A DNA stretch of 64,000 bases, taken from IMG/VR virus record IMGVR_UViG_3300025770_001492, positions 1 to 64,000 of that record; one strand, written 5' to 3'. Below, piece by piece: positions 1 to 64,000 of this stretch. A program made the translations under genes and the position numbers. The notes below the pieces were generated by a model. It had not been told where the DNA came from. It ran no database searches and saw only the letters and a list, made by a program, of their open reading frames with translations. Numbering within the stretch: the stretch's first letter is position 1; each line of letters begins with the position of its first letter.

Positions 1-109
1 CCAAAACAGTGATACTATCGCCATCAAGAATAGATTTTTGGAGAGCCTCAATCGTGTCTAGGTTGAGTTCATAATAGATCAATCCAAAAAATGGTTTTTC
101 GTTAATCAT
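1..109 (-). CDS. hypothetical protein, partial (runs off the left window edge)
   Basis: ATG overlaps the stop of the upstream gene; frame stays open to the edge (MINEKPFFGLIYY...). Confidence 0.5.
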   Translation of the reverse strand, partial: MINEKPFFGLIYYELNLDTIEALQKSILDGDSITVL

Positions 110-468
110 TTGCTCTCCTTGATTGGCCAATGTGTAATTTCTTCCAAGTTGTCAACATCACCTTGGAAGATATATGTTAGCAAAACATCCTCGTCATCCG
201 TCTGATACAAAGAAACTGGCTGACGCTTGTAGAGGTGAGGATGGCCCTCAATGAGATCTAAATTTTTCAAGCACTCTTCGTTTACTGCCCAAAGCTCACC
301 CTCAATGCTTATTCCTTCTTTCCTATCTTCAATCAAAGCAGGGTAGCTGCCAACGTTGAACAGTTTGTACTGGGGCAAAGTTTTTCTGATCCCTAGAAAG
401 ACTCCACTAATGCACTCTTCACGGCACTCGCCCTTTTTCAATGTTCCATAAATAAAAATTTTAGGCAT
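106..468 (-). CDS. gamma-glutamylcyclotransferase (GGCT/AIG2-like)
   Basis: IFIYGTLKKG, YPAL, IEGELW, LDLIEGHP motifs. Confidence 0.85.
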   Translation of the reverse strand: MPKIFIYGTLKKGECREECISGVFLGIRKTLPQYKLFNVGSYPALIEDRKEGISIEGELWAVNEECLKNLDLIEGHPHLYKRQPVSLYQTDDEDVLLTYIFQGDVDNLEEITHWPIKESK

Positions 469-1453
469 CGTTTTTAACCAAATTCATATTTTCGTCAAAG
501 TGCAAAGAAGATAATTCATCCAAACACACAAATAGAGTTGATTCAATCTTTAAAGACACAGGAACTCCCTGAATATTCAAAGATCCCCCATCGTTGCACT
601 GGGTGCTTCTCATATCGTCAGAACAAGCAAGAATCTTTAGATCTGTATCGTTCAAATCGTACTTATTTTTAGCACAATCTAAAACTTGATCAATGTTCCA
701 TGAAAAATTGGTGATCTTGCCATCTTCTAATAGAAAATTAAGCTTGGCCATAAAGTCTCTGTGGTAATGTCCAAAAACCCAAAGCTTTGGTCGGTGCGAC
801 CAAAGCATTGCTTCCAAACCTTGGTTTGTACGAGTTTTGATCACTCGTCCAGATGGCAACATTCCTGCTGCTGAAAAATATTCAACAACACTCAAAGGAG
901 CAGAATGACTTGCCATGAAAAATGGACGCTGAATCACAAAGTCTTGAACTGCATTCTCCATTTCAGAGTGATTCAGTTCTTCTTCTGGAAACCAATCATA
1001 TCCAAGCTGCCTGTGATCTTGATCAATTGACCACGCACCTCTTGTGTAGAATAATTTGTTTGGCAGGTCGTCAGAAGGACTTGATTCTGGTATCTCCCAA
1101 GTTCCCCAATCTCCCAGATGATTTTTTGGAAGAAAAGGAAATCTGTGTTCGTTCCCGAATTCAGAATCAGAATAATAATTATCGTGATTTCCGCCAAAGA
1201 AAACATGACGACTATGATCTACATCGGATAGAAAATCATAATCAAAACCCATGTCTCCAACTTGCAGGGAATGTTTGGATTTTTCTATAACCTTTTTATA
1301 GAGATCGCCCTTGCCATGAACATCTCCTACTACACAAAAATGCGATTCTGGCAGATGGGTAAAATCCGTGACAGTGTCGTTCTGGCGTCTATTAAAACGT
1401 CCGTCTGACATTTTTGAAACATCACAAGGAAAAATAAAACCACTCACACTCAT
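461..1453 (-). CDS. calcineurin-like metallophosphoesterase
   Basis: GDVHG, QVGDMG, GNHD, SH and FGHYH metal-binding motifs. Confidence 0.85.
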   Translation of the reverse strand: MSVSGFIFPCDVSKMSDGRFNRRQNDTVTDFTHLPESHFCVVGDVHGKGDLYKKVIEKSKHSLQVGDMGFDYDFLSDVDHSRHVFFGGNHDNYYSDSEFGNEHRFPFLPKNHLGDWGTWEIPESSPSDDLPNKLFYTRGAWSIDQDHRQLGYDWFPEEELNHSEMENAVQDFVIQRPFFMASHSAPLSVVEYFSAAGMLPSGRVIKTRTNQGLEAMLWSHRPKLWVFGHYHRDFMAKLNFLLEDGKITNFSWNIDQVLDCAKNKYDLNDTDLKILACSDDMRSTQCNDGGSLNIQGVPVSLKIESTLFVCLDELSSLHFDENMNLVKNDA

Positions 1454-1494
1454 AAAAAGTCCTTAAAATAAATGCTGCCAGCAACTACAACACA

Positions 1495-1654
1495 TGCTGG
1501 TCCTCTCCAGAATTTGAAACCGGCTCTGGCCCTAAAATTAGGGGTCTGGTGGTCCATTCCATTCTCCGATACTTGGGTGGGTCTAGTTGTCGCCCTCGCA
1601 CGTACCCTTTCTCGTCAATCGCTAAATCAACGGATTTCTCAGTGGAATCCAGCA
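1495..1654 (-). ncRNA. candidate structured RNA downstream of clpX
   Basis: GC-richer intergenic tract closed by TGCTGG/CCAGCA with further nested helices. Confidence 0.3.
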
Positions 1655-1658
1655 ATTA

Positions 1659-2948
1659 TTACGCTGCTTTTCGCTTAACTTCCTTACGGACATATTTTGC
1701 ATCAATAGAAACACTTGTGTCTTTCATGTTAGGCAAGTCGAACATCATGTCGTTCATGACTTCTTCAACAACGCCCCTAAGAGCACGAGCACCTGTTTTT
1801 CTTTCTATTGCTTGTTGTGCAATTTCTTCTAATGCACCATTGGAAAACTTCAACTCTACGCCATCCATTTCAAACAATCTCTGGTACTGTTTTACGAGAG
1901 CATTTTTTGGCTTGGACAGAATTCTAACAAGAGCATCTTTTGTCATCGAATTCACATGAGTAAGAACAGGTAATCGACCAACCAACTCAGGAATCAAACC
2001 AAATTGCGTGATGTCGTCTGTAGTGATGAATGGCATCCATTCACTGTCATCTTTTTTAACATCTGACAAATTTTGTTGTCCAAATCCAATTGATTTTTTG
2101 TTTTTTCTCTTATTAACAATCTCTTCAAGACCAACAAATGTCCCTCCGCAAATAAACAGAATATTTGAAGTGTCAAGTCTAAGATATGACTGCTCTGGAT
2201 GCTTTCTGCCTCCTTGTGGAGGAACATTTGCAACTGTTCCCTCAAGCATTTTCAGCAAACTTTGCTGCACGCCTTCGCCAGAAACATCTCTAGTGATAGA
2301 AACATTACGACTGGTTGAGCCAATCTTATCGATCTCATCTAAATAAATAATCCCTCTTTGCGCAGCTTCAATATCGCCTTCTGCGTTGAATATCAACTTG
2401 AGCAAAAGATTTTCAACATCTTCACCTACGTATCCAGCTTCTGTCAAAGTAGTTGCGTCACCGATTGCAAACGGGACATGAATAAATTTAGCCAAGGTCT
2501 CAGCCATCAAAGTTTTACCGCAACCAGTTGGCCCAATCATGAGAATATTAGATTTGTCAATTTCCACATCTTTAAAACTCTTACTCGGAACAATAGAAGA
2601 AATTAGTCGTTTGTAGTGATTTACGACAGCAACAGCCATTGATTTTTTGGCATAATCCTGTCCGATGATATATTGATCAAGGTGAGTCACAATCTCGGCA
2701 GGAGCGGGAATCTCTTTGTCGAGGAATTTTGCGAAGCTGTTTGAGCTTTGCTCATCCTCTTTTTTCTCTGATTTATAAACCTGCTCTGCAAGCTTGATGC
2801 AGTCATTACAAATATATACAGTCGTATCTTCGTACTTGTCTGACTCTTTTGCTAGTCTGTTGGATGTGCCCTCTACCAAAGGTCCAACTTCTCTATAACT
2901 TTTGTTGCAAAAATCACACGCTTGATGTGGCCTCTTACTCTTCGGCAT
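1659..2948 (-). CDS. clpX: ATP-dependent Clp protease ATP-binding subunit ClpX
   Basis: N-terminal C4 zinc-binding domain, [47 protein letters not shown]; SD AAGGAG. Confidence 0.97.
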
Positions 2949-2986
2949 TGAAATCTCCTTTTATCAACAAGTTTCATTAACAACAT

Positions 2987-3015
2987 ATGATACTGTTAAG
3001 GCTCACATGTGTAAA
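2987..3015 (-). promoter_or_regulatory. sigma70-like promoter of clpX (TTTACA-N17-TATCAT)
   Basis: Hexamers read directly upstream of the clpX RBS. Confidence 0.6.
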
Positions 3016-3059
3016 CTTGGATCGAAAAAATTGTTCACAAGTCCTTACGAAACAGCATC

Positions 3060-3980
3060 TTATCTTGTTTTGGTTGGTTCTTCTAAATGTGTCAAACCAC
3101 TCTGCAATGCCTCAAAGTTTGACCATCTTTTTTTCAAATATTCATGGTTTTCATGAAAAGTTTTTTTCAAATCAATCTTTAAGCCACCTTTATCTGGCGA
3201 TTGATTTACTGCTTTAATCGTTTTGTTTTCGTGGTGAACCACCAAATCAAGATGAAGAGCATATATGTCAAAACCGTGTTCTTTAATTCTCAGGGATAAA
3301 TCAGCATCCTCTGCATATGCGAATTTAAGATTCTTCTGGTCGAATAACTTAAAAAATGGTTCTTCATCGAAAGTGCTTGGGAAAAACCTCTTTTTGTCAG
3401 GCAGAGGAGAGTGCAGCCGATCAAACCATCCGTCTAAAAGATCACGACGAACACACATGGACCAACCGCAGATATAATCTATGTTTGAACCAAAATTAAT
3501 TTTTCCACCTCTAAATTCATCATTCAATATTCCTCCCATATATCCAGTTTGTCCAACGTCTTCATTTTGTTGCAGCCAGCCTATCATTGCCTTGTCCCAA
3601 TCAGGCTTAACTTCTGTGTCTGAATTTAGAAGAATCACATAATCGGACAGACCAAGCTCAAACAATCTATTATTTGGTTCTATAAATCCAATATTCTCTT
3701 CGCTTCTCAAAACCATTATGCTGCTGTTAGAAATAGATTCCAAGTATTCTCTTGTTTCCTGATCAGATGCATTATCCCATATAAATATGTTGTAGTTTTT
3801 CGTGTTCTCTTTTATAGATTCTATACACTTTTTAATGTAATCAAGCTGATTGTGGACAACAATCAAAATATCTTTTTCTGCTTTTTCGTATTTTGCCAAA
3901 CACAAAAGTTCATCCTTCATGGAAGCTTGGCAATTTTCCATTTTATGCAAAGCAGTCATTTTTCTAAGATTTTCTTTCAT
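3060..3980 (-). CDS. glycosyltransferase family 2
   Basis: ILIVVHN, WDNASD, ENIGF, LLNSDTE, AEDADL. Confidence 0.85.
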   Translation of the reverse strand: MKENLRKMTALHKMENCQASMKDELLCLAKYEKAEKDILIVVHNQLDYIKKCIESIKENTKNYNIFIWDNASDQETREYLESISNSSIMVLRSEENIGFIEPNNRLFELGLSDYVILLNSDTEVKPDWDKAMIGWLQQNEDVGQTGYMGGILNDEFRGGKINFGSNIDYICGWSMCVRRDLLDGWFDRLHSPLPDKKRFFPSTFDEEPFFKLFDQKNLKFAYAEDADLSLRIKEHGFDIYALHLDLVVHHENKTIKAVNQSPDKGGLKIDLKKTFHENHEYLKKRWSNFEALQSGLTHLEEPTKTR

Positions 3981-4022
3981 GGAACTATTATAGTTATAAG
4001 GAATAATTTCAGGAGACAACAA

Positions 4023-4625
4023 ATGAGACTAGATCACATAGCCTATCGTGTGGCTGATAGAAATAAAACCGCTAAATTTTTCCAAGAATCATTTGGATAC
4101 ACAGTGCAAGAAGAGTTCGAAATCAAATTCGAAGACGGAAGCACCGCAAAGTGCATAGCTTTGAACCCGCCTGAAAAATTAGATCACAGGATGCCTTTCA
4201 AATTTGGAGTTCAAGTAGTTGAACAAACAAACAATGAATATAAAGATTTGATTGATCAGTCAAGAGATGCAACCCAAACAAACATTTATCCAACTTGCAA
4301 CTATCATCTATCGCCTGAAATATTTGTAAGTGATGGAGAATCAAACAGTATAGTTGGAAAATGGGTAGAAGAAAGAGGAAGAGTAGGAGGCATCCACCAT
4401 CTAGCGTATCAAGTTATCAATGTTGAAGCAACAATGAACGAATGGAAAGAAAAAGGCTATGCCGAATTCACCACAAAAGAGCCTATAAAGTGTGAAGGGG
4501 TCACGCAGGTTTTCACAAAGCCAAGCGAATTAACTGGTGTGATATATGAGTTCATAGAGAGATCAGAACAAGGATTTTGCAAAGACAATGTAAAAGACTT
4601 AATGGAATCTACAAAAAATCATTGA
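4023..4625 (+). CDS. VOC (glyoxalase/HPPD-like) family protein
   Basis: LDHIAYRV, GGIHHLAYQV, GVIYEFIER; SD AGGAG before ATG 4023. Confidence 0.75.
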   Translation: MRLDHIAYRVADRNKTAKFFQESFGYTVQEEFEIKFEDGSTAKCIALNPPEKLDHRMPFKFGVQVVEQTNNEYKDLIDQSRDATQTNIYPTCNYHLSPEIFVSDGESNSIVGKWVEERGRVGGIHHLAYQVINVEATMNEWKEKGYAEFTTKEPIKCEGVTQVFTKPSELTGVIYEFIERSEQGFCKDNVKDLMESTKNH

Positions 4626-4630
4626 TACGT

Positions 4631-4666
4631 AAAAAAATAGCCTCATAAAAATATGAGGCTATTTTT
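4631..4666. terminator. bidirectional rho-independent terminator
   Basis: AAAAATAGCCTCAT/ATGAGGCTATTTTT between convergent genes. Confidence 0.8.
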
Positions 4667-4691
4667 CTGACCAAACAAAGACGCCCAAGTC

Positions 4692-5171
4692 CTATGCCGC
4701 TTTAATGTTGAGCTTATAAAGCCCAGTTTCCTTTTCCCTTACCACGACTTTATTCTCTTCTTTTTTCAGACTCCAAAGAGCTTGAGAAACCATTTGAGCT
4801 ATCGGGGTTTTGGCTTCGGTTTTATATCCACTGGCGACAACATGCCTAACAACCTCTTTAAGTTTCATTCCACCCTCATCCTTACTGAGGACTTCACAAA
4901 CTAGCCGATGCAGCGGCATTGCATTTTTGGAACGCTTCTTCGGCTTCTTAGTAGAAGAACCATTCTTTGACCCAACAGGACGGCCTCGTTTGGCAGGCTT
5001 ATCAGTTCCGCCTCGTTTGGCAGGCTTTGATCCACCCATTTTCTCAATGGCCTGATTGAGGATTTCAATCCGGTCACGGATTTCCGCAACTTGACCTTCA
5101 CACTCCTTAAGACCTTGTGTTTCTTCAGCGACCATCGCACGAAGACTTTTAACATTTGAAGAATTACTCAT
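4692..5171 (-). CDS. nucleoid-associated-like DNA-binding protein (coiled coil, AT-hook-like repeats, winged HTH)
   Basis: N-terminal heptads, duplicated KPAKRG (18-nt direct repeat) with KRGRP, HARE-HTH-like C-terminus. Confidence 0.6.
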   Translation of the reverse strand: MSNSSNVKSLRAMVAEETQGLKECEGQVAEIRDRIEILNQAIEKMGGSKPAKRGGTDKPAKRGRPVGSKNGSSTKKPKKRSKNAMPLHRLVCEVLSKDEGGMKLKEVVRHVVASGYKTEAKTPIAQMVSQALWSLKKEENKVVVREKETGLYKLNIKAA

Positions 5172-5226
5172 AGCAGTACTTTCCTTCGAGCAGACCCTAA
5201 AATTACCAACAAACTTCTAACGGGCC

Positions 5227-5256
5227 TTTACAGGTCAAAAGCTTGCTTTTTATACT
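5227..5256 (+). promoter_or_regulatory. possible plus-strand promoter TTTACA-N18-TATACT toward csrA
   Basis: Hexamers seen; faces the minus-strand triple promoter. Confidence 0.4.
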
Positions 5257-5264
5257 CTAACTCT

Positions 5265-5424
5265 ACTATACGACCTTTTTTGAAGTTGTAAAGTAGAATC
5301 TTTTGTTGAATCCTTCCTGCATCTAACTATACGACCTTTTTTTAAGTTGTAAAGTAAGATTTTTAGTATTTGACTTCCGACATCTTTGTCACTTTAACTA
5401 TACGTCTTTTATCATGTTTGTAAA
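5265..5424 (-). promoter_or_regulatory. three tandem promoters TTTACA-N16-TATAGT (5265-5292, 5326-5353, 5397-5424)
   Basis: Three near-identical repeats ACTATACG...TGTAAAG upstream of the nucleoid-protein gene. Confidence 0.8.
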
Positions 5425-5528
5425 GCAAAAAAAACAAAACGCATAAATTACTCGATTTTAGCAATCGAAAAAAAGCAGTAAACACTAGCTTAAAGCTACA
5501 ACCAATCTTCATAAAAAGGAATTAAAAC

Positions 5529-5762
5529 ATGTTGGTACTGAGCAGAAAAAGAGATGAGAAAATAATTATTAAGGTCCCAAAAGAAAAACTAGTCGAACTT
5601 GAAAACGACGATTCTTGCGACATTGAAATCACAATCGTTAAGATTGACAACCACAACAAGGTTCGACTAGGAATCGAAGCCGACACAGATGTTGTCGTTC
5701 TTAGAGAGGAACTCGACCCAAAAAGAACATTCCCAATTGGGTCAATTGCCGCAACCAGATAA
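5529..5762 (+). CDS. csrA: CsrA/RsmA carbon storage regulator homologue with insertion
   Basis: MLVLSRK...KVRLGIEA...VLREEL; SD AAGGA. Confidence 0.85.
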   Translation: MLVLSRKRDEKIIIKVPKEKLVELENDDSCDIEITIVKIDNHNKVRLGIEADTDVVVLREELDPKRTFPIGSIAATR

Positions 5763-5804
5763 CTGTAGTTGCGTGTCAAGATTAAGCAAGCAAAAAAAAG
5801 ATTT

Positions 5805-5898
5805 ATCTTTCTGGACCTGCAAAGCTGGGAATGGTGTCCGGGACCACTCAGCGAGCATACCCGAATAAACACTGGGGATGGGTTCCAGCCAGAAAGAT
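5805..5898. ncRNA. candidate four-way-junction structured RNA
   Basis: 10-bp closing stem ATCTTTCTGG/CCAGAAAGAT with an inner stem and three hairpins; GC-rich. Confidence 0.5.
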
Positions 5899-5900
5899 TT

Positions 5901-6971
5901 TTAACTTCCAGATATTAACTCGCTAATTGAGCCATGTTCATGAGTCCTTCTGATTGACTGGGCAAATATTTTAGCTGTTTCGATAATGTGAGTATTCTTC
6001 AGAGTTGATTCATTTAATCTGAATGGAGGGATTGTGTCTGAAATAACTAATCGAGGGACTTCCTTCAAAAAATCATTCGCCTCGCCAACAAACAGTCCGT
6101 GAGTGGCGCATGCTGCCCACGGTTCTCCTCCGTGGCTTATAATCGCATCTATGCTTGACTTTATTGTTTTCCCGCTAGAAATCATATCGTCAAGTATGAT
6201 GACTCTCTTGTCTTTAACATCACCGATTATATCATCTCCAACAGTTACCGTTGAAGACATCTTTCCATTGTCGCCAGCGTTAGACACTCTTTCTTTATCG
6301 ACAGAAGCTAGGCCAATCTTAACGTCTTCACCCAATAAAGACTTTATTTTTTTTTCTAAAGAATTTCTAAATCTTCGGCACCTTCCTATGCCTCCAGAAT
6401 CGGGAGCAAGCACCACTAAGTTGTCTAAATCATTTTTCAAAGGATCTGGAATAGAATTCTTTTCATCAAAACCAAGCAAATAATCAACAAGAAGGTTTTT
6501 AATTTCTAGATTGTCAACAGTTAATGGCCGGTCACCAATTGGTGCAGAGTTTTGATAGGCTCCTAAATTATGAACATCCATCGTGATTGCACGCCTGACT
6601 CCCATGCTCTTAAGCAAATGACCAACATACTTTGTTGTAATTGGCGCACGACTCTCTGTTTTTCTGTCTTGTCTTGAAAATCCCCAATAAGGAGATATTA
6701 CGCTAATTTCCCCAGAGGACGCATCAATCAGCGAGCCAATAAAAGTAAGTAAATTCCAGTACTTTTCACCCACGCTCTGATCGTCATCTCCATAGGTAGA
6801 CTGAATGACGTAGCACTCAAAGCCTCTAACGTTTACATCGCTTTTTAGATAAGACTCAGTATCAGAAAAAAAGTTCTCAGTATGAGGAGAAACTGATAGG
6901 TCTAAATGGTCTGCAACTTTCTTCGCATAGTCGCCTGTTCCACTCAGGCCAAAGATTCGAACGTCTTTCAT
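5901..6971 (-). CDS. prs: ribose-phosphate pyrophosphokinase (PRPP synthetase)
   Basis: FSDTE, SRQDRK, MDVH, APDSGG, DKER, ILDDMISSGKT, ATHGLF. Confidence 0.93.
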   Translation of the reverse strand: MKDVRIFGLSGTGDYAKKVADHLDLSVSPHTENFFSDTESYLKSDVNVRGFECYVIQSTYGDDDQSVGEKYWNLLTFIGSLIDASSGEISVISPYWGFSRQDRKTESRAPITTKYVGHLLKSMGVRRAITMDVHNLGAYQNSAPIGDRPLTVDNLEIKNLLVDYLLGFDEKNSIPDPLKNDLDNLVVLAPDSGGIGRCRRFRNSLEKKIKSLLGEDVKIGLASVDKERVSNAGDNGKMSSTVTVGDDIIGDVKDKRVIILDDMISSGKTIKSSIDAIISHGGEPWAACATHGLFVGEANDFLKEVPRLVISDTIPPFRLNESTLKNTHIIETAKIFAQSIRRTHEHGSISELISGS

Positions 6972-7018
6972 ATGGATCTCTCCAGAACCCTTTTACTTAA
7001 GAAGACATATTAAACCAA

Positions 7019-7312
7019 TCAAGCAGACTTATCAACCAGAGAATTCAAAATAGAAACAAATTCATCATGTGAACATCCCTGATCGATTACATAACTTTCA
7101 ACATAGCTCACTTCTTCTTCTGAAAATCCAAATTTATGTTTAAGCATCTCTGGATCATCGATATGCCAACGCCTTGCTACCCAAGATGCTGATAATACTC
7201 TGTAATAAAAAGATGAATCAAAAAGACGACAACAATTGTCGCAAGATGTAATTCCATCCTTCAACTCTATACTTAATGTGCGACCACAAAAGGGGCATAA
7301 TTTAATCATCAA
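7019..7312 (-). CDS. small zinc-ribbon protein
   Basis: CPFCG...CDNC. Confidence 0.55.
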   Translation of the reverse strand: MMIKLCPFCGRTLSIELKDGITSCDNCCRLFDSSFYYRVLSASWVARRWHIDDPEMLKHKFGFSEEEVSYVESYVIDQGCSHDEFVSILNSLVDKSA

Positions 7313-7335
7313 GATTATATATTTAACATCAATGC

Positions 7336-7371
7336 AAAAAAAAAGCCACTTGGAAAAAATCCAAGTGGCTT
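7336..7371 (-). terminator. rho-independent terminator
   Basis: AAGCCACTTGGA/TCCAAGTGGCTT plus U-tract on the minus strand. Confidence 0.8.
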
Positions 7372-7388
7372 CAAATTAGCTTCAAGTG

Positions 7389-8702
7389 CTATTCTTCATA
7401 CTCTTCTGCCTCTGCATCCTCTTGAGCAGCAGCCTCCGCTGCCGCCGTTTCGTCTTCAACGTCTTCTTCAACGTCTTCTTCAACGTCTTCGTCAACGTCT
7501 TCGTCTTCTTCAACGTCTTCTTCAACGTCTTCTTCAACGTCTTCGTCTTCACAAACACACGCATAGTGATCTTGAAGTATTCCAACAATATCACGATTGC
7601 CGTCATCCCAAGCTTCTTTAAGACGAACTACCAAAGTTACGTCTTCCATGCGAATATTTTCGACTTCTTCGCCATTCAGATACCCATCTGAGTCATATAA
7701 CTCACGGCACGGATTAAAGTGATGCTTCTTGACCTTGGACATGGTCAGAGGAATAACAACATCGTCCCCTTCTTCCCTCGCTGCATTTCGCACATCCTTG
7801 ATGCCGACTTCGACATTTCTATTTTCGAGTTGATCTGACTTTTGTTTTTTAGACTCGACTTGCTTGACAGATATGTCAGCGTCAGCTTCTGCTTGTGAAA
7901 CGTCTTCCCCAGTCATTTCTGCTTCGACCACGTAAGCCTCAGCAACTTCGGCAGACAGTTCTGATTTTTCTAGGTCTTCCTTTGCACGCTGCCTTAGAGC
8001 ATCTAAATGTTTCTGAGCATACAATTTGGCTTTTTCCAATCTGCACAGCCGATCAGCAACATCCTCAATTTTTGACAAATCAACTGCTGCTGATCGATTT
8101 AACTCGCCTGCTGTAAACGCAGAAAAAGTATCGTCATCCAGTTCGATAATATGGTCTGTCTCCCTGAGCCATGTGATCGACTTGCCTGTCATTCTCAAGA
8201 GTGCCGCATCGTCCCAACCGAGATCACGCCACTTTTTGATCAAGGCGATAGTGGCATGGTCCCCAATGTCGATACTTGTTGAGTTTTCTTGGAAAGCAAT
8301 CTCCCAAGCTTCCTCATCTGAAATATCTTGATGCAGGCGAGCTTCAACATACTCGTACACTTCTTCAGCAGGCTTCCACTCAGAAGATGCAGGATCATAG
8401 CACTCTTCATTTGAAGAAACCAATGAATCTAATGCATTGTATCGACGGTCGCCTGCAATCACTTGCAAAGTTCCATCTTCGAATTTGCGAACCGAAAGGG
8501 GGTCGTTAAGACCTTGCTTTTTAATTGATTCAGCAAGTTCTGAAATATCTTGGTCTCCCAAGCCTTTTTGACACACGGTCCCATCTGGCAGCGGGGTCCG
8601 TCTTGGATTCCACCAATCGGTTGAAGAATCGCAAGCGAGTTGAAGTTCAGACAATTTTATTTCGTACAAATTGCCTTTGATTTGTTTGATTTTCGTGGAC
8701 AT
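7389..8702 (-). CDS. ParB/Srx-like N-terminal domain protein with coiled coil and acidic tail
   Basis: LAESIKKQGLNDPLSVR, IAGDRRYNA, IAFQEN; start re-set to MSTKIK after SD AAGGAA. Confidence 0.8.
   Translation of the reverse strand: MSTKIKQIKGNLYEIKLSELQLACDSSTDWWNPRRTPLPDGTVCQKGLGDQDISELAESIKKQGLNDPLSVRKFEDGTLQVIAGDRRYNALDSLVSSNEECYDPASSEWKPAEEVYEYVEARLHQDISDEEAWEIAFQENSTSIDIGDHATIALIKKWRDLGWDDAALLRMTGKSITWLRETDHIIELDDDTFSAFTAGELNRSAAVDLSKIEDVADRLCRLEKAKLYAQKHLDALRQRAKEDLEKSELSAEVAEAYVVEAEMTGEDVSQAEADADISVKQVESKKQKSDQLENRNVEVGIKDVRNAAREEGDDVVIPLTMSKVKKHHFNPCRELYDSDGYLNGEEVENIRMEDVTLVVRLKEAWDDGNRDIVGILQDHYACVCEDEDVEEDVEEDVEEDEDVDEDVEEDVEEDVEDETAAAEAAAQEDAEAEEYEE
7450..7550. repeat. 12-nt coding tandem repeat (AACGTCTTCTTC) encoding EEDV units
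   Basis: Repeats directly visible in the ParB-like acidic tail. Confidence 0.85.
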
Positions 8703-8781
8703 GATCAATTCCTTAACTAGGTAGAAGAAAAATACGCCGACTCCATTGGCAGAGAGCGTCCGCAAAAACAATAAGCCTCCT

Positions 8782-9414
8782 CTAAAAAGTGTAATTTTTG
8801 TTCGGTTTACGACAACGAATTTGCCACGAAACCGAGTATTCCCGCAATCCTTTATTTTCTAAGAAACTTGTTTTCTTTCTCAAAACAAGCCCTTCAATTT
8901 CATCTCGATCAATAAATTTTTTGAACTCTCCACAAAAATCAGAATCAAAAGTTTGAGCCAAAAATATGTTTTCTGTCACCCTTTTTGCCAGACCTCCTGA
9001 CTCTAAGTCTTTCGGTGAACGACAAATTTTATCCAACATGTCTAACCTCTCCAATTGGTTAGGCTTACGATACAGATATCGGTCAGCCTGTAAGAGATCA
9101 AACAAAACAATTCTGTTTTTGTAGTCAGCAGATTTTGTTTTAAAGGATAGAAGTTCACTGTCAATCCAGTATTCTTTTCCTTTAATTAAATTTAAAGAAA
9201 TAATTTCTTTCTTGATGGATTCCGTAGGACTGAATTGCTTGTGGCAATCACCATGGCGACTGAACATGCTTACACGCCCATCGCAATCAACATGTATTAA
9301 ATTTCGAGTTCCATTGAATTTTCTTTGCACAACCCACTGGCCTGAAGATTCGTATTTTCCCAAAGCATTAGGAGAAATTCGTCCTTTGGGTCTGGGTGGG
9401 AACAATATCTTCAT
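8782..9414 (-). CDS. ATP-dependent ligase-type nucleotidyltransferase, adenylation domain only
   Basis: QRKFNG (motif I), IDSEL, LFDL, IEGLVLRK; about 210 aa, no OB fold. Confidence 0.75.
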   Translation of the reverse strand: MKILFPPRPKGRISPNALGKYESSGQWVVQRKFNGTRNLIHVDCDGRVSMFSRHGDCHKQFSPTESIKKEIISLNLIKGKEYWIDSELLSFKTKSADYKNRIVLFDLLQADRYLYRKPNQLERLDMLDKICRSPKDLESGGLAKRVTENIFLAQTFDSDFCGEFKKFIDRDEIEGLVLRKKTSFLENKGLREYSVSWQIRCRKPNKNYTF

Positions 9415-9447
9415 TTCAAAATCTCCTATGATCCTTGGCACAGGAAA

Positions 9448-9475
9448 ATGATACTGATTTTTCTAAGCCTGTAAA
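9448..9475 (-). promoter_or_regulatory. promoter TTTACA-N16-TATCAT
   Basis: Same architecture as the 5265-5424 repeats, upstream of the ligase-like gene. Confidence 0.6.
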
Positions 9476-9500
9476 GCAAATTTTAAGGAAAATTCCACCT

Positions 9501-9974
9501 TTAGTCATTACAACGATTATCTTCCCTAGCCTTCGCACAAGCTTCGACAGCCAAGAAATCGCAACGCTCGTTCTCTGGATGCCCAGAATGGCCTTTCACT
9601 TTATGATAGCTGATTTCATGGATTTCTTTAAGCTCATCCAACTTCTTCCACAACTCAATATTTTTAACAGGCTCTTTCTTGTTTTTCACTCCTCTTCTCT
9701 GCCATCCCTGTACTTTCCATTTTGGCATCCATTCTTGCATTCCTTTTAGGACGTAGATGCTATCCGAATATAGAGAAACTTGACATGGTTCGATCAACTT
9801 TTCCAAGCCGCAAATAACAGCCATCATCTCCATTCGATTGTTGGTCGAATCGGGTTCTCCACCACTGCCCTCTAATTCTGCTTCGGACTTATCATGCCGC
9901 AAAACAAAGGCCCAACCACCCGGTCCTGGATTTCCACTGCATGCTCCGTCAGTGAATAAATCTACCTTCTTCAT
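9501..9974 (-). CDS. rnhA: ribonuclease HI
   Basis: FTDGACSGNPGPGGW, TNNRMEM, YSDSIYV, VKGHSGHPENERCD. Confidence 0.97.
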   Translation of the reverse strand: MKKVDLFTDGACSGNPGPGGWAFVLRHDKSEAELEGSGGEPDSTNNRMEMMAVICGLEKLIEPCQVSLYSDSIYVLKGMQEWMPKWKVQGWQRRGVKNKKEPVKNIELWKKLDELKEIHEISYHKVKGHSGHPENERCDFLAVEACAKAREDNRCND

Positions 9975-9975
9975 A

Positions 9976-10662
9976 TCAATACTCCTCTATACATTGAAAA
10001 TTAGACTTACACCTGTTGCATATGGCATCAATCGCATTTGGGCTGGTAGGTCGGATACCTGATCGAAAAGACGAACCGCATTCGCACTCGTATTTTAGAA
10101 AAAATTTCTTTTTCTTCTGAGGAGTGAATTTTAAAACAGCAGAAGATAGAGTCTGGATGTCAATAAAAATTTCTTCAGCGATCTCCTTGAGAATCTTATT
10201 GTCTGCATCCTTGGGAGCATAGACGCAAGTTTGATGACCATTGTGCGCCGAAGCTACTGATAATTTCGTGATAGAGTATCCTTGATTCTTTCTTCTCCCA
10301 ACATAAAAACCAGCGTTTATAGCAGTTTCTAAAAACTTCTTATTGTGATACTGATTCGATGTGCAATCCTCTTTTTTGTCCAGACAATTTTTCACATGGC
10401 ACATTTCATGGACGTACTCTTCTACCAAATTTTCCTTGAAACGTTTCATGTTATCATCGTTCTCTATATCCTCTGGGATCATTTTTATAAATCCAGTTCC
10501 AATTGACATATGAAACGATTCTGGGACGAAACGAAAAACATCTTTTTTCTTAGGCTGGAAAATATGCGTTGGCATTTTTAGATTTTTTCCAAAAACAACC
10601 TCGTTCAAGTTTTCAAACACAGCCTCAAGCTCTTGAACTAGAGCTATCTTCTTTATATTCAT
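9976..10662 (-). CDS. SprT-like zinc metalloprotease with C-terminal zinc ribbon
   Basis: HEMCH, YHNKKF, KYECECG...CNRC. Confidence 0.7.
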   Translation of the reverse strand: MNIKKIALVQELEAVFENLNEVVFGKNLKMPTHIFQPKKKDVFRFVPESFHMSIGTGFIKMIPEDIENDDNMKRFKENLVEEYVHEMCHVKNCLDKKEDCTSNQYHNKKFLETAINAGFYVGRRKNQGYSITKLSVASAHNGHQTCVYAPKDADNKILKEIAEEIFIDIQTLSSAVLKFTPQKKKKFFLKYECECGSSFRSGIRPTSPNAIDAICNRCKSNFQCIEEY

Positions 10663-10671
10663 CACTATCTC

Positions 10672-10703
10672 CAAAAAAAAATCCCACTTTTTCAAGTGGG
10701 ATT
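10672..10703 (-). terminator. rho-independent terminator
   Basis: AATCCCACT/AGTGGGATT with A-run. Confidence 0.7.
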
Positions 10704-10709
10704 TAGCGT

Positions 10710-10868
10710 TTAACCTTCGTCTTCAAATATTTCAGTCCTGACGATCTTGACTTCCTCTGGAGCCTCGATACCAAGACGAACAGTGTTTCCCTTGACAGAC
10801 AGCACCTTCACCACAATGTCCTTGCTGATTGCGATGCTCTCGTCTTTCTTCCTTGACAAAACAAGCAT
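10710..10868 (-). CDS. csrA: second CsrA homologue (52 aa, missing from the ORF track)
   Basis: Manual translation MLVLSRKKDESIAISKDIVVKVLSVKGNTVRLGIEAPEEVKIVRTEIFEDEG; SD GGAGGTG. Confidence 0.92.
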   Translation of the reverse strand: MLVLSRKKDESIAISKDIVVKVLSVKGNTVRLGIEAPEEVKIVRTEIFEDEG

Positions 10869-10912
10869 TTTTCACCTCCATGATTAGCTTGAACCTCTGA
10901 AACTAAAACGTA

Positions 10913-10941
10913 TCATATAGATAGTTACGAACTCAGTCAAC
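10913..10941 (-). promoter_or_regulatory. sigma70-like promoter TTGACT-N17-TATGAT for the second csrA
   Basis: Canonical hexamers and spacing (coordinates approximate). Confidence 0.55.
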
Positions 10942-11082
10942 ATCCTTTTCTTCGTCTTTCTTAGACCTTTTCTTCTTTGTTTTCTTTGACTTTTTCTTTT
11001 TTCTAAAAATCATCTCCCAATTTTCCTCATAGGTTTCCCTGTTTACCGAAGATGGTCTTCTTGCAGATCCTTTTCCGTTCAT
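10933..11082 (-). CDS. small basic phage protein (49 aa)
   Basis: Manual translation MNGKGSARRPSSVNRETYEENWEMIFRKKKK...; GKGS..RP...ENW..IF pattern is recurrent in phages. Confidence 0.7.
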   Translation of the reverse strand: MNGKGSARRPSSVNRETYEENWEMIFRKKKKSKKTKKKRSKKDEEKDVD

Positions 11083-11153
11083 TTATCCGTCCTTATTCGA
11101 GGTCTGCCGAAGAACTTACTTTAAAAAACCAGTTTTGTAAATTCCAATTTCAG

Positions 11154-11181
11154 TTTACAGCATTTTTCTATCGAGTATAAT
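11154..11181 (+). promoter_or_regulatory. promoter TTTACA-N16-TATAAT
   Basis: Hexamers upstream of the small lipoprotein gene. Confidence 0.7.
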
Positions 11182-11218
11182 AACGTGCATAACTCTTTTT
11201 TCCAAGAAAGGAATCACG

Positions 11219-11362
11219 ATGAGAAAAGTTTCTGTGGTCGCAATTCTAGTTACAGGGGTCTTGTTTTTATGCGGTTGCTCAACAACCATGAAAACAAAAA
11301 CTCAACTAGGAAAAGTAGGAGAATCAGAATATCATTTGCAAGTGCAGGCATTTGAGTGGTAG
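11219..11362 (+). CDS. small lipoprotein (47 aa)
   Basis: MRKVSVVAILVTGVLFLCGC signal peptide/lipobox; SD AAGGA. Confidence 0.7.
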   Translation: MRKVSVVAILVTGVLFLCGCSTTMKTKTQLGKVGESEYHLQVQAFEW

Positions 11363-11370
11363 AATCCGAA

Positions 11371-11407
11371 AGCAGGGACTAACTTAAATTAGTCCCTGCT
11401 TTTTTTT
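11371..11407 (+). terminator. rho-independent terminator
   Basis: AGCAGGGACTAA/TTAGTCCCTGCT plus T-run. Confidence 0.85.
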
Positions 11408-11417
11408 AAGGTCACAA

Positions 11418-11789
11418 GTGAATTCACAAAAAAACTATCTAATTGACATTGATGGAACGATTACAGATGACGTTCCAAACGAAGAGCCTGAGAGAATGGA
11501 AACATGTTTGCCGTATTCAGGAAGTGTAGAAAAAATAAACCAGTGGTATGAAGAAGGTCACATAATCACTTTTTTCACATCAAGAACAGATGAACATAGA
11601 GATGTGACAATAAACTGGCTAGAAAAACATGGATATAAATATCATCATTTGCTATTGAACAAGCCAAGAGGCGGAAACTATCATTGGATAGATAATCACA
11701 TTGTTAGAGCAACAAGATACGAAGGCGTATGGAACGATCTGATTAAGGTTCAAAAAGAAATTGAAGTGTTTGAAGATGTTTGCAAGTAG
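11418..11789 (+). CDS. HAD-superfamily phosphatase (small, capless type)
   Basis: DIDGT, FFTSR, LNKPRG, WIDN. Confidence 0.8.
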   Translation: MNSQKNYLIDIDGTITDDVPNEEPERMETCLPYSGSVEKINQWYEEGHIITFFTSRTDEHRDVTINWLEKHGYKYHHLLLNKPRGGNYHWIDNHIVRATRYEGVWNDLIKVQKEIEVFEDVCK

Positions 11790-11997
11790 AAAGCCCGTTG
11801 CCGGATGGCGGCTGTTTCACTGTGAAGAATGTAACGATAAACGCTGGATCGCAACAAGAGACTGCGACTCTCCAAGTGGAGAAGATTGTAGAAAATGCCA
11901 CGAATGGGTTCGTCCCATCCATTCCTTGCCTGATACGAGTTTGGAAACTGATCAATCAGGAAATTTGAAAAAGTATCCTCCAGATAGAGTTGAGTGA
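11776..11997 (+). CDS. zinc-finger protein
   Basis: CEEC and CRKC pairs. Confidence 0.5.
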   Translation: MFASRKPVAGWRLFHCEECNDKRWIATRDCDSPSGEDCRKCHEWVRPIHSLPDTSLETDQSGNLKKYPPDRVE

Positions 11998-12848
11998 TGG
12001 AACTAAACATTTGGAGACTTCACCCAAAGGGAATGAAGTTCGTAAAAGCAGAAAAAACACTCAATGGCACTGCGCATGCCGGTGGTGTTAAATTCTGCAA
12101 ACCATTTTCGTCAGTCAACTCTCTTGGATGGTGGATATTCCCCGCAGTAGATATGGACATCAAATGGGACGGAGAGAACTACGAACACAAATTGCTAGAA
12201 CCATATTCTAATTCTGACCATCAGTTGGTTCAATCTTTGTTGCATGAGGATGCAGAAGTAGAAAAATTCTGCCCCGCTAATGGCGGAAGATCTAAGTTTA
12301 CTTTTGGCTCTGTCGAACCAAGTATAGTGCAAATGTGGTCTGGTTGCATTCTGGAAACGCCGCCAGGATGGTGCTTACAGGTTCGAAGTCCCATCAATTT
12401 CGCTCCACAAAAGTATCATGTAATGGAAGGGATTATAGAAAGCGATTGGATGCAATATGATTTGTGGATAAATCTTTCGATAGATGTGAAGAACGAGTGG
12501 ATAAATATCAGGAAGGATTCATGGCCACCAATTGCCCAAATCATTCCCATCAGAAGGGAAAGTGTAGAAGGCGATTGGAAAATTGAAAAAGATAAAATCC
12601 TGAATCGGGAAGATGAAGACGCTAACAGAGTATTTGAATATTGGGTTCAATATAACAAGCAAAAGTTTTGTGAAGGCGGGAAACAATGGGCCAGTCAGGA
12701 TGGGTCAAGAACCAAAGATTCTACAACTTATTGGCGTGAAAGAATGAGGATGATTGGCCGTGAAATGGAGCCAAAAGAAAAAGAAGCTCCAAAAATTTGC
12801 AAGAAGAACACTAAACTAAAAACGAAGTATGTAAGGAAGAAAAAATGA
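11994..12848 (+). CDS. DUF6065-like beta-rich protein
   Basis: CKPF...GWWIFP, TPPGW, RSPIN, GIIESDW pattern. Confidence 0.45.
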   Translation: MMELNIWRLHPKGMKFVKAEKTLNGTAHAGGVKFCKPFSSVNSLGWWIFPAVDMDIKWDGENYEHKLLEPYSNSDHQLVQSLLHEDAEVEKFCPANGGRSKFTFGSVEPSIVQMWSGCILETPPGWCLQVRSPINFAPQKYHVMEGIIESDWMQYDLWINLSIDVKNEWINIRKDSWPPIAQIIPIRRESVEGDWKIEKDKILNREDEDANRVFEYWVQYNKQKFCEGGKQWASQDGSRTKDSTTYWRERMRMIGREMEPKEKEAPKICKKNTKLKTKYVRKKK

Positions 12849-13210
12849 GCTATACAGCATTAGTTTTAGATAATGAATCACACACCAAGTTGGCTTCTGC
12901 TTTTAAAACACCAGAAGGATGGGAAATACTATGTCACCATATGACGATAAACATGGGAAGACCAGACAAAGGTCCGGCAGAGGAACTAATTGGCCAAGAG
13001 GCACCGCTAACAGTTGTTTCTTTAGCAAAAGATGAACTGGTAATGGCTGTTGGCGTGGAGAGTCTAGTTCCTAGCAGCAACCAAATCAAACACATTACGG
13101 TAGCAGTAAATAGAGCGAACGGAGGCAAGCCATTTCTTAGTAACAAGCTAACAAATTGGCAATCAACAACCCCAATGACTTTAAAAGGTGTTGTTACACA
13201 TGTTGGATAA
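12845..13210 (+). CDS. 2H phosphoesterase (tRNA-ligase cyclic phosphodiesterase-like)
   Basis: Paired HxT motifs HMTI and HITV. Confidence 0.7.
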   Translation: MSYTALVLDNESHTKLASAFKTPEGWEILCHHMTINMGRPDKGPAEELIGQEAPLTVVSLAKDELVMAVGVESLVPSSNQIKHITVAVNRANGGKPFLSNKLTNWQSTTPMTLKGVVTHVG

Positions 13211-13267
13211 TCAGAAAGCGAAACGAAGGGGGTGAAAACCTATTTTGCTTGATAGCCCAACCTACTA

Positions 13268-13305
13268 AATGCAGTCATTGCCCGTAAGCAGTGGCTGCAT
13301 TTTTT
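13268..13305 (+). terminator. rho-independent terminator
   Basis: AATGCAGTCATTGC/GCAGTGGCTGCATT plus T-run. Confidence 0.7.
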
Positions 13306-13720
13306 AATTTCCCTCAATTCTTTTCAGGATATCGGTAGTTGAAATATCTTTCGTATATTGCAAATAAACTAAGAGTATATCATTTTCTTCTAGCCACTCT
13401 TGAGTAAAGTTCATTTGCTTCATGTAGTCTTTTTTTGCCCAGTCGTCGCCAATAGCTATTATGTCTGGCCCAACATCTAGAATCGCAGGTTTGCTATCAG
13501 AACATCCTGTGTTTGTAATTACACGATCTACATACTGACAACCTAACAAACTTATCTCACGCTCCTTGTAGGACAGTATTGGAGTTCTTTTAAACTCTGA
13601 TACGAATTCATCTGTATTTAGTGAAACCACCACCTCGCTGGATATCTTGGCGCAATTCTTTAAAAAATTCACATGACCGTAATGAAACAGATCAAATGTG
13701 CCACCTGTATAAAGTATCAT
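13304..13720 (-). CDS. cytidylyltransferase (TagD/glycerol-3-phosphate type)
   Basis: TGGTFDLFHYGH, IGDDW, DISTT. Confidence 0.88.
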   Translation of the reverse strand: MILYTGGTFDLFHYGHVNFLKNCAKISSEVVVSLNTDEFVSEFKRTPILSYKEREISLLGCQYVDRVITNTGCSDSKPAILDVGPDIIAIGDDWAKKDYMKQMNFTQEWLEENDILLVYLQYTKDISTTDILKRIEGN

Positions 13721-14628
13721 CCAAACATCTCCATATATCTCAACATTGTTTCTTCTGAATGTGGAGTCTGCAAATGAAAAAATATAGCATTTTTATAATC
13801 CTTGCAAAGCTGGGTAACATCACAGTGAAGTACATCTGATACTCGCCCTAAGTAGTCTTGATTAACTGATTTTCCATCGGTCTTATAAGAAATGTGGAAG
13901 GAATGGACAGCAAGATTTCTAAAAGAATTGTTCTGGCATAACTCAAGATTCTCTTTATCGCAAAAAGGAGTTGCAATCTCCATCATGTGTTCATCGTGTA
14001 TGTTAATGCCATTTCGAAGCAGCAACCAATCAGGAGAACCTTTTGCTGAGTTATTGACAGATAGTTGGAACTCCTTTAAGTTCTCTAAACCGCTGTTTTT
14101 ACTGAGATCGAAATCTAAATTTTCTATTCTAGCTAATAGCTGTTCTACAAAAGATCTACTCAGCAATGAAAATCCTGTGTTGAATTTCAAGCAATCTCTG
14201 TCTACAGGGTTTCTTTTCCAAAACTCATCTAGAATAAATTTCCTCGGCAAAAGCCAATTATCCCCAACTCTATGTTTGAATTTTTCTATAATCTCTCCAT
14301 CTTTAAACAAATTATGATAGGCTATGTAATTCTTCCCATCACAACGATCTCTGACATCCTTATCTTTGCTTAAAATGACGGTATCCAAATCAAGAAAAAG
14401 TCCGTAGTCACTACCGGAATCCAAGAAGTCATACCACCTTATGGCCTTTCTCAACAGGGGATTGAATTCCTCGTGTTTTATCATCTGCCTAACAAGATAG
14501 TGCCTATCATCAAGAACATTAATCTTGACATCAAACCTAGAAAAATATTCATAGAAGCTACTCATGGCTAAATTATGCCATCTGTGATTGGACGGCATCG
14601 TGTTCAGTATGTAAGTTTCTACTTTCAT
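13717..14628 (-). CDS. GT-A fold glycosyltransferase-like protein (paralogue of 50125-51063)
   Basis: FLDLD DxD motif, FNTGF. Confidence 0.55.
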   Translation of the reverse strand: MKVETYILNTMPSNHRWHNLAMSSFYEYFSRFDVKINVLDDRHYLVRQMIKHEEFNPLLRKAIRWYDFLDSGSDYGLFLDLDTVILSKDKDVRDRCDGKNYIAYHNLFKDGEIIEKFKHRVGDNWLLPRKFILDEFWKRNPVDRDCLKFNTGFSLLSRSFVEQLLARIENLDFDLSKNSGLENLKEFQLSVNNSAKGSPDWLLLRNGINIHDEHMMEIATPFCDKENLELCQNNSFRNLAVHSFHISYKTDGKSVNQDYLGRVSDVLHCDVTQLCKDYKNAIFFHLQTPHSEETMLRYMEMFG

Positions 14629-14732
14629 AACAATTAACGACTGCCTTTAATTTTTATCATAATAAACTATTAATGAGAAAAAGTCATGTTTTTACTAATC
14701 TAAATTAGATAGAAACAGGTGAGGGTGGTTTA

Positions 14733-15314
14733 ATGAGAAAAGCGGCAGTAATAATTGACAGCAGAAGCAAGAAGGAACTCAAAGAAACAATTAATAGGCA
14801 TATGGACTACTTGCCTAACTGGGATCTTGTGCATATCGGAGATACAAAGTTCGAGGTGATGCAAGAATACCAGATGTACATGATGACTCACAATTTTTGG
14901 AAACGCCTTGAAAAATATGACAAAGTATTAATCTTTCAATGCGATACTGAGATACTGAGATTGGGAGTAGATGAATTTCTAGAATATCCCTACACATATT
15001 ATGGTGCCCCATGGGGTCCAAATTTTCCTGGAAAAACCCACAAAAACTTCAAGCTTTCACTAGGAGGAAACGGAGGAATAAGCCTTAGAGATGTGCAGGC
15101 TCATTTAAAGGTTACAAAAAACAGAAAGCCTAGATCAATGCAATATGAAGACATTTGGTTTTGTCGAAATTTGCCAAACGTCGCACCATACGAAATATGC
15201 AAAAGCTTTTCCGTTGAAAGCATGTTTGAGCTAGGAACTGTGTGCGCACATAAAATAGATCAGTTTTTATCTAAAGAAGAATGTTCAAAAATCAGAAACC
15301 AATATAATGCTTAA
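14733..15314 (+). CDS. DUF5672-like glycosyltransferase-like protein
   Basis: LIFQCD, YGAPW, GGNGGISLR, EDIWF, FSVE. Confidence 0.65.
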   Translation: MRKAAVIIDSRSKKELKETINRHMDYLPNWDLVHIGDTKFEVMQEYQMYMMTHNFWKRLEKYDKVLIFQCDTEILRLGVDEFLEYPYTYYGAPWGPNFPGKTHKNFKLSLGGNGGISLRDVQAHLKVTKNRKPRSMQYEDIWFCRNLPNVAPYEICKSFSVESMFELGTVCAHKIDQFLSKEECSKIRNQYNA

Positions 15315-16146
15315 AATAAAAAACAACAAAAACAAATACACAAATATGAAAGCAACTTTAGAAGAGTCTTTCTGGCCTTGCGCTGTTCATCCTAATATGA
15401 TTTGTAAAAAAGGAGAAAAAAGCGATTTCGCCAGAGGTATTGTTGAACATATGATCGACGAAAAAATGTCTGGAAAGCGGATTCTAAACTTTGGATTTGA
15501 AGATTATCCTGTATCGAAAATAATAAGCAAGGAATACAACCCAGAAATTTCTGTTGGATTTAGCTTCTTCCGTTTGGGAAAAAAAAATAAAAAAAACCTT
15601 TTGTTGACTAACGATATTGAAGACGTTCAAGAAAACGGACCATACGATATAATTCTGATCTATGATGTCATAGATCACATTCAAGAAGACCCAGTAGATA
15701 TATTAAAAGAAGCTAAAGATCTACTAAAGAAAAATGGAACAATCTATGTTAGATTTCATCCGTTCTGCTCAAGGAATGCTCTCCACCTGCATCATGATCT
15801 AAACAAAGCGTACATCCACCTGTTGTTCACAGGAAAAGAGCTAGACATGATCGTTCCAAATAATAAAAAGAAATACAATAGAGGGATAATCAATCCTTCG
15901 TTATATGACGACTACATAAAGACCAGTGGGCTAAAAGTTAAATACAAAAGGGAAGTTTTAGAAGTTCGTAATTGGCCGTTTTATACTAGCAAAGAAAAAG
16001 TTTTGAATCCAAGAGTAGAATTAAATGAAATATTCAAAGAAAATAAAAGAAAAATAAGTCAAATAAATGAAGTAAAAAATTGGAAAAGATTTATAGGACT
16101 GATAGACAGGAACATAGAATATATTGATTATGCGTTGGTGAAGTAA
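15307..16146 (+). CDS. class I SAM-dependent methyltransferase
   Basis: YDIILIYDVIDH, LKKNGTIYVRFHP; paralogue of 30552 and 33226 genes. Confidence 0.7.
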   Translation: MLKIKNNKNKYTNMKATLEESFWPCAVHPNMICKKGEKSDFARGIVEHMIDEKMSGKRILNFGFEDYPVSKIISKEYNPEISVGFSFFRLGKKNKKNLLLTNDIEDVQENGPYDIILIYDVIDHIQEDPVDILKEAKDLLKKNGTIYVRFHPFCSRNALHLHHDLNKAYIHLLFTGKELDMIVPNNKKKYNRGIINPSLYDDYIKTSGLKVKYKREVLEVRNWPFYTSKEKVLNPRVELNEIFKENKRKISQINEVKNWKRFIGLIDRNIEYIDYALVK

Positions 16147-16186
16147 AATAAAAGTGTATGAACTCTGTGAGGGCAACTGCATTTTT

Positions 16187-17050
16187 TTAATTGCCTAATT
16201 CTTCCAAAACCTCATTCATGCGACCCTTTGCAGTATGATATTGCAAGGCATGGTTTTTCCCATTAGTTGCTATCAATTGAGAGTCATATGCGATGCGATT
16301 CAGGTAGTAATCGACACTCCTAAATAGGTGTTCAAAATTGTCAACATCATAATAGATCAAATGTTCCCCATCTATAAATTTATTTTTTACAGGAGTTATC
16401 ATTCTGTCAACCAGGACTAAAGGACAGCAGCTAAGAGCCTCAAACAACCTCCAGTCACCTTCCCAGCCTTGGGGATTGCATGTGACTACAATTTTAGAAT
16501 TTAACATTGCATTATAATAATCTTTTTGTATGCTTACCCTTCCAGCAGCCCCGCACTCACCTAAAATACCCGTATGCACTTTGTACTTTTTGCTAAAATT
16601 ATTTTTTATGGCATTTGAGATTTGATTTCTATAATGACGACCAGAAGGTTTAAAAAAAACTGACACATCGATTTCCCTTTTATCAAGAGGTTTGATATCC
16701 CATTTTGTAGCTTCATTTTTAACTATATAACTAATGGGGATTACATTTTTATCGCCATAGTCATGGAACCTGCTAGGAAACTTATCACACACGCTTCTCT
16801 TAAAATACATAAAAACTTTGTCATAAACACCTTTAAGGAGTTTCTGCGAGTCTGAATAGTCAATCATTATGGTTTTCTGTGGAAATTGCACATGATTTCC
16901 CGCATTGCGAAAATCAAAAAAAATGTAGTCTGATTCTTCTTCATTCTCAACTAACTCAAGTTGATCGTGGCTATTTACGCCATCCACTAATATTTTTAAC
17001 GAACCCATGGGGTTTCGATAGTCGCATGGTATATAAATTTTAGTTTTCAT
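16187..17050 (-). CDS. GT-B glycosyltransferase (exostosin/CgeB-like)
   Basis: YYNAMLNSKIVV, DWRLFEALS, EHLIYY. Confidence 0.65.
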   Translation of the reverse strand: MKTKIYIPCDYRNPMGSLKILVDGVNSHDQLELVENEEESDYIFFDFRNAGNHVQFPQKTIMIDYSDSQKLLKGVYDKVFMYFKRSVCDKFPSRFHDYGDKNVIPISYIVKNEATKWDIKPLDKREIDVSVFFKPSGRHYRNQISNAIKNNFSKKYKVHTGILGECGAAGRVSIQKDYYNAMLNSKIVVTCNPQGWEGDWRLFEALSCCPLVLVDRMITPVKNKFIDGEHLIYYDVDNFEHLFRSVDYYLNRIAYDSQLIATNGKNHALQYHTAKGRMNEVLEELGN

Positions 17051-17053
17051 AAT

Positions 17054-17731
17054 TTAAGATGTAATCAAAGGCCCAAACACCTGTTCTATTTCATCGATGT
17101 TCTTGATCAGCTTATAAGTTTCGTTGTTGTTTAGCTTGTGCTTGTTGTCAAGAATCTCCAGCATCTCGTCAGTAACCACAGGACTGTAGCCCAGATACTT
17201 CAGCATCTTTTTGAGTTGGCCTTCTTTGTCACCGAAGTACAAGTCTTCATAGAAAATTTGATGAGCATCTAACTCTTGCATTAGTTGATGTTGCCGCTTC
17301 TTTTTCTTGATCTGTTTGGCCAAGTCTTTAATGTCTATTGTGACTTCGCATTTTTTAAGATCTTCAAAGTATGTGCTTTTTCTCAGTCGGTTCCAATGGT
17401 TGGTGGCAACAGCCAATTGAAAAGACACTTCTGATTCCAATAAGTTTCTTCTTCTGAGTGTAACAAACTTGTAGCCATTCATGGCACATATTTTGTAGTT
17501 CGTTTGTTCGGTAACTTGCCCAAACAGGTGCTTAAATCCGCATCGATTTTTCATCAATTTTGTAATGTGCCCGATGGGTTCCGTGCCCGCTGGCGGTTTG
17601 TTTCTCCAGCCGAACGGCTCCCATAATATTTTGCCATCTATCCGTGGGTGTAAGCCAAGAGTTCGCAGCAGCGCAGACGACCCTGTTCTTGCGTGGGCGA
17701 TTATTCCAAATTTAGAAAAATTATGTAGCAT
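17054..17731 (-). CDS. sulfotransferase (Stf0-like)
   Basis: ARTGSSAL 5'-PSB motif, LRRRNLLES, FYEDL. Confidence 0.75.
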   Translation of the reverse strand: MLHNFSKFGIIAHARTGSSALLRTLGLHPRIDGKILWEPFGWRNKPPAGTEPIGHITKLMKNRCGFKHLFGQVTEQTNYKICAMNGYKFVTLRRRNLLESEVSFQLAVATNHWNRLRKSTYFEDLKKCEVTIDIKDLAKQIKKKKRQHQLMQELDAHQIFYEDLYFGDKEGQLKKMLKYLGYSPVVTDEMLEILDNKHKLNNNETYKLIKNIDEIEQVFGPLITS

Positions 17732-17815
17732 TAGAGGTGATTAATGTAAGGAGATATATGTTGTTTGAAGCCTAGCATTAGAATAGAATATATCAAAACA
17801 AAAGTCAAAATGAAA

Positions 17816-18709
17816 TCATAAAAATAATTCTATTCTACTTTTTTTATGAAATTTTTGAAATGTGATTTTGGTTACATCAATACCTAACATATCATCTACC
17901 GCCTGTTTCAGCCTGTCTCGGTGGTTCTTCAACTTTAAAAGAGTGGCCTCTCGAATGTAACTCCGATCATGATTACGATTAATTAGTTGACATACAGCTT
18001 CTTCAACTTTCTTCTCATTTGGAGGAACTGTGATGGCAAATGCATCATCATAAAACACATCTCGTCCTCCTTTATTCTGTACACTAACAACTGGAATGCC
18101 GCATAATAAATACTCAACGCTCACAAGATTACACCCTTCCACTTCTGACAGGCATAGCCCAACCCGTGATTTGTTGATAACTTTGGCCACTTGAGAAGGA
18201 GTTAGCCTTTGATATTCCCGATTTCGATTTAGTTCATTGATCCAAATTGATTCAGGCATTGCTATGCGTAGCTCTTTTTCGTAATATAAAATTTTTGGAT
18301 AATACACCATTCCCAAATTCGGCACTCCTTTGGCTAACAAGTGGTTTTTCCATCTCATCATTCCTGCGTTATAGATAGCGTTATATTGTAAGTTTTGATT
18401 TTTAATGCAAAATGTATCAATGCTTGTATTGATGGCACTTTCGGAACACAGTATTGCTTTACGTCCGAGATTACGAACAAAATTGACTTCTTCAAAAGAA
18501 TTGCAGCAATAGATTGTGCGATCATTGGGAAAATTTTTAATTTGATCGGCTACATAGGGAGCAAACCAAGAAAAACAAACAATGTAATAGTTTTTAGAAG
18601 TATTTTTAGGATTGTGTTTTTGATAAACAACATGTATAAACTTATCTCCCACTTGGGCCGAGCCACCAACCAATCCTGTAGAAGGAATTTTGTGTTTTTT
18701 CAATATCAT
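17816..18709 (-). CDS. GT-B glycosyltransferase (GT4-like)
   Basis: SEVEGCNLVSVEYLLCGIPVVS EX7E motif. Confidence 0.75.
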   Translation of the reverse strand: MILKKHKIPSTGLVGGSAQVGDKFIHVVYQKHNPKNTSKNYYIVCFSWFAPYVADQIKNFPNDRTIYCCNSFEEVNFVRNLGRKAILCSESAINTSIDTFCIKNQNLQYNAIYNAGMMRWKNHLLAKGVPNLGMVYYPKILYYEKELRIAMPESIWINELNRNREYQRLTPSQVAKVINKSRVGLCLSEVEGCNLVSVEYLLCGIPVVSVQNKGGRDVFYDDAFAITVPPNEKKVEEAVCQLINRNHDRSYIREATLLKLKNHRDRLKQAVDDMLGIDVTKITFQKFHKKSRIELFL

Positions 18710-18749
18710 ATTTCCAATCCCCAGAATAATTAACAAAAACCTGTGCTTT

Positions 18750-19433
18750 ATGGATGTTGTAATAGTTTCAAGAACAGACGATGACAGATTAAGAGCAATG
18801 ACTCAGAACTGCATCGACACCCTTATGAAGTCAGAAGAAATCGATTTCAGGGTATTTATGATCGAAGCCAATGAAAACGTATCATACGATTGTGAGATGC
18901 TTAGACAGAGCGGAGAGATTAACTACAACCGTTGTCTGAACATGGGCTTAGAACGATGCAACTCTGAATTCATAACCTTTTGCAATAACGATCTCATCTT
19001 TATGAAGGGCTGGCTATCATCCCATCTGGATGTATTCAAGCAACGTCCCGATATTCACTCTTTATCTCCAAAATGCCACTTCTGGCATGGGGAAGAATAC
19101 TCAAAGCACACCTCTTTCACGAATGGAATCTACGAAGGATACCGCACCAAATTTGAGTTCACCGGATGGTGTTTCACAGTCAGATCCTTGGTATTTGACA
19201 AGATTGGAAGGTTCGACGAATCAGTTTCGTTTTGGTACTCAGACACCATCTTCGCTACACAGTTGAAGCGATCCCGAATGAAGCATGCATTAAACGCAAA
19301 TTCGCACGTAATTCACCTGTTCAACCAGAGTCATCACTTGTGCAATGACACAGAATTGAAAAGTTTAACGACTGGTCAGAAAGAGAATTTCGAAATGAGA
19401 AAAAAATACTTAAACTCTCCAAAGCTAATATAA
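18750..19433 (+). CDS. glycosyltransferase family 2
   Basis: NYNRCLNMG, FCNNDL, IGRFDE, WYSD. Confidence 0.8.
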   Translation: MDVVIVSRTDDDRLRAMTQNCIDTLMKSEEIDFRVFMIEANENVSYDCEMLRQSGEINYNRCLNMGLERCNSEFITFCNNDLIFMKGWLSSHLDVFKQRPDIHSLSPKCHFWHGEEYSKHTSFTNGIYEGYRTKFEFTGWCFTVRSLVFDKIGRFDESVSFWYSDTIFATQLKRSRMKHALNANSHVIHLFNQSHHLCNDTELKSLTTGQKENFEMRKKYLNSPKLI

Positions 19434-19436
19434 ATA
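19429..19436 (+). promoter_or_regulatory. TATAAATA late-promoter-like box
   Basis: Exact T4-type late box 10 nt before the ATG. Confidence 0.4.
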
Positions 19437-19445
19437 CATTCACTC

Positions 19446-19970
19446 ATGTTTGAATCCATAAAGCAATACCAAAACATAATCGTCACCGGCCCGCAGAGGT
19501 CAGGAACACGCATTGGAGCCAACATCATCGCATGGGATCAAAGTCGAAAGTACGTTGACGAACAAGACATCGGAATACAGAGCATTTCAAAACTAACAGA
19601 TTTCATATATTCTACAGAAAAGACATGCATTCAAGCACCCCGACTGTCTTGTTGCTGTCATCTTTTGGACTTCCGATCAACAGCAGTCGTATTCATGATC
19701 AGAGACACATCAGAAATCGAGGCATCTCAGAAAAGGATTGATTGGAAGCATGAAGAACAGGAGTTGAATTGTTACTTTCGAAAAGAAGGCCCAATTGCTC
19801 CGATCAAGTACGAAGTGTGGAACCAATTTCAGAAGCCCATTATGAAGTTGCCATTTCTTGAAGTCGAATACGCATCCCTTTCAAACCATAGATTGTGGGC
19901 GAACAAGAGGGATCGCACAAACTTTCAGTGGAATCAAACGAAAACCAAAGCTACTAAGTTGTTGCAATGA
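19446..19970 (+). CDS. sulfotransferase-like P-loop protein
   Basis: TGPQRSGT, VFMIRD, EVEYASL. Confidence 0.65.
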   Translation: MFESIKQYQNIIVTGPQRSGTRIGANIIAWDQSRKYVDEQDIGIQSISKLTDFIYSTEKTCIQAPRLSCCCHLLDFRSTAVVFMIRDTSEIEASQKRIDWKHEEQELNCYFRKEGPIAPIKYEVWNQFQKPIMKLPFLEVEYASLSNHRLWANKRDRTNFQWNQTKTKATKLLQ

Positions 19971-20716
19971 TCAAGATATCGAAAAAAAACAAAAAAAACG
20001 GCTATTTCTACATAGCTCACGGAGAGAAACACGTCCTTGAAGCTGTCAAGTCACTCAAGAGCATCAAAAAGTTCGAGCCGGACAGTCACGCCACAATTGT
20101 CACAGATTCCAAAGACAGTCTCGATCCATTTGACCTGATAATCAACAGGCCAAATATGGGAGGGTATAAGAGCAAGGTGGAGTACATGAACCTGACTCCA
20201 TACGAGAAGACGTTGTTCCTCGATGCAGACACGTTCATCTGCGGCAGTTGCGATGAGCTATTCGAGATGCTTGATTACTTTGACATCTGCATGGCGCAGG
20301 CTCCCGCAGAAATTGAACTAAAGCACTTCAAGCCGCCTCATAAACCAATTGCTGGGTGTGTCCCATGCAACACTGGCGTGATCTTGTACTCGAAAAACAG
20401 AACCAAAGACTTCTTAGAACTCGTCTCAAAAAGCTACGCATGCGCACCAGATGGCTTCTACAAAAACCACCCGAACAAACACAAGTCAGAACAACTTTGC
20501 TTTCAATACGCACTGATGCATTCGTCAGTCAGATTTTACGTCATTCCAAGCATCTGGAATATGAGAACAGACTTCTTCGTAAACATCAAAGGGGCAGTGA
20601 AAATCGTTCATGGCCGAGGCCCAAAATTCGAAGCTGCGATCAAGAACGTAAATAGAAACACACGAAACAGATGCTGGCATCCGCAAAGAATGGATATAGT
20701 ACGAACAATGAAATGA
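19967..20716 (+). CDS. GT8-like nucleotide-diphospho-sugar transferase
   Basis: LFLDADT, NTGVILY, SEQ, WNMR. Confidence 0.7.
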   Translation: MIKISKKNKKNGYFYIAHGEKHVLEAVKSLKSIKKFEPDSHATIVTDSKDSLDPFDLIINRPNMGGYKSKVEYMNLTPYEKTLFLDADTFICGSCDELFEMLDYFDICMAQAPAEIELKHFKPPHKPIAGCVPCNTGVILYSKNRTKDFLELVSKSYACAPDGFYKNHPNKHKSEQLCFQYALMHSSVRFYVIPSIWNMRTDFFVNIKGAVKIVHGRGPKFEAAIKNVNRNTRNRCWHPQRMDIVRTMK

Positions 20717-20748
20717 TCAAATACGAAATATGGGATTTCCACAGTCGT

Positions 20749-21546
20749 TTAAATGAATGTCTTCCGCAAGGGGGCATGGCTTGAAACTGACTTCATCCAT
20801 AATTGATCTTCTATGTCGAAAATTATATTTTTTGTATTTTCATCTATTTCTGAGTTTGAAAAAATATCTAATGACCTTCCCATGTCTATCATTGTAATAT
20901 CTTTACCGAATAGCTTATAAATAAACCAAAATGACATCATTTCCCCACATTGAAAGATTATAATTGATTTTTCTTCTTCTTTTTTCAAATCAAAAAGTAT
21001 GTCATTTTTATATTTTTCTATGGTGTTCAATTCAACAACTATATGTTTAAAATTTCTAAACCCACAAAAGCTTCCAACATCAGAAAGATGCTTCATTCCA
21101 ACTAAAACAACACGTTTTCCGCCAATGCATTTCATGAAATTCATAAAACTTTTTTGAATACAAAATGATTTCCACATTTGTCCATAATATAATTTTTCGT
21201 TTATGTCAATATGTTTCTCCAATTGACTAATTACTGATTTTTCACTTCCTATTTTTACACCTTCTTTTACATTAGGCACAATTGGAGGCCCGTGACTAGA
21301 AATTCCTAACATAAAATTTTCATCATTAGGCAAATTTTTCAACATAGACACACATTCTTCGATTGTTTCAGCTTTGTGTATCTTTTCAAATATGCCCAAC
21401 CAAGGCTGATCTTTATTTAACATTTGCCAAAACGCATGATTTAATTTCGCAAAAGAAAAAGATGTATTAAGTTGTATTTTTTCAATAAAAAAATCAACTT
21501 CTGGTAACAGTAGTTCATAATTTGACAAGTTGAATCTAAACATCAT
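20749..21546 (-). CDS. hypothetical protein, possibly GT-D fold
   Basis: SFAKLN start and DMGRSLD end loosely resemble GT-D; glycan cluster context. Confidence 0.35.
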   Translation of the reverse strand: MMFRFNLSNYELLLPEVDFFIEKIQLNTSFSFAKLNHAFWQMLNKDQPWLGIFEKIHKAETIEECVSMLKNLPNDENFMLGISSHGPPIVPNVKEGVKIGSEKSVISQLEKHIDINEKLYYGQMWKSFCIQKSFMNFMKCIGGKRVVLVGMKHLSDVGSFCGFRNFKHIVVELNTIEKYKNDILFDLKKEEEKSIIIFQCGEMMSFWFIYKLFGKDITMIDMGRSLDIFSNSEIDENTKNIIFDIEDQLWMKSVSSHAPLRKTFI

Positions 21547-21589
21547 GGTCCTTATTTGCTTTTTGCCCTATAAAATAGTATATATTAAC

Positions 21590-22918
21590 ATGAAAATTGG
21601 AATTGGAATATCTTGCTACAACAGGAGCAACATCGTAAGAGAAAGTTGCCGCACATTGCTAAACTTTAAAAAAAAATACAAAATAATCGTTTCTGACGAT
21701 GGATCGAGTGAAAACCAACAAACATATGGCATTCCAATTATTCATGGCAAAAACATGGGAGTAGCAATTAACAAAAATCGCCTACTCTATCACTTAAGAG
21801 ATTGTGATTACATATTTTTGCTAGAAGATGATGTTCGTATTAAAAACATGGAATTCATTGAAAAATTCATAGAATTAAACAAAAAAAATGGATGTAGTTT
21901 CTTGTCTTATGGACCAATAGAAACTTGGAATTTTTGGAAAATTTTAAAAAAAGAAAAAGGATTCATAGAATATAAAACATCAAAAAACACAAATCCAAAA
22001 CTTTTCTACACACCAGGAAGTTTCACCGCTTTAACAAAACAATCATTAGAAAAAGTAGGTGGTCTTAATTCAAGATTCAAAGGATTGGGAATGGAACACA
22101 TGGAGTGGTCTATGAGGTTTGAAAGACAAAAAATGAGCATGGATTCAAAGCACATTTACAAAACACTAGACCTGAAGAATTCTTTAGAATTTTACAATGT
22201 AAAACGAAATAAAAGAGACATAAATCAATGTAAAAAAAATGAAAAACTATATTACGAATTAATTGAATCACCACATATTAAAAATACTGACTACCTAAGC
22301 AGGAAGGACCTATACTTTAAGCCAAGAGTATATGGAATAGGCATGTCCAAAACCGGCACCAATAGTTTAACAGAAGCATTAAGAATTTTGAACATACCTT
22401 GTGAACATTTTCCAATAGACCAAAGATTCTTGGAAAGCTTAAACAAACAAAATACTAATGCTTTTGACTTTCACCAAAGCATAACAGATATAACAACCAT
22501 ACCATTCATAGAAAAACTTTCGAATCATTACCCCGAATCTAAATTCATACTCACAACTAGAGAAGAAAAATCTTGGATTAGATCTATCAAACATCATTGG
22601 GAAAAAGGGCACGAGCTTTCTCCAATTGGAAAGAACTTTGAAAAAATGCACCCTTTAACTAAAAGGCTGCTGAAAGATGTTTATGGAAGAACTTCATTTG
22701 ATGAAGAGCACTTTCTTAAAAAGTATAGATTGCACACAAAAACCGTCAATGATTTATTCCAAGCAAAAATCCACAGTAAAAGATTAATCAACATGAATAT
22801 AGTCGAAGGAGATGGATGGGTGAAATTATGTAAATTTTTAGAAATTAAAACATTGCCAATTAAAAATTTTCCTTTCAAAGGATCGTCTAAAAAATCTTAT
22901 TTTAAAAAATTCATGTAA
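21590..22918 (+). CDS. GT2-sulfotransferase fusion
   Basis: SDDGS and LLEDD, then GIGMSKTGTNSL, ILTTRE, GDGWVKLCKFL. Confidence 0.82.
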   Translation: MKIGIGISCYNRSNIVRESCRTLLNFKKKYKIIVSDDGSSENQQTYGIPIIHGKNMGVAINKNRLLYHLRDCDYIFLLEDDVRIKNMEFIEKFIELNKKNGCSFLSYGPIETWNFWKILKKEKGFIEYKTSKNTNPKLFYTPGSFTALTKQSLEKVGGLNSRFKGLGMEHMEWSMRFERQKMSMDSKHIYKTLDLKNSLEFYNVKRNKRDINQCKKNEKLYYELIESPHIKNTDYLSRKDLYFKPRVYGIGMSKTGTNSLTEALRILNIPCEHFPIDQRFLESLNKQNTNAFDFHQSITDITTIPFIEKLSNHYPESKFILTTREEKSWIRSIKHHWEKGHELSPIGKNFEKMHPLTKRLLKDVYGRTSFDEEHFLKKYRLHTKTVNDLFQAKIHSKRLINMNIVEGDGWVKLCKFLEIKTLPIKNFPFKGSSKKSYFKKFM

Positions 22919-22933
22919 TTCTTCTATTTTAAT

Positions 22934-23704
22934 TCATATAAACTTAAACTTAGATTTAAACTTTATTTCCCTTAAACAAAGTTTTTTAAAATTAATATCT
23001 ATTCCCGTATAGTGAACTGATTGTTTCTTGACCACATCTAATTTAGAAATTGAAGCCCTTTGAACAGAAACATCAGTAAAAGTTTTCATTTTCATTTTAT
23101 TTTCAGAAATATAAACTGAAATTGGCAATTCATCGCTATCGGCCCACCTGTTTTGAGACATAATTAATTCTCTATCAGAGAAATACCTTTCATGAATTTC
23201 ACAAAGCCTTTCATAGAGTTCTTTAGAGGGCTTTTTCACCCAAATAATCCCAGCGTTGTAATGGCAATCAATCGGCACGGGTAGCTTTTCTTTTGCAAGA
23301 GATTGAACATCATATTTCCGAGACTTCTGATATAGATTAAATTCATGGTCTGTTTCAAGATGCAGCTTTCCAAATGGCTTAAAAAAAATTATATCATTAT
23401 CAACATACATGGCACTTTCAGACAATAAACCAAATACCTTCAACTTACTGACATGATTAGATTCCATGTCCGAAAAACAATGTATTTGCAGCCTATCGTC
23501 TTTTCGATTCTTGTCATTGGTTATAAGATGTATAGTCGCCAAAGGATACATGTTTTTAATTTGTTCAATCTGTTGTTGAAACAGAAGTTCTTGCACCTTG
23601 TCCCATTCATCCATGCACATCGAACTAAAATTATCTTTCACATGTTTTGGCATATTGTCAAAAACTTCCCTTTTATATCTTATTAAAATGAAATTGTCTA
23701 TCAT
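22934..23704 (-). CDS. GT8-like glycosyltransferase
   Basis: YVDND, YNAGII, DSDE. Confidence 0.6.
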   Translation of the reverse strand: MIDNFILIRYKREVFDNMPKHVKDNFSSMCMDEWDKVQELLFQQQIEQIKNMYPLATIHLITNDKNRKDDRLQIHCFSDMESNHVSKLKVFGLLSESAMYVDNDIIFFKPFGKLHLETDHEFNLYQKSRKYDVQSLAKEKLPVPIDCHYNAGIIWVKKPSKELYERLCEIHERYFSDRELIMSQNRWADSDELPISVYISENKMKMKTFTDVSVQRASISKLDVVKKQSVHYTGIDINFKKLCLREIKFKSKFKFI

Positions 23705-24467
23705 ATATTTCCTTTATAATAACTACTGCATCGTCAACATCGATTGAATCAATATCGCCAGAACTTATTCCTTCATCTATTATTTCGTAAGGATAACCAT
23801 CTCTTTCTATTTTAGAAATGCTTCCTTTGCCAAAAAATTTAATTATTGCTTCTGCCAAGATCATGCAATCAATAACTTTTTCATAAGAGCAATCTATGTT
23901 GCCTGACGGTTTAAGCTCTAAATCTGCACAAGCTTTTGCAGCTTCATCAATTGTAATGAAAAATTTCTTCTTAGGCTCACCAGAAAACAAAAATACTTCA
24001 ATTGGATCGCCACGAATTACAGAATTTATCCATTTTTCAACTATAGATTCCTCAGACCCCCAAACCGTTGGAAACCTAACAATATTAACAATTGTGTCGT
24101 TTACTTTTTCCAACCCCAATTGTTCCATCATGTATTTACTTGCCCCATATGGTTTGTGCCATGCAAGCAAAGCCTCTGTACTGCTAATCAGCTTTACAGG
24201 GATTCTAAGATTAGCAGCCTCTTCTAAAACAATTTTTGAACCAATGATGTTTGTTTCAACTATTTTTGAAATAGTACTTCCTCTTTTCTCAGCCGCCATA
24301 TGAATAACATAATCTGAGTTTTTAAAAACTTCTTTCACCTGCGGACGGTTTTCTACACTTAAGCCAACACTCTTAGAGAATGAAATTATTTCCTTTTTCT
24401 GTCCAGCTAATATTTCACAAACTTTTTTACCTATACTTCCTGTAGAACCAGTAATAACGATTTTCAT
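23673..24467 (-). CDS. NAD-dependent nucleotide-sugar epimerase/dehydratase (PseB/CapD-like)
   Basis: ITGSTGSIG, HMAAEK, YGASK, RFPTVWGS. Confidence 0.8.
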   Translation of the reverse strand: MKIVITGSTGSIGKKVCEILAGQKKEIISFSKSVGLSVENRPQVKEVFKNSDYVIHMAAEKRGSTISKIVETNIIGSKIVLEEAANLRIPVKLISSTEALLAWHKPYGASKYMMEQLGLEKVNDTIVNIVRFPTVWGSEESIVEKWINSVIRGDPIEVFLFSGEPKKKFFITIDEAAKACADLELKPSGNIDCSYEKVIDCMILAEAIIKFFGKGSISKIERDGYPYEIIDEGISSGDIDSIDVDDAVVIIKEIYDRQFHFNKI

Positions 24468-24495
24468 AAATTTTCCTTTTCTAAATTGGCAAAAA

Positions 24496-25446
24496 CTATA
24501 TTAATGAATTTTCCGCCAGAAAGCATCGCCGTAAAAAATCGAGGGCATCCTGATCTTTTTCAGTAGTTGATGTACACAGAAGCCAATCGTTAATGACTTT
24601 AGTGATCGACCTCATATCATCTTCGTCATATCGGTAGTCGCACACAACTGAGAGTATCACCGATGAAAGCGGGTGGCCATTGTCCCAGTGAATCGGGAAG
24701 TACATTTTCTCTTCAAACAATCGACGTTGCAGTTCATCTCTGTTGTTTACAATGATCGGGAATGCCAGCGGAACAACCCCATCGGTCAGCGGACCCATCA
24801 GCGATATAGAACTTAGCTCTTCGTACAGGACTTCGTAATTTCTTCTTTGTTTCTCTGTGTCAAATTTCTGCAACCTAATTTTTGAGTCTTCACTCATTGA
24901 GTACATCCCAATCGGCTGCATTTTTTTCCACGATTGGAAAAAGGGCCTCCAATTCTCGACCGTTCGCATTTGATATCCAACTGAAGACACTTCTTCGCAT
25001 GGCTCTAAATCAAGCGAATCACAATTCTGCAACACGCCTCCATCTGGAAGCCCAAGTTGTTTTGTTAAGCTGAAGAACCTATAGTCAACTTTGTCGTTGC
25101 GCACGGAAAAAATTCCATGACTCACATCTTCTACCACAATGGCTCTACGATCCTTTGCCCAGTCAACCATCTTGTCGTTAATGGGAAATCCAAAGTAAGA
25201 AATCAAGATGAAAACATCTCCAGGCAGGACATGATCTTGAACAAGCGGTTTCACCTTTGACGAAACACGCATGCTCGGACAGTGGTATGGTGGAAGCCAG
25301 ATGTTTCGTGGCTTTAACATCTTATCAAGAGCGTAAATGCACGATCTTCCGTTGACCATGTAGATCGCATTTTCGAATTCGATTGGATCTCTGGCCACCT
25401 CGGCTAGGCGATGAATGCCGCCTATAAATTTGGAATATCTCGACAT
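24496..25446 (-). CDS. DegT/DnrJ/EryC1/StrS-like PLP aminotransferase
   Basis: EDVSH, SLTKQLGLPDGG. Confidence 0.7.
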   Translation of the reverse strand: MSRYSKFIGGIHRLAEVARDPIEFENAIYMVNGRSCIYALDKMLKPRNIWLPPYHCPSMRVSSKVKPLVQDHVLPGDVFILISYFGFPINDKMVDWAKDRRAIVVEDVSHGIFSVRNDKVDYRFFSLTKQLGLPDGGVLQNCDSLDLEPCEEVSSVGYQMRTVENWRPFFQSWKKMQPIGMYSMSEDSKIRLQKFDTEKQRRNYEVLYEELSSISLMGPLTDGVVPLAFPIIVNNRDELQRRLFEEKMYFPIHWDNGHPLSSVILSVVCDYRYDEDDMRSITKVINDWLLCTSTTEKDQDALDFLRRCFLAENSLI

Positions 25447-26585
25447 GGTGATCGACCTTTAATGTCTTCAACAAGCTTCGACAAATTTGATCGGTTTTCA
25501 GCAAGTGCTATTAAGTAACTGTGACGAAGGTTGTCTGGGTTGTGGTGAAAATCTTGAGAAACGTGACTTATCCACTCAAAAATTCCTGGAACTTCGAATT
25601 CAGGCATCGAGGTCGGATATTCGTGCTCTTGAAAAAATTGCAACAACGCACTTCTCTTATGTACAAGCTCTGGCAGTGACACTACTTCGCCTTTGAGTGA
25701 TCGGTGAAGAGCATCATACAGATTAATTCCGCTAACCCACGGAACAATGTGAGAAGAGATTTTGAACCCACCACCTCTGCATCCGATCTCTAACAACTTG
25801 AATTTGCCGTCGTCCAGTACGTACTCTGCATGGGTTATTCCAAATTTCAATCCAGAATTCTCAACGAACTTATTATTAGCCTCAATTAGACCTTCAGGAG
25901 GATCATGCGGCCACAGTATATAAGGAAGCATTGGAACCTGTCGGGCGGTCCATGATCTATGAATAAGCCCGCAAGAAACGCTAGAGTGTTTTCCATTGGA
26001 ACACAATCCCTCTACAACCAATTGCCATTCACCCTTTGCATACTCTTGCAATATCAACTTTTTATTCCGAGAACGTGCTAAGGACCGTGCGAAAAAGCTT
26101 CTTAGTTCATCTTCCGAATTAACCAAGAATACTCCCTTGCTCGCTGATGAATCAACAGGCTTCAGCACAGCAGGGTATCCCAATTTTTCTGCCGCTTTGA
26201 CCGCTTCTTCGAGCGAGTATGCAACTTTCGATCTCAAGCACGGTATGCCTAGTGAGTTTGCAAGTTCCCAGCATTTGAATTTATCAGAAAAACGAATGAC
26301 TGCCTCAATGTCATTGCACGGAAGGCCAAGCTCTTTAGACAGCATGGTTGCAGGAACGACAGCAACGTCTGATTGGTCAGTCACAACAAATTCTAGATCG
26401 AGGCCAGAAATGCTTTCCTTGATTCCCTCAATATCAAAGATGTCCTTTTGAATGTGATGAGCTAGTTTCGTTGTTTCTGTTTCGACAGGGTTGACGACAT
26501 GAACACTATAGTGCTTCAACATGTATTCAACCAGTGGCTTTTGCCACAAGCTGCCTGCAATTACTAATACGTCCTTCATAATCAC
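25422..26585 (-). CDS. ATP-grasp ligase
   Basis: DKFKC, GYPAVLKPVDSSASKGV, LQEY, HAEY, LEIGCRGGG. Confidence 0.85.
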   Translation of the reverse strand: MIMKDVLVIAGSLWQKPLVEYMLKHYSVHVVNPVETETTKLAHHIQKDIFDIEGIKESISGLDLEFVVTDQSDVAVVPATMLSKELGLPCNDIEAVIRFSDKFKCWELANSLGIPCLRSKVAYSLEEAVKAAEKLGYPAVLKPVDSSASKGVFLVNSEDELRSFFARSLARSRNKKLILQEYAKGEWQLVVEGLCSNGKHSSVSCGLIHRSWTARQVPMLPYILWPHDPPEGLIEANNKFVENSGLKFGITHAEYVLDDGKFKLLEIGCRGGGFKISSHIVPWVSGINLYDALHRSLKGEVVSLPELVHKRSALLQFFQEHEYPTSMPEFEVPGIFEWISHVSQDFHHNPDNLRHSYLIALAENRSNLSKLVEDIKGRSPCRDIPNL

Positions 26586-26599
26586 AACCTCAATGTGTT

Positions 26600-27370
26600 C
26601 TACAAATTATATTGTCCCGACTGCCACTTGGAAGGATCATCTTCTGTGTTATTCATGCTGCGACAATTCCATCCAAATCTACCATTGATCAAATCGGACG
26701 ATGTGGGCAAGTACTTAGAGTATGCCCTGCACAGATCAATTGGCTGCTTCAAAAAAGCCAATTGAAATCGCATCACCATCATTGGGCGTGAATCCAAAGT
26801 TGATTTGCCAGCACGATGAATTACAGATGAATCCATCACAAATACACTCCCTGCAACTCCTGTCATAGAGACCGCATGCTTCTCACAGAACTCTTGACTT
26901 GGATGAGATTCAAACAAATGCGTTCCAGGAACCACCTCTGTTGCGCCGCTCTTCACTGTGGCGTCTACCAAAGGAATCATGATGTGAATTGAGCAACGCC
27001 TTCTTTCGAGTGACGGGAAATCCCTATGAAATTTATTTCTGACAAGGTTTGAATCTTGATTGGCAGTGTTGAGCATGCCGAAAAAGTCGTGAATGATCGC
27101 TTGTTCGTTGAGACTTGCGTTGACGATGTCGTTTAACCAGTCAGATTTGATGAGATCTAGATATGGCTGCTTGAAACTAATTAAGTTGCGAACAATGTCG
27201 TACCGACCTATACGTCTCAACTCCTCTTCTCCAAAACGATCTATTTCTTGATTTTTTCGAAAAATCATATCGTTCTTGAACCATGCAATTTCTTCATCCG
27301 ACAGCCGAAAATCATCGATTATCGAATAGCCTCGGACATTTAGTTCTTCGATCAGAAATGTGTTTTCCAT
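26600..27370 (-). CDS. phytanoyl-CoA dioxygenase (PhyH)-like 2OG-Fe(II) oxygenase
   Basis: FHRD, GATEVVPGTH, IHRAG, R. Confidence 0.82.
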   Translation of the reverse strand: MENTFLIEELNVRGYSIIDDFRLSDEEIAWFKNDMIFRKNQEIDRFGEEELRRIGRYDIVRNLISFKQPYLDLIKSDWLNDIVNASLNEQAIIHDFFGMLNTANQDSNLVRNKFHRDFPSLERRRCSIHIMIPLVDATVKSGATEVVPGTHLFESHPSQEFCEKHAVSMTGVAGSVFVMDSSVIHRAGKSTLDSRPMMVMRFQLAFLKQPIDLCRAYSKYLPTSSDLINGRFGWNCRSMNNTEDDPSKWQSGQYNL

Positions 27371-27450
27371 AATGAGAATAGAGTATGCCAAATTTTAAAA
27401 CAAATTTTAAAACAAGTTTTTCATTTCGTTCTCTTACGCAACTACAATAT

Positions 27451-28083
27451 TCATTTGTAAACCTCATACTTTGAAAGATCTGGATAATCTGGAATTAGAG
27501 TTTTCTTTAATCCTTTAATATCGTGCATCAACAGCAGTCCTCTTGCTGCTTGCTCTGGAGTCATATACATGTTCCAGCCAAGCATGTCGAAGCTATCTTC
27601 CATAATAGGCTTATTGTTTCTTCCGCAGTAACGAGCTTTTCTGAACCAATCAACGGAATTTTCATCGTTCGTTAAGATCATCCCTCCTTTGCCGATATTG
27701 ATTGGCTTAGTTGCGCTAAAAGAAATGCACATATATTTTCTGGACAAATCGTCTCCACGGCATAGTGGCGACGGGTGGTTAAACATGTCTTTTAAAAAAT
27801 AATGGGCGGCATCATATATTGGATAAGGTTTCAACCTGTAATAACCGCCAAATCTCCACTCGACATCTTCAAAACCAACCTTTCCTCCTGCATTAATAAT
27901 AGCACACGGCACAGAAGGATACGTTCTACTTGGAATTGTGACTTCGCCAATTTTTAAGTATTTACAACTTAGGAACAGCGCATTAGTACAGTTGTCCACA
28001 GCCACAGCAAATTTACTCCCAGCAAATTCTGCGACTCTTTTTTCAAATTCTTCAACTATTTTATAGGCGTTTAATGAGTTCAT
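27451..28083 (-). CDS. short DegT/DnrJ family aminotransferase
   Basis: AVAVDNCTNAL, YDAAH, SFSATKPINIGKGG; only 210 aa. Confidence 0.8.
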   Translation of the reverse strand: MNSLNAYKIVEEFEKRVAEFAGSKFAVAVDNCTNALFLSCKYLKIGEVTIPSRTYPSVPCAIINAGGKVGFEDVEWRFGGYYRLKPYPIYDAAHYFLKDMFNHPSPLCRGDDLSRKYMCISFSATKPINIGKGGMILTNDENSVDWFRKARYCGRNNKPIMEDSFDMLGWNMYMTPEQAARGLLLMHDIKGLKKTLIPDYPDLSKYEVYK

Positions 28084-28118
28084 TTGTGTCCTTCAACGCA
28101 TTGTACAAGAGCAAACAT

Positions 28119-28149
28119 AAAAAAACAACCTGCCTTGCGGCAGGTTGTT
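28119..28149 (-). terminator. rho-independent terminator
   Basis: AACAACCTGCC/GGCAGGTTGTT with A-run. Confidence 0.75.
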
Positions 28150-28200
28150 CGTCTCAAATCATATGTAATCATTCTCAGAAAGTATCTGAGGTAAGCAAGA

Positions 28201-28353
28201 TTAGAATAATCGTTGTTTACAAACGGTAATGGCAGCAACATAAGCTCCGCCGAGTGGATTACACTGTTGATTCAGCTTTGGGCAATTTGGATAAAACAAT
28301 CTCCAAGTAACATTGGCATAAGTTCCATCAGCCTTTTTACATTTAAGTGTCAT
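28201..28353 (-). CDS. small Cys-containing peptide (50 aa)
   Basis: Manual translation MTLKCKKADGTYANVTWRLFYPNCPKLNQQCNPLGGAYVAAITVCKQRLF; SD AAGGAG. Confidence 0.6.
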   Translation of the reverse strand: MTLKCKKADGTYANVTWRLFYPNCPKLNQQCNPLGGAYVAAITVCKQRLF

Positions 28354-28395
28354 AATCTTTTCTCCTTAAAAGAGTTAAACTATATTATTTAGAGT

Positions 28396-29166
28396 TCATA
28401 ATGAAGAAATGTCAGCAATACATTTGTCTCTATTAGAAATCATAATTTCCTTAGCCTTAAGATCGTTTTTCAAAACGGTTTTAACCGTAACACTTCCTTC
28501 ATGATGCACCCAACTTTTCCCAGAAATAGCCTGTTTGAATCCGTAGTGTCTCATGCGATACGCAAGTTCTTCGTCCTCATACCAACCATAAGGATAAGGC
28601 TTAATAAATCCCCCTATATGGTTAAACAAATCTCTGTGGCACATAGAGCAATAAAGAGGAAGATATGTGTCCTCAAGGATTACATCATTTATAAAGTCGC
28701 CCTTTTTTCCTTTAAGCCTCTTGTCTCCTAGATTCCCTGGATTGTTTGTCCTGGAGGACACCATTCTGACACCTTGTTCCTTCAAATCAAGCAACGACTG
28801 ACCCATCGCAATGAGCCAATTAACATCTTTAATTTCACAGTCAGAGTTTAAAAAACAAACCCAAGGCTGCTCAGTTCGATCAAACCCATACTTCAAAGCC
28901 CCTCCAAAACCAAGCCTCTCAGGAGTCCTTAGATTAGTAACTTGCGGTTGGTCTTTCATCGAAGCAATAAAATCAGAATTTGGCGAACAATCGTCAACCA
29001 AACAGATTTCATATGGATTACTACGAGTTGCGTTCCATATGCTTGACACAAGTCTTCCAACTCGTTCGTATTCTCCATGAAATGGAATTATAATTGATAC
29101 GGGCGACCTAGAAAAAGGAACGAGCCGCATCGCTCTAGCTTTGTTTGTCTTGTTTGCTTTTTTCAT
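28396..29166 (-). CDS. glycosyltransferase family 2
   Basis: SIIIPFH, VDDCS, RLGFGGA, FLNSD, YEDEE. Confidence 0.85.
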   Translation of the reverse strand: MKKANKTNKARAMRLVPFSRSPVSIIIPFHGEYERVGRLVSSIWNATRSNPYEICLVDDCSPNSDFIASMKDQPQVTNLRTPERLGFGGALKYGFDRTEQPWVCFLNSDCEIKDVNWLIAMGQSLLDLKEQGVRMVSSRTNNPGNLGDKRLKGKKGDFINDVILEDTYLPLYCSMCHRDLFNHIGGFIKPYPYGWYEDEELAYRMRHYGFKQAISGKSWVHHEGSVTVKTVLKNDLKAKEIMISNRDKCIADISSL

Positions 29167-29689
29167 CGTTCCTAAACTTGCTCACTATAAAATTGTGTAA
29201 TTTTTTAGACTCATCAAATTGGTTATAACTTGCATCCTTAAAATCAGACACAATCTCTTTCAAAGGTTTAAAAGGCTTTTTAGACATATTGCAAAAATGA
29301 AATTTTATCCCACATCCCAGCTTTACATTCATGTTCAACGATTTAGAAACATCATGGTCCCATTCTGACTGATAATTGTCTAAAACGACAAACATATGTT
29401 TTACTAACTCTTCACTTTCATTAGCGAGAACTATCATTGTTTGTTGCATGTCTTTGCCAAGATTCAACAAATGCCCAGCAGTTGGTCTCCAATCAGCAAT
29501 GCTTTTAACTGCATTTCCTGCTGAAGTTAAAATAAAGTCACTGCGTTGATGATGCATGTAGCATCTATCGTCTGACTCTAGGTTCCTAACACTAGAAACC
29601 AACTGATCTTTGACATCCCCGTTCTGCAAAGGGTCAATCACCAACACGAATCCAATTATTGTTGGATCATAAAAATCTTCATCTATCAT
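29135..29689 (-). CDS. hypothetical protein
   Basis: ORF coupled to both neighbours. Confidence 0.6.
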   Translation of the reverse strand: MIDEDFYDPTIIGFVLVIDPLQNGDVKDQLVSSVRNLESDDRCYMHHQRSDFILTSAGNAVKSIADWRPTAGHLLNLGKDMQQTMIVLANESEELVKHMFVVLDNYQSEWDHDVSKSLNMNVKLGCGIKFHFCNMSKKPFKPLKEIVSDFKDASYNQFDESKKLHNFIVSKFRNDEKSKQDKQS

Positions 29690-30477
29690 AAAACACTTCT
29701 TCTCCGTTTGTGGTACAACCTTATGGGGTGATCTACAGTTTTCAAAGGATGCATAATAACTGCCTCTGGGAAGTTTTCATGCAAGTCTAGCTCTGGTTTC
29801 CACCGCATAGGGTATTGTTTATAACTGCCTTCCCACTCTTTCTTGATTTGATTCCAATTAGCAAAGTGCGCCACCTTACCGCCCATGTGATGAGCCAATG
29901 TGGGATAAAGATGTTCTGCCAAATCATACCCATCATAATTTGGGAAAAATCCTTTTGAAAAATCATTTGTATAATAGAGAAACTTCTCAAAAAAATTAAT
30001 TTCTTGCAACCGTCTGATAAACTCGCCTCTATGAAAAATACAACAACCTAGTAAATATTTTGTACAATCAAATTTCATATTGACAATTGATTCAATCAAG
30101 GGAAGATCATATTTGTTTGAAATATGTCTGGAATCGTTTCCAATACACCAAATATCTTTATCAATGTTTTCTAAATGTTGTTTGATTCTATCAGATGTAA
30201 AAAGAACATCATACTCCATATAGCAATACCAATCTGAATCAGGCCACTTTTTGACAGCCTCCATTAATCCTAATGTAATATTTCTATATGGACTCTTTGG
30301 ACAAGCATGCCAAAAACCACTTATTTTATGAGCAGGAATGTCTTTTTCGTACCATTCTTTAGAAGCACCATCGACAACTACTAAAACATTACTACCAACC
30401 CACTTCTGAACCGCCTCAATAGTATCTGTAACGAGCGGCGTGTCTCCATGAGCGTTTAGAACTACAGAAATTTCCAT
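29686..30477 (-). CDS. GT-A-like glycosyltransferase
   Basis: VVVDGA, YMEYDV. Confidence 0.55.
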   Translation of the reverse strand: MEISVVLNAHGDTPLVTDTIEAVQKWVGSNVLVVVDGASKEWYEKDIPAHKISGFWHACPKSPYRNITLGLMEAVKKWPDSDWYCYMEYDVLFTSDRIKQHLENIDKDIWCIGNDSRHISNKYDLPLIESIVNMKFDCTKYLLGCCIFHRGEFIRRLQEINFFEKFLYYTNDFSKGFFPNYDGYDLAEHLYPTLAHHMGGKVAHFANWNQIKKEWEGSYKQYPMRWKPELDLHENFPEAVIMHPLKTVDHPIRLYHKRRRSVL

Positions 30478-30551
30478 GTATTTTTCTCTGAATGGCTACT
30501 ATATTAGAGTTATCATAACGATAGTATTTTGAAAATTCTAGAGGAAATAAA

Positions 30552-31478
30552 ATGGACGTGTCAAAAGAGCTACAAACTCTAAGAAAACTAGTCGAAACCT
30601 GCATGGAAAAGCTTGAAAAGCTTGAAAACCATCAGCAAACAGAGACCGTTCGAGCAGAAGAGCCTGTCGAATCAGAAGTAACAAATCCAGAATTCAAAAA
30701 TCTAAAAGATCTTTTAAACAGCGACCAGTGGCCACATGCAGTTCCACCTGATCTGATTTGTGACATTGCATCCGAAGAAGACAAAATGGAGCGAGCAGAA
30801 GGCGTTCTGTCGATAGTTTTAGACCAAAGCCTTAATGGGTCAAAGTTCTTGGACTTCGGATGCGGAGAAGGCCATATGGCGGTTCAGGCGAAAAAAGAAG
30901 GTGCTGAAGTTTCTGTTGGATATGACATAAAAGAACAATTTTGGGATAAGCCATCCGTAGCAAATGTTACAATTTTAACCACTGAATTTGAAAAAGTAAA
31001 AGAAAATGGACCCTATGACACCATTTTAATTTACGATTTATTAGATCATGTTGAAGACCAAGAATTGGTTCTTGAGCAAATAAAACAAGTATCTAAACCT
31101 GAAACGAGAATATTTGCAAGAGTTCACCCGTGGGCGGGACGGCATGCGTCTCACTTGTACAAAAAAATCAACAAAGCTTTTGTACATCTGGTATTCAGCG
31201 AAGAAGAATTAGACGAAATGGGATTCGAGTTAAAAGAAGATTCTAAAAAACCAAACAATCCAGCATTACTGCCTTTGCACACTTATGCAAAATTATTCAA
31301 GTCTAAATTTGAAATTATAAGCCAAGATATAGATCGTGACCCAATCGAAGGTTTTTTCAAAAATAATCAGTTGGTCAAATCAAGAATTATGAAAAATTTT
31401 GCTGGAAAAGATGTCGGAAATTTCCCAAACTATCAAATGGGACAGTCATTCATAGATTACAAACTTAAAATATCTTAG
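30552..31478 (+). CDS. class I SAM methyltransferase with N-terminal coiled coil
   Basis: LDFGCGEG, YDTILIYDLLDH. Confidence 0.85.
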   Translation: MDVSKELQTLRKLVETCMEKLEKLENHQQTETVRAEEPVESEVTNPEFKNLKDLLNSDQWPHAVPPDLICDIASEEDKMERAEGVLSIVLDQSLNGSKFLDFGCGEGHMAVQAKKEGAEVSVGYDIKEQFWDKPSVANVTILTTEFEKVKENGPYDTILIYDLLDHVEDQELVLEQIKQVSKPETRIFARVHPWAGRHASHLYKKINKAFVHLVFSEEELDEMGFELKEDSKKPNNPALLPLHTYAKLFKSKFEIISQDIDRDPIEGFFKNNQLVKSRIMKNFAGKDVGNFPNYQMGQSFIDYKLKIS

Positions 31479-32199
31479 AGTTTTTTTCGCTAGTGTCGTA
31501 TCCGTGTTCAATTGCAAATTTAACAATCTCCTCTTTTAGAGGAGATTCTGGTATATCTTTGTATGACCTTTTATCACCTTTTTTATTGTTCGTATTTGAA
31601 TGCTTGTTAGAAAAGGAATCTGTTTTATCTTCTATATTCAAAAATCCAAGAAATCCATTACCATCTTCGATCCGATGCTTGAAGTATAAACTTTCATCTG
31701 CATTCAACTCAATCAATTTATTCCAAGCAAGATAATAATAACAGGCTCTTTCTATTGGGTTATCATAATGCCATATTTCAGGAATCTCAATAGAGATGTT
31801 ATCTTCCCACGGCTTCAGGAGTTTATGAGTTTTGTTTTGAAAATATCCAAATCTAATCCAAGAAAAAATAACTTTAGCGGGGTCTCTTATCAAATGTACT
31901 ATTTTAACACCATTTAATATTTTATGACCTAAAAAATTAGCAGCCATATAGCTGCTTTCGCCAACAGGCAAAACGCCCTCTGGATACCAATTTGAATTTT
32001 CTTTTTTTGAGCACTTGCTATTTTTTAAACTTCCAGAACCAAGTGTCTTTAAAGCATAAAAAATTCCCTCTGGTGTAAATATTGATTCATGAGTGCAAGG
32101 GTGTCCCAAACTGGTCAGCAGTTTCGCTGCGTACACAGTTCCGCATCTTCCTGTTCCCGTTATTACGAAATCTAAATGAATTTTGTTGTTTTGTTGCAA
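31465..32199 (-). CDS. sulfotransferase-like protein
   Basis: TGTGRCGT, HLIRDP. Confidence 0.7.
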   Translation of the reverse strand: MQQNNKIHLDFVITGTGRCGTVYAAKLLTSLGHPCTHESIFTPEGIFYALKTLGSGSLKNSKCSKKENSNWYPEGVLPVGESSYMAANFLGHKILNGVKIVHLIRDPAKVIFSWIRFGYFQNKTHKLLKPWEDNISIEIPEIWHYDNPIERACYYYLAWNKLIELNADESLYFKHRIEDGNGFLGFLNIEDKTDSFSNKHSNTNNKKGDKRSYKDIPESPLKEEIVKFAIEHGYDTSEKNSKIF

Positions 32200-33236
32200 C
32201 CTTTTTCCTCTTTAGCTATATCTTGGGAGATTTCAGATCCATCAACTTCTTCTTCACAACCTGTGCAGTTTTTAGACTTAATAAATTTCGTATGGACAAC
32301 CACAGCAGGCGGGATTGCCAAAGTTTTTTCTACATTTACATCTTTTTCAACAAACTCTTCTCTTGCTTTTCCCTTTGCAATCTGTATCCGTATATATTTC
32401 AGATAGGACCTAGTGTCCTTCTCTAAATTGTATTTTTTTTCTTCATCTTCAAGAGATTCATCTCCTGTAGGGTGGAACACTCTTGCATCACATATTATAG
32501 GAACTTTTCCAAAGTCTTCATGAACTTTATGTTTAACGCCAGATCGACTAATTTTACAACAAAGCATTTCATCAGTTATTTTTAAATAACTGCATTTTTT
32601 GGACGACTTCATATAGGTGCTAATTTGATCATGCGGAAAAAATAAATGATCATAAAATTTGTCAAAATTTTCTAATGAAAACCAACCATAAGATCTCATG
32701 AATTCTAAACAGGATTCTGTCCACAACATACATGGTCCAGCAATTACTTGACTTTGTGGTTCGAAATTCTTAGAAAAAGGCATTCCTACTTCATTGTGAA
32801 AATAATGATGCATTTGCAAGTCTATTTCTGGAAACGGCCAAATAGTTCCCCCAAAGAATATTTTTTTATCCCTTCTGCACTTGTTAGAAAACTCCGACAA
32901 GAATGGTCCGGTACATATACAATCTGAGTCAAGGGTGATTAAGTCATTGAATATATGGTGCTTTTCAAAATACTCAATACCACCAACGAAACTTCTTAAG
33001 CATCCTCGTCCCCATCCGTTTTTTGTTCCTGTGAAGAATACGAATTCTTCTCCATAAATGTCTGATAATTGGTTGGCCATTAATTCATTGTTGTCAACAA
33101 TGAATGTAAAAATATAATCATCAACATTAGGATGAAAGAACCTAAACGCTTCTTCATTGTCGATCATGAATTCAGGATGTTTGTGTCCCAGAACTATTAC
33201 TAACGTTTTGTGTTCACCTGAATTTTCAAGAATCAT
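32172..33236 (-). CDS. glycosyltransferase-like protein
   Basis: TLDSD DxD motif; cluster context. Confidence 0.5.
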   Translation of the reverse strand: MILENSGEHKTLVIVLGHKHPEFMIDNEEAFRFFHPNVDDYIFTFIVDNNELMANQLSDIYGEEFVFFTGTKNGWGRGCLRSFVGGIEYFEKHHIFNDLITLDSDCICTGPFLSEFSNKCRRDKKIFFGGTIWPFPEIDLQMHHYFHNEVGMPFSKNFEPQSQVIAGPCMLWTESCLEFMRSYGWFSLENFDKFYDHLFFPHDQISTYMKSSKKCSYLKITDEMLCCKISRSGVKHKVHEDFGKVPIICDARVFHPTGDESLEDEEKKYNLEKDTRSYLKYIRIQIAKGKAREEFVEKDVNVEKTLAIPPAVVVHTKFIKSKNCTGCEEEVDGSEISQDIAKEEKGCNKTTKFI

Positions 33237-34908
33237 TATTCAAACCACAAATATAAAATGCCGACTGTATTTTCAGTATATCTATTAGCTTTCCGCTAAT
33301 GTTTCCTCTGCAACAATACTCCCATTCTGCCTCTGTAGGAAGTCTGTATTTTTTATTTTCTTTAGAAGATAAGACATCACAAAATTCAACACTATCAATC
33401 CAAGAAACATCAGTAACCGGAAATTCATCAACTTCTTTAATTGGGTTTTTTATCTTTATTTTGTAATTTTTGTAAACACTTGAATTTGAAATATTTTTTA
33501 ATGGTATTTTTTTTACACCTGTTAATTCAGCATACTGAGAAGTTGTAACTGGAGCGTCTGCCATATAGAAAGAATTCTCAATACAAACAATTTTAGAATT
33601 TGCATTCTTACCAGCCATCATAAATTCTCCAATAGGTATTTTCACCATATTTATCCCTAAAGAATTGACCCATTCAATGCCCATGTCTAATTCAGATTCC
33701 ATCAATAATCTAAACCCCAAATCATCCATGCTTTGGTCATGTCTTTTTGAATAGCGGGAAGACGATGAAATCATTGTTGGTTTAGACCTATAAGACCCTC
33801 CTCTAATTATTCTGTGTTTTTGTTTGTAGTCTAGACCGCAGCGTTCAGCTACATCTTTTACTTTATCACCTTCTTGCCGTAAGCATCTTGGCGGATCATT
33901 AGTCCACTCAGCATCAAGGCACCATTCCCAAATATTGCCATGCATGTCATATAGCCCAAACCCATTGGCCTGAAGGGATTTAACTTGTTCTGTAGACCAC
34001 CTGTCTGCAATAATTTTACGACTATCATAATTATCAGAACCATAATTAAAATTTGTATGAGAGAAAATATTTTTATACAAAAAGGCTTTAGTTTCACATT
34101 TCCAATTAGAACATATTTTTTCCCATATTAAATCATTTTCCCTAAAAAATTCTGGCAACTCTTTTTCAACAAGTTCTTCTTCTAAAATTTTAAATCCTGA
34201 AGATGATATGCAGTCTTCATAGGAAAAAACAGGATCTTTTAACCTGCGGATATTTTTATCTGACCTAGTCTGAGAATCATCAAAACACAAATGAATGTAA
34301 GCCAAATTATACTCACTCTTACATCCATATCTTGAAGACCATGGAAAACATTTTATGTATATTTTCCCTTCAGGAGAAAGCATTTCTTTTATTTTAGACA
34401 ATTCTTCGGTTGGGTTCTCCATATAATCCAAAACATCCCACAATAGAACAACATCATATGGAGCATGTTGTTTAACGAACTCAAAGTCGTCTGAAAGGTT
34501 TATTTCGCCAGGTTTCCACTGTTTCTCTATATCGTAACCAATTGAAGTTTTAGCATTCTTTTTTGACTCAAAAACAACATGCCCTTCTCCGCATCCATAA
34601 TCTAAGAAATTTAAATCTTCCAAAATAAGCTTTTCACAGATTTGACCTGCTCTGGTTTTTTTATCATTTTCTGTTTTAACTAAAAGATTTGTAGGAACAG
34701 CAAGAGGCCAAAACCCAAACACAGGCCATTCAAGTTTTTTGTAGATCCTCTTATTTTTGAATTCAAAATTTGAATCCTCTTTCAGCTTTTTAATTACGAA
34801 CTCGAAAGATCCATGCGAACTACAAATTTCAACAATTTCAGACAACTCTATAAAACCTTTATTCCTTAAAAAAGTTAAAATGGTTCGATATGAGTATTCA
34901 GAATTCAT
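33226..34908 (-). CDS. SAM methyltransferase with an inserted, circularly permuted FGE-sulfatase (SUMF1) domain
   Basis: LDYGCGEG, then GLYDMHGNIWEW...RGGS...GFRL ahead of MVKIPIGEF...LPTEAEWEY. Confidence 0.8.
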   Translation of the reverse strand: MNSEYSYRTILTFLRNKGFIELSEIVEICSSHGSFEFVIKKLKEDSNFEFKNKRIYKKLEWPVFGFWPLAVPTNLLVKTENDKKTRAGQICEKLILEDLNFLDYGCGEGHVVFESKKNAKTSIGYDIEKQWKPGEINLSDDFEFVKQHAPYDVVLLWDVLDYMENPTEELSKIKEMLSPEGKIYIKCFPWSSRYGCKSEYNLAYIHLCFDDSQTRSDKNIRRLKDPVFSYEDCISSSGFKILEEELVEKELPEFFRENDLIWEKICSNWKCETKAFLYKNIFSHTNFNYGSDNYDSRKIIADRWSTEQVKSLQANGFGLYDMHGNIWEWCLDAEWTNDPPRCLRQEGDKVKDVAERCGLDYKQKHRIIRGGSYRSKPTMISSSSRYSKRHDQSMDDLGFRLLMESELDMGIEWVNSLGINMVKIPIGEFMMAGKNANSKIVCIENSFYMADAPVTTSQYAELTGVKKIPLKNISNSSVYKNYKIKIKNPIKEVDEFPVTDVSWIDSVEFCDVLSSKENKKYRLPTEAEWEYCCRGNISGKLIDILKIQSAFYICGLNNDS

Positions 34909-35153
34909 ATGGATAAAGCTCTCAAAATACAGAGAACACTAAGAACCATAAAAATCGTCAAGAGACCAAAAAACAAAATTCCTTTATTTATTTCATTATT
35001 TATATGGTCTACTGCGTCGTACAACTGATCTTCATCTATTTTGTTTGATTGAACCAAATAGTCAAATTGAGTTTGGGTAATTTCTTCTTTTGCTATCTTG
35101 TTCGCCAAGGAGACAACCTCGGAAGGCAAAGAGTAAAAATCTAATTTCTTCAT
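34905..35153 (-). CDS. small C-terminally anchored membrane protein
   Basis: Hydrophobic C-terminal helix. Confidence 0.55.
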   Translation of the reverse strand: MKKLDFYSLPSEVVSLANKIAKEEITQTQFDYLVQSNKIDEDQLYDAVDHINNEINKGILFFGLLTIFMVLSVLCILRALSI

Positions 35154-35156
35154 ATT

Positions 35157-35324
35157 TCAACTTTTATTATAATTTTTTCTAATAGGCGCAGGATGAAGCT
35201 TTCTTTTCCTAAACTTAGCAAAACCAACTCTCAACTGAGAAACATCTTGATTGGTTAGCAAAGCATGATTTTTTAAAAAAGTCTCATACTCTTTGTCTGT
35301 GAGATCTGATAAAGTCCTTCTCAT
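35157..35324 (-). CDS. small basic protein (55 aa)
   Basis: Manual translation MRRTLSDLTDKEY...; SD AAGGAG. Confidence 0.55.
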   Translation of the reverse strand: MRRTLSDLTDKEYETFLKNHALLTNQDVSQLRVGFAKFRKRKLHPAPIRKNYNKS

Positions 35325-35370
35325 TTTGAACTCCTTGTTTAAAATAGTAATCTTTGTTCTAATTTATAAT

Positions 35371-36081
35371 ATGAGATCTTGCGTATATTATTTAAACGAA
35401 AGCAAACAACATGTAAAGATGGCGTTAAACAGCCTCAAGATGCTTCGCTTCCATAACAAGAACATACCTGTAAGGGTATTTATTCTGTCGAACGAATTCA
35501 TTCCAAAATATAAGTTCACAAAAAATTTGTTAGAATTCTGTAGTTCAAACGACATTGAAACAGTAAAAAAACCAATAAAATACGACTATTTTTGTTCAAA
35601 CAAATACCTCATAAAAGACTGCCCCGAAGAACGAATTCTCTTCATAGACTCAGATACATTTATTTTCGGGGATGTGGAAAATATATTTAAAAAATATGAA
35701 AACTGCGACTTTGCAGGATGCAAAAACAAATGGGTTGAAGGAAGAAACTGGAGATTCCTGAATGGAAACATCCCTTTTAATGGAGGCGTTCAACTTTACA
35801 ATAACAACTCGCATAAAAAAATACTAAAAAAACTACCAACTACCTGCAACAACCTAGGGGAGGATCTCGAAAAATGGATAGAAGGAAGAATGGATTGGAA
35901 CAGAGAAGAGATGGCGATATCAAAAATTGTAATTGAAGATAAGTATTCTTTTAAATATTTCGAAAAAGAAGACTGTATGATTCCTCTGGTCGAGGATGAT
36001 TTAGAAAATTTCAAAAAAACAACCATATTCCACTCATTCACACATCTTTGGGAACGAGTATACAAAAAGGTAGTAGTATGA
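35371..36081 (+). CDS. GT8-like glycosyltransferase
   Basis: FIDSDT, FNGGV, REE, FHSF. Confidence 0.65.
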   Translation: MRSCVYYLNESKQHVKMALNSLKMLRFHNKNIPVRVFILSNEFIPKYKFTKNLLEFCSSNDIETVKKPIKYDYFCSNKYLIKDCPEERILFIDSDTFIFGDVENIFKKYENCDFAGCKNKWVEGRNWRFLNGNIPFNGGVQLYNNNSHKKILKKLPTTCNNLGEDLEKWIEGRMDWNREEMAISKIVIEDKYSFKYFEKEDCMIPLVEDDLENFKKTTIFHSFTHLWERVYKKVVV

Positions 36082-37193
36082 AAAAAGTAATAGTATTTGG
36101 TGGCGGAGGAGACATGGGACTCGCAGCAAGTTATGCCATGTCCAAACTGGGATACAAGGTTCAAGTGGTAGACCCAAATTCGGAATCGAGAGACAAAGCC
36201 TATAAGCATTTAAAAGAAACAAAGCTTATATCAAACTTAGAAATAAAAAGTGAAGCAAATTTTTCAGATGTTGATGTGGCGATCTCAACTGCACCATACG
36301 CTTACAATGAAAAAATAGCGTGGAACTGTTTCCAAGAAAAAGTTCCCTATTGTGATCTGGGCGGTAACCCTCAAGTTTCAGAAAAAATTCAAAGACTAGC
36401 TACACAAAACGATGGATGTGCATTTACAGATTTAGGCGTAGCTCCTGGTTTGATCAACATACTAGGCGAGTCAGCTTGGAATAACTTCACTGCCGATGGG
36501 TCAAAAATAAAATCAATTGATATGATGGTCGGAGGATTACCTAACAACCCTCAAAACAAATTAAAATATTCACTAGTGTTCAACATGGGAGGACTCTACA
36601 ACGAATTAACAGGAGATTGCGAAGTATTAGAAGATGGAAAAGTAGTAACCAAAAAAGCATTAAGCACTGATTTGAAAAAATTCAAATGGAGAAGATTGGA
36701 AGAATATGAAGCGACAATCACAAAGGGAGGATTATCGCATAGTTTAGAACTAATGAAAAATAGAGGAGTTGAAAATTGCACGTACCAAACAATAAGATTT
36801 TGCGGTCATTTTGAATTTATTAAATTTCTTTTAGAAGAATGTGAAATGGATTTCAAGGAGTTTAGTAAATTTATCAAAAGGGCATGTTCAGAAACAAAAG
36901 ATGATTTCATACTGATGGCGATAGAGGTTGACGGAAAAGTGTTCACTCATAAAATTAATTCTGACGAAACATGGACAGCCATGCAAAAAGCAACAGCATT
37001 CCCGACTGCTGCTGCTGCAAGCATAATGGCAGAGTCCTCTGATTTACCAAGCGTAATGAATTATTCTCATATACCACTAAAAACATATTCTAATAAACTA
37101 GAATTGATTGGCGGCATAGGAAATCCTTTATCAGAAATGTGGAGTTTTGAAAATGACGAAAAAATATGGCAAACTGATCGGAACGATCATTAA
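36078..37193 (+). CDS. saccharopine/lysine-6-dehydrogenase family oxidoreductase
   Basis: VFGGGGDMG, YCDLGG, GVAPG, VGGLP, TIRFCGH, AMQKATAFP. Confidence 0.85.
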   Translation: MKKVIVFGGGGDMGLAASYAMSKLGYKVQVVDPNSESRDKAYKHLKETKLISNLEIKSEANFSDVDVAISTAPYAYNEKIAWNCFQEKVPYCDLGGNPQVSEKIQRLATQNDGCAFTDLGVAPGLINILGESAWNNFTADGSKIKSIDMMVGGLPNNPQNKLKYSLVFNMGGLYNELTGDCEVLEDGKVVTKKALSTDLKKFKWRRLEEYEATITKGGLSHSLELMKNRGVENCTYQTIRFCGHFEFIKFLLEECEMDFKEFSKFIKRACSETKDDFILMAIEVDGKVFTHKINSDETWTAMQKATAFPTAAAASIMAESSDLPSVMNYSHIPLKTYSNKLELIGGIGNPLSEMWSFENDEKIWQTDRNDH

Positions 37194-37222
37194 AAATTCC
37201 TCAGCCCTTGAATAAATAAGGC

Positions 37223-37507
37223 ATGAGTAAAATATTAAAAATTTCGGCAATACTTCTTTTGGTTTCTGGATGTTCGACTGCTCCAAAACAAGAATTTGAG
37301 CAGCCTTTACAACAACCAGAGATATCTAGTCCTAAAGACATCCCTAGCTCTGCTACAGAAGATTGGATTCGTGGTTATAGAGACGCATACAGCGGAAACT
37401 GGTTAGCACCTGCTCAGTGGCTTGCAGGCAAGGGCGGCGAATATAGAGCAGGATGGAACGCAGGAGAAAGAGATAAAGAAGAAGGGCTTCCACCTAGAGC
37501 AGAGTAA
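37223..37507 (+). CDS. lipoprotein
   Basis: LLVSGC lipobox. Confidence 0.7.
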   Translation: MSKILKISAILLLVSGCSTAPKQEFEQPLQQPEISSPKDIPSSATEDWIRGYRDAYSGNWLAPAQWLAGKGGEYRAGWNAGERDKEEGLPPRAE

Positions 37508-37522
37508 CTCGGAGTATAGCAA

Positions 37523-38329
37523 ATGATAAAATGGTTGGCATGGAAAGTAATTTCAAATTACGTGGCTGGCGAAACTGCTGAAGAGGCTGTTCAACTGGCG
37601 AAAAACTTGGAAGAAAGAGGCTTTTCGTCAACCATATCTCTCTTGGGCGAAGGATGCACAATTAATGAATCGAATCTGGCCTTTTGGGAATACATTCTAC
37701 TCATTGGATTGCTTGAGAAAAAAGAATTGAATGATTGTGGAATATCCATGAAATATACCCATCTGGGGGAATATAACATAACTAGAATGTTTGAGTTGAT
37801 TGGGCGTACAAGAGTCAATTTTCCAATATGCCTAGACATGGAAAACTACAAAAACAAGAGATACATAATAGACTTATATAACAAATTAAAAAAACAAAAA
37901 AAAACATCAACAGTTCTCCAGTCTAGAATAAGGGACTCAATAGAAGATATAAAACAAATTGATAATGTTAGAATTTGCAAGGGAATTTACAAAGAGAGCA
38001 AAGACGTTAGTTTGTTTGGAGAAGACGTAAATTCAAACTTTAAAAAACTAGTGGAACACTGTGTAGAAGAAAACAAATATGTCTCTATAGCGACACACGA
38101 CCTAGATCTAATTAAAGATTGTGAAAAAATACTAAAAGAACATAAAAAATGTGAATTCCAGTTTTTGTACGGAGTTCCAATAGAAGAAGAAGCAAACAGA
38201 TTGAAAGAATCAGGTCAAAAAGTAAGATACTACATACCATATGGAAAAAATTGGTTCCAATATTGTTGGCGAAGAGCAAAAGAAAATCCAAACATAGTCA
38301 AACATGTTATTAAGAACATGTTTGGATAG
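37523..38329 (+). CDS. monofunctional proline dehydrogenase
   Basis: YVAGET, LDME, RICKGIYKE, IATHD, FQFLYG, YIPYG, RRAKENP. Confidence 0.9.
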   Translation: MIKWLAWKVISNYVAGETAEEAVQLAKNLEERGFSSTISLLGEGCTINESNLAFWEYILLIGLLEKKELNDCGISMKYTHLGEYNITRMFELIGRTRVNFPICLDMENYKNKRYIIDLYNKLKKQKKTSTVLQSRIRDSIEDIKQIDNVRICKGIYKESKDVSLFGEDVNSNFKKLVEHCVEENKYVSIATHDLDLIKDCEKILKEHKKCEFQFLYGVPIEEEANRLKESGQKVRYYIPYGKNWFQYCWRRAKENPNIVKHVIKNMFG

Positions 38330-39608
38330 CGATAATTTCATCTATAAACTTGTTCAGAGAGTCACAGCAAACTTTTGAGGACGAATCTATATTGACCGGC
38401 TCTAAAACAGTTCCATTTGAAAAACTAAAAGAATTTGTTTCAAATTTATCTGTTATTACATGTTTAATAGATCTTCTTGTAAAGTCTAAATCAAATCTTT
38501 CACCATTACTGTCCATGCCGGTATTCACCAAAAATACTTTACAATCGTGCTGATTAATTTTTTTTACCAACATATCACTATACTTCTCAACTGGAAGCGG
38601 CATAAATGGTCCTCCATAACATGGAGAAAACACCTTCTTTATTTCGTTAACTCCATCTTCCGTTCCCGGCATCTTGCTTGTATATCCAGTCTCAAAAAAC
38701 AGCTTAATTGCATCTCCCTTTATTCGACTAATTGGAGGCACAACTCCTGTTACGTCCATAGTTAAGAAAAATATGTTATTTGGATGGTCGAAAACATGAT
38801 CGCACTCATTCAGATCCGACAACCATGAATTTTTAATCAATTTTGCTGGATAACTGCTTCTGGCGTTATCGTGACCGATATTTTCCTCAATTAGGACATC
38901 GTTCTCTCTAGCGGCCTCCATAGCTTCGTAAATCGCCTCATGGGTCTTTGGATGAAGTCCCTGTGTCTTTGCATAGCACCCCGTCTCGATCAATTCTAGG
39001 CCATTATCAGACCAAGATAGCTCATCGTCCCCAATTAACTTGAAATCAGGATCACTACTTAGTGTAGTTTTTCCTGTGCCACTCAACCCAAACATCAGAT
39101 TTGTTGTGCATTTGTATGTGAAACTGCCGCAATGCATTGGCAATTTGTCCTCAAGTGGAAGCTCAAATCCCATTGCTGTGAATACTGATTTTTTAATTTC
39201 TCCAAGATAACTCGTGCCAGCTATTAAAATCAAATTTGTATCAAGATTAATCCAAATTGTTGGATCAACGTCTATATCAAGATTGTGAAGAATTAACCAA
39301 TCTGCACTTTTTATCAAAGGTCTATTAGTGTAAGCGTCAGACATCGCATCAAACATGTTCTGAACAAACTTCGCATGCCAATCACTTGTTGTTCGAACAT
39401 TGAAATTCTTACTATTCGATCTGAAGTGCAAACTGTGACTGTATGAATCTAAATCGTTAAATAAAGAGAACATATTTTCAAAATCTTCGATTTTTCCAAT
39501 TTGAACATCCTCATTACGACTTTTATCCAAGAGTCTTGTCGCATCTCCAAAGAAAAATTTTCCTTTAGGAGATCTTCCTGTCGGTGTTGTTTTTATTTTA
39601 ACATTCAT
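38310..39608 (-). CDS. pckA: phosphoenolpyruvate carboxykinase (ATP), shortened
   Basis: TGRSPK, FGLSGTGKTTLS, IGDDE, GCYAK, GVVPPIS, FSPCYGGPF, LVNTG. Confidence 0.92.
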   Translation of the reverse strand: MNVKIKTTPTGRSPKGKFFFGDATRLLDKSRNEDVQIGKIEDFENMFSLFNDLDSYSHSLHFRSNSKNFNVRTTSDWHAKFVQNMFDAMSDAYTNRPLIKSADWLILHNLDIDVDPTIWINLDTNLILIAGTSYLGEIKKSVFTAMGFELPLEDKLPMHCGSFTYKCTTNLMFGLSGTGKTTLSSDPDFKLIGDDELSWSDNGLELIETGCYAKTQGLHPKTHEAIYEAMEAARENDVLIEENIGHDNARSSYPAKLIKNSWLSDLNECDHVFDHPNNIFFLTMDVTGVVPPISRIKGDAIKLFFETGYTSKMPGTEDGVNEIKKVFSPCYGGPFMPLPVEKYSDMLVKKINQHDCKVFLVNTGMDSNGERFDLDFTRRSIKHVITDKFETNSFSFSNGTVLEPVNIDSSSKVCCDSLNKFIDEIIAIQTCS

Positions 39609-39614
39609 TATCAA

Positions 39615-39950
39615 TCACTCAAAAGGATCAAACTGACCCTCGTGAGGCCCTTCAATCATGCCCACGTTAGGATTATCTCTGTGCCACTTTCTCATCAAGC
39701 CCTCGCCAGATTGACTTGTGACGCCCCAAGAAATGGTGGAAGATGGATGTTGCTTCATCATTAAGTTCACCAACTCAGAACCATGCCCCTTTTGGCGACT
39801 TTCGACCCACCAAACCTCATTAACATCCTCAATTTCATCGTGTCTATAATCAATGTATCCGTGAGGCGTATCAATTCTCCATCCGTCTCCTTGACTTGGA
39901 CGTATTTTATACTCTACTTGCTCTAACCAAGATTTAAATTTCATTATCAT
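39615..39950 (-). CDS. small GNAT-like protein with MKFKSWLE leader
   Basis: QKGHGSEL acetyl-CoA-loop-like motif. Confidence 0.45.
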   Translation of the reverse strand: MIMKFKSWLEQVEYKIRPSQGDGWRIDTPHGYIDYRHDEIEDVNEVWWVESRQKGHGSELVNLMMKQHPSSTISWGVTSQSGEGLMRKWHRDNPNVGMIEGPHEGQFDPFE

Positions 39951-40614
39951 TCTCCATCTCTGTTTCCCAATACGCTTCAGATATAAAATGACTCCAACTA
40001 TTAGGAATGCGAGACTTATAAGCCCCCAGCAAAGAGTATTTAGGCTTTTTAGGGGCTTTTATTAAACACATAGGAGACGGACCTCTCCAATATTTTGCGT
40101 TTTCTTTAGAGAGCATTCCTTTGAACGCTTCCTCTGGAAGTTTGTCGGCTTTTTGACTGTTGCACTGAGTACATGCTAAAACACAATTTTCCCAGGTAGT
40201 CTTTCCATTCCTAGACTTTGGCACAACGTGATCAATAGAGACTTCACCAGAGCCTGGTTTTATTCCGCAATATTGGCACTTATTGCCATCTCTCTTATAT
40301 AAAATTCTGCGACAAAACCTAATCTTTTGATTTGGCATCTTGTCATATCTTGTTAATAGCAAAACTTCTGGAAGTTTGAACTTCATATCAGAAGAATGAA
40401 TGCAGAGGTCGTTTTCGTTTGGCTTTAGATTTGACCAATCCGACCAAGTGAATGTTTGGAAGTCTAAAGAAGGATCAATAATCTTGGCTTTTGGCTCGCC
40501 ATCAATATATTCACCAAACAAAAGAGAAACGGCACGTTGTATAGAACAAGTTCCAACAGGGGTCCAAAGCTTATTCAAAACTAGAACCCGATTGCTTAAA
40601 ACTCCAACAGCCAT
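39934..40614 (-). CDS. HNH endonuclease (McrA-like)
   Basis: CQYCG, IDHVVPKSRNG, WENCVLACTQCNSQK. Confidence 0.9.
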   Translation of the reverse strand: MAVGVLSNRVLVLNKLWTPVGTCSIQRAVSLLFGEYIDGEPKAKIIDPSLDFQTFTWSDWSNLKPNENDLCIHSSDMKFKLPEVLLLTRYDKMPNQKIRFCRRILYKRDGNKCQYCGIKPGSGEVSIDHVVPKSRNGKTTWENCVLACTQCNSQKADKLPEEAFKGMLSKENAKYWRGPSPMCLIKAPKKPKYSLLGAYKSRIPNSWSHFISEAYWETEMENDNEI

Positions 40615-40671
40615 ATAAAATCTCCTTCTCCATATTTATGTCTAATAATAGAAGAAGGAATTAATAAGTTT

Positions 40672-40911
40672 TTACTCTAATTTCTTATTCCTTCTACTGC
40701 CGTACAAAGGATATTTATTCACTTTCCTAACTTCTTCCACTTTATCTAATAGTTTAATATATTTTTCTTCTTGTCCAACAGGAACTTCTACAGTCCATTG
40801 GCCTAAAAAATTAGAAACTTGTGTTCCTCTTAACTTTAAATCGTCTAAAATAGACTTAGCGCAACAATTAAAATTTACAATTATTGTTGAGCTTGGTCCT
40901 CTATATGCCAT
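40672..40911 (-). CDS. hypothetical protein
   Basis: 79-aa ORF with SD. Confidence 0.55.
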   Translation of the reverse strand: MAYRGPSSTIIVNFNCCAKSILDDLKLRGTQVSNFLGQWTVEVPVGQEEKYIKLLDKVEEVRKVNKYPLYGSRRNKKLE

Positions 40912-41371
40912 TTTCCTTTTCTTTCTAAGTTTATTAAACTAAATATTTTTACGGAAACAAGAATGGATGTATTATTTTTGTGGGCTGCAAGAACTCTTCT
41001 GTGCTTGTTCTTTGCAATGGCGTAACCGCAGCACTAGTATATAAGAAAAAAAATAAAATTTCTTCAGGAAACCCGACAAAAGAACTTTAAAAGAAACTTA
41101 TGATTACACCAAGGGCAAGCGACATCGCATGAACCGCTACGTGGCTTTTTTCGAACTCTTATATCATAGTCTTTATTGCATTTTTCGCAAGTAATTTTCA
41201 TTTATAATCATCCAGCATGAGCGTCCAGATAGTCTTCTAAGTCTCGTTTGCTTTCAAAATAAGACAGTGTCTCCGTTTTACAGTTAAAAAGAGTCCACTG
41301 ATTTTTCTCTTTGTCATAACCTACTGTAAACATAACCATTCCTTGAAGTTTCGTAAATTAAAAATTAAAAG

Positions 41372-41445
41372 TACACCCAGTAGGACTCGAACCTACAATA
41401 TTTTGCTTAGAAGGCAAATGGATTATCCAATTATCCTATGGGTGC
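41372..41445 (-). tRNA. trnR: tRNA-Arg(UCU)
   Basis: Cloverleaf GCACCCA/TGGGTGT, anticodon loop CTTCTAA, T loop TTCGAGT; no encoded CCA. Confidence 0.93.
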
Positions 41446-41472
41446 ATCTTGAACCATCTGTGTTTTTAGTCT

Positions 41473-41922
41473 CTATTTCGAACCTGTCAACTTGTTTTTT
41501 TGTCTTTTTAACATAGTTTCCAATTTGGAAATTTGATTCAAGTTACCGAACCGCAAGCTGTCTATGGATTTTTCTATCTCTATAAGATCTAGCATTACTT
41601 GTTTATGTGTTTCTTCTACCTCTTCCACTTCTTCAATTTTAAGTTCTTCGAATTCAAGCTCACTTCCTGAGCACTCTGGGCACATGTGCTCGCCCTTTTT
41701 GTGGTTTTCTGCATAGTGTGCTACCCGAACCAGCAGATCACTAACCACATATTGTGTCTTAGCAACCTCAGAAATAGACTCAATAATCTCAGTATTTTGT
41801 TTTATAATATCAATACGTTCTTCTCTTGATGTGTTAATTCTATTTGGAAGCAGAATAACTAACAAGATAATTAATATTGACACCACAACAAAAGCAAACT
41901 TAAACATGGTAGGCAGCTTCAC
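41473..41922 (-). CDS. membrane-anchored coiled-coil protein
   Basis: N-terminal TM helix, CPEC. Confidence 0.6.
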   Translation of the reverse strand: MKLPTMFKFAFVVVSILIILLVILLPNRINTSREERIDIIKQNTEIIESISEVAKTQYVVSDLLVRVAHYAENHKKGEHMCPECSGSELEFEELKIEEVEEVEETHKQVMLDLIEIEKSIDSLRFGNLNQISKLETMLKRQKNKLTGSK

Positions 41923-43021
41923 CTTTTACTCCAATTCTCTCACGCTTGATGTACCTATAATCATCTTTTGGAGACATTTCCAAAAGTGAATGATAGATGA
42001 GGTTTGTTGTATTTTTAACATCCTTTTTCATCACCATTTCTACAGAAGTATGCATATATTTTAATGGCAAGCTAATCAAGCACGAAGGAATACCGCCGCT
42101 TGATTTGAAAAACGCAGATGTATCGGTTCCACTATTTCCATTATAAGTACCAAGCTGATACTTTATTTTATTCTTCTTTGCTACTCCTAGAACTTGATCT
42201 AACAAGTTTCTTTGAATATCTGGCCCATAATACAAAGTTGGACCATTCCCGCAGGACACATCTCCACACAATCTGGCATTGTACATAGGAGAGTGACTGT
42301 CATGTGTGACATCAGTTATTATCGCAACATCAGGCTGTATTGAGTTTGCGATCATTTCAGCACCATGAAGCCCAACTTCCTCTTGAACAGCATTTACAAT
42401 GTAAAGATCGAAAGGAAGTTCAATGTCATTTTCTTCAAGCTTTCTAGCAACGTTGGCGACCATGTATCCGCCAATTCGGTTGTCTAATGCACGACAAAGG
42501 TAGTAGTCGCCCATCTTCTCAAAAGGAGCATCATAAGTCATTGTGGCACCAACATGAATGCCCATTTTTTCTACTTCCTTTTTTGAACTTGCTCCAACAT
42601 CGACATAAAGATTTTTAACTTCTGGCGTTTCTTTGTCTCGTTCATGGATGGCGATCCACCCAAACACGCCACGAACATTCCCCTTTTTGCCTAAGATGTT
42701 CACCCTTTGGCCAGGAGCAACCATTTCGTCCGATCCGCCATTCCGAACGACAGAAATATATCCTTTTTCGTCGATATGACTTATGTTCCAACCTATTTCA
42801 TCCGCATGAGCTTCTATTACTACTTTATATTTGGATGACTGACCTGTGTACTTTACGCCTACAGCATTCCCATAAGCGTCTGTCTGTACCTTGTCCACAT
42901 AGTCTTGAATATAGTCTATCCAAACTTCTTGACCCGCCATCTCCCATCCTGTTGGAGATTGGGTGTTAAGGTATTTTTCTAAAAATTCTTCTTTTTTCAT
43001 TTGAGGCTTATTCTTTTTCAT
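41900..43021 (-). CDS. M42 family metallo-aminopeptidase
   Basis: AHADEIG, ALDNRIG, QEEVGLHGA, DVTH, KYMHT. Confidence 0.92.
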   Translation of the reverse strand: MKKNKPQMKKEEFLEKYLNTQSPTGWEMAGQEVWIDYIQDYVDKVQTDAYGNAVGVKYTGQSSKYKVVIEAHADEIGWNISHIDEKGYISVVRNGGSDEMVAPGQRVNILGKKGNVRGVFGWIAIHERDKETPEVKNLYVDVGASSKKEVEKMGIHVGATMTYDAPFEKMGDYYLCRALDNRIGGYMVANVARKLEENDIELPFDLYIVNAVQEEVGLHGAEMIANSIQPDVAIITDVTHDSHSPMYNARLCGDVSCGNGPTLYYGPDIQRNLLDQVLGVAKKNKIKYQLGTYNGNSGTDTSAFFKSSGGIPSCLISLPLKYMHTSVEMVMKKDVKNTTNLIYHSLLEMSPKDDYRYIKRERIGVKGEAAYHV

Positions 43022-43233
43022 GTGACTGCTGTACTGTGAATTTCAAAACCAGGAAAATTAGAATCAACCCAGTGATTTAAAAAGTGACAAAAATCTTCTG
43101 GCTGAGGGAAATCTGAGATTTGCACAGCATCTTCTAGCCAATTAGAATGACGATGATACCTGACCAATACATTTTTTATCATGCTTCCTGTAGATGGTCT
43201 AAAAATATCTAAATGAATCATTAATCTTTCCAA
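43018..43233 (-). CDS. hypothetical protein
   Basis: Translationally coupled ORF. Confidence 0.5.
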   Translation of the reverse strand: MERLMIHLDIFRPSTGSMIKNVLVRYHRHSNWLEDAVQISDFPQPEDFCHFLNHWVDSNFPGFEIHSTAVT

Positions 43234-43715
43234 AAATTTATAACATGTATATTCATCTCTTTAGCTTTTTGAACAGTGAAGTAAGTTCCACCAGACTTAA
43301 CTTCGGGATTCAGCAAAGACACAACTTTGTCTGATCCGGTAATCATCTCAATATCTCGTTGGTGAAATGCTTTAGGATGATATTTATCGGAAACATAGTT
43401 AACGACATCTGCGTTTTCTTTTATTCTTTCACATTCTAAAAAAGACTCAGCAGGCCACTTTTTACCTTGGTCTGGAAAGGGCAAGTATAAATGGAGTTCC
43501 AAATCTAAATCTAACGCCACTTGAGCAATCCAAGTGTCCCAACCGATTGCGCCGCCAGAACGAATGATTCGACGGGCGTCTCCAAATCCCATCTCAATAA
43601 GATAGTTTTCCAATCTTTTTTTAAGATTTATCAACCAAGGATGAGAACGATCATACTGGCACGGGCAGTATTTTGGCCTGTGTCCGGTTCCTGCAATTAT
43701 AATTTTTTTATCCAT
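43221..43715 (-). CDS. SLOG-family (YpsA/DUF1273-like) protein
   Basis: GTGHRP, SGGAIGWD, RDIEM, GGTYFTV. Confidence 0.8.
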   Translation of the reverse strand: MDKKIIIAGTGHRPKYCPCQYDRSHPWLINLKKRLENYLIEMGFGDARRIIRSGGAIGWDTWIAQVALDLDLELHLYLPFPDQGKKWPAESFLECERIKENADVVNYVSDKYHPKAFHQRDIEMITGSDKVVSLLNPEVKSGGTYFTVQKAKEMNIHVINFWKD

Positions 43716-43929
43716 CCTTGCCCAACTTATTTTCTGACAACCACTCCGAAACTATACAAACAACTTCTTTAGAATCGACATCAGACAAGTTAAACTTCAT
43801 CCTCAATTCTTTGATAAGTTCAAAATACGAATTAACAAACTTTGATTCCGAACTTGCCATCCTATAGATTTCCAAACCACAACTCCGTTTGAGAAAAGCA
43901 TCCTTACACAGTTCAACAATTCGCCACAA
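43708..43929 (-). CDS. hypothetical protein
   Basis: Coupled ORF. Confidence 0.45.
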   Translation of the reverse strand: MWRIVELCKDAFLKRSCGLEIYRMASSESKFVNSYFELIKELRMKFNLSDVDSKEVVCIVSEWLSENKLGKDG

Positions 43930-44548
43930 ATGGTGCCTGCTGGGCGAAAGAATACCTTAAAACATTGATTACATCAATAGCATCGCTCAAGGCATGATGA
44001 GTTACTTCTTTATCAATTCCCGAACGACGTAAACACTCTTCTAAAGAGGGCGGAACATCATCAATTTCTGGATCAAAAAATAAAGTAGCAGGATCTAAGC
44101 ACCGATGATGAAAACGAGTTTTAGAATCTTTATTTCCCACACCAATCGACTTCAAAAAAGGAAGATCAAATCCACTAAAATTCTTGCCTGCGGCAAGAAT
44201 TTTCCCCGAAAGGGAAATCTGATCTGGCTCAGAGGCAAAGCTTGCAAGCCACTCATGCATATAGCGGTCAACCATGTCCACAGGCACAAACGTCTCGTCT
44301 TTGCTGATCAATCTGGATGGGTGATTGTGCCTATTTGCGATGATCCCTATAATTTCAGAATTCATTGCCATCGCATAGGCATTTCCTTTGTAATTGTCAT
44401 CAGGATAAGTCACATAAAAGTGAAGAGACGGCAAACTCTCAACTGGAGACTTGAAATCTTCCAAAACAATTCCAACTTCTAAAACATCGCATGTTTCAGG
44501 GTCGAGTCCGAGCGTTTCTGTGTCAATAGATGCATATTTGTATTTCAT
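43913..44548 (-). CDS. DEDDh 3'-5' exonuclease (oligoribonuclease-like)
   Basis: IDTETLG, GKNFSGFD, HHALSDA. Confidence 0.88.
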   Translation of the reverse strand: MKYKYASIDTETLGLDPETCDVLEVGIVLEDFKSPVESLPSLHFYVTYPDDNYKGNAYAMAMNSEIIGIIANRHNHPSRLISKDETFVPVDMVDRYMHEWLASFASEPDQISLSGKILAAGKNFSGFDLPFLKSIGVGNKDSKTRFHHRCLDPATLFFDPEIDDVPPSLEECLRRSGIDKEVTHHALSDAIDVINVLRYSFAQQAPFVANC

Positions 44549-44553
44549 TTCAT

Positions 44554-44862
44554 TTATCCTAAAAAATTAGCGACAGCAACAGCAAAAACTACCACAAGAA
44601 TAGACCAAAACCAACACATCATTGTTCGAACTGAAAAAAGATAATCATCCAGATCTTTAATAGACTCAGTTATTACAGACTTATCAATTTCTTCTTGAGA
44701 ACAAAGAAAAGTTAGCTGCGTCTCATTAATATCTTCAGAATGAAACTTTAAAAGAAGTTCCAATTCTTTTCGAGAAAGTTTTCTTAAATTTCTAGAGCAC
44801 CGCATTCCAATTGCCCTTTTTGAAAAAGCTGTTTCCTGAAAGGATTGTACCAATTTTTTCAA
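44554..44862 (-). CDS. small membrane protein
   Basis: C-terminal TM helix. Confidence 0.5.
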   Translation of the reverse strand: MKKLVQSFQETAFSKRAIGMRCSRNLRKLSRKELELLLKFHSEDINETQLTFLCSQEEIDKSVITESIKDLDDYLFSVRTMMCWFWSILVVVFAVAVANFLG

Positions 44863-44874
44863 TTATGTAAAGCA

Positions 44875-45780
44875 CTAACAGTAGAATTCTGGCAACTCTT
44901 CGCTTCTTTCTAATTTAGAAAGAAGTGAATTGAGGGGAGAATACTCCTCGCTAAAATCTATTTCAAATTTTCTGTATTCAAGATGTCTAGAATTCAGTGG
45001 ATTTGTATTTTTCCAAATATTTGGAAACCAAGGACTTTCTACTTCAAAGACTTTTTCAGACGGCCAGCAAATAATATTAAGAGAAACAATGTGTCTCTCA
45101 AAAACATTCTCCTTGTTGTTCTGAAAGTTATCTGGATTAAACAAGGGCGGCTCAAACACTTTGTAATTGTATCCCATATTTTTTAAGGAATGAAGAATTG
45201 CAATCTGGTTCCCAGTAAATTCTAGGTCGATGCAAGGTCTCGCCCAATTTATAAGTTCTTTTGCGCCCAAAAGAACTTCGTCTTCCATTCCTTCAACATC
45301 TATCTTAATCAAGGATGGCTTTGATATTTTTTCTACCAGATCATCCAAGCAAACAGTTTTAGCAGGAACTCCATCAGATGAAGAATTTACCATGGAAACG
45401 CTTCCAAAATTAAAATCTGAATCGTAGTCCACTTGTGGTATGCGAACCGTTAAGCCACTTTTTCTGCCTACTGGTGAGTTTCTAGTTTCAATGTTGTCTA
45501 ATGTATTTAATTCAACATTTTTAGACAACAAATTAAAAAGACCTATTTGAGGCTCAAAAGAAATAACTTTTCCAGATTTTCCAACATGCTTGGCCATTGG
45601 TATAGATATGGTTCCTATATTTGCGCCAACATCTATTACTGTATCTCCTTCTTTGACCAACTGAAACAAAACCTGAAGCTCCGTTTCATGTTGTTCGCCA
45701 TAAGCCTCTAACGAACCACCAATATAGGTATCATTTGGCAAATATGCCATTTTACCATACTTGCATTCTTTTATTTTCAT
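44875..45780 (-). CDS. FkbM family methyltransferase
   Basis: IDVGANIG, FEPQ, IKIDVEGME. Confidence 0.9.
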   Translation of the reverse strand: MKIKECKYGKMAYLPNDTYIGGSLEAYGEQHETELQVLFQLVKEGDTVIDVGANIGTISIPMAKHVGKSGKVISFEPQIGLFNLLSKNVELNTLDNIETRNSPVGRKSGLTVRIPQVDYDSDFNFGSVSMVNSSSDGVPAKTVCLDDLVEKISKPSLIKIDVEGMEDEVLLGAKELINWARPCIDLEFTGNQIAILHSLKNMGYNYKVFEPPLFNPDNFQNNKENVFERHIVSLNIICWPSEKVFEVESPWFPNIWKNTNPLNSRHLEYRKFEIDFSEEYSPLNSLLSKLERSEELPEFYC

Positions 45781-46008
45781 TTAGCTGCAAACTCTTATAC
45801 TAGATGATGATCCAACTTTAACATTAGCCGTATTGCATGATTTAACTCGTGTCAGACAGCCTATCTTCTTTTTTGCGGGTTTATCTTCTTCTGGTGTTCC
45901 ACACCCACATCCACAATGATTTTCTGGCTTCTGAACTCCGTGAGACATTCCCTGCCCTGTTCCTGTTGCTGACGTTGCTCCCATTTTTCCTCCTTGTAAG
46001 TCCAACAC
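45781..46008 (-). CDS. small Gly/Cys-rich protein
   Basis: MGATSATGTG, HCGCGCG. Confidence 0.45.
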   Translation of the reverse strand: MLDLQGGKMGATSATGTGQGMSHGVQKPENHCGCGCGTPEEDKPAKKKIGCLTRVKSCNTANVKVGSSSSIRVCS

Positions 46009-46032
46009 CTTATATATGAATAATAGTATTAG

Positions 46033-46395
46033 TTATATCTTTTTTATCTTAGAAGGCTTCGATGAGACATATGCGTAGAAAACATATTGAGGAGTAAGCC
46101 CAGAATTTTTAGATTCGATCTGTCTGTATTCAACTTCTAACTTGGTGCCAGGAGACTTGTCATACATCAACATATCTTTCAAACGACTAATTACAGAACT
46201 GATAAACTGTGGAGAGCCAGTTATTCTTAATCCATCTTCTCTAAACTTGCTTCCCTTGTGGTTTGGGTCAACCGGCTTTGGGCGCACAGGCAAATTTGGA
46301 CGTACTTTTTCCCACATGTCGAGAACATCGGCACGCTTGCCTTTCCAAGGTTTAATAGAGGATGAGTCTGATTCTAGAAAGTCTTTAAATTCCAT
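46033..46395 (-). CDS. hypothetical protein with MEFKDFLE leader (putative virion head protein)
   Basis: FKxFLE leader; AATAAATA box just upstream. Confidence 0.55.
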   Translation of the reverse strand: MEFKDFLESDSSSIKPWKGKRADVLDMWEKVRPNLPVRPKPVDPNHKGSKFREDGLRITGSPQFISSVISRLKDMLMYDKSPGTKLEVEYRQIESKNSGLTPQYVFYAYVSSKPSKIKKI

Positions 46396-46637
46396 GAACT
46401 TATTTATTCATTCGCTTGTTAAATTTCCAAAAGAAACAATGCAATCTGATTTTTCTTGAATTCCATCAAGCTCTTCTTGAGAATTGGCTTTTTTACATTT
46501 GTCTTTTATCTTTTTTATATGCTTCTTTAGGTCCTTTATCTGTATGCAGGGCTTTTCCTCTGCGCCTTCTTTAAATTCGCTCATTTTAGCCTTTCTTGGT
46601 AGTTTGAATTATTTATCGAAAAAAATACAATTTTAAG

Positions 46638-46645
46638 TATAAATA
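46638..46645 (+). promoter_or_regulatory. TATAAATA late-promoter-like box
   Basis: Upstream of the duplicated small genes; CATAAATA recurs at 46981. Confidence 0.45.
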
Positions 46646-46689
46646 ATTGTGTCATAAGTGACAATTTAACTTTGCAAAGGAGATATAAT

Positions 46690-46911
46690 ATGGCAACTTT
46701 TACAGTAAATCTTTCACCTGCGTTGGTGAATTTAGGAAGTGAAGGCGGATTAGATTCCAGCCTTGACGCAAACGGCAACTCTCTTCAGAGAAAATTACAC
46801 GCCGTAATGGTAGATAGCGGAGAAAAAATCGTCGGCAATTTGGCTGATGGTGCAACATTTGATGACAGCACTGATGGATTAGCATCCATTGACGGAATCG
46901 ATGCTGCATAA
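46690..46911 (+). CDS. small acidic protein, copy 1 of a tandem pair (putative virion protein)
   Basis: VNLSPALVNLG...LDANGNS.QRKLH...VGNLADGA; SD AAGGAG. Confidence 0.75.
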   Translation: MATFTVNLSPALVNLGSEGGLDSSLDANGNSLQRKLHAVMVDSGEKIVGNLADGATFDDSTDGLASIDGIDAA

Positions 46912-46932
46912 CTTGAAATACAAATGCTAACT

Positions 46933-46971
46933 AAAAAAAGAGGCTGGAAGCTTTTCCAGTCTTTTTTTTTT
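46933..46971 (+). terminator. rho-independent terminator
   Basis: GGCTGGAA/TTCCAGTC plus T-run. Confidence 0.7.
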
Positions 46972-47019
46972 GTCCAAAAGCATAAATAAATTGAATCTTT
47001 ACTTTGCAAAGGAGATATT

Positions 47020-47244
47020 ATGGCGAATTATGTAGTTAATCTTTCACCTGCGTTGGTGAATTTAGGAACTGAAGGTTCACTTGATACTAGTCTTGATGCT
47101 AACGGAAACTCTGCACAGAGAAAACTCCATAGCACAATAGTTCCAAACGGAACTGACCTTAAAGTGGTCGGAAATCTAGCTGACGGTGCTTCGTTCAACG
47201 ACACAATCGAAGTCATTTCTGATATCGATGGAATTGACGCTTAA
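47020..47244 (+). CDS. small acidic protein, copy 2 of the tandem pair
   Basis: Clear paralogue of 46690-46911. Confidence 0.75.
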   Translation: MANYVVNLSPALVNLGTEGSLDTSLDANGNSAQRKLHSTIVPNGTDLKVVGNLADGASFNDTIEVISDIDGIDA

Positions 47245-47270
47245 TCAAAAAAGATTATAGCTTAAACAAG

Positions 47271-47309
47271 AAAAGGTTCCCGAAACGAATTTCGGGAACC
47301 TTTTTTTGT
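47271..47309. terminator. bidirectional terminator
   Basis: AAAAGGTTCCCGAAA/TTTCGGGAACCTTTT. Confidence 0.85.
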
Positions 47310-47342
47310 TTACTTGTTGCAACTGCAACTAGATTATTTGTT

Positions 47343-47855
47343 TCACATGTGGCTGGTATCAATATTCTTGTTCGAACCACTAACTTTTCTGCTATCTTCT
47401 GGATGGTCACGCTTATCACCACGGTCTCCATATCTTGGATTGCCGCCAAGGTAGCCTCTTTTTTGGTGTTTGCCGTCCTTTCTCCCTTTTCTCTTTTCGT
47501 ATTTTTCTATACGTTCTTCCTTGCTCTCTAGCCAGTTCTGAAAGCTTTCAAATCTACTTTGAATTCCATTGCCAATCATTGGCATATCGTCGCCTTCTGA
47601 GCCGATTGAGTGCTGTGTCTTTGGACGTGTCTCCCAAATATGCTTGATTGCATTTTTTATGTCACCCATTTGATTGTCAAATGTGTCAGGAAACCCTTTA
47701 TAATAATTTTCCTTAAGTTCAATTGCAGTATCATGAATAGCATTTTGCAAGGCTGATGGATCTTGATGGTTTGCTCCATGTCTTATTAAAATATCTAAGA
47801 TCTTAGAAGTTTCTGGAAAATCAAAGTCATTCGCAATGCTGTTAAAATTATTCAT
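47343..47855 (-). CDS. hypothetical protein with basic C-terminus
   Basis: 170-aa ORF, internal FQNWLE motif. Confidence 0.6.
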   Translation of the reverse strand: MNNFNSIANDFDFPETSKILDILIRHGANHQDPSALQNAIHDTAIELKENYYKGFPDTFDNQMGDIKNAIKHIWETRPKTQHSIGSEGDDMPMIGNGIQSRFESFQNWLESKEERIEKYEKRKGRKDGKHQKRGYLGGNPRYGDRGDKRDHPEDSRKVSGSNKNIDTSHM

Positions 47856-47876
47856 AATTATTATTACCCTTTAGGT

Positions 47877-48290
47877 TTAACTTATATACGTTTCAAAGCC
47901 TTTTTTCGTAGAATGCCAAACTCTTCGTATGCCGATTTTATCAAGAACAACCTGACAACTCTCACAAGGCTTGCTTTCCCATAATTCTCTATTTTCATTT
48001 AATCTAAGAACTACCATTTGGTAATTTTTATCTAAAAAAACTTTGCCCCAACACCTAGAAATTGCGTCCGTTTCAGCATGTGGATAGTAGTATTTTTTGT
48101 ATTGATCTATGTTGAATCTATTGCCAAAATATAAGATCTTTGGACAGAGGCATGTGGGGCGATTTACGCCGAAACTTATCAACTTTGTTCTTCTGTAAAT
48201 GAAAGCGAAATGATATGGAGGCTTATGCCGTCCATAATATTCTGGAAATAATTCATTCGATATTCTAAGAGACTTTTCTATTATTTTCAT
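47877..48290 (-). CDS. cytidine/dCMP deaminase-fold protein
   Basis: HAE and SKPCESC zinc motifs. Confidence 0.75.
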   Translation of the reverse strand: MKIIEKSLRISNELFPEYYGRHKPPYHFAFIYRRTKLISFGVNRPTCLCPKILYFGNRFNIDQYKKYYYPHAETDAISRCWGKVFLDKNYQMVVLRLNENRELWESKPCESCQVVLDKIGIRRVWHSTKKGFETYIS

Positions 48291-48338
48291 GATTAAGAAA
48301 TCATATATACTTTAAACAATTCTTTTCAAGGAGGATTT

Positions 48339-48503
48339 ATGGATCTTTTAAGAATTATTGGCTCAGTGCTGCTCCCGCCTGTGGGAGTTTTCATGCAAGT
48401 AGGACTAGGATTCCATTTCTGGTTGAATATTCTGTTAACTTTGTTTGGATATATTCCCGGTTTGTTGCATGCTTTATGGATCATTTTAAAAGAAAATGAT
48501 TAA
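48339..48503 (+). CDS. YqaE/Pmp3 family small membrane protein (54 aa, missing from the ORF track)
   Basis: Manual translation ...LLPPVGVFMQVG...FWLNILLTLFGYIPGLLHALW; SD AAGGAGG. Confidence 0.9.
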   Translation: MDLLRIIGSVLLPPVGVFMQVGLGFHFWLNILLTLFGYIPGLLHALWIILKEND

Positions 48504-48532
48504 ACAAAAAACCCGCCAGAGGCGGGTTTTTT
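48504..48532. terminator. bidirectional terminator
   Basis: AAAAAACCCGCC/GGCGGGTTTTTT. Confidence 0.88.
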
Positions 48533-48770
48533 ATTTCTCATGTTCAAGCCACTCTACCGAGTAAAGACCATCCTCGTATGTTCCATATCCATCAGCCTTG
48601 CAATTAGAACATGTCACAGATTCGCCTGTTCTAGGATATTCCGATTCAAAATTTGAATAGCAACAACCGCACCTTATCATGTTTTTCGAATCAATTCGCC
48701 CTACGCTTGCTTCGCCTTCCTCTTTTTTACTTTGTCTTTCGAACCATTCTTTACTCAATCTTAATTTCAT
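48531..48770 (-). CDS. zinc-ribbon protein
   Basis: CGCC...CSNC. Confidence 0.5.
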   Translation of the reverse strand: MKLRLSKEWFERQSKKEEGEASVGRIDSKNMIRCGCCYSNFESEYPRTGESVTCSNCKADGYGTYEDGLYSVEWLEHEK

Positions 48771-48821
48771 AATAAAATCCTGACATCTATACCAAAATAG
48801 TATTTAGATTTTTAGGTTTAA

Positions 48822-49886
48822 TTAGTTTCCAGTTTTATCCAAGTAAATCGGGTCACGTTGCTTGATCATAAGACGACCAATGAGACCATGACTAGATTCA
48901 GTCATAGGTCGAATTACAATTCCCTCACGCAAACGATCTTTGTTAATTTTAGACTTCCCATTAGACATTTCAACAATAGTCTTATCACCCAACCATTCAC
49001 GTAGAGTAACGTTCTCTCCAAGAATAGGTGCCATGCGATCCTCTAGCTTCTTATCACGAAGAATAGAAACTAGCCTATTAGCATCTGTCCATTTACCATC
49101 GATTTTAAGATCAAAGAACCTCACAGTCTTTTCACTGAGTTTGTAATAGTTACCTTGAATGGCAGTGCCATGAGCTTCACCATAAAGAGTTACAGATACT
49201 GCACTCTCATCAGAAAGAATCTCTTTCGCAAGATCAATGATCTTCTCACGACGAGCAACTTCCCACAGATAGTGTTCTCCACCATCTTTTTCAAGGATGG
49301 AATGATTGCGTTGGTTTACATGTACGCTTCCACTAACAGTTACAGTTACAGAAAAATTTTGACCTTCTACTTTTTCAGTAACAATAATTGACACACCACT
49401 GTCAAGAATACTTTGCACAACAACTGGATAGTTTTCACAACCCTCAATGTCGTATTTTGATACACCATCTGGCAATGGCACAAGATCACAATTCTGACAA
49501 GAGATAGGCTCTGGTTCATATTTGGTAATGCCGAGAGCATCAGTAAGGTCCATGCCATGCATATCATCTACATCAACGTTCAGATGACTAGCAACTGATG
49601 CTACGTCAGCGATGAATCCCTGAGAGATTTCTTTGCGCAGCTTGACAGTTTTTACACGGTTGTGCTCTTTACCCGCCAACATGGTGCCAAGCCCAAATAA
49701 TTCGATTAACTCTGGAGTCATCACAGACTCTACAGGGAAATAAACTACTTTATCTCCAATGTCATAAGGAACATTTGAGATAAACTGATAACCAAGATCG
49801 TTTAACTTATAGATAGTCAAACGATCTGCGTTCGGATGTTGGATAACTTGATCAATAGTTTTGACTTCGACTTCAAATTTGCTCAT
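48822..49886 (-). CDS. RNA ligase, DRB0094 (Rnl2-like) family
   Basis: HPNADRL N-terminal domain, RVKTVKLRKEISQG, TEKVEGQN, YGE, FFD, REGIVIR. Confidence 0.9.
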   Translation of the reverse strand: MSKFEVEVKTIDQVIQHPNADRLTIYKLNDLGYQFISNVPYDIGDKVVYFPVESVMTPELIELFGLGTMLAGKEHNRVKTVKLRKEISQGFIADVASVASHLNVDVDDMHGMDLTDALGITKYEPEPISCQNCDLVPLPDGVSKYDIEGCENYPVVVQSILDSGVSIIVTEKVEGQNFSVTVTVSGSVHVNQRNHSILEKDGGEHYLWEVARREKIIDLAKEILSDESAVSVTLYGEAHGTAIQGNYYKLSEKTVRFFDLKIDGKWTDANRLVSILRDKKLEDRMAPILGENVTLREWLGDKTIVEMSNGKSKINKDRLREGIVIRPMTESSHGLIGRLMIKQRDPIYLDKTGN

Positions 49887-50119
49887 TTCATTCCTCTTTT
49901 AGACGAATCTAAATTTCGCATGGCACTCAATATGGAAAGAGTAAATATTCCAGAAGTTGCCAAATGGAGTCCAATATATACAAAAATTGCTGGTCCGTGA
50001 AACACAGCACAAGTGATTGCCCAAATAGCAATCACAATTATAAGCATGTATTTAAGTTCTAAGTTTTTCACCACATTAATCGCTTCAAATGTTCCGCCTG
50101 TGTATAAGATTGACGACAT
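49883..50119 (-). CDS. small membrane protein starting with a cytidylyltransferase remnant
   Basis: ILYTGGTFE matches the N-terminus of the 13304-13720 gene, followed by two TM-like segments. Confidence 0.5.
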   Translation of the reverse strand: MSSILYTGGTFEAINVVKNLELKYMLIIVIAIWAITCAVFHGPAIFVYIGLHLATSGIFTLSILSAMRNLDSSKRGMK

Positions 50120-50124
50120 TATAG

Positions 50125-51063
50125 TTAACCTCCAACTATTTTGAATATACCATTTAAATCGTCATCTCTAGAACAGGAAGTAGTGTGTAAGAATATAGAA
50201 TCGTTATCAAAAATTTTACTAAAATTAAACCTACAAGGATCGTCGTATGTAAACTCTCTAAAATCTTTTATGTCCCAACCGTGAGAACAAATTTCTAAAC
50301 CACTTTTTATTTTTTTCTGATCGTTGTTTGCAGTGTTTATCGCCAACTCAATTAAATGCTCGTCTTGTATCCACCTTGTGCTACGACCTATTTTTTTTGA
50401 AACAATCTTTTGTACTTCTAAGATATTGTCTAGCCCCTGTTTACTGCTTAGTGAAAGATTACATTTCTCAAGTCTAGTAACCAAAAGCTCGCAAAACTCT
50501 CTTGTTAGTAGTGCAAATCCAGTATTAAATACGGTGTCTTGATTTAACGTAATATCTAAGTGTTCAACGAAAGCTTTTCGTATAAAAAATCTAGCTTTTA
50601 GATACCAAGGGAAAGGTAAAGCGTCCCAATCTGGAATCGGCTCCACCGTTTCCAAAGCCTGTAAACCATTTTTTTCTTGTTCGGGGAAATCTTTATGCTG
50701 AATATAGCTAATGCCATCACGACACCAATCTCTGATATTATTGATGTGTCTTTTTTTATTTATAATAAATGTATCTAGATCCATAAATAATCCATAATCA
50801 TCTCCAGAATCTAAAAAATCATATATTCTAACAAACTTCCTCAAGAGAGGGCAAAGGGGTAAATTGATTAATTGTCTAACTAGATAGTGCTTATCGTCTA
50901 AAACGTTTAGCTTTATGCCATCTTGAGAAAAATAACTAAACTGAGAAGCCAAAGATGTCAAATGCCACTGTTCAACGACTGGCATCGTATTTAATAAATA
51001 GGCCGATATTTTAACCATCTTCTTTCCTGTCTGTAAAAAATTTATAAAGTCTTCCCGCCGCAT
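50125..51063 (-). CDS. GT-A-like protein, paralogue of 13717-14628
   Basis: Shared LNTMP, NVLDD.HYLVRQ, PLLRK, YDFLDSG.DYGLF.DLDT. Confidence 0.6.
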   Translation of the reverse strand: MRREDFINFLQTGKKMVKISAYLLNTMPVVEQWHLTSLASQFSYFSQDGIKLNVLDDKHYLVRQLINLPLCPLLRKFVRIYDFLDSGDDYGLFMDLDTFIINKKRHINNIRDWCRDGISYIQHKDFPEQEKNGLQALETVEPIPDWDALPFPWYLKARFFIRKAFVEHLDITLNQDTVFNTGFALLTREFCELLVTRLEKCNLSLSSKQGLDNILEVQKIVSKKIGRSTRWIQDEHLIELAINTANNDQKKIKSGLEICSHGWDIKDFREFTYDDPCRFNFSKIFDNDSIFLHTTSCSRDDDLNGIFKIVGG

Positions 51064-51166
51064 CTAGTTTATGCTCTTTAAATTCTAATAAGCCGTTATC
51101 ATTTATAAAAACATCCTCATCAATATTAATTTTACACTCTGGGAGGGAAGCAGCAAAATCTGTAGT

Positions 51167-52921
51167 TCAAGAAAAGATTTTTAAGAAGCTAGACTTGTCC
51201 AGATTGTCCAAAGAGAAGTCGTAATCTGCATCTTCAGGGCAGCTAACAATCTCTGCTCCCAAGATCATCACAATCTCTTTAAAAGACAAAGGATTCGTCC
51301 ATTGTTGCTTCAACGCCTCAATGCCCTCTGTGCCTCTGGAAACCCTAGCGTTTCCTTTGCCGAAGTTAAGCAGCACAAAGCATTGGCGTTCTGGGACCGA
51401 TGGTAAAAGCATCCCCAAGATGGTTTGTTGCTGAACCGAGTTGGTTACACACTCAAAAGCAACCTTGTTTGGGTCCATCATGTATTCATGAGAAACTTTT
51501 GGAGCATATCCAACAACAATTTTATATTTGCAATCTGGTTCGCCAGAATAGACATTGTTAACCATCAAATACTCTGAATCGCAACTCTCTCCTACGTGCA
51601 TGTATTCCACAGCACCGTTTGGAGCATCAGTAATGTCCCCAGAGTAAGTAAGATCGCCATCGTGAAAGCTGGCGTTCCAGCCAACCTTTGATCCGCTAAT
51701 GTTCATTGCAGAAAGATCCAAGTCGTTCGCTCCCCAAGAATTTTCCCAATAAATTCCTACAGCAATTCTTTCGCCATAAAATTTAGTTCCAGTGGGAATA
51801 TTTCCAACAAACATTTTTTCTGAAGTGGGGAGAGCATATTCGACTTCTTTGGGGAAATAGAATTTTTTACCACTCAAATTGTATCGGTTCTTAAGACTCT
51901 GGATGATCAGGGAAACATTTGCGGTCATCACATTGTTTTGCCCCTCACTCAATGGATTTTGCTTTGTCCAACTTTTACCGTTTCTAATACGGTATACAAA
52001 GTTGTCCTGCCCATTCTGCCTGCTGTGGCAGGCAGAAAGTGCCTTAAACATCGCAAATGGAGTTGCGTTCTCAAGCCAGTGCAACTCACTCTCATCGAGA
52101 AGACGATGAGTCACCATATTCAATGGATTTTGCACCAAAGGCTTGTGGTTGCTTTTTGAAAGCTTTGAGATCTTGTTGACAACAGATGAGCACTTTGCCT
52201 TGTATGCCAAAAACAAAGGCTTGAATCGATTAAAAACTTCAGCAAGATTTTCCAGACCAAAACTAACAAACAGTTTTTCTGGATTGAAACCACTGGCCTT
52301 GATTGCAGCAATTGTTTCATTGTTCTTAATCAAAAGAGTTTCGCCTGTAGTCTTGAAAAGAACGTACCGCAAAAACTCCGCAGTATCCTTGGGCAGAACT
52401 CCGCAATCATCTGCAATCTTTATGATTGCCTCTTTATTCCTGATTCCTTCATCGCCAGAAAACTTGTATTCCAATTCTTCTGTCAAAACAGAAAGAATGC
52501 AGTCAACAGTTTCCTCTTTCATTGCGATGCCAGAACGAAGCATATTAAGACACTTCTCAGTCATTTCTTTGACTGAATATGCCTTGATGACCTTGAACGT
52601 CAGCTTAACATCAGGTACTTCTGCAATTCCTTCTGGATAGTATGCCTCTGCCTGAAAGTCAGAGCCATACGTGCTGAAATAGTGACTGATCTGGTCAAGG
52701 TACAATTCGTACCTTGAGCTATTTTGAACCTTTTCCCAAGACTTATAAAAAGTCTTGTTCAAATCGTTCCCACTCAGCTTCTGGGCATCGTAGTAGCTTA
52801 CAATCTGATCCTTTGCCCAAAGCGCATTAGGTTCGATGATGTAACCATCGTCACTGAGGTGAACCAAAGGATTGTTAGATTCTTTTGCTACAACTGCGTT
52901 AAAAAGCTCAAGGGTTTTCAT
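51167..52921 (-). CDS. large protein with helical N-terminal region and C-terminal TerD-like domain
   Basis: GIYWEN...DLDLSAM...YSGDITDAPNGAVEY TerD-like motifs. Confidence 0.65.
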   Translation of the reverse strand: MKTLELFNAVVAKESNNPLVHLSDDGYIIEPNALWAKDQIVSYYDAQKLSGNDLNKTFYKSWEKVQNSSRYELYLDQISHYFSTYGSDFQAEAYYPEGIAEVPDVKLTFKVIKAYSVKEMTEKCLNMLRSGIAMKEETVDCILSVLTEELEYKFSGDEGIRNKEAIIKIADDCGVLPKDTAEFLRYVLFKTTGETLLIKNNETIAAIKASGFNPEKLFVSFGLENLAEVFNRFKPLFLAYKAKCSSVVNKISKLSKSNHKPLVQNPLNMVTHRLLDESELHWLENATPFAMFKALSACHSRQNGQDNFVYRIRNGKSWTKQNPLSEGQNNVMTANVSLIIQSLKNRYNLSGKKFYFPKEVEYALPTSEKMFVGNIPTGTKFYGERIAVGIYWENSWGANDLDLSAMNISGSKVGWNASFHDGDLTYSGDITDAPNGAVEYMHVGESCDSEYLMVNNVYSGEPDCKYKIVVGYAPKVSHEYMMDPNKVAFECVTNSVQQQTILGMLLPSVPERQCFVLLNFGKGNARVSRGTEGIEALKQQWTNPLSFKEIVMILGAEIVSCPEDADYDFSLDNLDKSSFLKIFS

Positions 52922-52939
52922 AATTAAAATCCTGAAAAA

Positions 52940-52987
52940 GGCGAAGAGTAAAAATTCATTGGTATTTTTATAGGAACTCTTTATGCC
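52940..52987 (-). ncRNA. bulged hairpin RNA motif, copy A
   Basis: GGC-AUA-AAGAGU-UCCUAU-AAAAA...UUUUU-ACUCUU-CGCC followed by a U-tract. Confidence 0.7.
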
Positions 52988-53002
52988 TATGATTCAAAAA
53001 GA

Positions 53003-53055
53003 CGGCGAGCAGTAAAACTATCATTTATAAGATTTTATAGGAACTGCTTTTGCCG
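53003..53055 (-). ncRNA. bulged hairpin RNA motif, copy B
   Basis: CGGC-AAA-AGCAGU-UCCUAU-AAAA...UUUU-ACUGCU-CGCCG; compensatory pairs relative to copy A. Confidence 0.7.
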
Positions 53056-53064
53056 AACACTCAT

Positions 53065-53092
53065 ACTATACGACTTTGATTTCAGATGTAAA
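53065..53092 (-). promoter_or_regulatory. promoter TTTACA-N16-GTCG-containing-TATAGT
   Basis: Same motif as the 5265-5424 repeats; predicted start just before hairpin B. Confidence 0.8.
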
Positions 53093-53116
53093 CCTACATT
53101 TGTGAAAAGTTTGTAG

Positions 53117-53347
53117 CTAATAACTCCAAACTTTTCTTATATGAGACAAACTGTCCCCGTATTTTTCTTTTAACTTATTCATTAACTTTGACCTATCGTC
53201 AGAGACAAAAGACTCTTCTGAGACTGGATAGCCTTCAGGATACACAGAAGGCGGAACAATTCTCAAGGACTCCTCGACATGTGTTAAACGCTTGTCTTTC
53301 CAAATGAAAAAAGACACACGCCTGATCGTAACATCACTCATAACCAT
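53117..53347 (-). CDS. hypothetical protein
   Basis: Coupled ORF. Confidence 0.5.
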   Translation of the reverse strand: MVMSDVTIRRVSFFIWKDKRLTHVEESLRIVPPSVYPEGYPVSEESFVSDDRSKLMNKLKEKYGDSLSHIRKVWSY

Positions 53348-53720
53348 CGTCCTGATTGGCGTCTATGCAAAGTTGAATTATATCATCCAATTCCTGTACA
53401 TCCATTTCCTGTCCCGTTTCTTCCATGTATGCTTGAAGAATATCTATTTTGTCAGAAATAGTCAAACTCTTAAGCTGTCGGATCTGATCAAGATCCATAT
53501 TTCTCATTTCCTCAAGAAAATTGTCCAAACATTCTTTAGCAGTTTTTGCCTGTTCGGGTGTATACTCAACCCCTCTTTCGGCCATTGCGTTTCTAAAATA
53601 AAGAACTTCATCGTTCGGCAGTGAAGGACGCATGGGAAATCTCCTAAAAACAAAATATTTAAGAACAGTATCTTTGCTCATGAAATAAGTCAACAGCAAA
53701 ACCTGTTTCTCAATCTCCAA
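53334..53720 (-). CDS. hypothetical protein
   Basis: Coupled ORF. Confidence 0.55.
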   Translation of the reverse strand: MEIEKQVLLLTYFMSKDTVLKYFVFRRFPMRPSLPNDEVLYFRNAMAERGVEYTPEQAKTAKECLDNFLEEMRNMDLDQIRQLKSLTISDKIDILQAYMEETGQEMDVQELDDIIQLCIDANQDDGYE

Positions 53721-54306
53721 AACTATATTTAAACAAATCTATGTCCTTCTCAAAGAGATTAGAAACCAAATCTCTTGTCTCTGAATCGTAATAATCCTCA
53801 TATGAAATAGATCTCTGAGTCCTGTTTTTAAAATCAAGCTTAAACTTGGGAATTCCTATCTTTTCACACACTCTATCAAAATCATGTTGGAGACTTTCAA
53901 ACCTACCAACAAAGTCCATCACCAAATCGCCCTGAGCATCACATAGAAATTTATATTGTGGAACAAGAGGCTGATAACAGCACCGCACAGTCTCGGGAAT
54001 CCACGCTTCGTTACAGTTGTTGTCTTTGTAAAGCCATGTCTTGAGAGACATGTGATCACGCACAGGACGCTCAAACTCGTCTGTAGCGTAGAAGTACCAT
54101 GAAATAACCCAGTCCCAAGGATTTCTCACAAATCCAAATTTGAAACAATCAAAATACTTCTCATCATGAAAATAAATCGGGGTGTGCTTCTTGTGACAAT
54201 GCGGGATTATTTTGTATTTCGTCTTAATATAGGACTCAATTGATGTTGTTCCTGTTTTTGGAACTCCAACATATATGAATTTGTATTGTTTGTTGATCAT
54301 TCTCAA
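53710..54306 (-). CDS. sulfotransferase family 2
   Basis: VPKTGTTSI, FVRNPWDWVISWY, FVGRFESL. Confidence 0.88.
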   Translation of the reverse strand: MRMINKQYKFIYVGVPKTGTTSIESYIKTKYKIIPHCHKKHTPIYFHDEKYFDCFKFGFVRNPWDWVISWYFYATDEFERPVRDHMSLKTWLYKDNNCNEAWIPETVRCCYQPLVPQYKFLCDAQGDLVMDFVGRFESLQHDFDRVCEKIGIPKFKLDFKNRTQRSISYEDYYDSETRDLVSNLFEKDIDLFKYSFGD

Positions 54307-54341
54307 CCATATATGAATACTGTTATGTTTGGATCGCTAAA

Positions 54342-54524
54342 TTAAATAGGTACTTTAGCAACAATCTTCGTACCTTGACCCACTGGAACAAGCAGCGGAA
54401 TGACCCATTCAGTGGTTTCCATAGAAATCATCCTTGGGCCAACGATAAGATTCTCCCCAAAAAGTGCAATTATGGAATCCAAAAAGTCAGATGGGTGGCA
54501 ATCTTGTAACTCTTGGAGAGTCAT
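54342..54524 (-). CDS. hypothetical protein
   Basis: 60-aa ORF. Confidence 0.4.
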   Translation of the reverse strand: MTLQELQDCHPSDFLDSIIALFGENLIVGPRMISMETTEWVIPLLVPVGQGTKIVAKVPI

Positions 54525-54759
54525 TGCAGTCCTCAGTTTTCTGCACAGGTACTACTTGATGATCATGTCGCTTGCAGTTATGCACATGCTTGCGACGACA
54601 CCAATTGTTGTATGCGTTGGCTATGGGAATTGAAATTAAAGATAGCCCAAGGCCGCCAAATAAAATCAATCCCTCAACTATAAACCCACAAACACAAGCT
54701 AACATCAGCAACAATCCGTTCCAGAACAACAATCGTTTTGTATTACAGGAATCCCACAC
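54487..54759 (-). CDS. small membrane protein
   Basis: Two hydrophobic segments; start uncertain. Confidence 0.4.
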   Translation of the reverse strand: MWDSCNTKRLLFWNGLLLMLACVCGFIVEGLILFGGLGLSLISIPIANAYNNWCRRKHVHNCKRHDHQVVPVQKTEDCNDSPRVTRLPPI

Positions 54760-55136
54760 TTGTCCTTAGCCAAACAATCTGTCTTTGTAGGCGTCAGATA
54801 AAATACTCCGTCCTTAAACTCTACACCCCATATGCCAATCGTCTCTGCTTGGTATTCCACCTGAACGAGCCAATCGCCGGGTTTTAAGCTTTTTTCTGCG
54901 GCTTCAATTATAGATGAAAGTTTCTTAGGCGACAAGCGATGATCATAATCATCAGCAGTCCAAAGTTGAAAACAAATATAAGTTGATTGACGCTGATAGC
55001 CGCCACAATCAACAAAACACTTATCGGACACACCAACCTCTGTGATGTGAAAATGCTCTGGAACATGGCCGTTGGGCAACTTGAATCTTAAAACGTCAAG
55101 ATTGCCAACGTGCTTTTTGAATTCTGATAGTATCAT
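54705..55136 (-). CDS. DUF6428-like protein
   Basis: VPEHFHITEVG, FVDCGG, FQLW, VEYQAETI, TDCLAKDKCG. Confidence 0.75.
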   Translation of the reverse strand: MILSEFKKHVGNLDVLRFKLPNGHVPEHFHITEVGVSDKCFVDCGGYQRQSTYICFQLWTADDYDHRLSPKKLSSIIEAAEKSLKPGDWLVQVEYQAETIGIWGVEFKDGVFYLTPTKTDCLAKDKCGIPVIQNDCCSGTDCC

Positions 55137-55258
55137 TCGTTTTCCTTTTTCAAGTTTTTCAATCTTTTTCTTACAGCATTGTCAGAAACTTTGTAAAATC
55201 TTCCAGTAGCACAGAAGTTGTTTTTAAATTCTTTAAGCTTGCTTTCAAGTTCTTCTAA

Positions 55259-55330
55259 TACCGCATGGGAGTTTCGATCTCCCTCCTGCTGTTAGAAAGA
55301 CAGCCGACCTAGCCAGTAGTCGAATGCGGC
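55259..55330 (-). tRNA. trnE: tRNA-Glu(UUC)
   Basis: GCCGCAT/ATGCGGT acceptor, GCTGT-CTTTCTA-ACAGC anticodon arm, atypical T loop ATCGAAA. Confidence 0.82.
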
Positions 55331-55338
55331 ATTCTAAG

Positions 55339-55411
55339 CTCTCCGAGTAGGACTTGAACCTACAACCTAGCGGTTAACAGCCGCTCGCTCTACCAATTGA
55401 GCTATCGGAGA
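55339..55411 (-). tRNA. trnN: tRNA-Asn(GUU)
   Basis: TCTCCGA/TCGGAGA acceptor, CTGTTAA loop, canonical D and T arms. Confidence 0.95.
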
Positions 55412-55417
55412 TTAAAG

Positions 55418-55455
55418 AGCCAACCGTGAGACTCGAACTCACAACCTGTTGATTA
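55418..55455 (-). tRNA. trnT: 3' half of split tRNA-Thr(UGU)
   Basis: TAA-TCAAC-AGGTT-GTGAG-TTCGAGT-CTCAC-GGTTGGC-T; complements the 5' half at 55614-55648. Confidence 0.85.
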
Positions 55456-55456
55456 G

Positions 55457-55530
55457 AGCGAATGACGAGATTCGAACTCGCAATACTTCTGGGTGGAAAC
55501 CAGACGCTTTACCTAATAAGCTTCATTCGC
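55457..55530 (-). tRNA. trnG: tRNA-Gly(UCC), nested inside split tRNA-Thr
   Basis: GCGAATG/CATTCGC, TCTGG-TTTCCAC-CCAGA, U73. Confidence 0.9.
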
Positions 55531-55537
55531 AACTGAG

Positions 55538-55613
55538 TCGGGGAGACAGGATTTGAACCTGCGATAACTCCCGGCCCCAAACCGGGCGGACGACCAGACT
55601 GTCCAACTCCCCG
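55538..55613 (-). tRNA. trnP: tRNA-Pro(UGG), nested inside split tRNA-Thr
   Basis: CGGGGAG/CTCCCCG, CCCGG-TTTGGGG-CCGGG, C1-G72 and A73. Confidence 0.92.
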
Positions 55614-55648
55614 CAAATCAACTGCTCTGCCAATTGAGCTAGGTTGGC
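55614..55648 (-). tRNA. trnT: 5' half of split tRNA-Thr(UGU)
   Basis: GCCAACC-TA-GCTC-AATTGGCA-GAGC-A-GTTGA-TTTG. Confidence 0.85.
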
Positions 55649-55655
55649 ATTTCTA

Positions 55656-56057
55656 CTAACCAACCCCCGTTCCGGGAGGTTGGTATTTCCCAGTTATACC
55701 AAAATATTCCCAATCGCATTCTGTACAAATAAAGTTATCATATGAACTATCTCTTTCGTGTTCGCTGTATCGAACAAGTTGTTCTGTATCTTTTTCGCAA
55801 TTCGGGCAATGCATCTCATCTCTTTCCCATCCGTCTGCCAGCCAACGATGTACTTCCGAAGTCAGGTCGGATTTCTTCTTTTTCTTTTTGAGTTTTTTGA
55901 AAAGTCGTTTAATTTGTTCATACGCAACTTCAGCGGTCAGATCTGTAGACTTATTGGACTCTAGATCCACTATGATATCGACTTTATTTGCGAACATCCG
56001 TAGATCACCTTCAAATTCTGAGTGACCTCCAGTTATTAAATACTTATTTTCTTCCAT
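55656..56057 (-). CDS. hypothetical protein with zinc ribbon
   Basis: HCPNC...CTEC. Confidence 0.55.
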   Translation of the reverse strand: MEENKYLITGGHSEFEGDLRMFANKVDIIVDLESNKSTDLTAEVAYEQIKRLFKKLKKKKKKSDLTSEVHRWLADGWERDEMHCPNCEKDTEQLVRYSEHERDSSYDNFICTECDWEYFGITGKYQPPGTGVG

Positions 56058-56071
56058 TTCATTACTCCATT

Positions 56072-56107
56072 AAAAAAACCCACTTAGGCGTTGCCTAAGT
56101 GGGTTTT
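56072..56107. terminator. rho-independent terminator
   Basis: AAAACCCACTTAGGC/GCCTAAGTGGGTTTT. Confidence 0.88.
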
Positions 56108-56152
56108 CTTCCTCTTTGTCCAACTCAGGCACTCCTGAGTTCGACAGGAGAG

Positions 56153-56242
56153 TTACATATTTCTAACGGCACCACGTTCCCAGAAAACGGGTGGATAAGT
56201 TCCATTTGGAACTGTATTTCTGGTTGTTGTGCAATTTGTCAT
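56153..56242 (-). CDS. 29-aa peptide ORF enclosed by a long stem
   Basis: MTNCTTTRNTVPNGTYPPVFWERGAVRNM; flanked by inverted repeat 56143-56155/56250-56262. Confidence 0.35.
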   Translation of the reverse strand: MTNCTTTRNTVPNGTYPPVFWERGAVRNM

Positions 56243-56316
56243 AATATTTTAACTCTTCTGTTCGGACGTTACTAGCCCGAATTAATAATTGTGTAGCTTT
56301 ATATAGAGTGTTGTTA

Positions 56317-56574
56317 TTATTTTTTCAAATTAAAAAAATCGAGCCTCCCAATTGCCTTATCAAAACCTTTTGCCCAAATGTCTAGATATCCACTATTTGA
56401 CGGCGACTCTCTGATTGTGTTTGGAATATTTTCAAAATATACTGAGACAGAATTTTCGATCTGACTTTTCCAGCCAATAGCAGGATACCTTTTAGGACCA
56501 GTAGCGACTCCATCTGAAAAAGTTGCCCACTCTTCCTTGTTCTCAATTATGTAAATGTTTTCTAACTTGATCAT
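56317..56574 (-). CDS. hypothetical protein
   Basis: Coupled ORF. Confidence 0.5.
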   Translation of the reverse strand: MIKLENIYIIENKEEWATFSDGVATGPKRYPAIGWKSQIENSVSVYFENIPNTIRESPSNSGYLDIWAKGFDKAIGRLDFFNLKK

Positions 56575-56771
56575 TCGTTTATCCTTTTGTGGAATTTGAG
56601 CATGATTTCTGCTACAGCTTCGGTATCATTGCTCCAAGACTCACCTTCTTCTGCGTCTTTTTGACGAATCATGTCTAAGGCCAACGATTTCAAACTATCG
56701 TCTTCGTCTGGAAGGTAGCCTTTGTTGTATAAATCTTTCCATTCATGAAGAGCTAGTGCATTTCGTTTCAT
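56571..56771 (-). CDS. hypothetical protein
   Basis: Coupled ORF. Confidence 0.5.
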   Translation of the reverse strand: MKRNALALHEWKDLYNKGYLPDEDDSLKSLALDMIRQKDAEEGESWSNDTEAVAEIMLKFHKRINE

Positions 56772-56813
56772 TAAACTATCCTTTAAGATTTTCTTTAACT
56801 CGTTTGTCTTTCA

Positions 56814-57350
56814 CTACAAAAAATCCTTTGAATTTTCAGGAGAGTAATACAATGGAAAAGTCAAAGGAAACAATGTTTCTTCAGGTTCTTTTTGAAGCAA
56901 ATTGTTCAAAATATTATGCAATGCTTCATTTTGAAATAAGTTATTGCTTGCTGCTGCTCTGATACCTGTATCTACCTCTCTTTGGTCTTTAGCCAACTGT
57001 TCAAATGTGATGGGAACATCGGACAATTCGATTTCAGGATTGTTTAAATCTCCAAGAGGTATCTCTTTCGGAACAGACTTAACTTCATTGCCTTCAAGCA
57101 CGTTAAGTATTTGAATCAGCAATTCTGAGTTCTGCATTTCAACAGCGGAGTTTACTCCAAGGCTGTTGATTTGCTTGGTGTTCCATTGAATCGCACTTTC
57201 GAGGTTCTTGTTGACCACTAACTCTCGTTTATCACGTTCCGCACTGTTTGCGTTTTCTTTTAGCCAAAAAGTAAAGCTAATTCCAATCCCAAGAATTAAG
57301 ACAACAGAAAACACTTTTAGGTTTAAAAATTTCATAACAATTCCTTTCAT
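56814..57350 (-). CDS. membrane-anchored hypothetical protein
   Basis: N-terminal TM helix. Confidence 0.55.
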   Translation of the reverse strand: MKGIVMKFLNLKVFSVVLILGIGISFTFWLKENANSAERDKRELVVNKNLESAIQWNTKQINSLGVNSAVEMQNSELLIQILNVLEGNEVKSVPKEIPLGDLNNPEIELSDVPITFEQLAKDQREVDTGIRAAASNNLFQNEALHNILNNLLQKEPEETLFPLTFPLYYSPENSKDFL

Positions 57351-57697
57351 ATCTTTCCGAGTTCTTTTTTGATTTCATCTAACTCTGCTTCCATTCGCTC
57401 GATCTTCTTGAGGCAAACGGCAACAATTGCTTTTTCTCGTGTCCATGCAAATAAGTTATCAGCTTGCTCCTGTGTGGGGCACCAAGCAAGCATTTCTTCT
57501 AGTTCTTCTGGCGACAACGGTTTAACTTTTTTTGGGAGATCAGTCATTTCCTTTTTCTTTTCATCATCAGGATACCTAGCTATTTTGTGATCGCACTTGG
57601 TACACGCTAGAGGCTCATCTCCTCGATCACAGTAAAAAGACCATTCATAATATTTTCCCTTTTTACATTTTACACATTTTTTATCAAGCATGTCCAT
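57347..57697 (-). CDS. zinc-ribbon and coiled-coil protein
   Basis: CVKC...CTKC; start re-set to MDML. Confidence 0.55.
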   Translation of the reverse strand: MDMLDKKCVKCKKGKYYEWSFYCDRGDEPLACTKCDHKIARYPDDEKKKEMTDLPKKVKPLSPEELEEMLAWCPTQEQADNLFAWTREKAIVAVCLKKIERMEAELDEIKKELGKI

Positions 57698-57699
57698 AG

Positions 57700-58230
57700 T
57701 TACCAAGCCTCTGCCCATAGTTGTTCGTCGTCCCACTCCCATGCTACACGGCGGTTTCCGCAAGCACATCTTCGTTCGATTCCGTCCCAGCCTGCGCAAT
57801 CTTCGTCGAAATCGTGGCAGTTCCATCCTTGAAAATCAATAAACACTTCGTTGTGAATCCTAACAGAGAATTGCTTGTCGAAGGATTGTAAGATTTTTGA
57901 CAAATCAGGGTGACACTTATAGACATTCTCAATGTGCTTCCGAACTTCCGGCACATCAGAGCACGGTTTAACTTTTATTTCTTCTATTCTTGATCTCGTG
58001 GAGTTTGCATATCGAACAAAACATTCATAATGAACATCTGTGTCTAGGCGTTCCTCAAGCGGATCAAACTTTTTAAATTCAAAATCAAAGAAAACGTATG
58101 AATCACTTTCCTCAATTGGAAACTTATGCTCGTAAGAGTGGAAAGCTCCTATCTCTTTGATAATTAAAGTTCTATCTTTTTCTAAACGTTTGGCAGATGG
58201 CTTAGGAACCACAACGTGATAGTTCTTCAT
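57700..58230 (-). CDS. hypothetical phage protein
   Basis: C-terminal DCAGWDG...RCACGNRRVAWE Cys-rich module. Confidence 0.6.
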   Translation of the reverse strand: MKNYHVVVPKPSAKRLEKDRTLIIKEIGAFHSYEHKFPIEESDSYVFFDFEFKKFDPLEERLDTDVHYECFVRYANSTRSRIEEIKVKPCSDVPEVRKHIENVYKCHPDLSKILQSFDKQFSVRIHNEVFIDFQGWNCHDFDEDCAGWDGIERRCACGNRRVAWEWDDEQLWAEAW

Positions 58231-58412
58231 TTTGGTTGAATCCCATGCGGATTTTGAGAAAGAATATAAGTCTTCAACAGTTCCATAGACTCTGCTTCTG
58301 TGAAGCCTTCTCTTTTACATCCATTAAAAACTTCTCGCCAAGTTCGGGGGAAAATTTCTCCCGCCTGTGTTATGGCTTGCTCAAGATTGTGTCTTTCAGG
58401 TCCATCTAACAT
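58227..58412 (-). CDS. hypothetical protein
   Basis: Coupled ORF. Confidence 0.5.
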   Translation of the reverse strand: MLDGPERHNLEQAITQAGEIFPRTWREVFNGCKREGFTEAESMELLKTYILSQNPHGIQPK

Positions 58413-58615
58413 GGATAAATGCTCACAATTGTGGAAATTTCGATATCGCTGAATTTGTTATCAGTCAAATTCCAAACTAATATCTTATCAGATTCTTGTT
58501 GGTTTTTCTTCTCTACAGTGCATTTTTTTTTGTGAATTTTGCTTGATGTAAGCGATTCGTATTCAACGATCATCTCTTTTTCAAACAAAGCATCTTGCAC
58601 ATATTCAAATTTCAT
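58406..58615 (-). CDS. small beta-barrel (WYL/SH3-like) protein
   Basis: Pattern VEYE...CT...LVWNL...FSDIEISTI. Confidence 0.35.
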   Translation of the reverse strand: MKFEYVQDALFEKEMIVEYESLTSSKIHKKKCTVEKKNQQESDKILVWNLTDNKFSDIEISTIVSIYPC

Positions 58616-58647
58616 TGTACTAATTTGTCCATTTGAGTAAACTGCAA

Positions 58648-59367
58648 TTAACTAAAAAATCTCACATCCTCTGGATAAGCTTTTTTGATTAGTTCTATTG
58701 CTTTTTCATCTAGGTAGTCATCGTATTTCCAGCCCCTTTTTCTTAGACTATGTCCTTCTACAGATCTATTTTTAAAATTGAGGTCATACTTTTTGTTCAA
58801 CCTCTCTAACTCTTGATCCAAGTTGACGATATTAACCTTCTCATCGATTTTGGTTTCCACAAATTGCTTAATAGTGTGAACCCTGCATTGATGGCAGGCT
58901 GCAACCGAACCCTTTATCAACCCTTCCAAGAATTGGTGAATTGAGTCACACTTAAAACGACATTCGATTGCCATGTATCCGTCTTTTTGAATCAACTTTT
59001 GACCATTGGTTGGCTTGTAGAAAACAGGGTGCTCTTTGTATTCTTGATTCCAAGCAAAGCAACATGCGGCCCTTTGAAAAGGGTCTCTATAGAATTGAAT
59101 TTTTAAATATTCATCAAAGTCGATTCCTCTTTTTATTTCGTGAAAATGTTTAACCTTTTCATAAAAAGAAGGAGTATGGATGTCAAATTTTTTCTCAGGT
59201 AGTTCAACTCCCACATGATCATAAAAAATACTTTTAGCCGTCGTGCATCCACATTTTGGAGTGTAGATGAAAACGATTTTTCTTTCATGGTCAAACAAAG
59301 CTTGACGACTACCGCCCGGTTTTTTAAACACCTCTTCCCATCTATCGGGAACTAAGCTTTCACCCAC
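58648..59367 (-). CDS. sulfotransferase family 2
   Basis: YTPKCGCTT, FYRDPFQR. Confidence 0.8.
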   Translation of the reverse strand: MGESLVPDRWEEVFKKPGGSRQALFDHERKIVFIYTPKCGCTTAKSIFYDHVGVELPEKKFDIHTPSFYEKVKHFHEIKRGIDFDEYLKIQFYRDPFQRAACCFAWNQEYKEHPVFYKPTNGQKLIQKDGYMAIECRFKCDSIHQFLEGLIKGSVAACHQCRVHTIKQFVETKIDEKVNIVNLDQELERLNKKYDLNFKNRSVEGHSLRKRGWKYDDYLDEKAIELIKKAYPEDVRFFS

Positions 59368-59785
59368 AAGATAGCCCTTCTAAAAAGTCATTATCAAATT
59401 GGTTTTTCTCACCAATTTCTTCAGAAGGAGGGTCTGTAACATCTGAAAGAAGATAATCGTACAAAATTTCAACATCGTCGCTGCAATCGTCTATTTGCTC
59501 AGAAGGAGGGATGCTTGACTCCGCTGGAATTCCCGATCTATCGACTTTCATAACATATCGAGCGAATAAAGGGTTGACACCTATTTGCTTCCATACCGTG
59601 AATACTATATTAGGTTCACCCGCTGGAGGCAGAGATGTAAGCTTATATCCTGGATCGGAATAACTTATATAGGGATCTGGATCAGGGGAAACGGCAGGGC
59701 CTTGATATTCAGAATCCCAACTAATACACCTATCTCTTGTTTTTTGCGTTACTGCTAAAACTAAATCTTTATTACTACATGCCAT
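59360..59785 (-). CDS. hypothetical Pro/Asp-rich protein (possibly late/structural)
   Basis: GATAAATA box just upstream of the MACSN start. Confidence 0.5.
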   Translation of the reverse strand: MACSNKDLVLAVTQKTRDRCISWDSEYQGPAVSPDPDPYISYSDPGYKLTSLPPAGEPNIVFTVWKQIGVNPLFARYVMKVDRSGIPAESSIPPSEQIDDCSDDVEILYDYLLSDVTDPPSEEIGEKNQFDNDFLEGLSCG

Positions 59786-59796
59786 GAAATTATTTA

Positions 59797-60411
59797 TCAC
59801 TCACAGGTATAAATCGCATCGCAAAAATTATCATTTATTGCGTACCTTAAAACCTGATTATATCCGAATGATTTTAGAAACTCATTTATTGTTTCTTCGG
59901 ATGGAATGATGTCTCTGGCAGGTTTTGGGCGAACTTCCAAGTTAATCCACTTAATCCTTTTTTCTCTGAGCATATTGGAAGCACCCATCAACGCCTTCAA
60001 CTCAGCACCCTCTATATCCATCCAAAGAATGACTTTGTCCAAACATCCTAGTTGCTGATCGAACCAGTCTATAGTTTTAGCAGTTACTTTTTCAGATACT
60101 GCGAGCTTATTTTTTCTTCCTTGATTGAATACCGTTGGAGCATCTCCAAACTTAGCTTGCTTTGTTTTTCTGTGAAGAGTTAATTGAGTGTTTTCATCCC
60201 ACGCCGCATATGGAAGCAAAAGGCCGGGGAACTTAGGAATCAATCGCCTATATCTTACCCAACAAGGCTCAAATCCATACAGTGCCATATCGGGGTATCT
60301 TTTCCCAAGTGTAATATATTCCGACTTAGGCCCGACTCCAATGTCGTACATTGCTTTTGGTGCTTCATCAACAAACTGACAAATGACTGCCTCTTTTTTT
60401 TTCTGATCCAT
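59797..60411 (-). CDS. FkbM family methyltransferase
   Basis: YDIGVG, FEP, LWMDIEGAEL. Confidence 0.82.
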   Translation of the reverse strand: MDQKKKEAVICQFVDEAPKAMYDIGVGPKSEYITLGKRYPDMALYGFEPCWVRYRRLIPKFPGLLLPYAAWDENTQLTLHRKTKQAKFGDAPTVFNQGRKNKLAVSEKVTAKTIDWFDQQLGCLDKVILWMDIEGAELKALMGASNMLREKRIKWINLEVRPKPARDIIPSEETINEFLKSFGYNQVLRYAINDNFCDAIYTCE

Positions 60412-61622
60412 CAGTAACGCTCCAAAAATATGGTTGGATCTTCTACATCTTTCATTTCATCCAACCAATCGAAATTTACAGGTTTACCAATGGGGTTTTT
60501 AGGGTTATCCGTCGTGAACTCATAAAAGCATGGATATCCTTTGCAATGAAGCCAAACTAAAAAAGGAATATGATCGTTTATAGCGTGGTCTAATCCTTGA
60601 TAAATTCTTTTTTCCTTATCACTATCTAGTCCTCGATATGCAAAACTTTCAGGGGTGTTTCGCATCCCTGTAACAAGAAATGTTTTTGCAACCCAGTTAT
60701 TCGAGGCAACTTTGTCCCTGTAAAAGGATAAAGGACAATATCCTGTTCGGACTACATATTTAAGATTCTTCAGGTTAGATGTATCGTCCCAGTGAAAAAA
60801 CTTGCGATCTCGCCCACAAGCACTTGCAATTTCTACGGACGAACACATAAAGTATAACTCTAAAGTTTCATTCTTCACCTCGTAGTGCATTTTTCCAGAG
60901 ACAACCCCATGAAGAAGAGACAAGTCATAGTGCGACTTTGGCTTGTCCCCCAAAAGACACCTCTGGATAATTCTGTCATACGCATGTGATGCAAATGCTA
61001 AATTTGCTGGGAGCCTGTTCACAATTAATTTGTTGTCTGAGTCTGGAAAATACAACCTTCCGAGATCTGTGGACTTCGTGAGAATTTCAGTAAATGAAAC
61101 CCTTATCTTATTGTTCCCGCCCAAACCTAGCTGAAACATGTTTTCAGGACAATATTCTTTCAACTTGTCCTTGGAAATCATTTCAAAGACGATTTCTCCA
61201 AGCCTTTTAACAACTCCGTCAATCATCACATCACAAAGTATGCTTACCCTATGATTATATTCAGATTCCGACTTAGCTTTTTTGCCATCCCAAAAAGCAT
61301 TAAAAGCGTTCTCGAAAAGAGCGTGAACACGATCTGTGTATTCAGTTCTTCGGATAGTGTTTTTCGAGTAATTGCTGTGATTGTGTAGGATGTTTAAAAG
61401 ATAAAAGCAACGAAGAACTCTTACTTGAGCAGAGTTGAAATAGTTATCTAAGTTTCCCAATATCTTTTCAAGATTGGAAACCACAATATTCTTAAATTCA
61501 GAATGGCGACAATCAAAAGCCTCAATGCCGAACTTTGTTCGGAGTGTGTTGTTCTTTTTCCGAAGATTTTGCTTTTGCTTCTTTCGCTTCTTATCCGCCT
61601 TTCTAATCTTTTTACTAGACAT
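60411..61622 (-). CDS. hypothetical protein with basic N-terminus
   Basis: 403-aa ORF with upstream promoter. Confidence 0.65.
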   Translation of the reverse strand: MSSKKIRKADKKRKKQKQNLRKKNNTLRTKFGIEAFDCRHSEFKNIVVSNLEKILGNLDNYFNSAQVRVLRCFYLLNILHNHSNYSKNTIRRTEYTDRVHALFENAFNAFWDGKKAKSESEYNHRVSILCDVMIDGVVKRLGEIVFEMISKDKLKEYCPENMFQLGLGGNNKIRVSFTEILTKSTDLGRLYFPDSDNKLIVNRLPANLAFASHAYDRIIQRCLLGDKPKSHYDLSLLHGVVSGKMHYEVKNETLELYFMCSSVEIASACGRDRKFFHWDDTSNLKNLKYVVRTGYCPLSFYRDKVASNNWVAKTFLVTGMRNTPESFAYRGLDSDKEKRIYQGLDHAINDHIPFLVWLHCKGYPCFYEFTTDNPKNPIGKPVNFDWLDEMKDVEDPTIFLERY

Positions 61623-61666
61623 TGTGAAAACCTTTAAAAGCGAGAAATAAATTCCTTCCTACTTAC

Positions 61667-61694
61667 ATTCTACTGTTTTTTCTACGTCTGTAAA
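61667..61694 (-). promoter_or_regulatory. promoter TTTACA-N16-TAGAAT
   Basis: Same spacing as the other N16 promoters. Confidence 0.65.
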
Positions 61695-61757
61695 CAAAAA
61701 AAAAGACAGGCTGAGATTAACCTGTCTTCGAAGCATCCTTGTTACCGTACCGCACTC

Positions 61758-61943
61758 TTAAACTTGGCTCACAGACTTTTGGAAACCTGTACCAGAGCAT
61801 CTGGGGCATTTTATCATTCGTTTTCCTACGTTGCTATTGTGCCAACCTCCGCCGCCACAATACTTACAAGGCTTCTTGTCTGTAGTTGTTATACAATTTT
61901 TAGTTTCGTTGTAAACTATAGTTTTGAAAATTTTTTCTAACAC
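61758..61943 (-). CDS. DnaJ-type zinc-finger small protein
   Basis: CKYCGGGG...CPRCSGTG. Confidence 0.6.
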   Translation of the reverse strand: MLEKIFKTIVYNETKNCITTTDKKPCKYCGGGGWHNSNVGKRMIKCPRCSGTGFQKSVSQV

Positions 61944-62146
61944 TTAATTTTCACCCTTCTCTTTCGCAGAGAGGTATGGACAACTTTTTTTCAGTTTTAA
62001 CTTTTTTTGGCGTTGTTTTGTTGATTCCGACATCAGAAAATGCCAAAAGCATGTTTTCGCCTTTTCTGGATCGCCTAACTGCTGCCTCGTTCAAAGCTTT
62101 AATAGTTTCCAAGCACCACATAGTTAACTTTCTGTAAATGATGAAG

Positions 62147-62206
62147 GATTCGAACTTGCGGCCTCAAGGTTATGAGCCTTGCGAGATACCCCTTCTCCAT
62201 CCTGCG
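62147..62206 (-). pseudogene. 3'-truncated initiator-like tRNA-Met(CAU)
   Basis: CGCAGGA start, GAGA/TCTC D stem, CAAGG-CTCATAA-CCTTG arm, TTCGAAT loop; 3' T-stem and acceptor strand do not pair. Confidence 0.7.
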
Positions 62207-62241
62207 TCATTGTAATTTTATTGTAGTCAGAACAATTCAAA

Positions 62242-62341
62242 AAAATGAAAAAACGGGAAACCACACCTGAACTTGCGGGGGATCAAGTTTGGATTAAACA
62301 TTAGAATGCGGGGTCTAATGCCTAACCCGTTTTTTCATTTT
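62242..62341. ncRNA. candidate three-way-junction RNA
   Basis: 16-bp perfect closing stem plus two hairpins whose loop regions both carry GCGGGG. Confidence 0.5.
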
Positions 62342-62497
62342 GAGTGTAACAGTGGCCGACTATTACACTAAGTGTTTCAAAAAGAATGCAGGAGCCTAAT
62401 CACTCCCAAGGAATTGAAGCCCTCTCAGAAAACAATTATTCTGGTACTTGCCACCTAAGTGCTATGCATCGCACAATTACATTCTATGTTTCAAATG

Positions 62498-62860
62498 TTA
62501 CTTGGTTTCTTTTTCGTTGACAAGCTCAATTTTCTTTTCAACTTTCGAAGCCATAATTTGAACCTCAGTACCTCTGTCATATCCATCATGCCAAATTTGC
62601 TCATAATGTTCTGGGCGGCTCAATGTCTCGACCACCCCAGAAACATAGTTTCTGGTGCCAACCATTTCACTTTCGGACTTAGCGATTTTCAACTCATACA
62701 TAAGGTCACGAATTTGATCGTCAGCTATCTCTCTAGCTCTATCTGAATACTCGACAATACTTTCGAGTCTTTCGACCTTATTTTCAGAATAAATGTAATA
62801 ATGAATCGCCACAGATGCTAAACAAATTCCAAGCAGCGAATAAACAGGTTTCTTGTCCAT
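62498..62860 (-). CDS. membrane-anchored coiled-coil protein
   Basis: N-terminal TM helix; start re-set to MDKKP. Confidence 0.55.
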   Translation of the reverse strand: MDKKPVYSLLGICLASVAIHYYIYSENKVERLESIVEYSDRAREIADDQIRDLMYELKIAKSESEMVGTRNYVSGVVETLSRPEHYEQIWHDGYDRGTEVQIMASKVEKKIELVNEKETK

Positions 62861-62909
62861 TTGTATCTCCTTAAGATAGGACGCCAGAAATAAAACACTT
62901 GAGTGCTTT

Positions 62910-62937
62910 ATCATACAGAAATTATTATTTCTGTAAA
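62910..62937 (-). promoter_or_regulatory. promoter TTTACA-N16-TATGAT overlapped by a 9-bp inverted repeat
   Basis: TACAGAAAT-TATT-ATTTCTGTA at 62914-62935. Confidence 0.6.
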
Positions 62938-62939
62938 GT

Positions 62940-63575
62940 CTAATCCTCTATCTCGGCTCGAATTTTTTCTATTGCGTTAAACGCACAGTGTCTTGCCCCC
63001 GCCCGTGTCATGTCGAAGCAATCACCTATTTCTTGCCAAGATTTATTCTCTAGAAATCTCATTTTCAGCATTTGTTTGTCTCTTTGATGTTTCTCTCCTT
63101 CAGAATCATCACAACTGAAAATTTTATCAAAATCCAAATCTGGGAGTTTTTCCTCTGCTTGTTCTTCAGGAAAATCAAGATTGTCTAACTCTGAAATTCT
63201 AACCAAAGGAATGTTTCTCTTTTTCCTCTGATTGAACTTAAACGAATCTAAGATTCTATTTCTCATGCATTTCCATGCGTAAGTCGAGAAGGCATCATTT
63301 ATGTGTGGATCATACGTTGACGCCGCATCCCATAAGCCAATCAAGGCAATTGAATATTCTTCTGAATCTCGAACCTCAATCGAATTTTTGACATAACGAG
63401 ACGCACATTTGAGAGCCAACCCAATGTGGTCTTCAACCGAAATAGGAACAATCTTTTCTTCTAGAAAAATTGTTTCTACAGGAATTTCAGATTTTAAAGG
63501 AGCAGAAATCAGATCTAACATAAACCAGTCTTTGGCGTTTAAAAGTAAATCATCCCTGATTCTGTTGTTGTTCAA
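62940..63575 (-). CDS. sigma-70 family RNA polymerase sigma factor (regions 2 and 4)
   Basis: IGLWDAASTYDP...AFSTYAWKCMRNRILD; MRFLENKSWQEIG HTH. Confidence 0.88.
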   Translation of the reverse strand: MNNNRIRDDLLLNAKDWFMLDLISAPLKSEIPVETIFLEEKIVPISVEDHIGLALKCASRYVKNSIEVRDSEEYSIALIGLWDAASTYDPHINDAFSTYAWKCMRNRILDSFKFNQRKKRNIPLVRISELDNLDFPEEQAEEKLPDLDFDKIFSCDDSEGEKHQRDKQMLKMRFLENKSWQEIGDCFDMTRAGARHCAFNAIEKIRAEIED

Positions 63576-63661
63576 CCCCTCCTACTTGGTGGCATGCGGA
63601 AGGCCCGCATCGAGTAAAAATTATAGTAGCCAACAAAATTGGTGTTGTAAAGTCTTAAAAA

Positions 63662-64000
63662 TCAATTTTTTCTCTTGTTCGCAATCGACATATGAAAAGT
63701 TTTTTGAAATCCTTCGGGAAGAATCGAGAAATTTTCTTCGCAAGAAAGCCCCAACTCTGTTCGGATTTCTTCAAATCTTTTAGAAAAAGCATTGATCCAA
63801 AAATAAACTTCACCTTCCCTTATAATCCCATCGTAAAAGAATTCAACCGCTTCTCCCTCGTATTGTCCCCAATTAGACATATCCGTGGGCTTATCGTATT
63901 CTAACCCGTTCTTTTCACGCACAATTGTAATGTGTGCAGGATATCGTAAACCATTTACATTCTTGTACTTAGGAACCAATTTTCGATAATAATCGGCTAT
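63662..64000 (-). CDS. 2H phosphoesterase-like protein, partial (frame continues past the right edge)
   Basis: HITI and HMSI motifs; frame open to the window end. Confidence 0.55.
   Translation of the reverse strand: MADYYRKLVPKYKNVNGLRYPAHITIVREKNGLEYDKPTDMSNWGQYEGEAVEFFYDGIIREGEVYFWINAFSKRFEEIRTELGLSCEENFSILPEGFQKTFHMSIANKRKN

What the first reader, a model, noticed from the sequence alone, without database searches (positions are those of the whole stretch)
13304..36081. A ~23 kb phage glycan factory with sulfation, methylation and rare-sugar synthesis
Seen: about a dozen glycosyltransferase-like genes (GT2, GT4, GT8-like), four sulfotransferase domains (one fused to GT2), three paralogous methyltransferases, a cytidylyltransferase, and an operon with a PseB/CapD-like dehydratase, two DegT aminotransferases, an ATP-grasp ligase and a PhyH oxygenase. 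More sulfotransferases and FkbM methylases lie at 44875, 53710, 58648 and 59797. Established: dehydratase plus DegT makes amino-deoxy nucleotide sugars, and ATP-grasp enzymes can N-acylate them. Inference: the phage builds a sulfated, methylated glycan on the virion or host surface, on a scale reminiscent of giant viruses.
Basis: partly seen in the sequence, partly recalled or inferred. Interest (0 to 1): 0.65.

Follow-up and report, generated by a model that had tools for sequence, protein, structure and literature searches.

The report
Huge marine phage glycan-building gene island
A very large marine tailed phage carries a 23 kb block of genes for making, linking, sulfating and methylating sugars; this is an extreme case of a known kind of phage gene cluster, and what the sugar coat is attached to is still open.

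Summary
Window 13304-36081 is packed with glycan genes: 6 glycosyltransferases (GTs) pass Pfam cut-offs, and about 7 more ORFs are GT-like on weaker evidence. There is one firm sulfotransferase domain, fused to a GT2, plus three weak or motif-level ones. There are also three paralogous methyltransferases, a TagD-like cytidylyltransferase, and an operon of SDR, two PLP aminotransferase-like genes, ATP-grasp and PhyH. The contig is viral: an IMG/VR record of 245.5 kb, about 49% complete, with tail sheath and gp19-like tube genes and synteny to the 595 kb uncultured phage LR756511.1. It recurs 100% identical in seawater metagenomes of at least 15 studies.

New findings:
- The island sits in a variable slot between conserved blocks.
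- A core module (GT2-sulfotransferase fusion, SDR, 210-aa mini-DegT, PhyH and two orphan families) recurs at 32-54% identity on other metagenomic contigs.
- The 245 kb holds no priming transferase, flippase, polymerase or PAPS-synthesis gene.
- About ten sulfotransferase-like genes are spread over the contig, one nested between the two tail tube genes.

Best reading: a cytoplasmic glycan pathway that uses host PAPS, with virion proteins the most likely acceptor. Remodelling of the host envelope is a serious rival. This is a new variant of a known kind.

The parts
13304..13720 (-). TagD-like cytidylyltransferase (activates a phospho-alcohol or sugar phosphate as a CDP/NDP donor)
   Evidence: Pfam CTP_transf_like 66 bits. 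Nearest NCBIfam is glycerol-3-phosphate cytidylyltransferase, 83 bits, below its 165 cut-off. HYGH and ISTT motifs are present.
13717..14628 (-). GT8-like glycosyltransferase; its stop-start overlaps the cytidylyltransferase gene. Paralog at 50125-51063.
   Evidence: ESM Atlas features 0.97 and TM 0.59-0.64 to viral GT8/GT34 clusters. Paralog at 38% identity, 8e-46. No Pfam hit.
14733..15314 (+). DUF5672 protein (GT-like family)
   Evidence: Pfam 93.8 bits. A homolog is in LR756511.1.
15307..16146 (+). SAM methyltransferase, paralog 1
   Evidence: Methyltransf_11 25 bits. Paralogous to 30552 and 33226.
16187..17050 (-). GT-B glycosyltransferase
   Evidence: Glyco_trans_1_2 39.5 bits.
17054..17731 (-). 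Sulfotransferase-like (weak)
   Evidence: Sulfotransfer_3 20.2 bits, below cut-off. ARTGSS P-loop and RRRN...S motif. Group profile hits PDB sulfotransferases.
17816..18736 (-). GT4-like glycosyltransferase
   Evidence: Glycos_transf_1 33 bits.
18690..19433 (+). GT2 glycosyltransferase, member of the recurrent module
   Evidence: Glycos_transf_2 33 bits. 43% homolog on L027/L028.
19446..19970 (+). Small sulfotransferase-like protein (motif level)
   Evidence: GPQRSGT and IRD...S motifs. 38% homolog next to the fusion gene on L030. No Pfam hit.
19967..20716 (+). Weak GT8-like protein, paralog of 35293-36081
   Evidence: GT8/Mannosyl_trans3 at E 0.06. blastp to 35293 at 3e-5. GT8 hit at 20195-20269.
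20749..21546 (-). Conserved orphan family linked to amino-sugar enzymes, possibly a GT-D-like transferase
   Evidence: 398 relatives by profile search. Of 70 scanned, 12 are fused to DegT, 1 to a sulfotransferase, and 1 hits GT-D at 2e-5. 40% homolog on L027. No PDB hit.
21530..22918 (+). Bifunctional GT2 + Sulfotransfer_4 fusion, the signature gene of the module
   Evidence: Pfam 38.9 and 104.4 bits. Full-length homologs at 45-51% on other contigs. The GT2 part resembles mycobacteriophage GTs at 24-27%.
22934..23704 (-). Conserved protein with DxD (DND) and NAGI motifs, putative GT-A transferase
   Evidence: 54% homolog on L027/L028. Motifs only. No Pfam, PHROG or PDB hit.
23673..24467 (-). 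Short SDR (264 aa) of the Polysacc_synt_2/epimerase-dehydratase group
   Evidence: Pfam 71 bits. GSTGSIG and YGASK motifs. Best NCBIfam hits are WbcJ, PseB and FnlA, all far below cut-offs. Homologs of 257-264 aa are in three other clusters.
24496..25446 (-). PLP aminotransferase-like protein (PLP_IMCC1989/DegT-related)
   Evidence: ESM Atlas 0.97 and TM 0.82. SLTK lysine motif. Word search finds only itself.
25422..26585 (-). ATP-grasp ligase (candidate N-acylation of the amino sugar with an amino or carboxylic acid)
   Evidence: Pfam CPSase_L_D2, RimK and ATP-grasp. NCBIfam hits are at subfamily level only.
26600..27391 (-). PhyH-type Fe(II)/2-oxoglutarate dioxygenase
   Evidence: Pfam 56 bits. 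HRD motif. PhyH recurs beside the fusion or SDR genes on L027, L030 and the 142 kb contig.
27451..28083 (-). Mini-DegT (210 aa): DegT core with the lysine motif, an internal deletion of about 50 residues, and no C-terminal domain
   Evidence: Pfam 90 bits in two stretches. Full-length homologs at 49% in LR756511.1 and 52% on L028. 182-198 aa versions elsewhere.
28396..29166 (-). GT2 glycosyltransferase
   Evidence: Pfam 64.6 bits.
29135..29689 (-). Unknown protein inside the minus-strand operon
   Evidence: No hit in Pfam or PHROGs.
29686..30477 (-). Putative GT-A-like protein; with 30552 it forms the conserved core pair of the slot
   Evidence: NTP_transf_3 at E 0.025 only. 44% ortholog in place in LR756511.1.
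30552..31478 (+). SAM methyltransferase, paralog 2; conserved in place in LR756511.1
   Evidence: Methyltransf_23 48.6 bits. 38% ortholog.
31465..32199 (-). Sulfotransferase-like (weak)
   Evidence: Sulfotransfer_1/3 at E 0.03-0.04. GTGRCGT and IRDP...S motifs. 34% homolog on L027.
32172..33236 (-). Unknown protein with a DSD motif (possibly GT-A)
   Evidence: Motif only. AF2 model unusable, pLDDT 33.
33226..34908 (-). SAM methyltransferase (paralog 3) fused to a permuted FGE-sulfatase-like domain
   Evidence: Pfam FGE-sulfatase 122.7 bits and Methyltransf_23 47.8 bits. Order of the halves.
34905..35153 (-). Small protein with one C-terminal hydrophobic segment
35293..36081 (+). Weak GT-A-like protein (Mannosyl_trans3/DUF5672)
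   Evidence: E 5e-4 and 4e-3, below cut-offs. Paralog of 19967.
3060..4022 (-). Outlying GT2
   Evidence: Pfam 69.8 bits.
44875..45780 (-). Outlying FkbM methyltransferase
   Evidence: Methyltransf_21 57.9 bits.
50125..51063 (-). Outlying GT8-like paralog of 13717
53710..54306 (-). Outlying Sulfotransfer_2 protein
   Evidence: 48.9 bits. PHROG 3347.
58648..59367 (-). Outlying Sulfotransfer_2 protein
   Evidence: 33.5 bits.
59797..60411 (-). Outlying FkbM methyltransferase
   Evidence: 37.8 bits.

Best explanation
The region is a real glycan-biosynthesis island of a huge, contractile-tailed marine phage.

Inferred from the families:
- A TagD-like cytidylyltransferase makes an activated donor.
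- The operon at 22934-28083 (SDR, two PLP aminotransferase-like proteins, ATP-grasp, PhyH) makes an amino-deoxy sugar that is N-acylated and perhaps hydroxylated.
- About a dozen soluble glycosyltransferases (GT2, GT4-like, GT8-like, DUF5672 and a possible GT-D-like family) assemble a hetero-oligosaccharide.
- Four sulfotransferase-like proteins, one fused to a GT2, and three paralogous methyltransferases decorate it.

Everything happens in the cytoplasm. PAPS, SAM and the starting nucleotide sugars come from the host.

The phage encodes no lipid-priming transferase, flippase, polymerase or ligase. One sulfotransferase is embedded in the tail tube operon. For these reasons the most likely acceptor is the phage's own structural proteins (tail tube, sheath, fibres or capsid). 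Progeny virions would then leave the cell with a sulfated, methylated glycan coat. The choice of acceptor is inference, not shown.
For: - Gene content.
- Intact catalytic motifs in the SDR, PhyH, cytidylyltransferase and both PLP proteins.
- A module conserved at 32-54% identity on other contigs shows selection and functional linkage.
- The 20749 family is repeatedly fused to DegT.
- No protein on the 245 kb has more than three hydrophobic segments, and there is no Bac_transf.
- No APS kinase or ATP sulfurylase.
- Sulfotransferase 202932-203723 (52.5 bits) lies between two gp19-like tube genes, next to the sheath gene, and its stop overlaps the next start. The insertion is absent in LR756511.1.
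- Cys/Gly/Ser/Thr-rich C-terminal tails on tube paralogs.
- Mycobacteriophage glycans sit on the C-termini of capsid and tail tube subunits, as stated in PMC12619734.
- The GT2 part of the fusion finds mycobacteriophage GTs.
Against: - There is no biochemical or expression evidence.
- Peripheral GTs that act on host undecaprenyl-linked intermediates would also look soluble, so the lack of export genes does not exclude a host-surface target.
- Only about half of the genome is in hand.
- The similarity to mycobacteriophage GTs is low, and that group dominates the database.
- The tail-operon sulfotransferase could be a passenger insertion.
- Several GT and sulfotransferase calls are weak.
- The published reading of such clusters in marine jumbo phages is host-surface change.
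Confidence: 0.45

Rival explanations
1. Host-envelope remodelling. The phage enzymes act at the inner face of the host membrane on host lipid-linked O-antigen, capsule or EPS intermediates. The host exports the altered, sulfated and methylated polymer. This changes the cell surface during infection, for example to exclude competing phages or to stop progeny sticking to debris.
For: - LPS-type clusters are reported in 76% of one group of marine jumbo phages and in cyanophages, and are read this way (PMC9123017, PMC13282480).
- The lack of export genes fits dependence on the host machinery.
- The island sits in a variable slot and differs between relatives, as expected for surface arms races.
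Against: - A dozen GTs plus the phage's own sugar pathway suggests building from scratch rather than trimming a host glycan, yet no priming enzyme is present.
- One sulfotransferase is co-transcribed with tail tube genes.
- The host-surface reading has not been shown experimentally for any such phage cluster, to my knowledge.
Confidence: 0.3
2. DNA hypermodification. Some or all of the transferases decorate hydroxymethylated bases of the phage DNA with sugars to evade restriction.
For: - Virus GTs can hypermodify DNA with diverse glycans (Pyle et al. 2024, as cited in PMC12619734).
- A ThyA-family gene is at contig 135238-136110.
Against: - The ThyA hit scores 305 bits over the full model, as a normal thymidylate synthase would.
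- Amino-sugar synthesis, ATP-grasp, sulfotransferases and O-methyltransferases are not parts of known DNA glycosylation systems.
- Twelve or more GTs far exceed known cases.
Confidence: 0.05
3. A mixed bag. The island is a store of independently acting auxiliary genes with several different acceptors, such as small molecules, lipids, host proteins or tyrosine sulfation, and does not form one pathway.
For: - The genes lie on both strands in at least eight transcription units.
- Sulfotransferase-like genes are scattered over the whole contig.
- Content differs among relatives.
Against: - The same combination (fusion, SDR, mini-DegT, PhyH, 20749 family, 22934 family) recurs together in four separate contexts.
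- Domain fusions link the parts: GT2 with sulfotransferase, and the 20749 family with DegT.
Confidence: 0.15

Closest known systems
LPS/cell-envelope gene clusters of marine cyanomyoviruses and other marine jumbo phages (PMC9123017; review PMC13282480)
   Same: - Large blocks of GTs, sugar-nucleotide enzymes, methyltransferases and PhyH/2OG oxygenases.
- Carried in variable regions of big marine phages.
- No export machinery.
- Function never demonstrated.
   Different: - This phage is not T4-like: no Gp23 was found (that search's control genomes also gave no hit, so it is weak) and its nearest relatives are LR7565xx huge phages.
- About ten sulfotransferase-like genes.
- A GT2-sulfotransferase fusion, a mini-DegT and a methyltransferase-FGE fusion.
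- One sulfotransferase inside the tail operon.
Mycobacteriophage virion glycosylation (Freeman et al. 2023, as cited in PMC12619734)
   Same: - Soluble phage GT2 enzymes glycosylate the C-termini of capsid and tail tube proteins in the cytoplasm.
- The GT2 part of 21530 finds these GTs.
- Tube paralogs here carry Ser/Thr/Gly-rich C-terminal tails.
   Different: - Those systems have 2-4 genes, no sugar synthesis, and no sulfation or methylation.
- Identity is only 24-27%.
- No acceptor is shown here.
Autonomous glycosylation machinery of giant viruses (Mimivirus and Megavirus fibril glycans, chloroviruses; from my own knowledge)
   Same: - Virus-encoded amino-sugar pathways (dehydratase, aminotransferase, acyltransferase) plus many soluble GTs and methyltransferases.
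- They build virion glycans in the cytoplasm without ER/Golgi or lipid carriers.
- The nearest Atlas cluster of 13717 is mostly Nucleocytoviricota.
   Different: - This is a tailed phage of a prokaryote.
- Sulfation is prominent.
- No orthology of the pathway enzymes was tested.
Bacterial Wzx/Wzy- or ABC-dependent O-antigen and capsule loci
   Same: Co-located sugar-nucleotide synthesis, GTs and tailoring enzymes.
   Different: No priming phosphoglycosyl transferase, flippase, polymerase, chain-length regulator, ligase or ABC transporter on 245 kb.

Membership tests
Tailed bacteriophage (huge/jumbo phage) | Tail structural genes and phage replication genes on the same contig | tested here: met
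   Phage_sheath_1 53 bits. Two gp19-like tube genes. PHROG DNA polymerase, helicases and RNA ligase. IMG/VR record. 122 of 329 ORFs are syntenic with LR756511.1. Terminase and major capsid were not found in this half.
Phage LPS-type auxiliary glycan cluster (marine jumbo phages) | Cluster of GTs plus sugar-nucleotide and tailoring enzymes in a phage genome, without export genes | tested here: met
Phage LPS-type auxiliary glycan cluster (marine jumbo phages) | Product alters the host's LPS or cell surface | not testable with these tools
   Needs infected-cell LPS/EPS analysis.
Mycobacteriophage-type virion glycosylation | Phage GT2 enzymes related to the Che8/Myrna-type GTs | tested here: inconclusive
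   tblastn gives 24-27% identity over the GT2 half only, E 1e-9 to 1e-4.
Mycobacteriophage-type virion glycosylation | Glycans on C-terminal extensions of capsid or tail tube subunits | not testable with these tools
   Only a lead: Cys/Gly/Ser/Thr-rich C-terminal tails on tube paralogs.
Pseudaminic/legionaminic acid-type pathway (PseB, PseC) | Proteins reach the equivalog scores of PseB, PseC or LegB/LegC | tested here: not met
   SDR scores 34.6 bits against a cut-off of 408. Mini-DegT scores 50.8 bits against a cut-off of 424. No PseF/PseI-type genes were seen in Pfam scans.
Wzx/Wzy or ABC-transporter polysaccharide locus | Priming transferase, flippase or transporter, polymerase | tested here: not met
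   No protein with more than three hydrophobic segments on 245 kb. No Bac_transf. Caveat: about half of the genome is unseen.
PAPS-dependent sulfotransferases | Sulfotransferase domain above the family cut-off, with 5'-PSB and 3'-PB motifs | tested here: met
   Met for the 21530 C-terminal half (104 bits), 53710, 58648 and contig 202932. Only weak or motif-level for 17054, 19446 and 31465.
Self-sufficient sulfation system | Own ATP sulfurylase and APS kinase | tested here: not met
   No hit on the contig. No APS kinase in the complete relative LR756511.1.
Phage DNA glycosylation | Base hydroxymethylase plus DNA glucosyltransferase-type enzymes | tested here: inconclusive
   One ThyA-family gene at 305 bits, probably an ordinary thymidylate synthase. 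No specific DNA-GT family was tested.

The most novel reading that the evidence does not exclude
Huge marine phages coat their own particles (tail tube, sheath, fibres, perhaps capsid) with a sulfated, O-methylated, amino-sugar-containing glycan. The glycan is built entirely in the host cytoplasm by a phage-encoded pathway of 25 or more genes, whose conserved core is a bifunctional GT2-sulfotransferase, a mini-DegT, a short SDR, PhyH and two orphan transferase-like families. This would be the first sulfated glycan on a phage virion. It would be a bacterial-virus counterpart of giant-virus fibril glycans.
Probability: 0.3. Interest if true: 0.85.

Novelty: new variant of a known kind. Interest (0 to 1): 0.6.

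Why it matters
Phage sulfotransferases are rare. The 53710 type occurs in 5 of 50,697 GenBank phage records, all of them large phages. A recent paper calls their role unclear (PMC10580990).

This phage offers a tractable case:
- It is cosmopolitan and clonal.
- It carries about ten such genes.
- It has a recurrent, fusion-linked module.
- One sulfotransferase is wired into the tail operon.

If the product sits on virions, it would change how we think about the surface chemistry of large marine viruses: charge, stickiness to marine gels, and protection from enzymes and grazers. It would also extend 'virus-made glycans' from giant viruses to phages.

If the product sits on the host, it is the richest example of phage-directed envelope remodelling.

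The mini-DegT, the GT2-sulfotransferase fusion and the 20749 family (398 relatives, no Pfam model) are also new enzyme material.

Tried and rejected
- **AF2 on single sequences.** Models of 32172-33236 and 20749-21546 had pLDDT 33 and 34. They were unusable, so no fold search was run.
- **PHROGs on ten unassigned ORFs.** Nothing useful.
- **Profile-profile comparison.** hhalign of two-sequence profiles for 22934, 13717 and 19967 aligned only the DxD stretch of 13717 and 19967.
- **PDB profile searches.** Searches for the 20749, 22934 and 29686 families found nothing meaningful.
- **IMG/VR scans.** Scans with the fusion protein and with the left-flank gene found no relatives. The PEPCK anchor found two contigs that share only PEPCK and one small ORF.
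- **Cassette-swap idea, rejected.** Read laying showed loose ends at 22996 and 28038 in two runs, which I first read as an alternative cassette replacing the operon. The 30-mers belong to unrelated contigs that share only an 18-nt AT-rich word with the window.
- **Population variation.** Contigs from four independent runs are identical to the window, so no dN/dS could be computed.
- **Promoter motif.** The 8-mer enrichment upstream of genes gave only T-runs, so there was no late-promoter motif to link the island to structural genes.
- **Host.** It was not identified. The nearest cellular PEPCK hits found by the pattern scan are Campylobacterota at 34-37%, which I do not take as a host call.
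- **Cellular contig.** Rejected, because of the sheath and tube genes, the PHROG content and the synteny with a 595 kb phage genome.

Full report
**What the contig is**

The window is the first 64 kb of a single 245,522 bp IMG/VR virus record. It is linear, CheckV rates it about 49% complete, and its GC is 37.7%. It carries six tRNA genes and a tmRNA-like gene.

Phage character is well supported:
- A tail sheath gene at 204486-206843 (Phage_sheath_1, 53 bits).
- Two T4 gp19-like tail tube genes.
- PHROG hits to a DNA polymerase, a DnaB-like helicase, another helicase, ribonucleotide reductase, RNA ligase, an HNH endonuclease and a sigma factor.

The nearest GenBank record is the 595 kb 'uncultured phage' LR756511.1. 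A PrkA-like protein is 65.6% identical. In my own tblastn, 122 of 329 ORFs have homologs there, in long collinear blocks. Terminase and major capsid genes were not found in this half.

The DNA of 22934-28083 is held by at least 20 marine or seawater metagenome runs from at least 15 studies, dated 2012-2025. Contigs from four of these runs are identical to the window wherever they cover it. An identical 25 kb JGI contig also exists. The 'contig is cellular' refutation therefore fails: this is a cosmopolitan, clonal, huge marine myovirus-type phage. Its host is unknown.

**Check of the observation**

The ORFs fill the region at the stated coordinates.

These pass Pfam cut-offs:
- Cytidylyltransferase (13304).
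- DUF5672 (14733).
- Two GT-B/GT4-like proteins (16187, 17816).
- GT2 (18690, 28396).
- A GT2 + Sulfotransfer_4 fusion (21530).
- An SDR of the Polysacc_synt_2 group (23673).
- ATP-grasp (25422).
- PhyH (26600).
- DegT (27451).
- Three methyltransferases (15307, 30552, 33226). These are true paralogs.

The second aminotransferase (24496) is invisible to the local Pfam and to the word search. The ESM Atlas places it with PLP_IMCC1989/DegT clusters (0.97; TM 0.82). The Atlas also places 13717 with viral GT8-like clusters, and 50125 is its paralog.

Three of the four claimed sulfotransferase domains (17054, 19446, 31465) rest on weaker evidence:
- Sub-threshold Pfam hits.
- The (R/K)(S/T/C)G(S/T) P-loop and an RDP-type motif, read directly in the sequence.
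- A profile of all eight such ORFs on the contig reaches PDB sulfotransferases at E 1e-4. Without the two strong members it reaches them only at E 0.1-0.4.

ORFs 19967, 22934, 29686, 32172 and 35293 are GT-like only by weak hits or DxD motifs. The outlying FkbM and Sulfotransfer_2 genes are confirmed.

*(a) A variable slot.* The left flank (106-9441) is collinear with LR756511.1 at 191.7-203.0 kb. The HNH gene at 39934 matches LR756511.1 at 213.2 kb. Between these anchors the relative has about 10 kb and this phage has 30 kb. Only the divergent pair 29686-30477 and 30552-31478 is conserved in place (44% and 38%). The relative keeps its own DegT, cytidylyltransferase, methyltransferase and Sulfotransfer_2 genes elsewhere, at about 107-122 kb. 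Glycan genes are therefore a lineage trait with fast turnover.

*(b) A recurrent module.* The GT2-sulfotransferase fusion has full-length homologs at 45-51% identity on other metagenomic contigs. Their neighbourhoods repeat the same set:
- 22934 family (54%).
- Short SDR (35%).
- 20749 family (40%).
- GT2 18690 (43%).
- Sulfotransferase-like 31465 (34%) and 19446 (38%).
- Mini-DegT (52%).
- PhyH (32%).

This conservation across contigs of 31-35% GC shows that these are real, selected and functionally linked genes.

*(c) The 20749 family.* It has 398 relatives in 1.84 billion representatives and no Pfam model. Of 70 members scanned, 12 are fused to a C-terminal DegT domain, one to a sulfotransferase, and one touches the GT-D family at 2e-5. 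This points to a transferase that handles the amino sugar, but the fold is not established.

*(d) The mini-DegT.* It is 210 aa. It keeps the N-terminal and lysine-bearing segments, lacks about 50 internal residues and lacks the whole C-terminal domain. It is conserved at full length in LR756511.1 (49%) and on L028 (52%). It is therefore a compact family, not a pseudogene.

*(e) Catalytic motifs.* These are intact in the SDR (GSTGSIG, YGASK), PhyH (HRD), the cytidylyltransferase (HYGH, ISTT) and both PLP proteins (S-x-T-K).

**What is missing**

No ORF on the 245 kb has more than three hydrophobic segments, and every enzyme in the island looks soluble. There is no Bac_transf priming enzyme, no sulfatase, and no APS kinase or ATP sulfurylase. 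The complete relative also has no APS kinase. The pathway must therefore run in the cytoplasm on host PAPS. If it feeds a surface polymer, it must borrow the host's priming and export steps. Half of the genome is still unseen.

**Sulfotransferases across the contig**

Besides six in the window, the contig has four more:
- A Sulfotransfer_3 gene at 202932-203723 (52.5 bits).
- P-loop-bearing ORFs at 127291, 169409 and 243283. The last lies next to a GT9-like gene.

The gene at 202932 lies between the two tail tube paralogs and beside the sheath gene, on the same strand. Its stop overlaps the next start. In LR756511.1 the two tube genes are only about 60-220 bp apart, with no such gene between them.

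Tube paralog 203806-204399 ends in a 28-residue Cys/Gly/Ser/Thr-rich tail. The LR756511.1 tube paralogs carry Cys-rich and Ser/Pro/Gly-rich tails.

In GenBank phages the 53710-type sulfotransferase occurs in 5 of 50,697 records, all large phages. The 202932 type occurs in none.

**Mechanism**

*Shown:* the gene families, the paralogy, the fusions, the conservation and the absences listed above.

*Inferred from established enzymology:*
- An SDR plus a DegT-type aminotransferase yields an amino-deoxy nucleotide sugar.
- ATP-grasp enzymes ligate carboxylates to amines.
- PhyH-type dioxygenases hydroxylate.
- TagD-type enzymes make CDP-activated donors.
- GTs, PAPS-dependent sulfotransferases and SAM methyltransferases build and decorate the chain.

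The sugar cannot be named, because all operon enzymes fall far below NCBIfam equivalog scores.

*The acceptor is the open point.* I favour phage structural proteins, at about 0.45, for four reasons:
- A pathway this complete with no priming enzyme needs a non-lipid first acceptor.
- One sulfotransferase is wired into the tail operon.
- The tube proteins have candidate acceptor tails.
- Mycobacteriophages set a precedent for cytoplasmic glycosylation of capsid and tube C-termini (PMC12619734). The GT2 half of the fusion weakly resembles those enzymes.

Host-envelope remodelling is the standard reading of such clusters in marine jumbo phages. It stays a strong rival at about 0.3. DNA glycosylation and a 'mixed bag' of unrelated functions are less likely.

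**Comparison and novelty**

Large LPS-type clusters in marine jumbo phages and the glycan machinery of giant viruses are known, so the kind is not new.

What is new here:
- The scale of sulfation.
- The GT2-sulfotransferase fusion as the hallmark of a recurrent module.
- The mini-DegT.
- The DegT-linked orphan family.
- The methyltransferase fused to a permuted FGE-like domain.
- The sulfotransferase inside the tail module.

No paper in the held library joins sulfotransferases, glycosyltransferases and jumbo or huge phages. One paper states that the role of phage sulfotransferases is unclear. I rate the finding a new variant of a known kind, with interest 0.6.

**Limits**

- Several assignments remain motif-level.
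- There is no RNA evidence.
- The host is unknown.
- The read laying loose ends that looked like a cassette swap proved to be an artefact.

Noticed in passing
window 33226-34908 (-): A class I methyltransferase is fused to an FGE-sulfatase-like domain whose halves are swapped: the C-terminal half lies at aa 284-404 and the N-terminal half at aa 420-538. There is no DinB domain and no sulfatase gene on the contig, so it is neither OvoA/EgtB-like nor an obvious sulfatase maturase. It may be a glycan-binding module.
   Followed up: partly
contig 202427-206843 (outside the window; L026:6427-10843): A Sulfotransfer_3 gene (202932-203723) is nested between two gp19-like tail tube paralogs, next to the tail sheath gene. 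It is absent at this spot in LR756511.1. Tube paralogs carry Cys/Gly/Ser/Thr- or Ser/Pro/Gly-rich C-terminal tails.
   Followed up: partly
window 36048-43021 and 5901-6971: A block of central-metabolism auxiliary genes lies beside the island: a saccharopine-dehydrogenase-like gene, proline dehydrogenase, ATP-type PEPCK (303 bits), M42 aminopeptidase and ribose-phosphate pyrophosphokinase.
   Followed up: no
window 41371-41445 and 55258-55613; contig 111581-111937 and 177186-177260: Six tRNA genes (Arg, Glu, Asn, Gly, Pro, Met) and a tmRNA-like gene with tag DKTNFAMAA (ARAGORN).
   Followed up: no
window 27451-28083 (-); LR756511.1 154653-155264; L028:1926-2522: A compact family of DegT-like proteins of 182-210 aa. 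They have the lysine motif but lack the C-terminal domain, and are conserved at about 50% identity among large marine phage-like contigs.
   Followed up: partly
contig 71482-78831, 159566-166775 and 239883-241481 (L001, L005, L006, L010): A 2449-aa protein with Laminin_G_3 domains and a set of paralogous ORFs that share N-terminal or internal segments with it; these look like fibres or receptor-binding proteins. Sulfotransferase-like ORFs at 169409 and 243283, and a GT9-like gene at 241976, lie near them.
   Followed up: no
window 46672-46911 and 47020-47244 (+): Two tandem small paralogous ORFs (66% identical, 74-79 aa) of unknown function.
   Followed up: no
window 22934-28083: Contigs from four independent seawater runs are letter-for-letter identical to the window where they cover it. 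This is unusual clonality for a phage seen in samples from 2012 to 2025.
   Followed up: partly

What the first reader, a model, noticed from the sequence alone, without database searches (positions are those of the whole stretch)
33226..34908. Circularly permuted FGE-sulfatase domain inserted into a methyltransferase
Seen: after the SAM-binding core (DYGCGEG near 34590) the C-terminal half of an FGE-sulfatase domain (GLYDMHGNIWEW near 33940, RGGS, GFRL near 33715) comes before its N-terminal half (MVKIPIGEF near 33640, VSWIDSVEFC, LPTEAEWEY near 33330). The protein then ends in a strand resembling the final strand of the paralogous methyltransferases (QSAFYICGL versus QSFIDYKL and IEYIDYAL). 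Established: the normal order is MVxIPxG...LPTEAEW...GLYDMxGNVWEW...GFR. Inference: a natural circular permutant lectin-like module was inserted near the end of the MTase fold, perhaps to target methylation to a glycan.
Basis: partly seen in the sequence, partly recalled or inferred. Interest (0 to 1): 0.7.

Follow-up and report, generated by a model that had tools for sequence, protein, structure and literature searches.

The report
Permuted FGE-like domain inside phage methyltransferase
A marine jumbo phage encodes a methyltransferase that carries, just before its last strand, a lectin-like FGE domain whose two halves are in swapped order; this is a real, conserved and apparently undescribed natural circular permutation, but its biochemical target is unknown.

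Summary
The 560-aa ORF (33226-34908, minus strand) has a winged-helix N-terminus and a class I SAM-methyltransferase core. Then comes the C-terminal half of an FGE-sulfatase domain (residues 288-402, Pfam positions 144-254), followed by the N-terminal half (420-540, positions 4-129). A final strand completes the methyltransferase sheet.

It is not an assembly artefact. Contigs from several independent marine studies are identical across the gene. Ten homologues down to about 30% identity keep the same order and the same tail.

Both models agree on the fold. In the AlphaFold2 model (pLDDT 84) residues 547-556 act as strand beta-7 of the methyltransferase. In a separate complex prediction the two FGE halves pack together (0.76, controls 0.00).

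The swapped module aligns colinearly across the repeat junctions of tandem FGE-repeat proteins. This suggests it arose by out-of-register capture or truncation of a tandem array.

The FGE catalytic cysteines and the OvoA/EgtB iron domain are absent, so the module is non-catalytic and probably binds something.

The gene lies in a 25-kb sugar-modification island of a jumbo myovirus of at least 245 kb. A glycan target is therefore plausible, but it is only inferred. This protein's subclade has also lost histidines and a lysine conserved in the rest of the methyltransferase family.

The parts
33226..34908 (-). Whole gene, 560 aa (P0001): winged helix, methyltransferase, permuted FGE-like module, methyltransferase last strand
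   Evidence: Its start overlaps the stop of the upstream ORF by 4 nt and its end overlaps the downstream ORF by 11 nt, an operon-like arrangement.
34738..34908 (-). N-terminal winged-helix-like domain (residues 1-57)
   Evidence: AF2 secondary structure H2-17, E19-21, H22-28, H32-44, E48-51, E54-57, pLDDT about 95. Missing or replaced in P0009, P0204 and P0130.
34099..34725 (-). Class I SAM-methyltransferase core, strands beta-1 to beta-6 plus a helical lid (residues 62-270). Motif I DYGCGEG is at 103-109; D126 and D158 are conserved.
   Evidence: Pfam Methyltransf_23/12/11. 32% identity to the uninserted paralogue. VIA-align Z 12-14 to class I methyltransferases.
34048..34098 (-). Flexible linker into the inserted module (residues 271-287)
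   Evidence: pLDDT below 50 for residues 271-283.
33703..34047 (-). FGE-sulfatase C-terminal half (residues 288-402; Pfam positions 144-254): YGS, GLYDMHGNIWEW, RGGS, GFRL
33718..33795 (-). Least conserved stretch of the module (residues 372-397). It corresponds to the FGE catalytic-cysteine loop and to the variable region of DGR target proteins. No cysteine pair is present.
   Evidence: Identity 0.36 among close homologues against 0.7-0.8 elsewhere. Alignments to FGE structures. Motif scan.
33652..33702 (-). Linker joining the native C-terminus of the FGE fold to its native N-terminus (residues 403-419, includes NSLG)
   Evidence: Colinear with the inter-repeat linkers of tandem FGE proteins.
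33289..33651 (-). FGE-sulfatase N-terminal half (residues 420-540; Pfam positions 4-129): MVKIPIGEF, VSWIDSVEFC, LPTEAEWEY
33229..33288 (-). Short helix plus the final strand, beta-7 of the methyltransferase sheet (residues 541-560; strand 547-556)
   Evidence: AF2 strand, pLDDT 83-89. Methyltransferase superpositions run to model residues 556-560 and to the C-termini of the solved chains. Most conserved segment among close homologues, 0.82.
30552..31478 (+). Uninserted paralogous methyltransferase (308 aa) ending in ...QSFIDYKLKIS
32172..33236 (-). Downstream partner gene (354 aa, no Pfam or PHROG match, contains a DSD motif). Conserved next to two distant homologues.
   Evidence: 32% identity to L009:9656-10531. 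That protein is 38% identical to L007:9621-10472. Not conserved in L100.
34905..35153 (-). Upstream 82-aa ORF with a hydrophobic C-terminal segment, translationally coupled to the gene
   Evidence: no family match

Best explanation
**What it is (shown).** The gene encodes a class I SAM-dependent methyltransferase of a phage-typical Methyltransf_23 family. A complete but circularly permuted FGE-sulfatase (C-type-lectin-like) domain is inserted into the connection between the beta-6/lid region and the last strand, beta-7. The permuted domain's new ends lie at the short loop between the 'EYACRG' and 'YPWG' motifs of the canonical fold. The canonical C-terminus (GFR strand) is joined to the canonical N-terminus (MVxIP strand) by a linker of about 17 residues.

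**How it arose (inferred).** A methyltransferase like its neighbour at 30552-31478 captured, or fused to and then trimmed, an out-of-register piece of a tandem FGE-repeat gene. That piece ran from the middle of one repeat to the middle of the next.

**What it does (inferred).**
- The module lacks the FGE catalytic cysteines and any iron-binding DinB domain. It therefore most likely acts as a non-catalytic, ligand-recognising lid beside the acceptor pocket.
- It would hold or select the acceptor for methylation. The acceptor is most probably a sugar of the glycan built by the surrounding glycosyltransferase, sulfotransferase and sugar-nucleotide island of this jumbo phage.
- The variable loop at residues 372-397 is the likely contact surface.
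For: **Order of halves.**

**Conservation.** The same architecture and tail occur in 10 homologues at 30-79% identity, with invariant core motifs in both halves. A half-domain HMM scan of 269 retrieved proteins gave 'M-C-N' only for this family (11 sequences). Nearly all the other FGE proteins run N-C, singly or in tandem, and none shows a stand-alone C-N unit.

**Not an artefact.** Twenty marine runs from about 15 studies hold the sequence. Contigs from four studies cover the gene with zero differences and no joints at domain borders.

**Fold.**
- AF2 with a 50-row alignment gave pLDDT 84.2, with strands beta-1 to beta-6 followed by strand 547-556.
- VIA-align Z 12-14 to class I methyltransferases, with model ranges about 75-559 reaching the chains' C-termini.
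- TM 0.71 and rmsd 2.6 A over residues 56-556 to a 292-aa Uroviricota methyltransferase cluster.
- Halves 284-412 and 413-543 folded as two chains scored ipSAE 0.76. The best of 3 controls was 0.00. That mark was reached by 58 of 80 solved complexes and 2 of 110 mismatched pairs. There were 217-260 contacts, through the conserved motifs of both halves including GFRL and MVKI.

**Origin.** Single colinear alignments of residues about 305-538 run across the repeat junctions of many tandem FGE proteins, for example P0012 at 30% over 310 columns including the linker.

**Non-catalytic.** There is no cysteine pair after RGGS and no HX3HXE motif in any member. FGE-type C-lectin folds are used as binding scaffolds, as in TvpA (PMC5758913).

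**Context.** GT1, GT2, a GT2-sulfotransferase fusion, DegT aminotransferase, a sugar epimerase/dehydratase, DUF5672 and sulfotransferase-like genes lie at 12-37 kb. GT8, GT2, GT34 and UDP-galactopyranose mutase lie beside distant homologues.
Against: - No coordinates were available, so the native-like packing of the permuted domain and its position relative to the active site rest on model confidence, secondary structure and interface lists. No permutation-aware superposition was run.
- The complex prediction used my own alignment. It may also partly reflect the model's memory of FGE folds.
- The glycan target is inferred from gene context only. Characterised FGE-fold ligands are peptides, proteins or small thiols.
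- The subclade containing this protein (P0001, P0003-P0005) has replaced family-conserved residues: DVLDH to DVLDY, CHPW to CFPW, RHG to RYG, GxH to GxK/N, NKA to NLA, plus a 2-residue deletion. Its catalysis or acceptor may therefore differ from its relatives, or be lost.
- The partner gene is not conserved in one of the four loci that have a downstream gene.
Confidence: 0.72

Rival explanations
1. The architecture is as described, but the FGE-like module recognises a protein or peptide rather than a glycan, for example a virion or host protein. The enzyme would then be a protein methyltransferase, or would be tethered to a protein.
For: Genuine FGE binds a peptide substrate. DGR-diversified FGE-type C-lectin domains are thought to bind surface ligands (PMC5758913). 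FGE domains are often fused to kinases, caspases and TIR domains, and the PHROG that matches the module is annotated 'kinase'.
Against: The gene sits in an operon-like run inside a sugar-modification island. Distant homologues also sit beside glycosyltransferases and UDP-galactopyranose mutase.
Confidence: 0.2
2. In this subclade the methyltransferase is catalytically remodelled or dead. The protein would then work mainly as a SAM-sensing or structural binding protein.
For: Four family-conserved histidines and a lysine are lost, with a 2-residue deletion next to strand beta-5, in P0001 and P0003-P0005. Distant fused homologues and the paralogues keep them.
Against: SAM motif I, D126 and D158 are invariant. 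The methyltransferase core and the tail are the most conserved parts among close homologues, at 0.77-0.82. The role of the lost histidines is unknown.
Confidence: 0.15
3. The two half-domains do not fold within one chain. Instead they pair between chains, giving a domain-swapped dimer or oligomer.
For: A permuted order with a short linker could allow swapping. The complex prediction shows only that the halves fit each other, not whether this happens within one chain or between two.
Against: The full-length single-chain AF2 model is confident over both halves. The 17-residue linker matches the inter-repeat linkers of tandem arrays, where neighbouring halves belong to different domains. This neither requires nor forbids swapping.
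Confidence: 0.08
4. It is an OvoA/EgtB-like thiohistidine enzyme, since that family also combines an FGE-like domain with a methyltransferase.
For: The domain composition is shared. Language-model neighbours are OvoA-like clusters, but at 0.83-0.86, below the tool's 0.9 mark for more than a lead. OvoA 8khq appears among both the sequence and the fold matches.
Against: There is no DinB domain and no HX3HXE iron motif, and both are required in OvoA (PMC8433421). The order here is methyltransferase then permuted FGE, not DinB, FGE, methyltransferase. The methyltransferase belongs to a phage Methyltransf_23 family.
Confidence: 0.02
5. It is an assembly chimera or a decaying remnant of a tandem FGE gene.
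For: None beyond the unusual order.
Against: Independent assemblies are identical. The frame is open. The architecture is conserved down to 30% identity, with invariant motifs in both halves and in the tail.
Confidence: 0.01

Closest known systems
[quoted passage not shown]
   Same: Both halves match the profile well above cut-off and carry the hallmark motifs: MVxIPxGxF, VSW..A..FC, LPTEAEWEYA, GLYDMxGNVWEW, RGGS, GFR. Like TvpA and pFGE, it lacks the catalytic cysteines.
   Different: The halves are in reversed order (circular permutation), and the domain is nested inside another fold. Among 269 related proteins examined, none outside this family shows a stand-alone C-then-N unit; nearly all run N-to-C, singly or in tandem. 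Two literature searches for a circularly permuted FGE domain found nothing relevant.
Phage and bacterial stand-alone Methyltransf_23 class I methyltransferases, such as the window paralogue at 30552-31478 and a 292-aa Uroviricota cluster in the ESM Atlas
   Same: 32% identity over the core, the same WPxA...DxGCGEG...DVxD motifs, and the same terminal strand.
   Different: An insertion of about 255 residues before the last strand. This subclade has also lost the family's conserved His and Lys residues.
OvoA (5-histidylcysteine sulfoxide synthase: DinB, FGE-like domain, methyltransferase)
   Same: It contains both an FGE-like domain and a SAM methyltransferase in one chain.
   Different: No DinB iron domain, opposite domain order, a permuted FGE domain, a different methyltransferase family, and a glycan-island context (PMC8433421).
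Tandem FGE-repeat proteins (2 to more than 20 repeats, e.g. P0012, P0124-P0173)
   Same: The segment from C-half through linker to N-half is colinear with the junction between two repeats, at 30-38% identity and with a similar linker.
   Different: Here only one out-of-register unit exists, with no flanking complementary halves. The two halves must therefore pair with each other.

Membership tests
FGE-sulfatase domain (PF03781) | Sequence match above the Pfam gathering score | tested here: met
   122.7 bits for the whole protein. Each half alone scores 64 and 66 bits against a cut-off of 23.3.
FGE-sulfatase domain (PF03781) | Canonical colinear order, with the N-half (MVxIP...LPTEAEW) before the C-half (GNVWEW...GFR) | tested here: not met
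   Profile positions 144-254 precede positions 4-129 along the protein.
FGE-sulfatase domain (PF03781) | The halves form one compact FGE/C-lectin-like domain | tested here: inconclusive
   Supported by models only. The AF2 model is confident over both halves. The two-chain prediction scored 0.76, with the best of 3 controls at 0.00; that mark was reached by 58 of 80 solved complexes and 2 of 110 mismatched pairs. No coordinates were available and no permutation-aware superposition was run.
Formylglycine-generating enzyme (catalytic FGE) | Pair of catalytic, copper-binding cysteines after RGGS (CxxxxC) | tested here: not met
   The aligned positions are R/S/K/P/T in P0001. No conserved cysteine pair occurs in any of the 10 members.
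Class I SAM-dependent methyltransferase | Motif I (DxGxGxG) and the acidic residue at the end of beta-2 | tested here: met
   D103-G105-C106-G107-G109 and D126 are invariant in the family.
Class I SAM-dependent methyltransferase | Seven-stranded sheet with a final antiparallel beta-7 | tested here: met
   Met in the model only. Strands lie at 100-104, 121-125, 151-157, 177-187, 239-248 and 547-556. Superpositions reach model residues 556-560 and the ends of the solved chains, at Z 12-14. TM 0.71 over residues 56-556.
Class I SAM-dependent methyltransferase | SAM binding and methyl transfer | not testable with these tools
   Needs biochemistry. The loss of family-conserved His and Lys residues in this subclade is a caution.
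OvoA/EgtB sulfoxide synthases | N-terminal DinB domain with the HX3HXE iron motif | tested here: not met
   No DinB match and no HxxxHxE in any member. The requirement is taken from PMC8433421.
DGR variable (C-lectin/FGE-type) target protein | A template repeat and a reverse transcriptase in the element | tested here: not met
   No repeat of the gene elsewhere in the 245-kb record apart from the paralogue's methyltransferase segment. No RVT_1 match. The record is only about half complete.
Circular permutant by duplication and truncation | Colinearity of the permuted unit with the junction of tandem copies of the parent domain | tested here: met
   Single alignments of residues about 305-538 across the repeat junctions of many tandem FGE proteins.

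The most novel reading that the evidence does not exclude
This is a previously undescribed class of phage glycan-tailoring methyltransferases. A circularly permuted C-lectin/FGE domain, created in one step by out-of-register capture from a tandem-repeat gene, has become the built-in acceptor-recognition lid of the enzyme. Its variable loop (residues 372-397) would set glycan specificity.
Probability: 0.3. Interest if true: 0.7.

Novelty: new variant of a known kind. Interest (0 to 1): 0.55.

Why it matters
Natural circular permutants nested inside another fold are rare. They are textbook material for how new protein topologies arise.

Here both presumed parents can be identified: a stand-alone methyltransferase encoded next door, and tandem FGE-repeat proteins. 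The evolutionary route is therefore unusually easy to read, and it can be tested by structure determination and by re-engineering.

The finding also points to a small family, about ten clusters, all from metagenomic or environmental assemblies and mostly marine where the source is recorded. Its members sit in phage sugar-modification islands whose products are unknown. It gives a concrete handle for asking what glycans jumbo phages build or modify.

Standard domain annotation reports only 'methyltransferase + FGE-sulfatase' and hides the permutation.

Tried and rejected
- **AF2 of the module alone.** I submitted residues 284-560 without an alignment.
- **Foldseek against the PDB with the full model.** It returned only methyltransferases. 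The VIA-align and Atlas searches also listed only methyltransferases in their top rows. So no direct structural match of the FGE part was obtained.
- **IMG/VR scan with the family alignment.** It returned only canonical FGE proteins and no further members.
- **DGR hypothesis.** Rejected: no template repeat and no reverse transcriptase.
- **OvoA/EgtB reading.** Rejected.
- **Hallmark searches in the record.** NCLDV capsid, Terminase_6N, family B polymerase and gp23 were all negative. The phage nature came instead from tail sheath, DNA polymerase III alpha, DnaB and an intein-bearing class II RNR.
- **Partner gene.** The downstream gene is not conserved in L100 and has no Pfam or PHROG match.
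- **Literature.** Searches for a permuted FGE domain, and for jumbo-phage sulfotransferase/methyltransferase islands, found nothing relevant.
Full report
**1. The observation**

The minus-strand ORF 33226..34908 encodes 560 aa. Pfam finds Methyltransf_23/12/11 at residues 96-187. It finds FGE-sulfatase (PF03781) in two stretches.

Scanned separately, residues 296-402 match profile positions 155-254 (64 bits), and residues 420-538 match positions 4-127 (66 bits). The cut-off is 23.3 bits. A six-frame scan of the record gives the same two pieces and no other FGE domain in 245 kb. phmmer against solved FGE structures shows the same inversion.

**2. It is real DNA and a real gene**

- Twenty public marine or seawater runs from about 15 studies hold the stretch.
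- Contigs from four different studies lie on 32500-35500 with no differences. Two of them span the whole stretch. The only 'joints' are short hits of 18-24 nt from unrelated contigs. These are assembler contigs rather than raw reads, and some may be the source sample, but they come from separate studies.
- More decisively, full-length homologues at 79, 66, 62, 38 and about 30-35% identity keep the same order and the same tail: P0003-P0009, plus P0130 and P0204 from the exhaustive search.
- I built half-domain HMMs and scanned all 269 retrieved proteins. The architecture 'M-C-N' occurs 11 times, and only in this family. Nearly all the other FGE proteins run N-C, singly or in tandem, and none shows a stand-alone C-N unit.

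**3. The insertion point**

The neighbouring paralogue (30552-31478, 308 aa) aligns with residues 67 to about 290 at 32% identity. It then ends in ...FPNYQMGQSFIDYKLKIS. Stand-alone and tandem methyltransferase relatives end the same way, and their tails align with ILxIQ(S/F)xxY(I/V) at the end of the fused family.

The AF2 model was built with a 50-row alignment mixing the family, tandem-FGE junction segments and trimmed paralogues. It has pLDDT 84.2 and pTM 0.65. Its strands lie at 100-104, 121-125, 151-157, 177-187 and 239-248, followed by 547-556.

VIA-align gives Z 12-14 to many class I methyltransferases. The model ranges run from about 75 to 556-560, and the chain ranges reach the chains' own C-termini, for example 3cc8 at 19-229. 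A 292-aa Uroviricota methyltransferase cluster superposes at TM 0.71 and rmsd 2.6 A over residues 56-556.

So the last 15 residues are strand beta-7 of the methyltransferase. The FGE module is nested between the post-beta-6 helical lid and beta-7, tethered by a low-confidence linker (271-283).

**4. One domain or two fragments?**

I could not obtain coordinates, and sequential aligners cannot show a permuted match. The indirect evidence is as follows.

- Both halves are confidently modelled, with the secondary-structure elements expected of the FGE fold.
- Folded as two separate chains (284-412 and 413-543), they associate with ipSAE 0.76. The best of 3 controls was 0.00. That mark was reached by 58 of 80 solved complexes and 2 of 110 mismatched pairs, and the counts hold only roughly because my own alignment was used.
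- There are 217-260 contacts. The interface runs through the conserved motifs of both halves, including 388-405 (GFRL) and 421-424 (MVKI). These would be the paired terminal strands of the native fold.

This supports a single domain but does not prove it. A pairing of the halves between two chains is not excluded.

**5. Origin**

Residues about 305-538 align as one colinear stretch across the junction between consecutive repeats of many tandem FGE-repeat proteins with 2 to more than 20 repeats. With P0012 the alignment runs for 310 columns at 30% identity, through C-half, linker (ELDMGIEWVNSLGINMVKIP against EISIDLPSELNSIGQRLVTIP) and N-half.

The simplest route is that an out-of-register unit of a tandem array was captured into the beta-6/beta-7 connection of a stand-alone methyltransferase. 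This is the duplication-then-truncation route to circular permutation. It is an inference.

The breakpoint lies in the short loop between EYACRG and YPWG. About 14 profile positions are missing there. The new ends of the module should therefore be close together, which suits an insertion into a hairpin.

**6. What the module is not**

- The FGE catalytic cysteine pair is absent in every member.
- There is no DinB domain or HX3HXE iron motif, so this is not an OvoA/EgtB-type enzyme (PMC8433421).
- There is no template repeat or reverse transcriptase, so it is not a DGR target, at least within this half-complete record.

FGE-type C-lectin domains without FGE activity are regarded as binding scaffolds (TvpA; PMC5758913). 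The stretch equivalent to the FGE active-site loop and the DGR variable region (372-397) is one of the two least conserved parts among close homologues. The other is an insert at 466-494. Their identities are 0.36-0.38, against 0.7-0.8 elsewhere. This fits a diverging recognition surface, or simply a relaxed loop.

**7. Context**

The record is a virus contig of 245,522 bp, estimated to be about half complete. It encodes a tail sheath, DNA polymerase III alpha, a DnaB-like helicase, an intein-bearing class II RNR and PrkA. It is therefore a jumbo myovirus-type phage.

The gene lies in an island at about 12-37 kb. The island holds GT1 and GT2 glycosyltransferases, a GT2-sulfotransferase fusion, sulfotransferase-like genes, a DegT aminotransferase, a sugar epimerase/dehydratase, an ATP-grasp enzyme, a PhyH dioxygenase, DUF5672 genes and two more paralogous methyltransferases.

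Distant homologues sit beside GT8, GT2 and GT34 genes, UDP-galactopyranose mutase and a paralogous methyltransferase. The downstream 354-aa gene is conserved next to two of them but not next to a third.

**8. Mechanism proposed**

- Shown: the architecture, its conservation, and the absence of FGE and OvoA catalytic features.
- Supported by models: an intact methyltransferase sheet and a single packed FGE-like unit.
- Inferred: the module is a non-catalytic acceptor-recognition lid for methylation of a sugar in the island's glycan.

One caution applies. P0001 and P0003-P0005 have replaced histidines and a lysine that are conserved in the rest of the methyltransferase family, including the distant fused members. 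This subclade may therefore use a different acceptor or chemistry, or be inactive.

**9. Novelty**

Both domains are well known, and FGE plus methyltransferase in one chain is known from OvoA. What is new is a permuted FGE domain, nested in a methyltransferase, with both parents identifiable. I found no description of it in the searchable literature. I rate it a new variant of a known kind. It is of moderate interest, mainly to people who study protein evolution, structure and phage glycobiology.

Noticed in passing
window 12000-37200: A sugar-modification island of about 25 kb in a phage. It holds GT1, GT2, a GT2-sulfotransferase fusion (21530-22918), sulfotransferase-like ORFs, a DegT aminotransferase, a Polysacc_synt_2 epimerase/dehydratase, an ATP-grasp enzyme, a PhyH dioxygenase, DUF5672 and DUF6065 genes and three paralogous methyltransferases. 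Its product is unknown.
   Followed up: partly
window 34300-34450 (residues ~155-207 of P0001): The subclade P0001 and P0003-P0005 has lost residues conserved across the methyltransferase family: DVLDH to DVLDY, CHPW to CFPW, RHG to RYG, GxH to GxK/N, NKA to NLA, plus a 2-residue deletion. The acceptor site may be remodelled or activity lost.
   Followed up: partly
window 14733-16146: The third methyltransferase paralogue (15307-16146) directly follows a DUF5672 ORF (14733-15314). The similarity to P0001 starts upstream of its start codon, across a TAG. This may be a split or formerly fused gene.
   Followed up: no
G000:C1:187092-190559: A class II (B12-dependent) ribonucleotide reductase interrupted by an intein with a LAGLIDADG endonuclease.
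   Followed up: no
G000:C1:71482-78831: A 2449-aa ORF with two Laminin_G_3 (concanavalin-like lectin) domains, possibly a fibre or adhesin of the phage.
   Followed up: no
window 1659-2948, 5901-6971, 38310-39614, 41900-43021; G000:C1:120365-122479: Cell-like metabolic and proteostasis genes in a phage: a ClpX-like ATPase, PRPP synthetase, ATP-dependent PEP carboxykinase, an M42 aminopeptidase and a PrkA kinase.
   Followed up: no
P0154, P0195, P0208 (metagenomic proteins): Tandem fusions of two copies of the same methyltransferase family, each copy ending in the conserved terminal strand.
   Followed up: no
P0237 (metagenomic protein, 443 aa): A zinc-ribbon-like N-terminus, a methyltransferase and only the C-half of the FGE domain, then the protein ends. 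It may be a truncated or frameshifted relative, or an intermediate form.
   Followed up: no
window 34905-35153: An 82-aa ORF with a C-terminal hydrophobic segment overlaps the start of the gene by 4 nt (ATGA). It hints that the operon's products act at a membrane.
   Followed up: no

What the first reader, a model, noticed from the sequence alone, without database searches (positions are those of the whole stretch)
48822..49886. Dispersed RNA end-healing and sealing toolkit that could serve the split tRNA
Seen: a DRB0094-family RNA ligase, two 2H phosphoesterases (12845, 63662), a HAD phosphatase (11418), a metallophosphoesterase (461), a second ligase-type nucleotidyltransferase (8782) and a DEDDh exonuclease (43913). 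Established: Rnl2-like ligases join 3'-OH to 5'-P, and 2H enzymes open 2',3'-cyclic phosphates left by anticodon nucleases. Inference: the kit counters host tRNA-cleaving defences and may also join the nested tRNA-Thr halves, whose predicted ends are 3'-OH and 5'-P.
Basis: partly seen in the sequence, partly recalled or inferred. Interest (0 to 1): 0.6.

Follow-up and report, generated by a model that had tools for sequence, protein, structure and literature searches.

The report
Phage Rnl5 RNA ligase, loose repair kit
The gene is an intact nick-sealing RNA ligase of a known family in a giant phage; the 'repair kit' around it is loose and lacks a kinase, but the phage does carry a transfer RNA gene split in two that needs some ligase, and a second, better-suited ligase lies just outside the window.

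Summary
Window 48822-49886 (-) encodes an intact 354-aa Rnl5 (DRB0094/DraRnl/NgrRnl) ATP-dependent RNA ligase. It has the N-terminal OB domain, the nucleotidyltransferase domain, all catalytic residues, and a confident model that superposes on Naegleria RNA ligase. The other six genes exist at the stated places, but only at superfamily level. They are scattered, only the HAD and one 2H gene share an operon, and no 5'-kinase, RtcB or CCA-adding enzyme was found in the 245-kb record (about half the genome). A healing-and-sealing pathway is therefore not shown.

The split tRNA-Thr(UGU) is real. Its halves flank tRNA-Pro and tRNA-Gly and co-fold into a cloverleaf. A second assembly reproduces it. 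A close relative carries a circularly permuted tRNA-Asn built the same way, and my scan found more interrupted tRNAs in other phage contigs. The predicted ends (3'-OH, 5'-P) would need only a ligase.

However, Rnl5 enzymes seal duplex nicks and are feeble on single strands. The same genome also encodes an Rnl1-type ligase at 80.6-81.9 kb, the family that seals tRNA loop breaks. Across phages, interrupted tRNAs occur with Rnl1, Rnl5, RtcB or no RNA ligase.

The parts
48822..49886 (-). Rnl5-family (DraRnl/NgrRnl, DRB0094) ATP-dependent RNA ligase, 354 aa. N-terminal OB domain (about residues 1-125) and C-terminal nucleotidyltransferase domain. Motif I is TEK172VEG; E237 is motif III, E321-G322 motif IV, K342 motif V.
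   Evidence: invariant K172, G175, E237, E321, G322, K342 in 36 homologues; pLDDT 93.2; NgrRnl TM 0.74-0.80, E 1e-24.
55614..55648 (-). 5' half of tRNA-Thr(UGU): acceptor strand, D arm, anticodon-stem 5' strand and loop nucleotides UUUG. It ends at nucleotide 35, directly against the first base of tRNA-Pro.
   Evidence: two-strand cofold gives a cloverleaf, -30.4 kcal/mol; best annotated match is tRNA-Thr; identical in a second assembly.
55538..55613 (-). tRNA-Pro(UGG), nested inside the tRNA-Thr gene.
55457..55530 (-). tRNA-Gly(UCC), nested inside the tRNA-Thr gene. Its discriminator U is followed by one C (55456).
55418..55455 (-). 3' half of tRNA-Thr(UGU): UAA, anticodon-stem 3' strand, variable loop, T arm, acceptor 3' strand and discriminator U. 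The anticodon loop is 7 nt only if C55456 stays with tRNA-Gly.
   Evidence: aligns to annotated tRNA-Thr genes from its second base on.
11418..11789 (+). Small HAD phosphatase (DIDGT motif), first gene of a three-gene + strand cluster. A role in RNA 3'-end healing is possible but not shown.
11994..12848 (+). DUF6065 protein of unknown function, lying between the HAD and 2H genes. Its stop overlaps the 2H start.
12845..13210 (+). Small 2H phosphoesterase (HMT and HIT motifs) resembling the cyclic phosphodiesterase domain of fungal tRNA ligase.
63662..64000 (-). Second small 2H phosphoesterase (HIT and HMS motifs). The ORF continues to genome position 64069, beyond the window.
8782..9441 (-). 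Stand-alone 219-aa ligase-type nucleotidyltransferase (KFNG motif I) of a viral family related to the adenylation domains of ATP-dependent DNA ligases. Substrate unknown.
461..1453 (-). Putative metallophosphoesterase; weak call. No link to RNA shown.
43913..44548 (-). DEDDh 3'-5' exonuclease, most like phage DNA polymerase exonuclease subunits. No link to RNA shown.

Best explanation
The gene encodes a working Rnl5-type ATP-dependent RNA ligase. It is carried as a stand-alone accessory gene by a roughly 0.5-Mb phage, probably of a Bacteroidota host.

Mechanism, known from the family: Lys172 is adenylylated by ATP, AMP is passed to a 5'-phosphate, and an RNA 3'-OH attacks to close the break. 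The N-terminal OB domain helps with nick recognition.

The enzyme acts alone as a sealer of 3'-OH/5'-P breaks. It is not the end point of a seven-gene healing pathway.

The phage has a real need for such chemistry. Its tRNA-Thr(UGU) gene is split in the anticodon loop by tRNA-Pro and tRNA-Gly, and excision of those two tRNAs would leave ligatable ends (inferred). Two phage ligases could serve that need: this Rnl5, and an Rnl1-type ligase at 80.6-81.9 kb. By family biochemistry the Rnl1-type enzyme is the likelier tRNA joiner. Rnl5 more likely seals nicks in paired RNA or RNA:DNA, with the split tRNA as a possible second substrate.

Shown here: family, intact active site, fold, split tRNA anatomy, presence of the second ligase. 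Inferred: the cleavage enzymes, the end chemistry, and which ligase joins what.
For: - Family, residues and fold.
- Rnl5 biochemistry (duplex nick sealing, feeble on single strands, physiological role uncharted): PMC1807946, PMC4408790, PMC5397189.
- The ligase sits among unrelated accessory genes, and its neighbours differ in relatives at 61% and 89% identity. A 99%-identical copy is syntenic.
- Split tRNA-Thr. It is identical in an independent assembly.
- No intact copy and no splint for the joined junction anywhere in the 245-kb record.
- ACA is the phage's most used Thr codon, matching the pattern of its other tRNAs.
- A relative with identical flanks has a permuted tRNA-Asn built on the same rule.
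- Rnl1-type ligase in the same genome.
- No kinase, RtcB or CCA-adding enzyme.
Against: - No RNA data.
- The record is about 49% complete, so a kinase or other parts may lie in the missing half.
- The Rnl5 OB domain resembles the tRNA-binding OB of PheRS (PMC1807946), so a tRNA substrate cannot be excluded.
- Two unrelated phage contigs with interrupted tRNAs carry Rnl5 and no detected Rnl1 (G002, G038).
- The Rnl1-type ORF gave no Pfam hit in a direct hmmscan and no PDB sequence match, so its assignment rests on two other searches.
- The 3' cut must fall after C74 (window, L011) or C75 (L042) to give a 7-nt loop. That is not the textbook RNase Z site.
Confidence: 0.45

Rival explanations
1. 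One reading: Rnl5 is the sealing end of a dispersed healing-and-sealing kit. 2H enzymes open 2',3'-cyclic phosphates, HAD or metallophosphoesterase removes the phosphate, and the ligase seals. The kit repairs tRNAs cut by host anticodon nucleases, and Rnl5 also joins the tRNA-Thr halves.
For: - All named superfamilies are present.
- The HAD and one 2H gene share an operon.
- 2H-SAK and tRNA_lig_CPD-like 2H proteins, HAD, calcineurin-like phosphatases and RNA ligases are the recognised parts list of jumbo-phage RNA repair (PMC7824862).
- Rnl5 is present in three phage contigs with interrupted tRNAs.
Against: - No 5'-kinase was found, and without one anticodon-nuclease breaks (5'-OH) cannot be sealed by this ligase class.
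- The parts are spread over 64 kb on both strands with unrelated neighbours.
- The Rnl5 family seals duplex nicks, not loop breaks.
- An Rnl1-type ligase is present in the genome.
- The DEDDh and the 219-aa NTase look DNA-directed.
- 2H enzymes in phages also degrade immune signalling nucleotides; an Acb1-type 2H sits in a relative's contig.
Confidence: 0.2
2. Rnl5 has nothing to do with tRNA. It seals nicks with a ribonucleotide 3' end in RNA:DNA hybrids or double-stranded RNA during phage replication, recombination or repair, as suggested for Deinococcus. The split tRNA-Thr is either joined by the Rnl1-type ligase or is a recent recombination scar.
For: - Substrate preference of DraRnl and NgrRnl, and the radiation and DNA-repair phenotype of the Deinococcus knockout.
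- Rnl5 genes are common in phages with ordinary tRNA sets: 185 phage records, mostly Pakpunavirus.
- 6-7 of 47 fairly complete contigs carry Rnl5, most without a strict interrupted tRNA.
- Interrupted tRNAs with an HNH endonuclease ORF plus a replacement tRNA of the same identity (L083, L086) show that insertion scars do arise in phage tRNA arrays.
Against: - The break points abut mature tRNA ends exactly, and the loops are canonical 7-nt loops in several independent cassettes (window, L011, L042). That is hard to get from random insertion.
- Partner halves were found 21 times against 1.55 expected by chance.
- tRNA-Thr(UGU) fits the phage's codon-matched tRNA set.
Confidence: 0.3

Closest known systems
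Rnl5 family: Deinococcus radiodurans DraRnl (DRB0094) and Naegleria gruberi NgrRnl (PDB 5cot)
   Same: Same two-domain order (N-terminal OB, C-terminal nucleotidyltransferase, no C-terminal add-on). Same motif I lysine and motif III, IV and V residues. The model superposes on NgrRnl at TM 0.74-0.80. Phage homologues were already noted in the literature.
   Different: Only about 24-25% identical to NgrRnl, and below the TIGR02306 naming cut-off. It is encoded by a megaphage that also carries an Rnl1-type ligase and a split tRNA. No biochemical data.
T4 tRNA repair: Pnkp (kinase plus HAD phosphatase) with Rnl1
   Same: A phage-encoded ligase plus candidate end-healing phosphoesterases in a tRNA-bearing phage. 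The genome also has an Rnl1-type ligase (phrog_562, PF09511).
   Different: No polynucleotide kinase was found. The HAD is not Pnkp-like. The genes are not linked. The window's ligase is Rnl5, not Rnl1. The proposed substrate is the phage's own split tRNA with 3'-OH/5'-P ends, which needs no healing.
Split and circularly permuted tRNA genes (Nanoarchaeum, Caldivirga, Cyanidioschyzon merolae)
   Same: The halves are broken in the anticodon loop and re-form a full cloverleaf. A relative (L011) has the 3' half upstream of the 5' half, as in permuted algal genes.
   Different: There is no bulge-helix-bulge junction. The break points are the 5' and 3' ends of neighbouring full tRNAs, so the expected cutters are RNase P and a 3' processing enzyme. 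The expected ends (3'-OH/5'-P) are the opposite chemistry to the archaeal and eukaryal endonuclease plus RtcB route. The setting is a bacteriophage.
Jumbo-phage RNA repair repertoires (Iyer et al. 2021, PMC7824862)
   Same: Combinations of Rnl1, Rnl2-like ligases and RtcB with 2H, HAD, calcineurin-like phosphatases and tRNAs are described as counter-defence against tRNA cleavage.
   Different: Here the kinase that usually accompanies ATP-dependent ligases is missing from the sequenced half, and a self-encoded split tRNA offers a housekeeping substrate not considered there.

Membership tests
Rnl5 RNA ligases (DraRnl/NgrRnl, TIGR02306) | N-terminal OB module followed by a nucleotidyltransferase domain, ending about 30 residues after motif IV with no C-terminal domain | tested here: met
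   PF21189 at 7-92 and PF09414 at 167-331. The protein ends 33 residues after E321. The model has both domains. Foldseek matches NgrRnl over its full length.
Rnl5 RNA ligases (DraRnl/NgrRnl, TIGR02306) | Motif I lysine nucleophile and the essential motif III, IV and V residues (DraRnl K165, E230, E305, K326) | tested here: met
   K172, E237, E321 and K342 are invariant in 36 homologues. They align to NgrRnl K170, E227 and E312. The list of essential residues comes from PMC1807946.
Rnl5 RNA ligases (DraRnl/NgrRnl, TIGR02306) | Score over the curated TIGR02306 equivalog cut-off (a naming threshold, not a biochemical feature) | tested here: inconclusive
   127.9 bits over 5-340 of 341 model positions, against a cut-off of 151.15. 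The match is full length but diverged. Pfam cut-offs are passed.
Rnl5 RNA ligases (DraRnl/NgrRnl, TIGR02306) | Seals 3'-OH/5'-PO4 nicks in duplexes whose 3'-OH strand is RNA; weak on single-strand RNA | not testable with these tools
   Needs purified protein. The property is known only for DraRnl and NgrRnl.
T4-type tRNA healing-and-sealing pathway (Pnkp plus Rnl1) | 5'-OH polynucleotide kinase | tested here: not met
   No AAA_33 match above noise in the 245-kb record. Caveat: the record is about 49% complete.
T4-type tRNA healing-and-sealing pathway (Pnkp plus Rnl1) | 2',3'-cyclic phosphodiesterase / 3'-phosphatase acting on RNA ends | tested here: inconclusive
   Two small 2H proteins and a HAD exist. 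The matches are weak, and the HAD is nearest to capsule-type phosphatases.
T4-type tRNA healing-and-sealing pathway (Pnkp plus Rnl1) | Rnl1-type ligase with the C-terminal domain that confers tRNA specificity | tested here: not met
   The window's ligase is Rnl5. An Rnl1-type ORF does exist outside the window at genome 80631-81869 (PF09511 57.7 bits; phrog_562 at 2.3e-30 covering profile positions 37-367 of 377).
Split / permuted tRNA genes | Two separated gene pieces that together form a complete cloverleaf with a 7-nt anticodon loop | tested here: met
   The two-strand cofold gives a cloverleaf. Each half matches annotated tRNA-Thr genes. The loop is UU-UGU-AA if C55456 is left with tRNA-Gly.
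Split / permuted tRNA genes | Bulge-helix-bulge motif at the junction for the splicing endonuclease | tested here: not met
   By inspection, the junctions are the first base of tRNA-Pro and the base after the discriminator plus C of tRNA-Gly. No helix spans them.
Split / permuted tRNA genes | Joined mature tRNA present in RNA | not testable with these tools

The most novel reading that the evidence does not exclude
Phages carry tRNA genes that are deliberately broken in the anticodon loop, either nested around other tRNAs or circularly permuted. The break points are set by the processing sites of neighbouring tRNAs (RNase P at the 5' side, a 3' end-maker at the other). The resulting 3'-OH/5'-P halves are sealed by a phage-encoded ATP-dependent RNA ligase (Rnl1-type, Rnl5, or both). 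This would be a protein-ligase tRNA splicing route in the bacterial world. It could give Rnl5 its first physiological substrate.
Probability: 0.3. Interest if true: 0.9.

Novelty: new member of a known kind. Interest (0 to 1): 0.55.

Why it matters
On its own, the ligase is one more phage member of a family whose biological role is still called uncharted, and RNA-repair gene sets in jumbo phages have already been described. The finding is worth keeping for the pairing it shows. The phage's own tRNA-Thr can only be made by joining two RNA pieces with 3'-OH and 5'-P ends. The same phage has two ligases of the right chemistry. Relatives and unrelated phages show the same broken-tRNA design. That turns 'what are phage RNA ligases for, besides repairing host-inflicted damage?' into a direct bench test with two proteins and one 230-nt transcript.

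Tried and rejected
- Close relatives in IMG/VR by protein patterns (ligase and both genes flanking the tRNA cluster): none. Exact DNA patterns of the Thr 5' half and of the downstream gene start: none.
- Megablast of the region against phage records: none.
- The genome search on Logan and JGI loci: not held.
- The 'tRNA-Gly next to the ligase' in phage phiMK is an annotation artefact. The Leptolyngbya phage match is an ordinary tRNA array.
- A guide or splint for the Thr junction, or an intact second copy: none in 245 kb.
- ARAGORN with introns allowed does not call the nested Thr.
- I did not run any tRNA detector or search on a joined Thr or Asn sequence. That joined step was left out on purpose. 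The halves were tested as two strands and by reference.
- Co-occurrence of interrupted tRNAs with PF09414, PF09511, RtcB or PF21189 among 47 contigs at least 60% complete is compatible with a link but not significant. RNA ligases are common in large tRNA-rich phages, and one complete genome (L063's) has only a DNA ligase.
- PDB sequence searches for the metallophosphoesterase, DEDDh, DUF6065, the small 2H and the Rnl1-type ORF gave nothing useful.
- Complex prediction was not used; no protein-protein claim is made.
Full report
**What is at the coordinates**

Window 48822-49886 on the minus strand is a 354-aa ORF.
- It carries the PHA02142 OB-fold domain (PF21189, residues 7-92) and the RNA_ligase nucleotidyltransferase domain (PF09414, 167-331, E 4.6e-17).
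- It matches phrog_968 'RNA ligase' (2e-34).
- It matches the NCBIfam model RNA_lig_DRB0094 over the model's whole length. The score is 127.9 bits, under that model's 151-bit naming cut-off.
- The only solved relatives by sequence are the Naegleria gruberi RNA ligase entries (E about 5e-15, residues 40-328).
- The word-index search found 805 homologues with the same two domains. Several are named 'RNA ligase, DRB0094 family' by their sources.
- In an alignment of 36 of them, K172 and G175 (motif I, TEKVEG), E237 (motif III), E321-G322 (motif IV) and K342 (motif V) are invariant, as are T80, R84 and S88 in the N domain. These are the counterparts of the residues shown to be essential in DraRnl (PMC1807946).
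- An AlphaFold model from that alignment has mean pLDDT 93.2. It superposes on NgrRnl at TM 0.74-0.80 (E about 1e-24). T4 Rnl2 and the trypanosome editing ligase follow for the catalytic domain only. A few PheRS chains also appear, probably through the OB domain.

**The genome**

- The window is the first 64 kb of a 245,522-bp IMG/VR virus record that CheckV rates 49% complete. G+C is 37.7%.
- It has no near relative among deposited phages.
- Homologues of a neighbouring DUF6428 gene are mostly from Flavobacteriia and other Bacteroidota. This hints at the host.
- The record also holds a tmRNA gene and a tRNA-Leu(UAA) gene with a group I intron.

**The other 'kit' parts**

| Coordinates | What it is | Evidence |
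|---|---|---|
| 12845-13210 (+), 121 aa | 2H protein with HMT and HIT motifs; partial match to the cyclic phosphodiesterase domain of fungal tRNA ligase | |
| 63662-64069 (-) | Small 2H protein that runs past the window edge; HIT and HMS motifs; sub-threshold 2H-SAK match | |
| 11418-11789 (+) | HAD with a DxDGT motif; nearest relatives are small capsule-biosynthesis-type phosphatases (PDB 1xpj, TIGR01689); the Pnkp phosphatase model scores below its cut-off | |
| 8782-9441 (-), 219 aa | Member of a viral family of stand-alone adenylation domains closest to ATP-dependent DNA ligases and LigD | |
| 43913-44548 (-) | DEDDh protein, best match the PHROG 'DNA polymerase exonuclease subunit' | |
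| 461-1453 (-) | Metallophosphoesterase by PHROG only | |

The only physical linkage is HAD-DUF6065-2H at 11418-13210, which overlap end to start on the + strand.

The immediate neighbours of the ligase are unrelated accessory genes: a deaminase-like protein, small unknowns, a sulfotransferase. In contigs carrying ligases 61% and 89% identical, the neighbours are different again. A 99%-identical copy is syntenic.

No AAA_33-type polynucleotide kinase, RtcB or CCA-adding enzyme was found in the 245 kb. Anticodon nucleases leave 5'-OH ends, so this class of ligase cannot repair such breaks without a kinase. Sets of RNA ligases, 2H, HAD and calcineurin-like phosphatases, kinases and tRNAs in jumbo phages have already been described as counter-defence (PMC7824862). 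So even if the kit were real it would be a known kind. Here it is not shown to be a pathway.

**The split tRNA**

Read on the minus strand, the layout is as follows.
- 55648-55614 is GCCAACC-UA-GCUC-AAUUGGCA-GAGC-A-GUUGA-UUUG. That is a tRNA from nucleotide 1 to nucleotide 35.
- The next base is the first base of tRNA-Pro(UGG) (55613-55538).
- Seven bases later comes tRNA-Gly(UCC) (55530-55457).
- After its discriminator and one C comes UAA-UCAAC-AGGUU-GUGAG-UUCGAGU-CUCAC-GGUUGGC-U (55455-55418).

Folded as two separate strands, the pieces give a perfect cloverleaf (-30.4 kcal/mol). The loop would read UU-UGU-AA.

Each half was searched by reference instead. The 5' half best matches an annotated tRNA-Thr. 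The 3' half aligns to annotated tRNA-Thr genes from its second base, that is, without the C.

Further points:
- The same arrangement, base for base, is present in an independent assembly from another sample. It is therefore not a mis-assembly.
- The joined junction word occurs nowhere else in the record on either strand. There is no intact copy and no obvious splint.
- ACA is the phage's most used Thr codon (39%). CCA, GGA, AGA, GAA and UUA are likewise the top codons for the phage's other tRNAs. tRNA-Thr(UGU) therefore fits the functional set.

**A relative with a different break**

Contig L011 has flanks identical to the window and 97%-identical flanking genes, but a different tRNA cassette. 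The order is:
1. Pro'.
2. Gly'.
3. One C.
4. The 3' half of a tRNA-Asn(GUU).
5. A 13-nt linker.
6. The 5' half of the same tRNA.
7. Directly abutting it, tRNA-Val.

The two pieces co-fold into a cloverleaf (-30.3 kcal/mol; shuffles average -19.2 ± 2.6). The loop reads CUG|UUAA, and each half matches annotated tRNA-Asn genes. This is a circularly permuted tRNA whose break points are again the 3' end (plus C) of one tRNA and the 5' end of another.

**A wider look**

A script then looked for the matching 5' half.
- Strict partners (7/7 acceptor pairs, 5/5 anticodon-stem pairs, D stem, U8, within 1 kb) were found 21 times, against 1.55 expected from shuffled words.
- One is a nested tRNA-Arg(UCU) around tRNA-Phe (L042).
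- Several are permuted elements between two tRNAs (L108, L126, L087). Some of these have odd loops.
- Some halves are separated by an HNH endonuclease ORF plus a full tRNA of the same identity (L083, L086). These look like homing-type insertions.
- Many are tRNAs with 45-110-nt inserts that end in an acceptor/T-arm-like minihelix. Rfam's tRNA model spans these end to end.

I found no paper describing such phage tRNAs in the library searched. That library is not exhaustive.

**Which ligase?**

If RNase P frees the 5' end of tRNA-Pro, the Thr 5' half is left with a 3'-OH. If a 3' end-maker frees tRNA-Gly, the Thr 3' half is left with a 5'-phosphate. This follows from established enzymology and is an inference here. 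Such ends need no healing and cannot be used by RtcB. They need a classic ATP-dependent ligase.

Three things weaken the choice of Rnl5.
1. DraRnl does not circularise single-strand RNA, and NgrRnl is 'comparatively feeble' on it. The field assigns loop breaks to Rnl1 and Rnl4, and duplex nicks to Rnl2 and Rnl5. The only phenotype known for an Rnl5 is in DNA repair after irradiation.
2. The same genome, 31 kb beyond the ligase and outside the window, encodes a 412-aa Rnl1-type protein at 80631-81869. The evidence is PF09511 at 57.7 bits in the six-frame search and phrog_562 'RNA ligase and tail fiber protein attachment catalyst' at 2.3e-30 over nearly the whole profile. A direct Pfam hmmscan and a PDB sequence search listed nothing. 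The ORF has a KLDG motif I.
3. Among contigs at least 60% complete that carry a strict interrupted tRNA, the ligase content varies:

| Locus | RNA ligase found in the contig |
|---|---|
| L050 | Rnl1-type |
| L068 | Rnl1-type |
| L108 | Rnl5 |
| L082 | Two NTase-only PF09414 proteins |
| L130 | RtcB |
| L063 | Only an ATP-dependent DNA ligase |
| L101 | None |

Rnl5 (PF21189) occurs in 6-7 of the 47 such contigs, most without a strict interrupted tRNA. RNA ligases are frequent in large tRNA-rich phages, so the co-occurrence is compatible with a link but proves nothing. It does not single out the DRB0094 family.

**Points in favour of Rnl5 that remain**

- Two unrelated contigs with interrupted tRNAs (G002, G038) have Rnl5 and no detected Rnl1.
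- The Rnl5 N-terminal OB resembles the tRNA-binding OB of PheRS (PMC1807946).
- Annealed halves are largely duplex, so a tolerant nick sealer might act on them.

**A weak point in the whole model**

The 3' cut must fall after C74 (window, L011) or after C75 (L042) to give a 7-nt loop. A cut right after the discriminator would give an 8-nt loop. Seven of the phage's eight tRNAs are followed by C, which suits the idea that C74 is kept. The enzyme and the site are still unproven.

**Verdict**

- The ligase is a new member of a known family.
- The seven-gene kit is not supported as a pathway.
- The idea that a phage ligase serves the split tRNA is reasonable and testable, but the Rnl1-type enzyme outside the window is the better candidate.

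My estimates for the main role of this Rnl5 gene are:
- About 0.45: a stand-alone sealer, with tRNA-Thr at most a secondary substrate.
- About 0.3: no tRNA role at all.

Noticed in passing
Genome G000 80631-81869 (+), outside the window (L148:4631-5869): A 412-aa Rnl1-type RNA ligase (PF09511 57.7 bits in the six-frame search; phrog_562 at 2.3e-30; KLDG motif I). Its neighbours are a PhoH-like ATPase and an M24 peptidase. No Pnkp lies next to it.
   Followed up: partly
L011:1247-1331 (ENA ERZ23491067 scaffold_84896), a close relative of window 55100-55700: A circularly permuted tRNA-Asn(GUU): 3' half, 13-nt linker, 5' half. It is wedged between tRNA-Gly and tRNA-Val, with break points at their mature ends. 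The flanking DNA is identical to the window, but the whole tRNA cassette has been swapped.
   Followed up: yes
IMG/VR loci L024, L036, L050, L057, L059, L068, L082, L101, L114, L118, L135 (coordinates): Phage tRNA genes with 45-110-nt inserts in the anticodon loop. They are not group I introns by Rfam, and each ends in an acceptor/T-arm-like minihelix right before the 3' exon. Rfam's tRNA model spans them end to end. The mechanism at the 5' splice site is unclear.
   Followed up: partly
L083:3767-4535, L086 (- strand) 2647-3265, L063:1503-2320: tRNA genes interrupted in the anticodon loop by an HNH endonuclease ORF. In L083 and L086 a full tRNA of the same identity (Met, Ala) sits just before the 3' half. 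This looks like a homing cassette that brings its own replacement tRNA.
   Followed up: no
Genome G000 177366-177637 (-), outside the window: tRNA-Leu(UAA) with a 197-nt group I intron in the anticodon (Rfam RF00028, 57.7 bits). tRNA-Met lies 105 nt downstream.
   Followed up: yes
Genome G000 111581-111937 (-), outside the window: A phage-encoded tmRNA gene with tag peptide DKTNFAMAA (ARAGORN).
   Followed up: no
window 62139-62201 (-): A weak tRNA-like element with a CAU anticodon loop and a truncated acceptor stem (Rfam tRNA 31.7 bits; not called by ARAGORN). It lies upstream of a sigma-70-like gene (62940-63575).
   Followed up: no
window 55258-55613 and 41371-41445; genome 177186-177637: Seven of the phage's eight tRNA genes have a C right after the discriminator and no further CCA. 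tRNA-Glu is the exception. No CCA-adding enzyme was found in the record.
   Followed up: partly
L036:2171-2562: A GOLLD RNA (Rfam 253.8 bits) lies directly upstream of an interrupted tRNA in a provirus contig.
   Followed up: no
L004:1120-2541, beside the 89%-identical ligase: A WGR-PARP-type ADP-ribosyltransferase and a UvdE endonuclease sit just upstream of the ligase in a related contig, with an Acb1-type 2H protein further down. This differs from the window's context.
   Followed up: no
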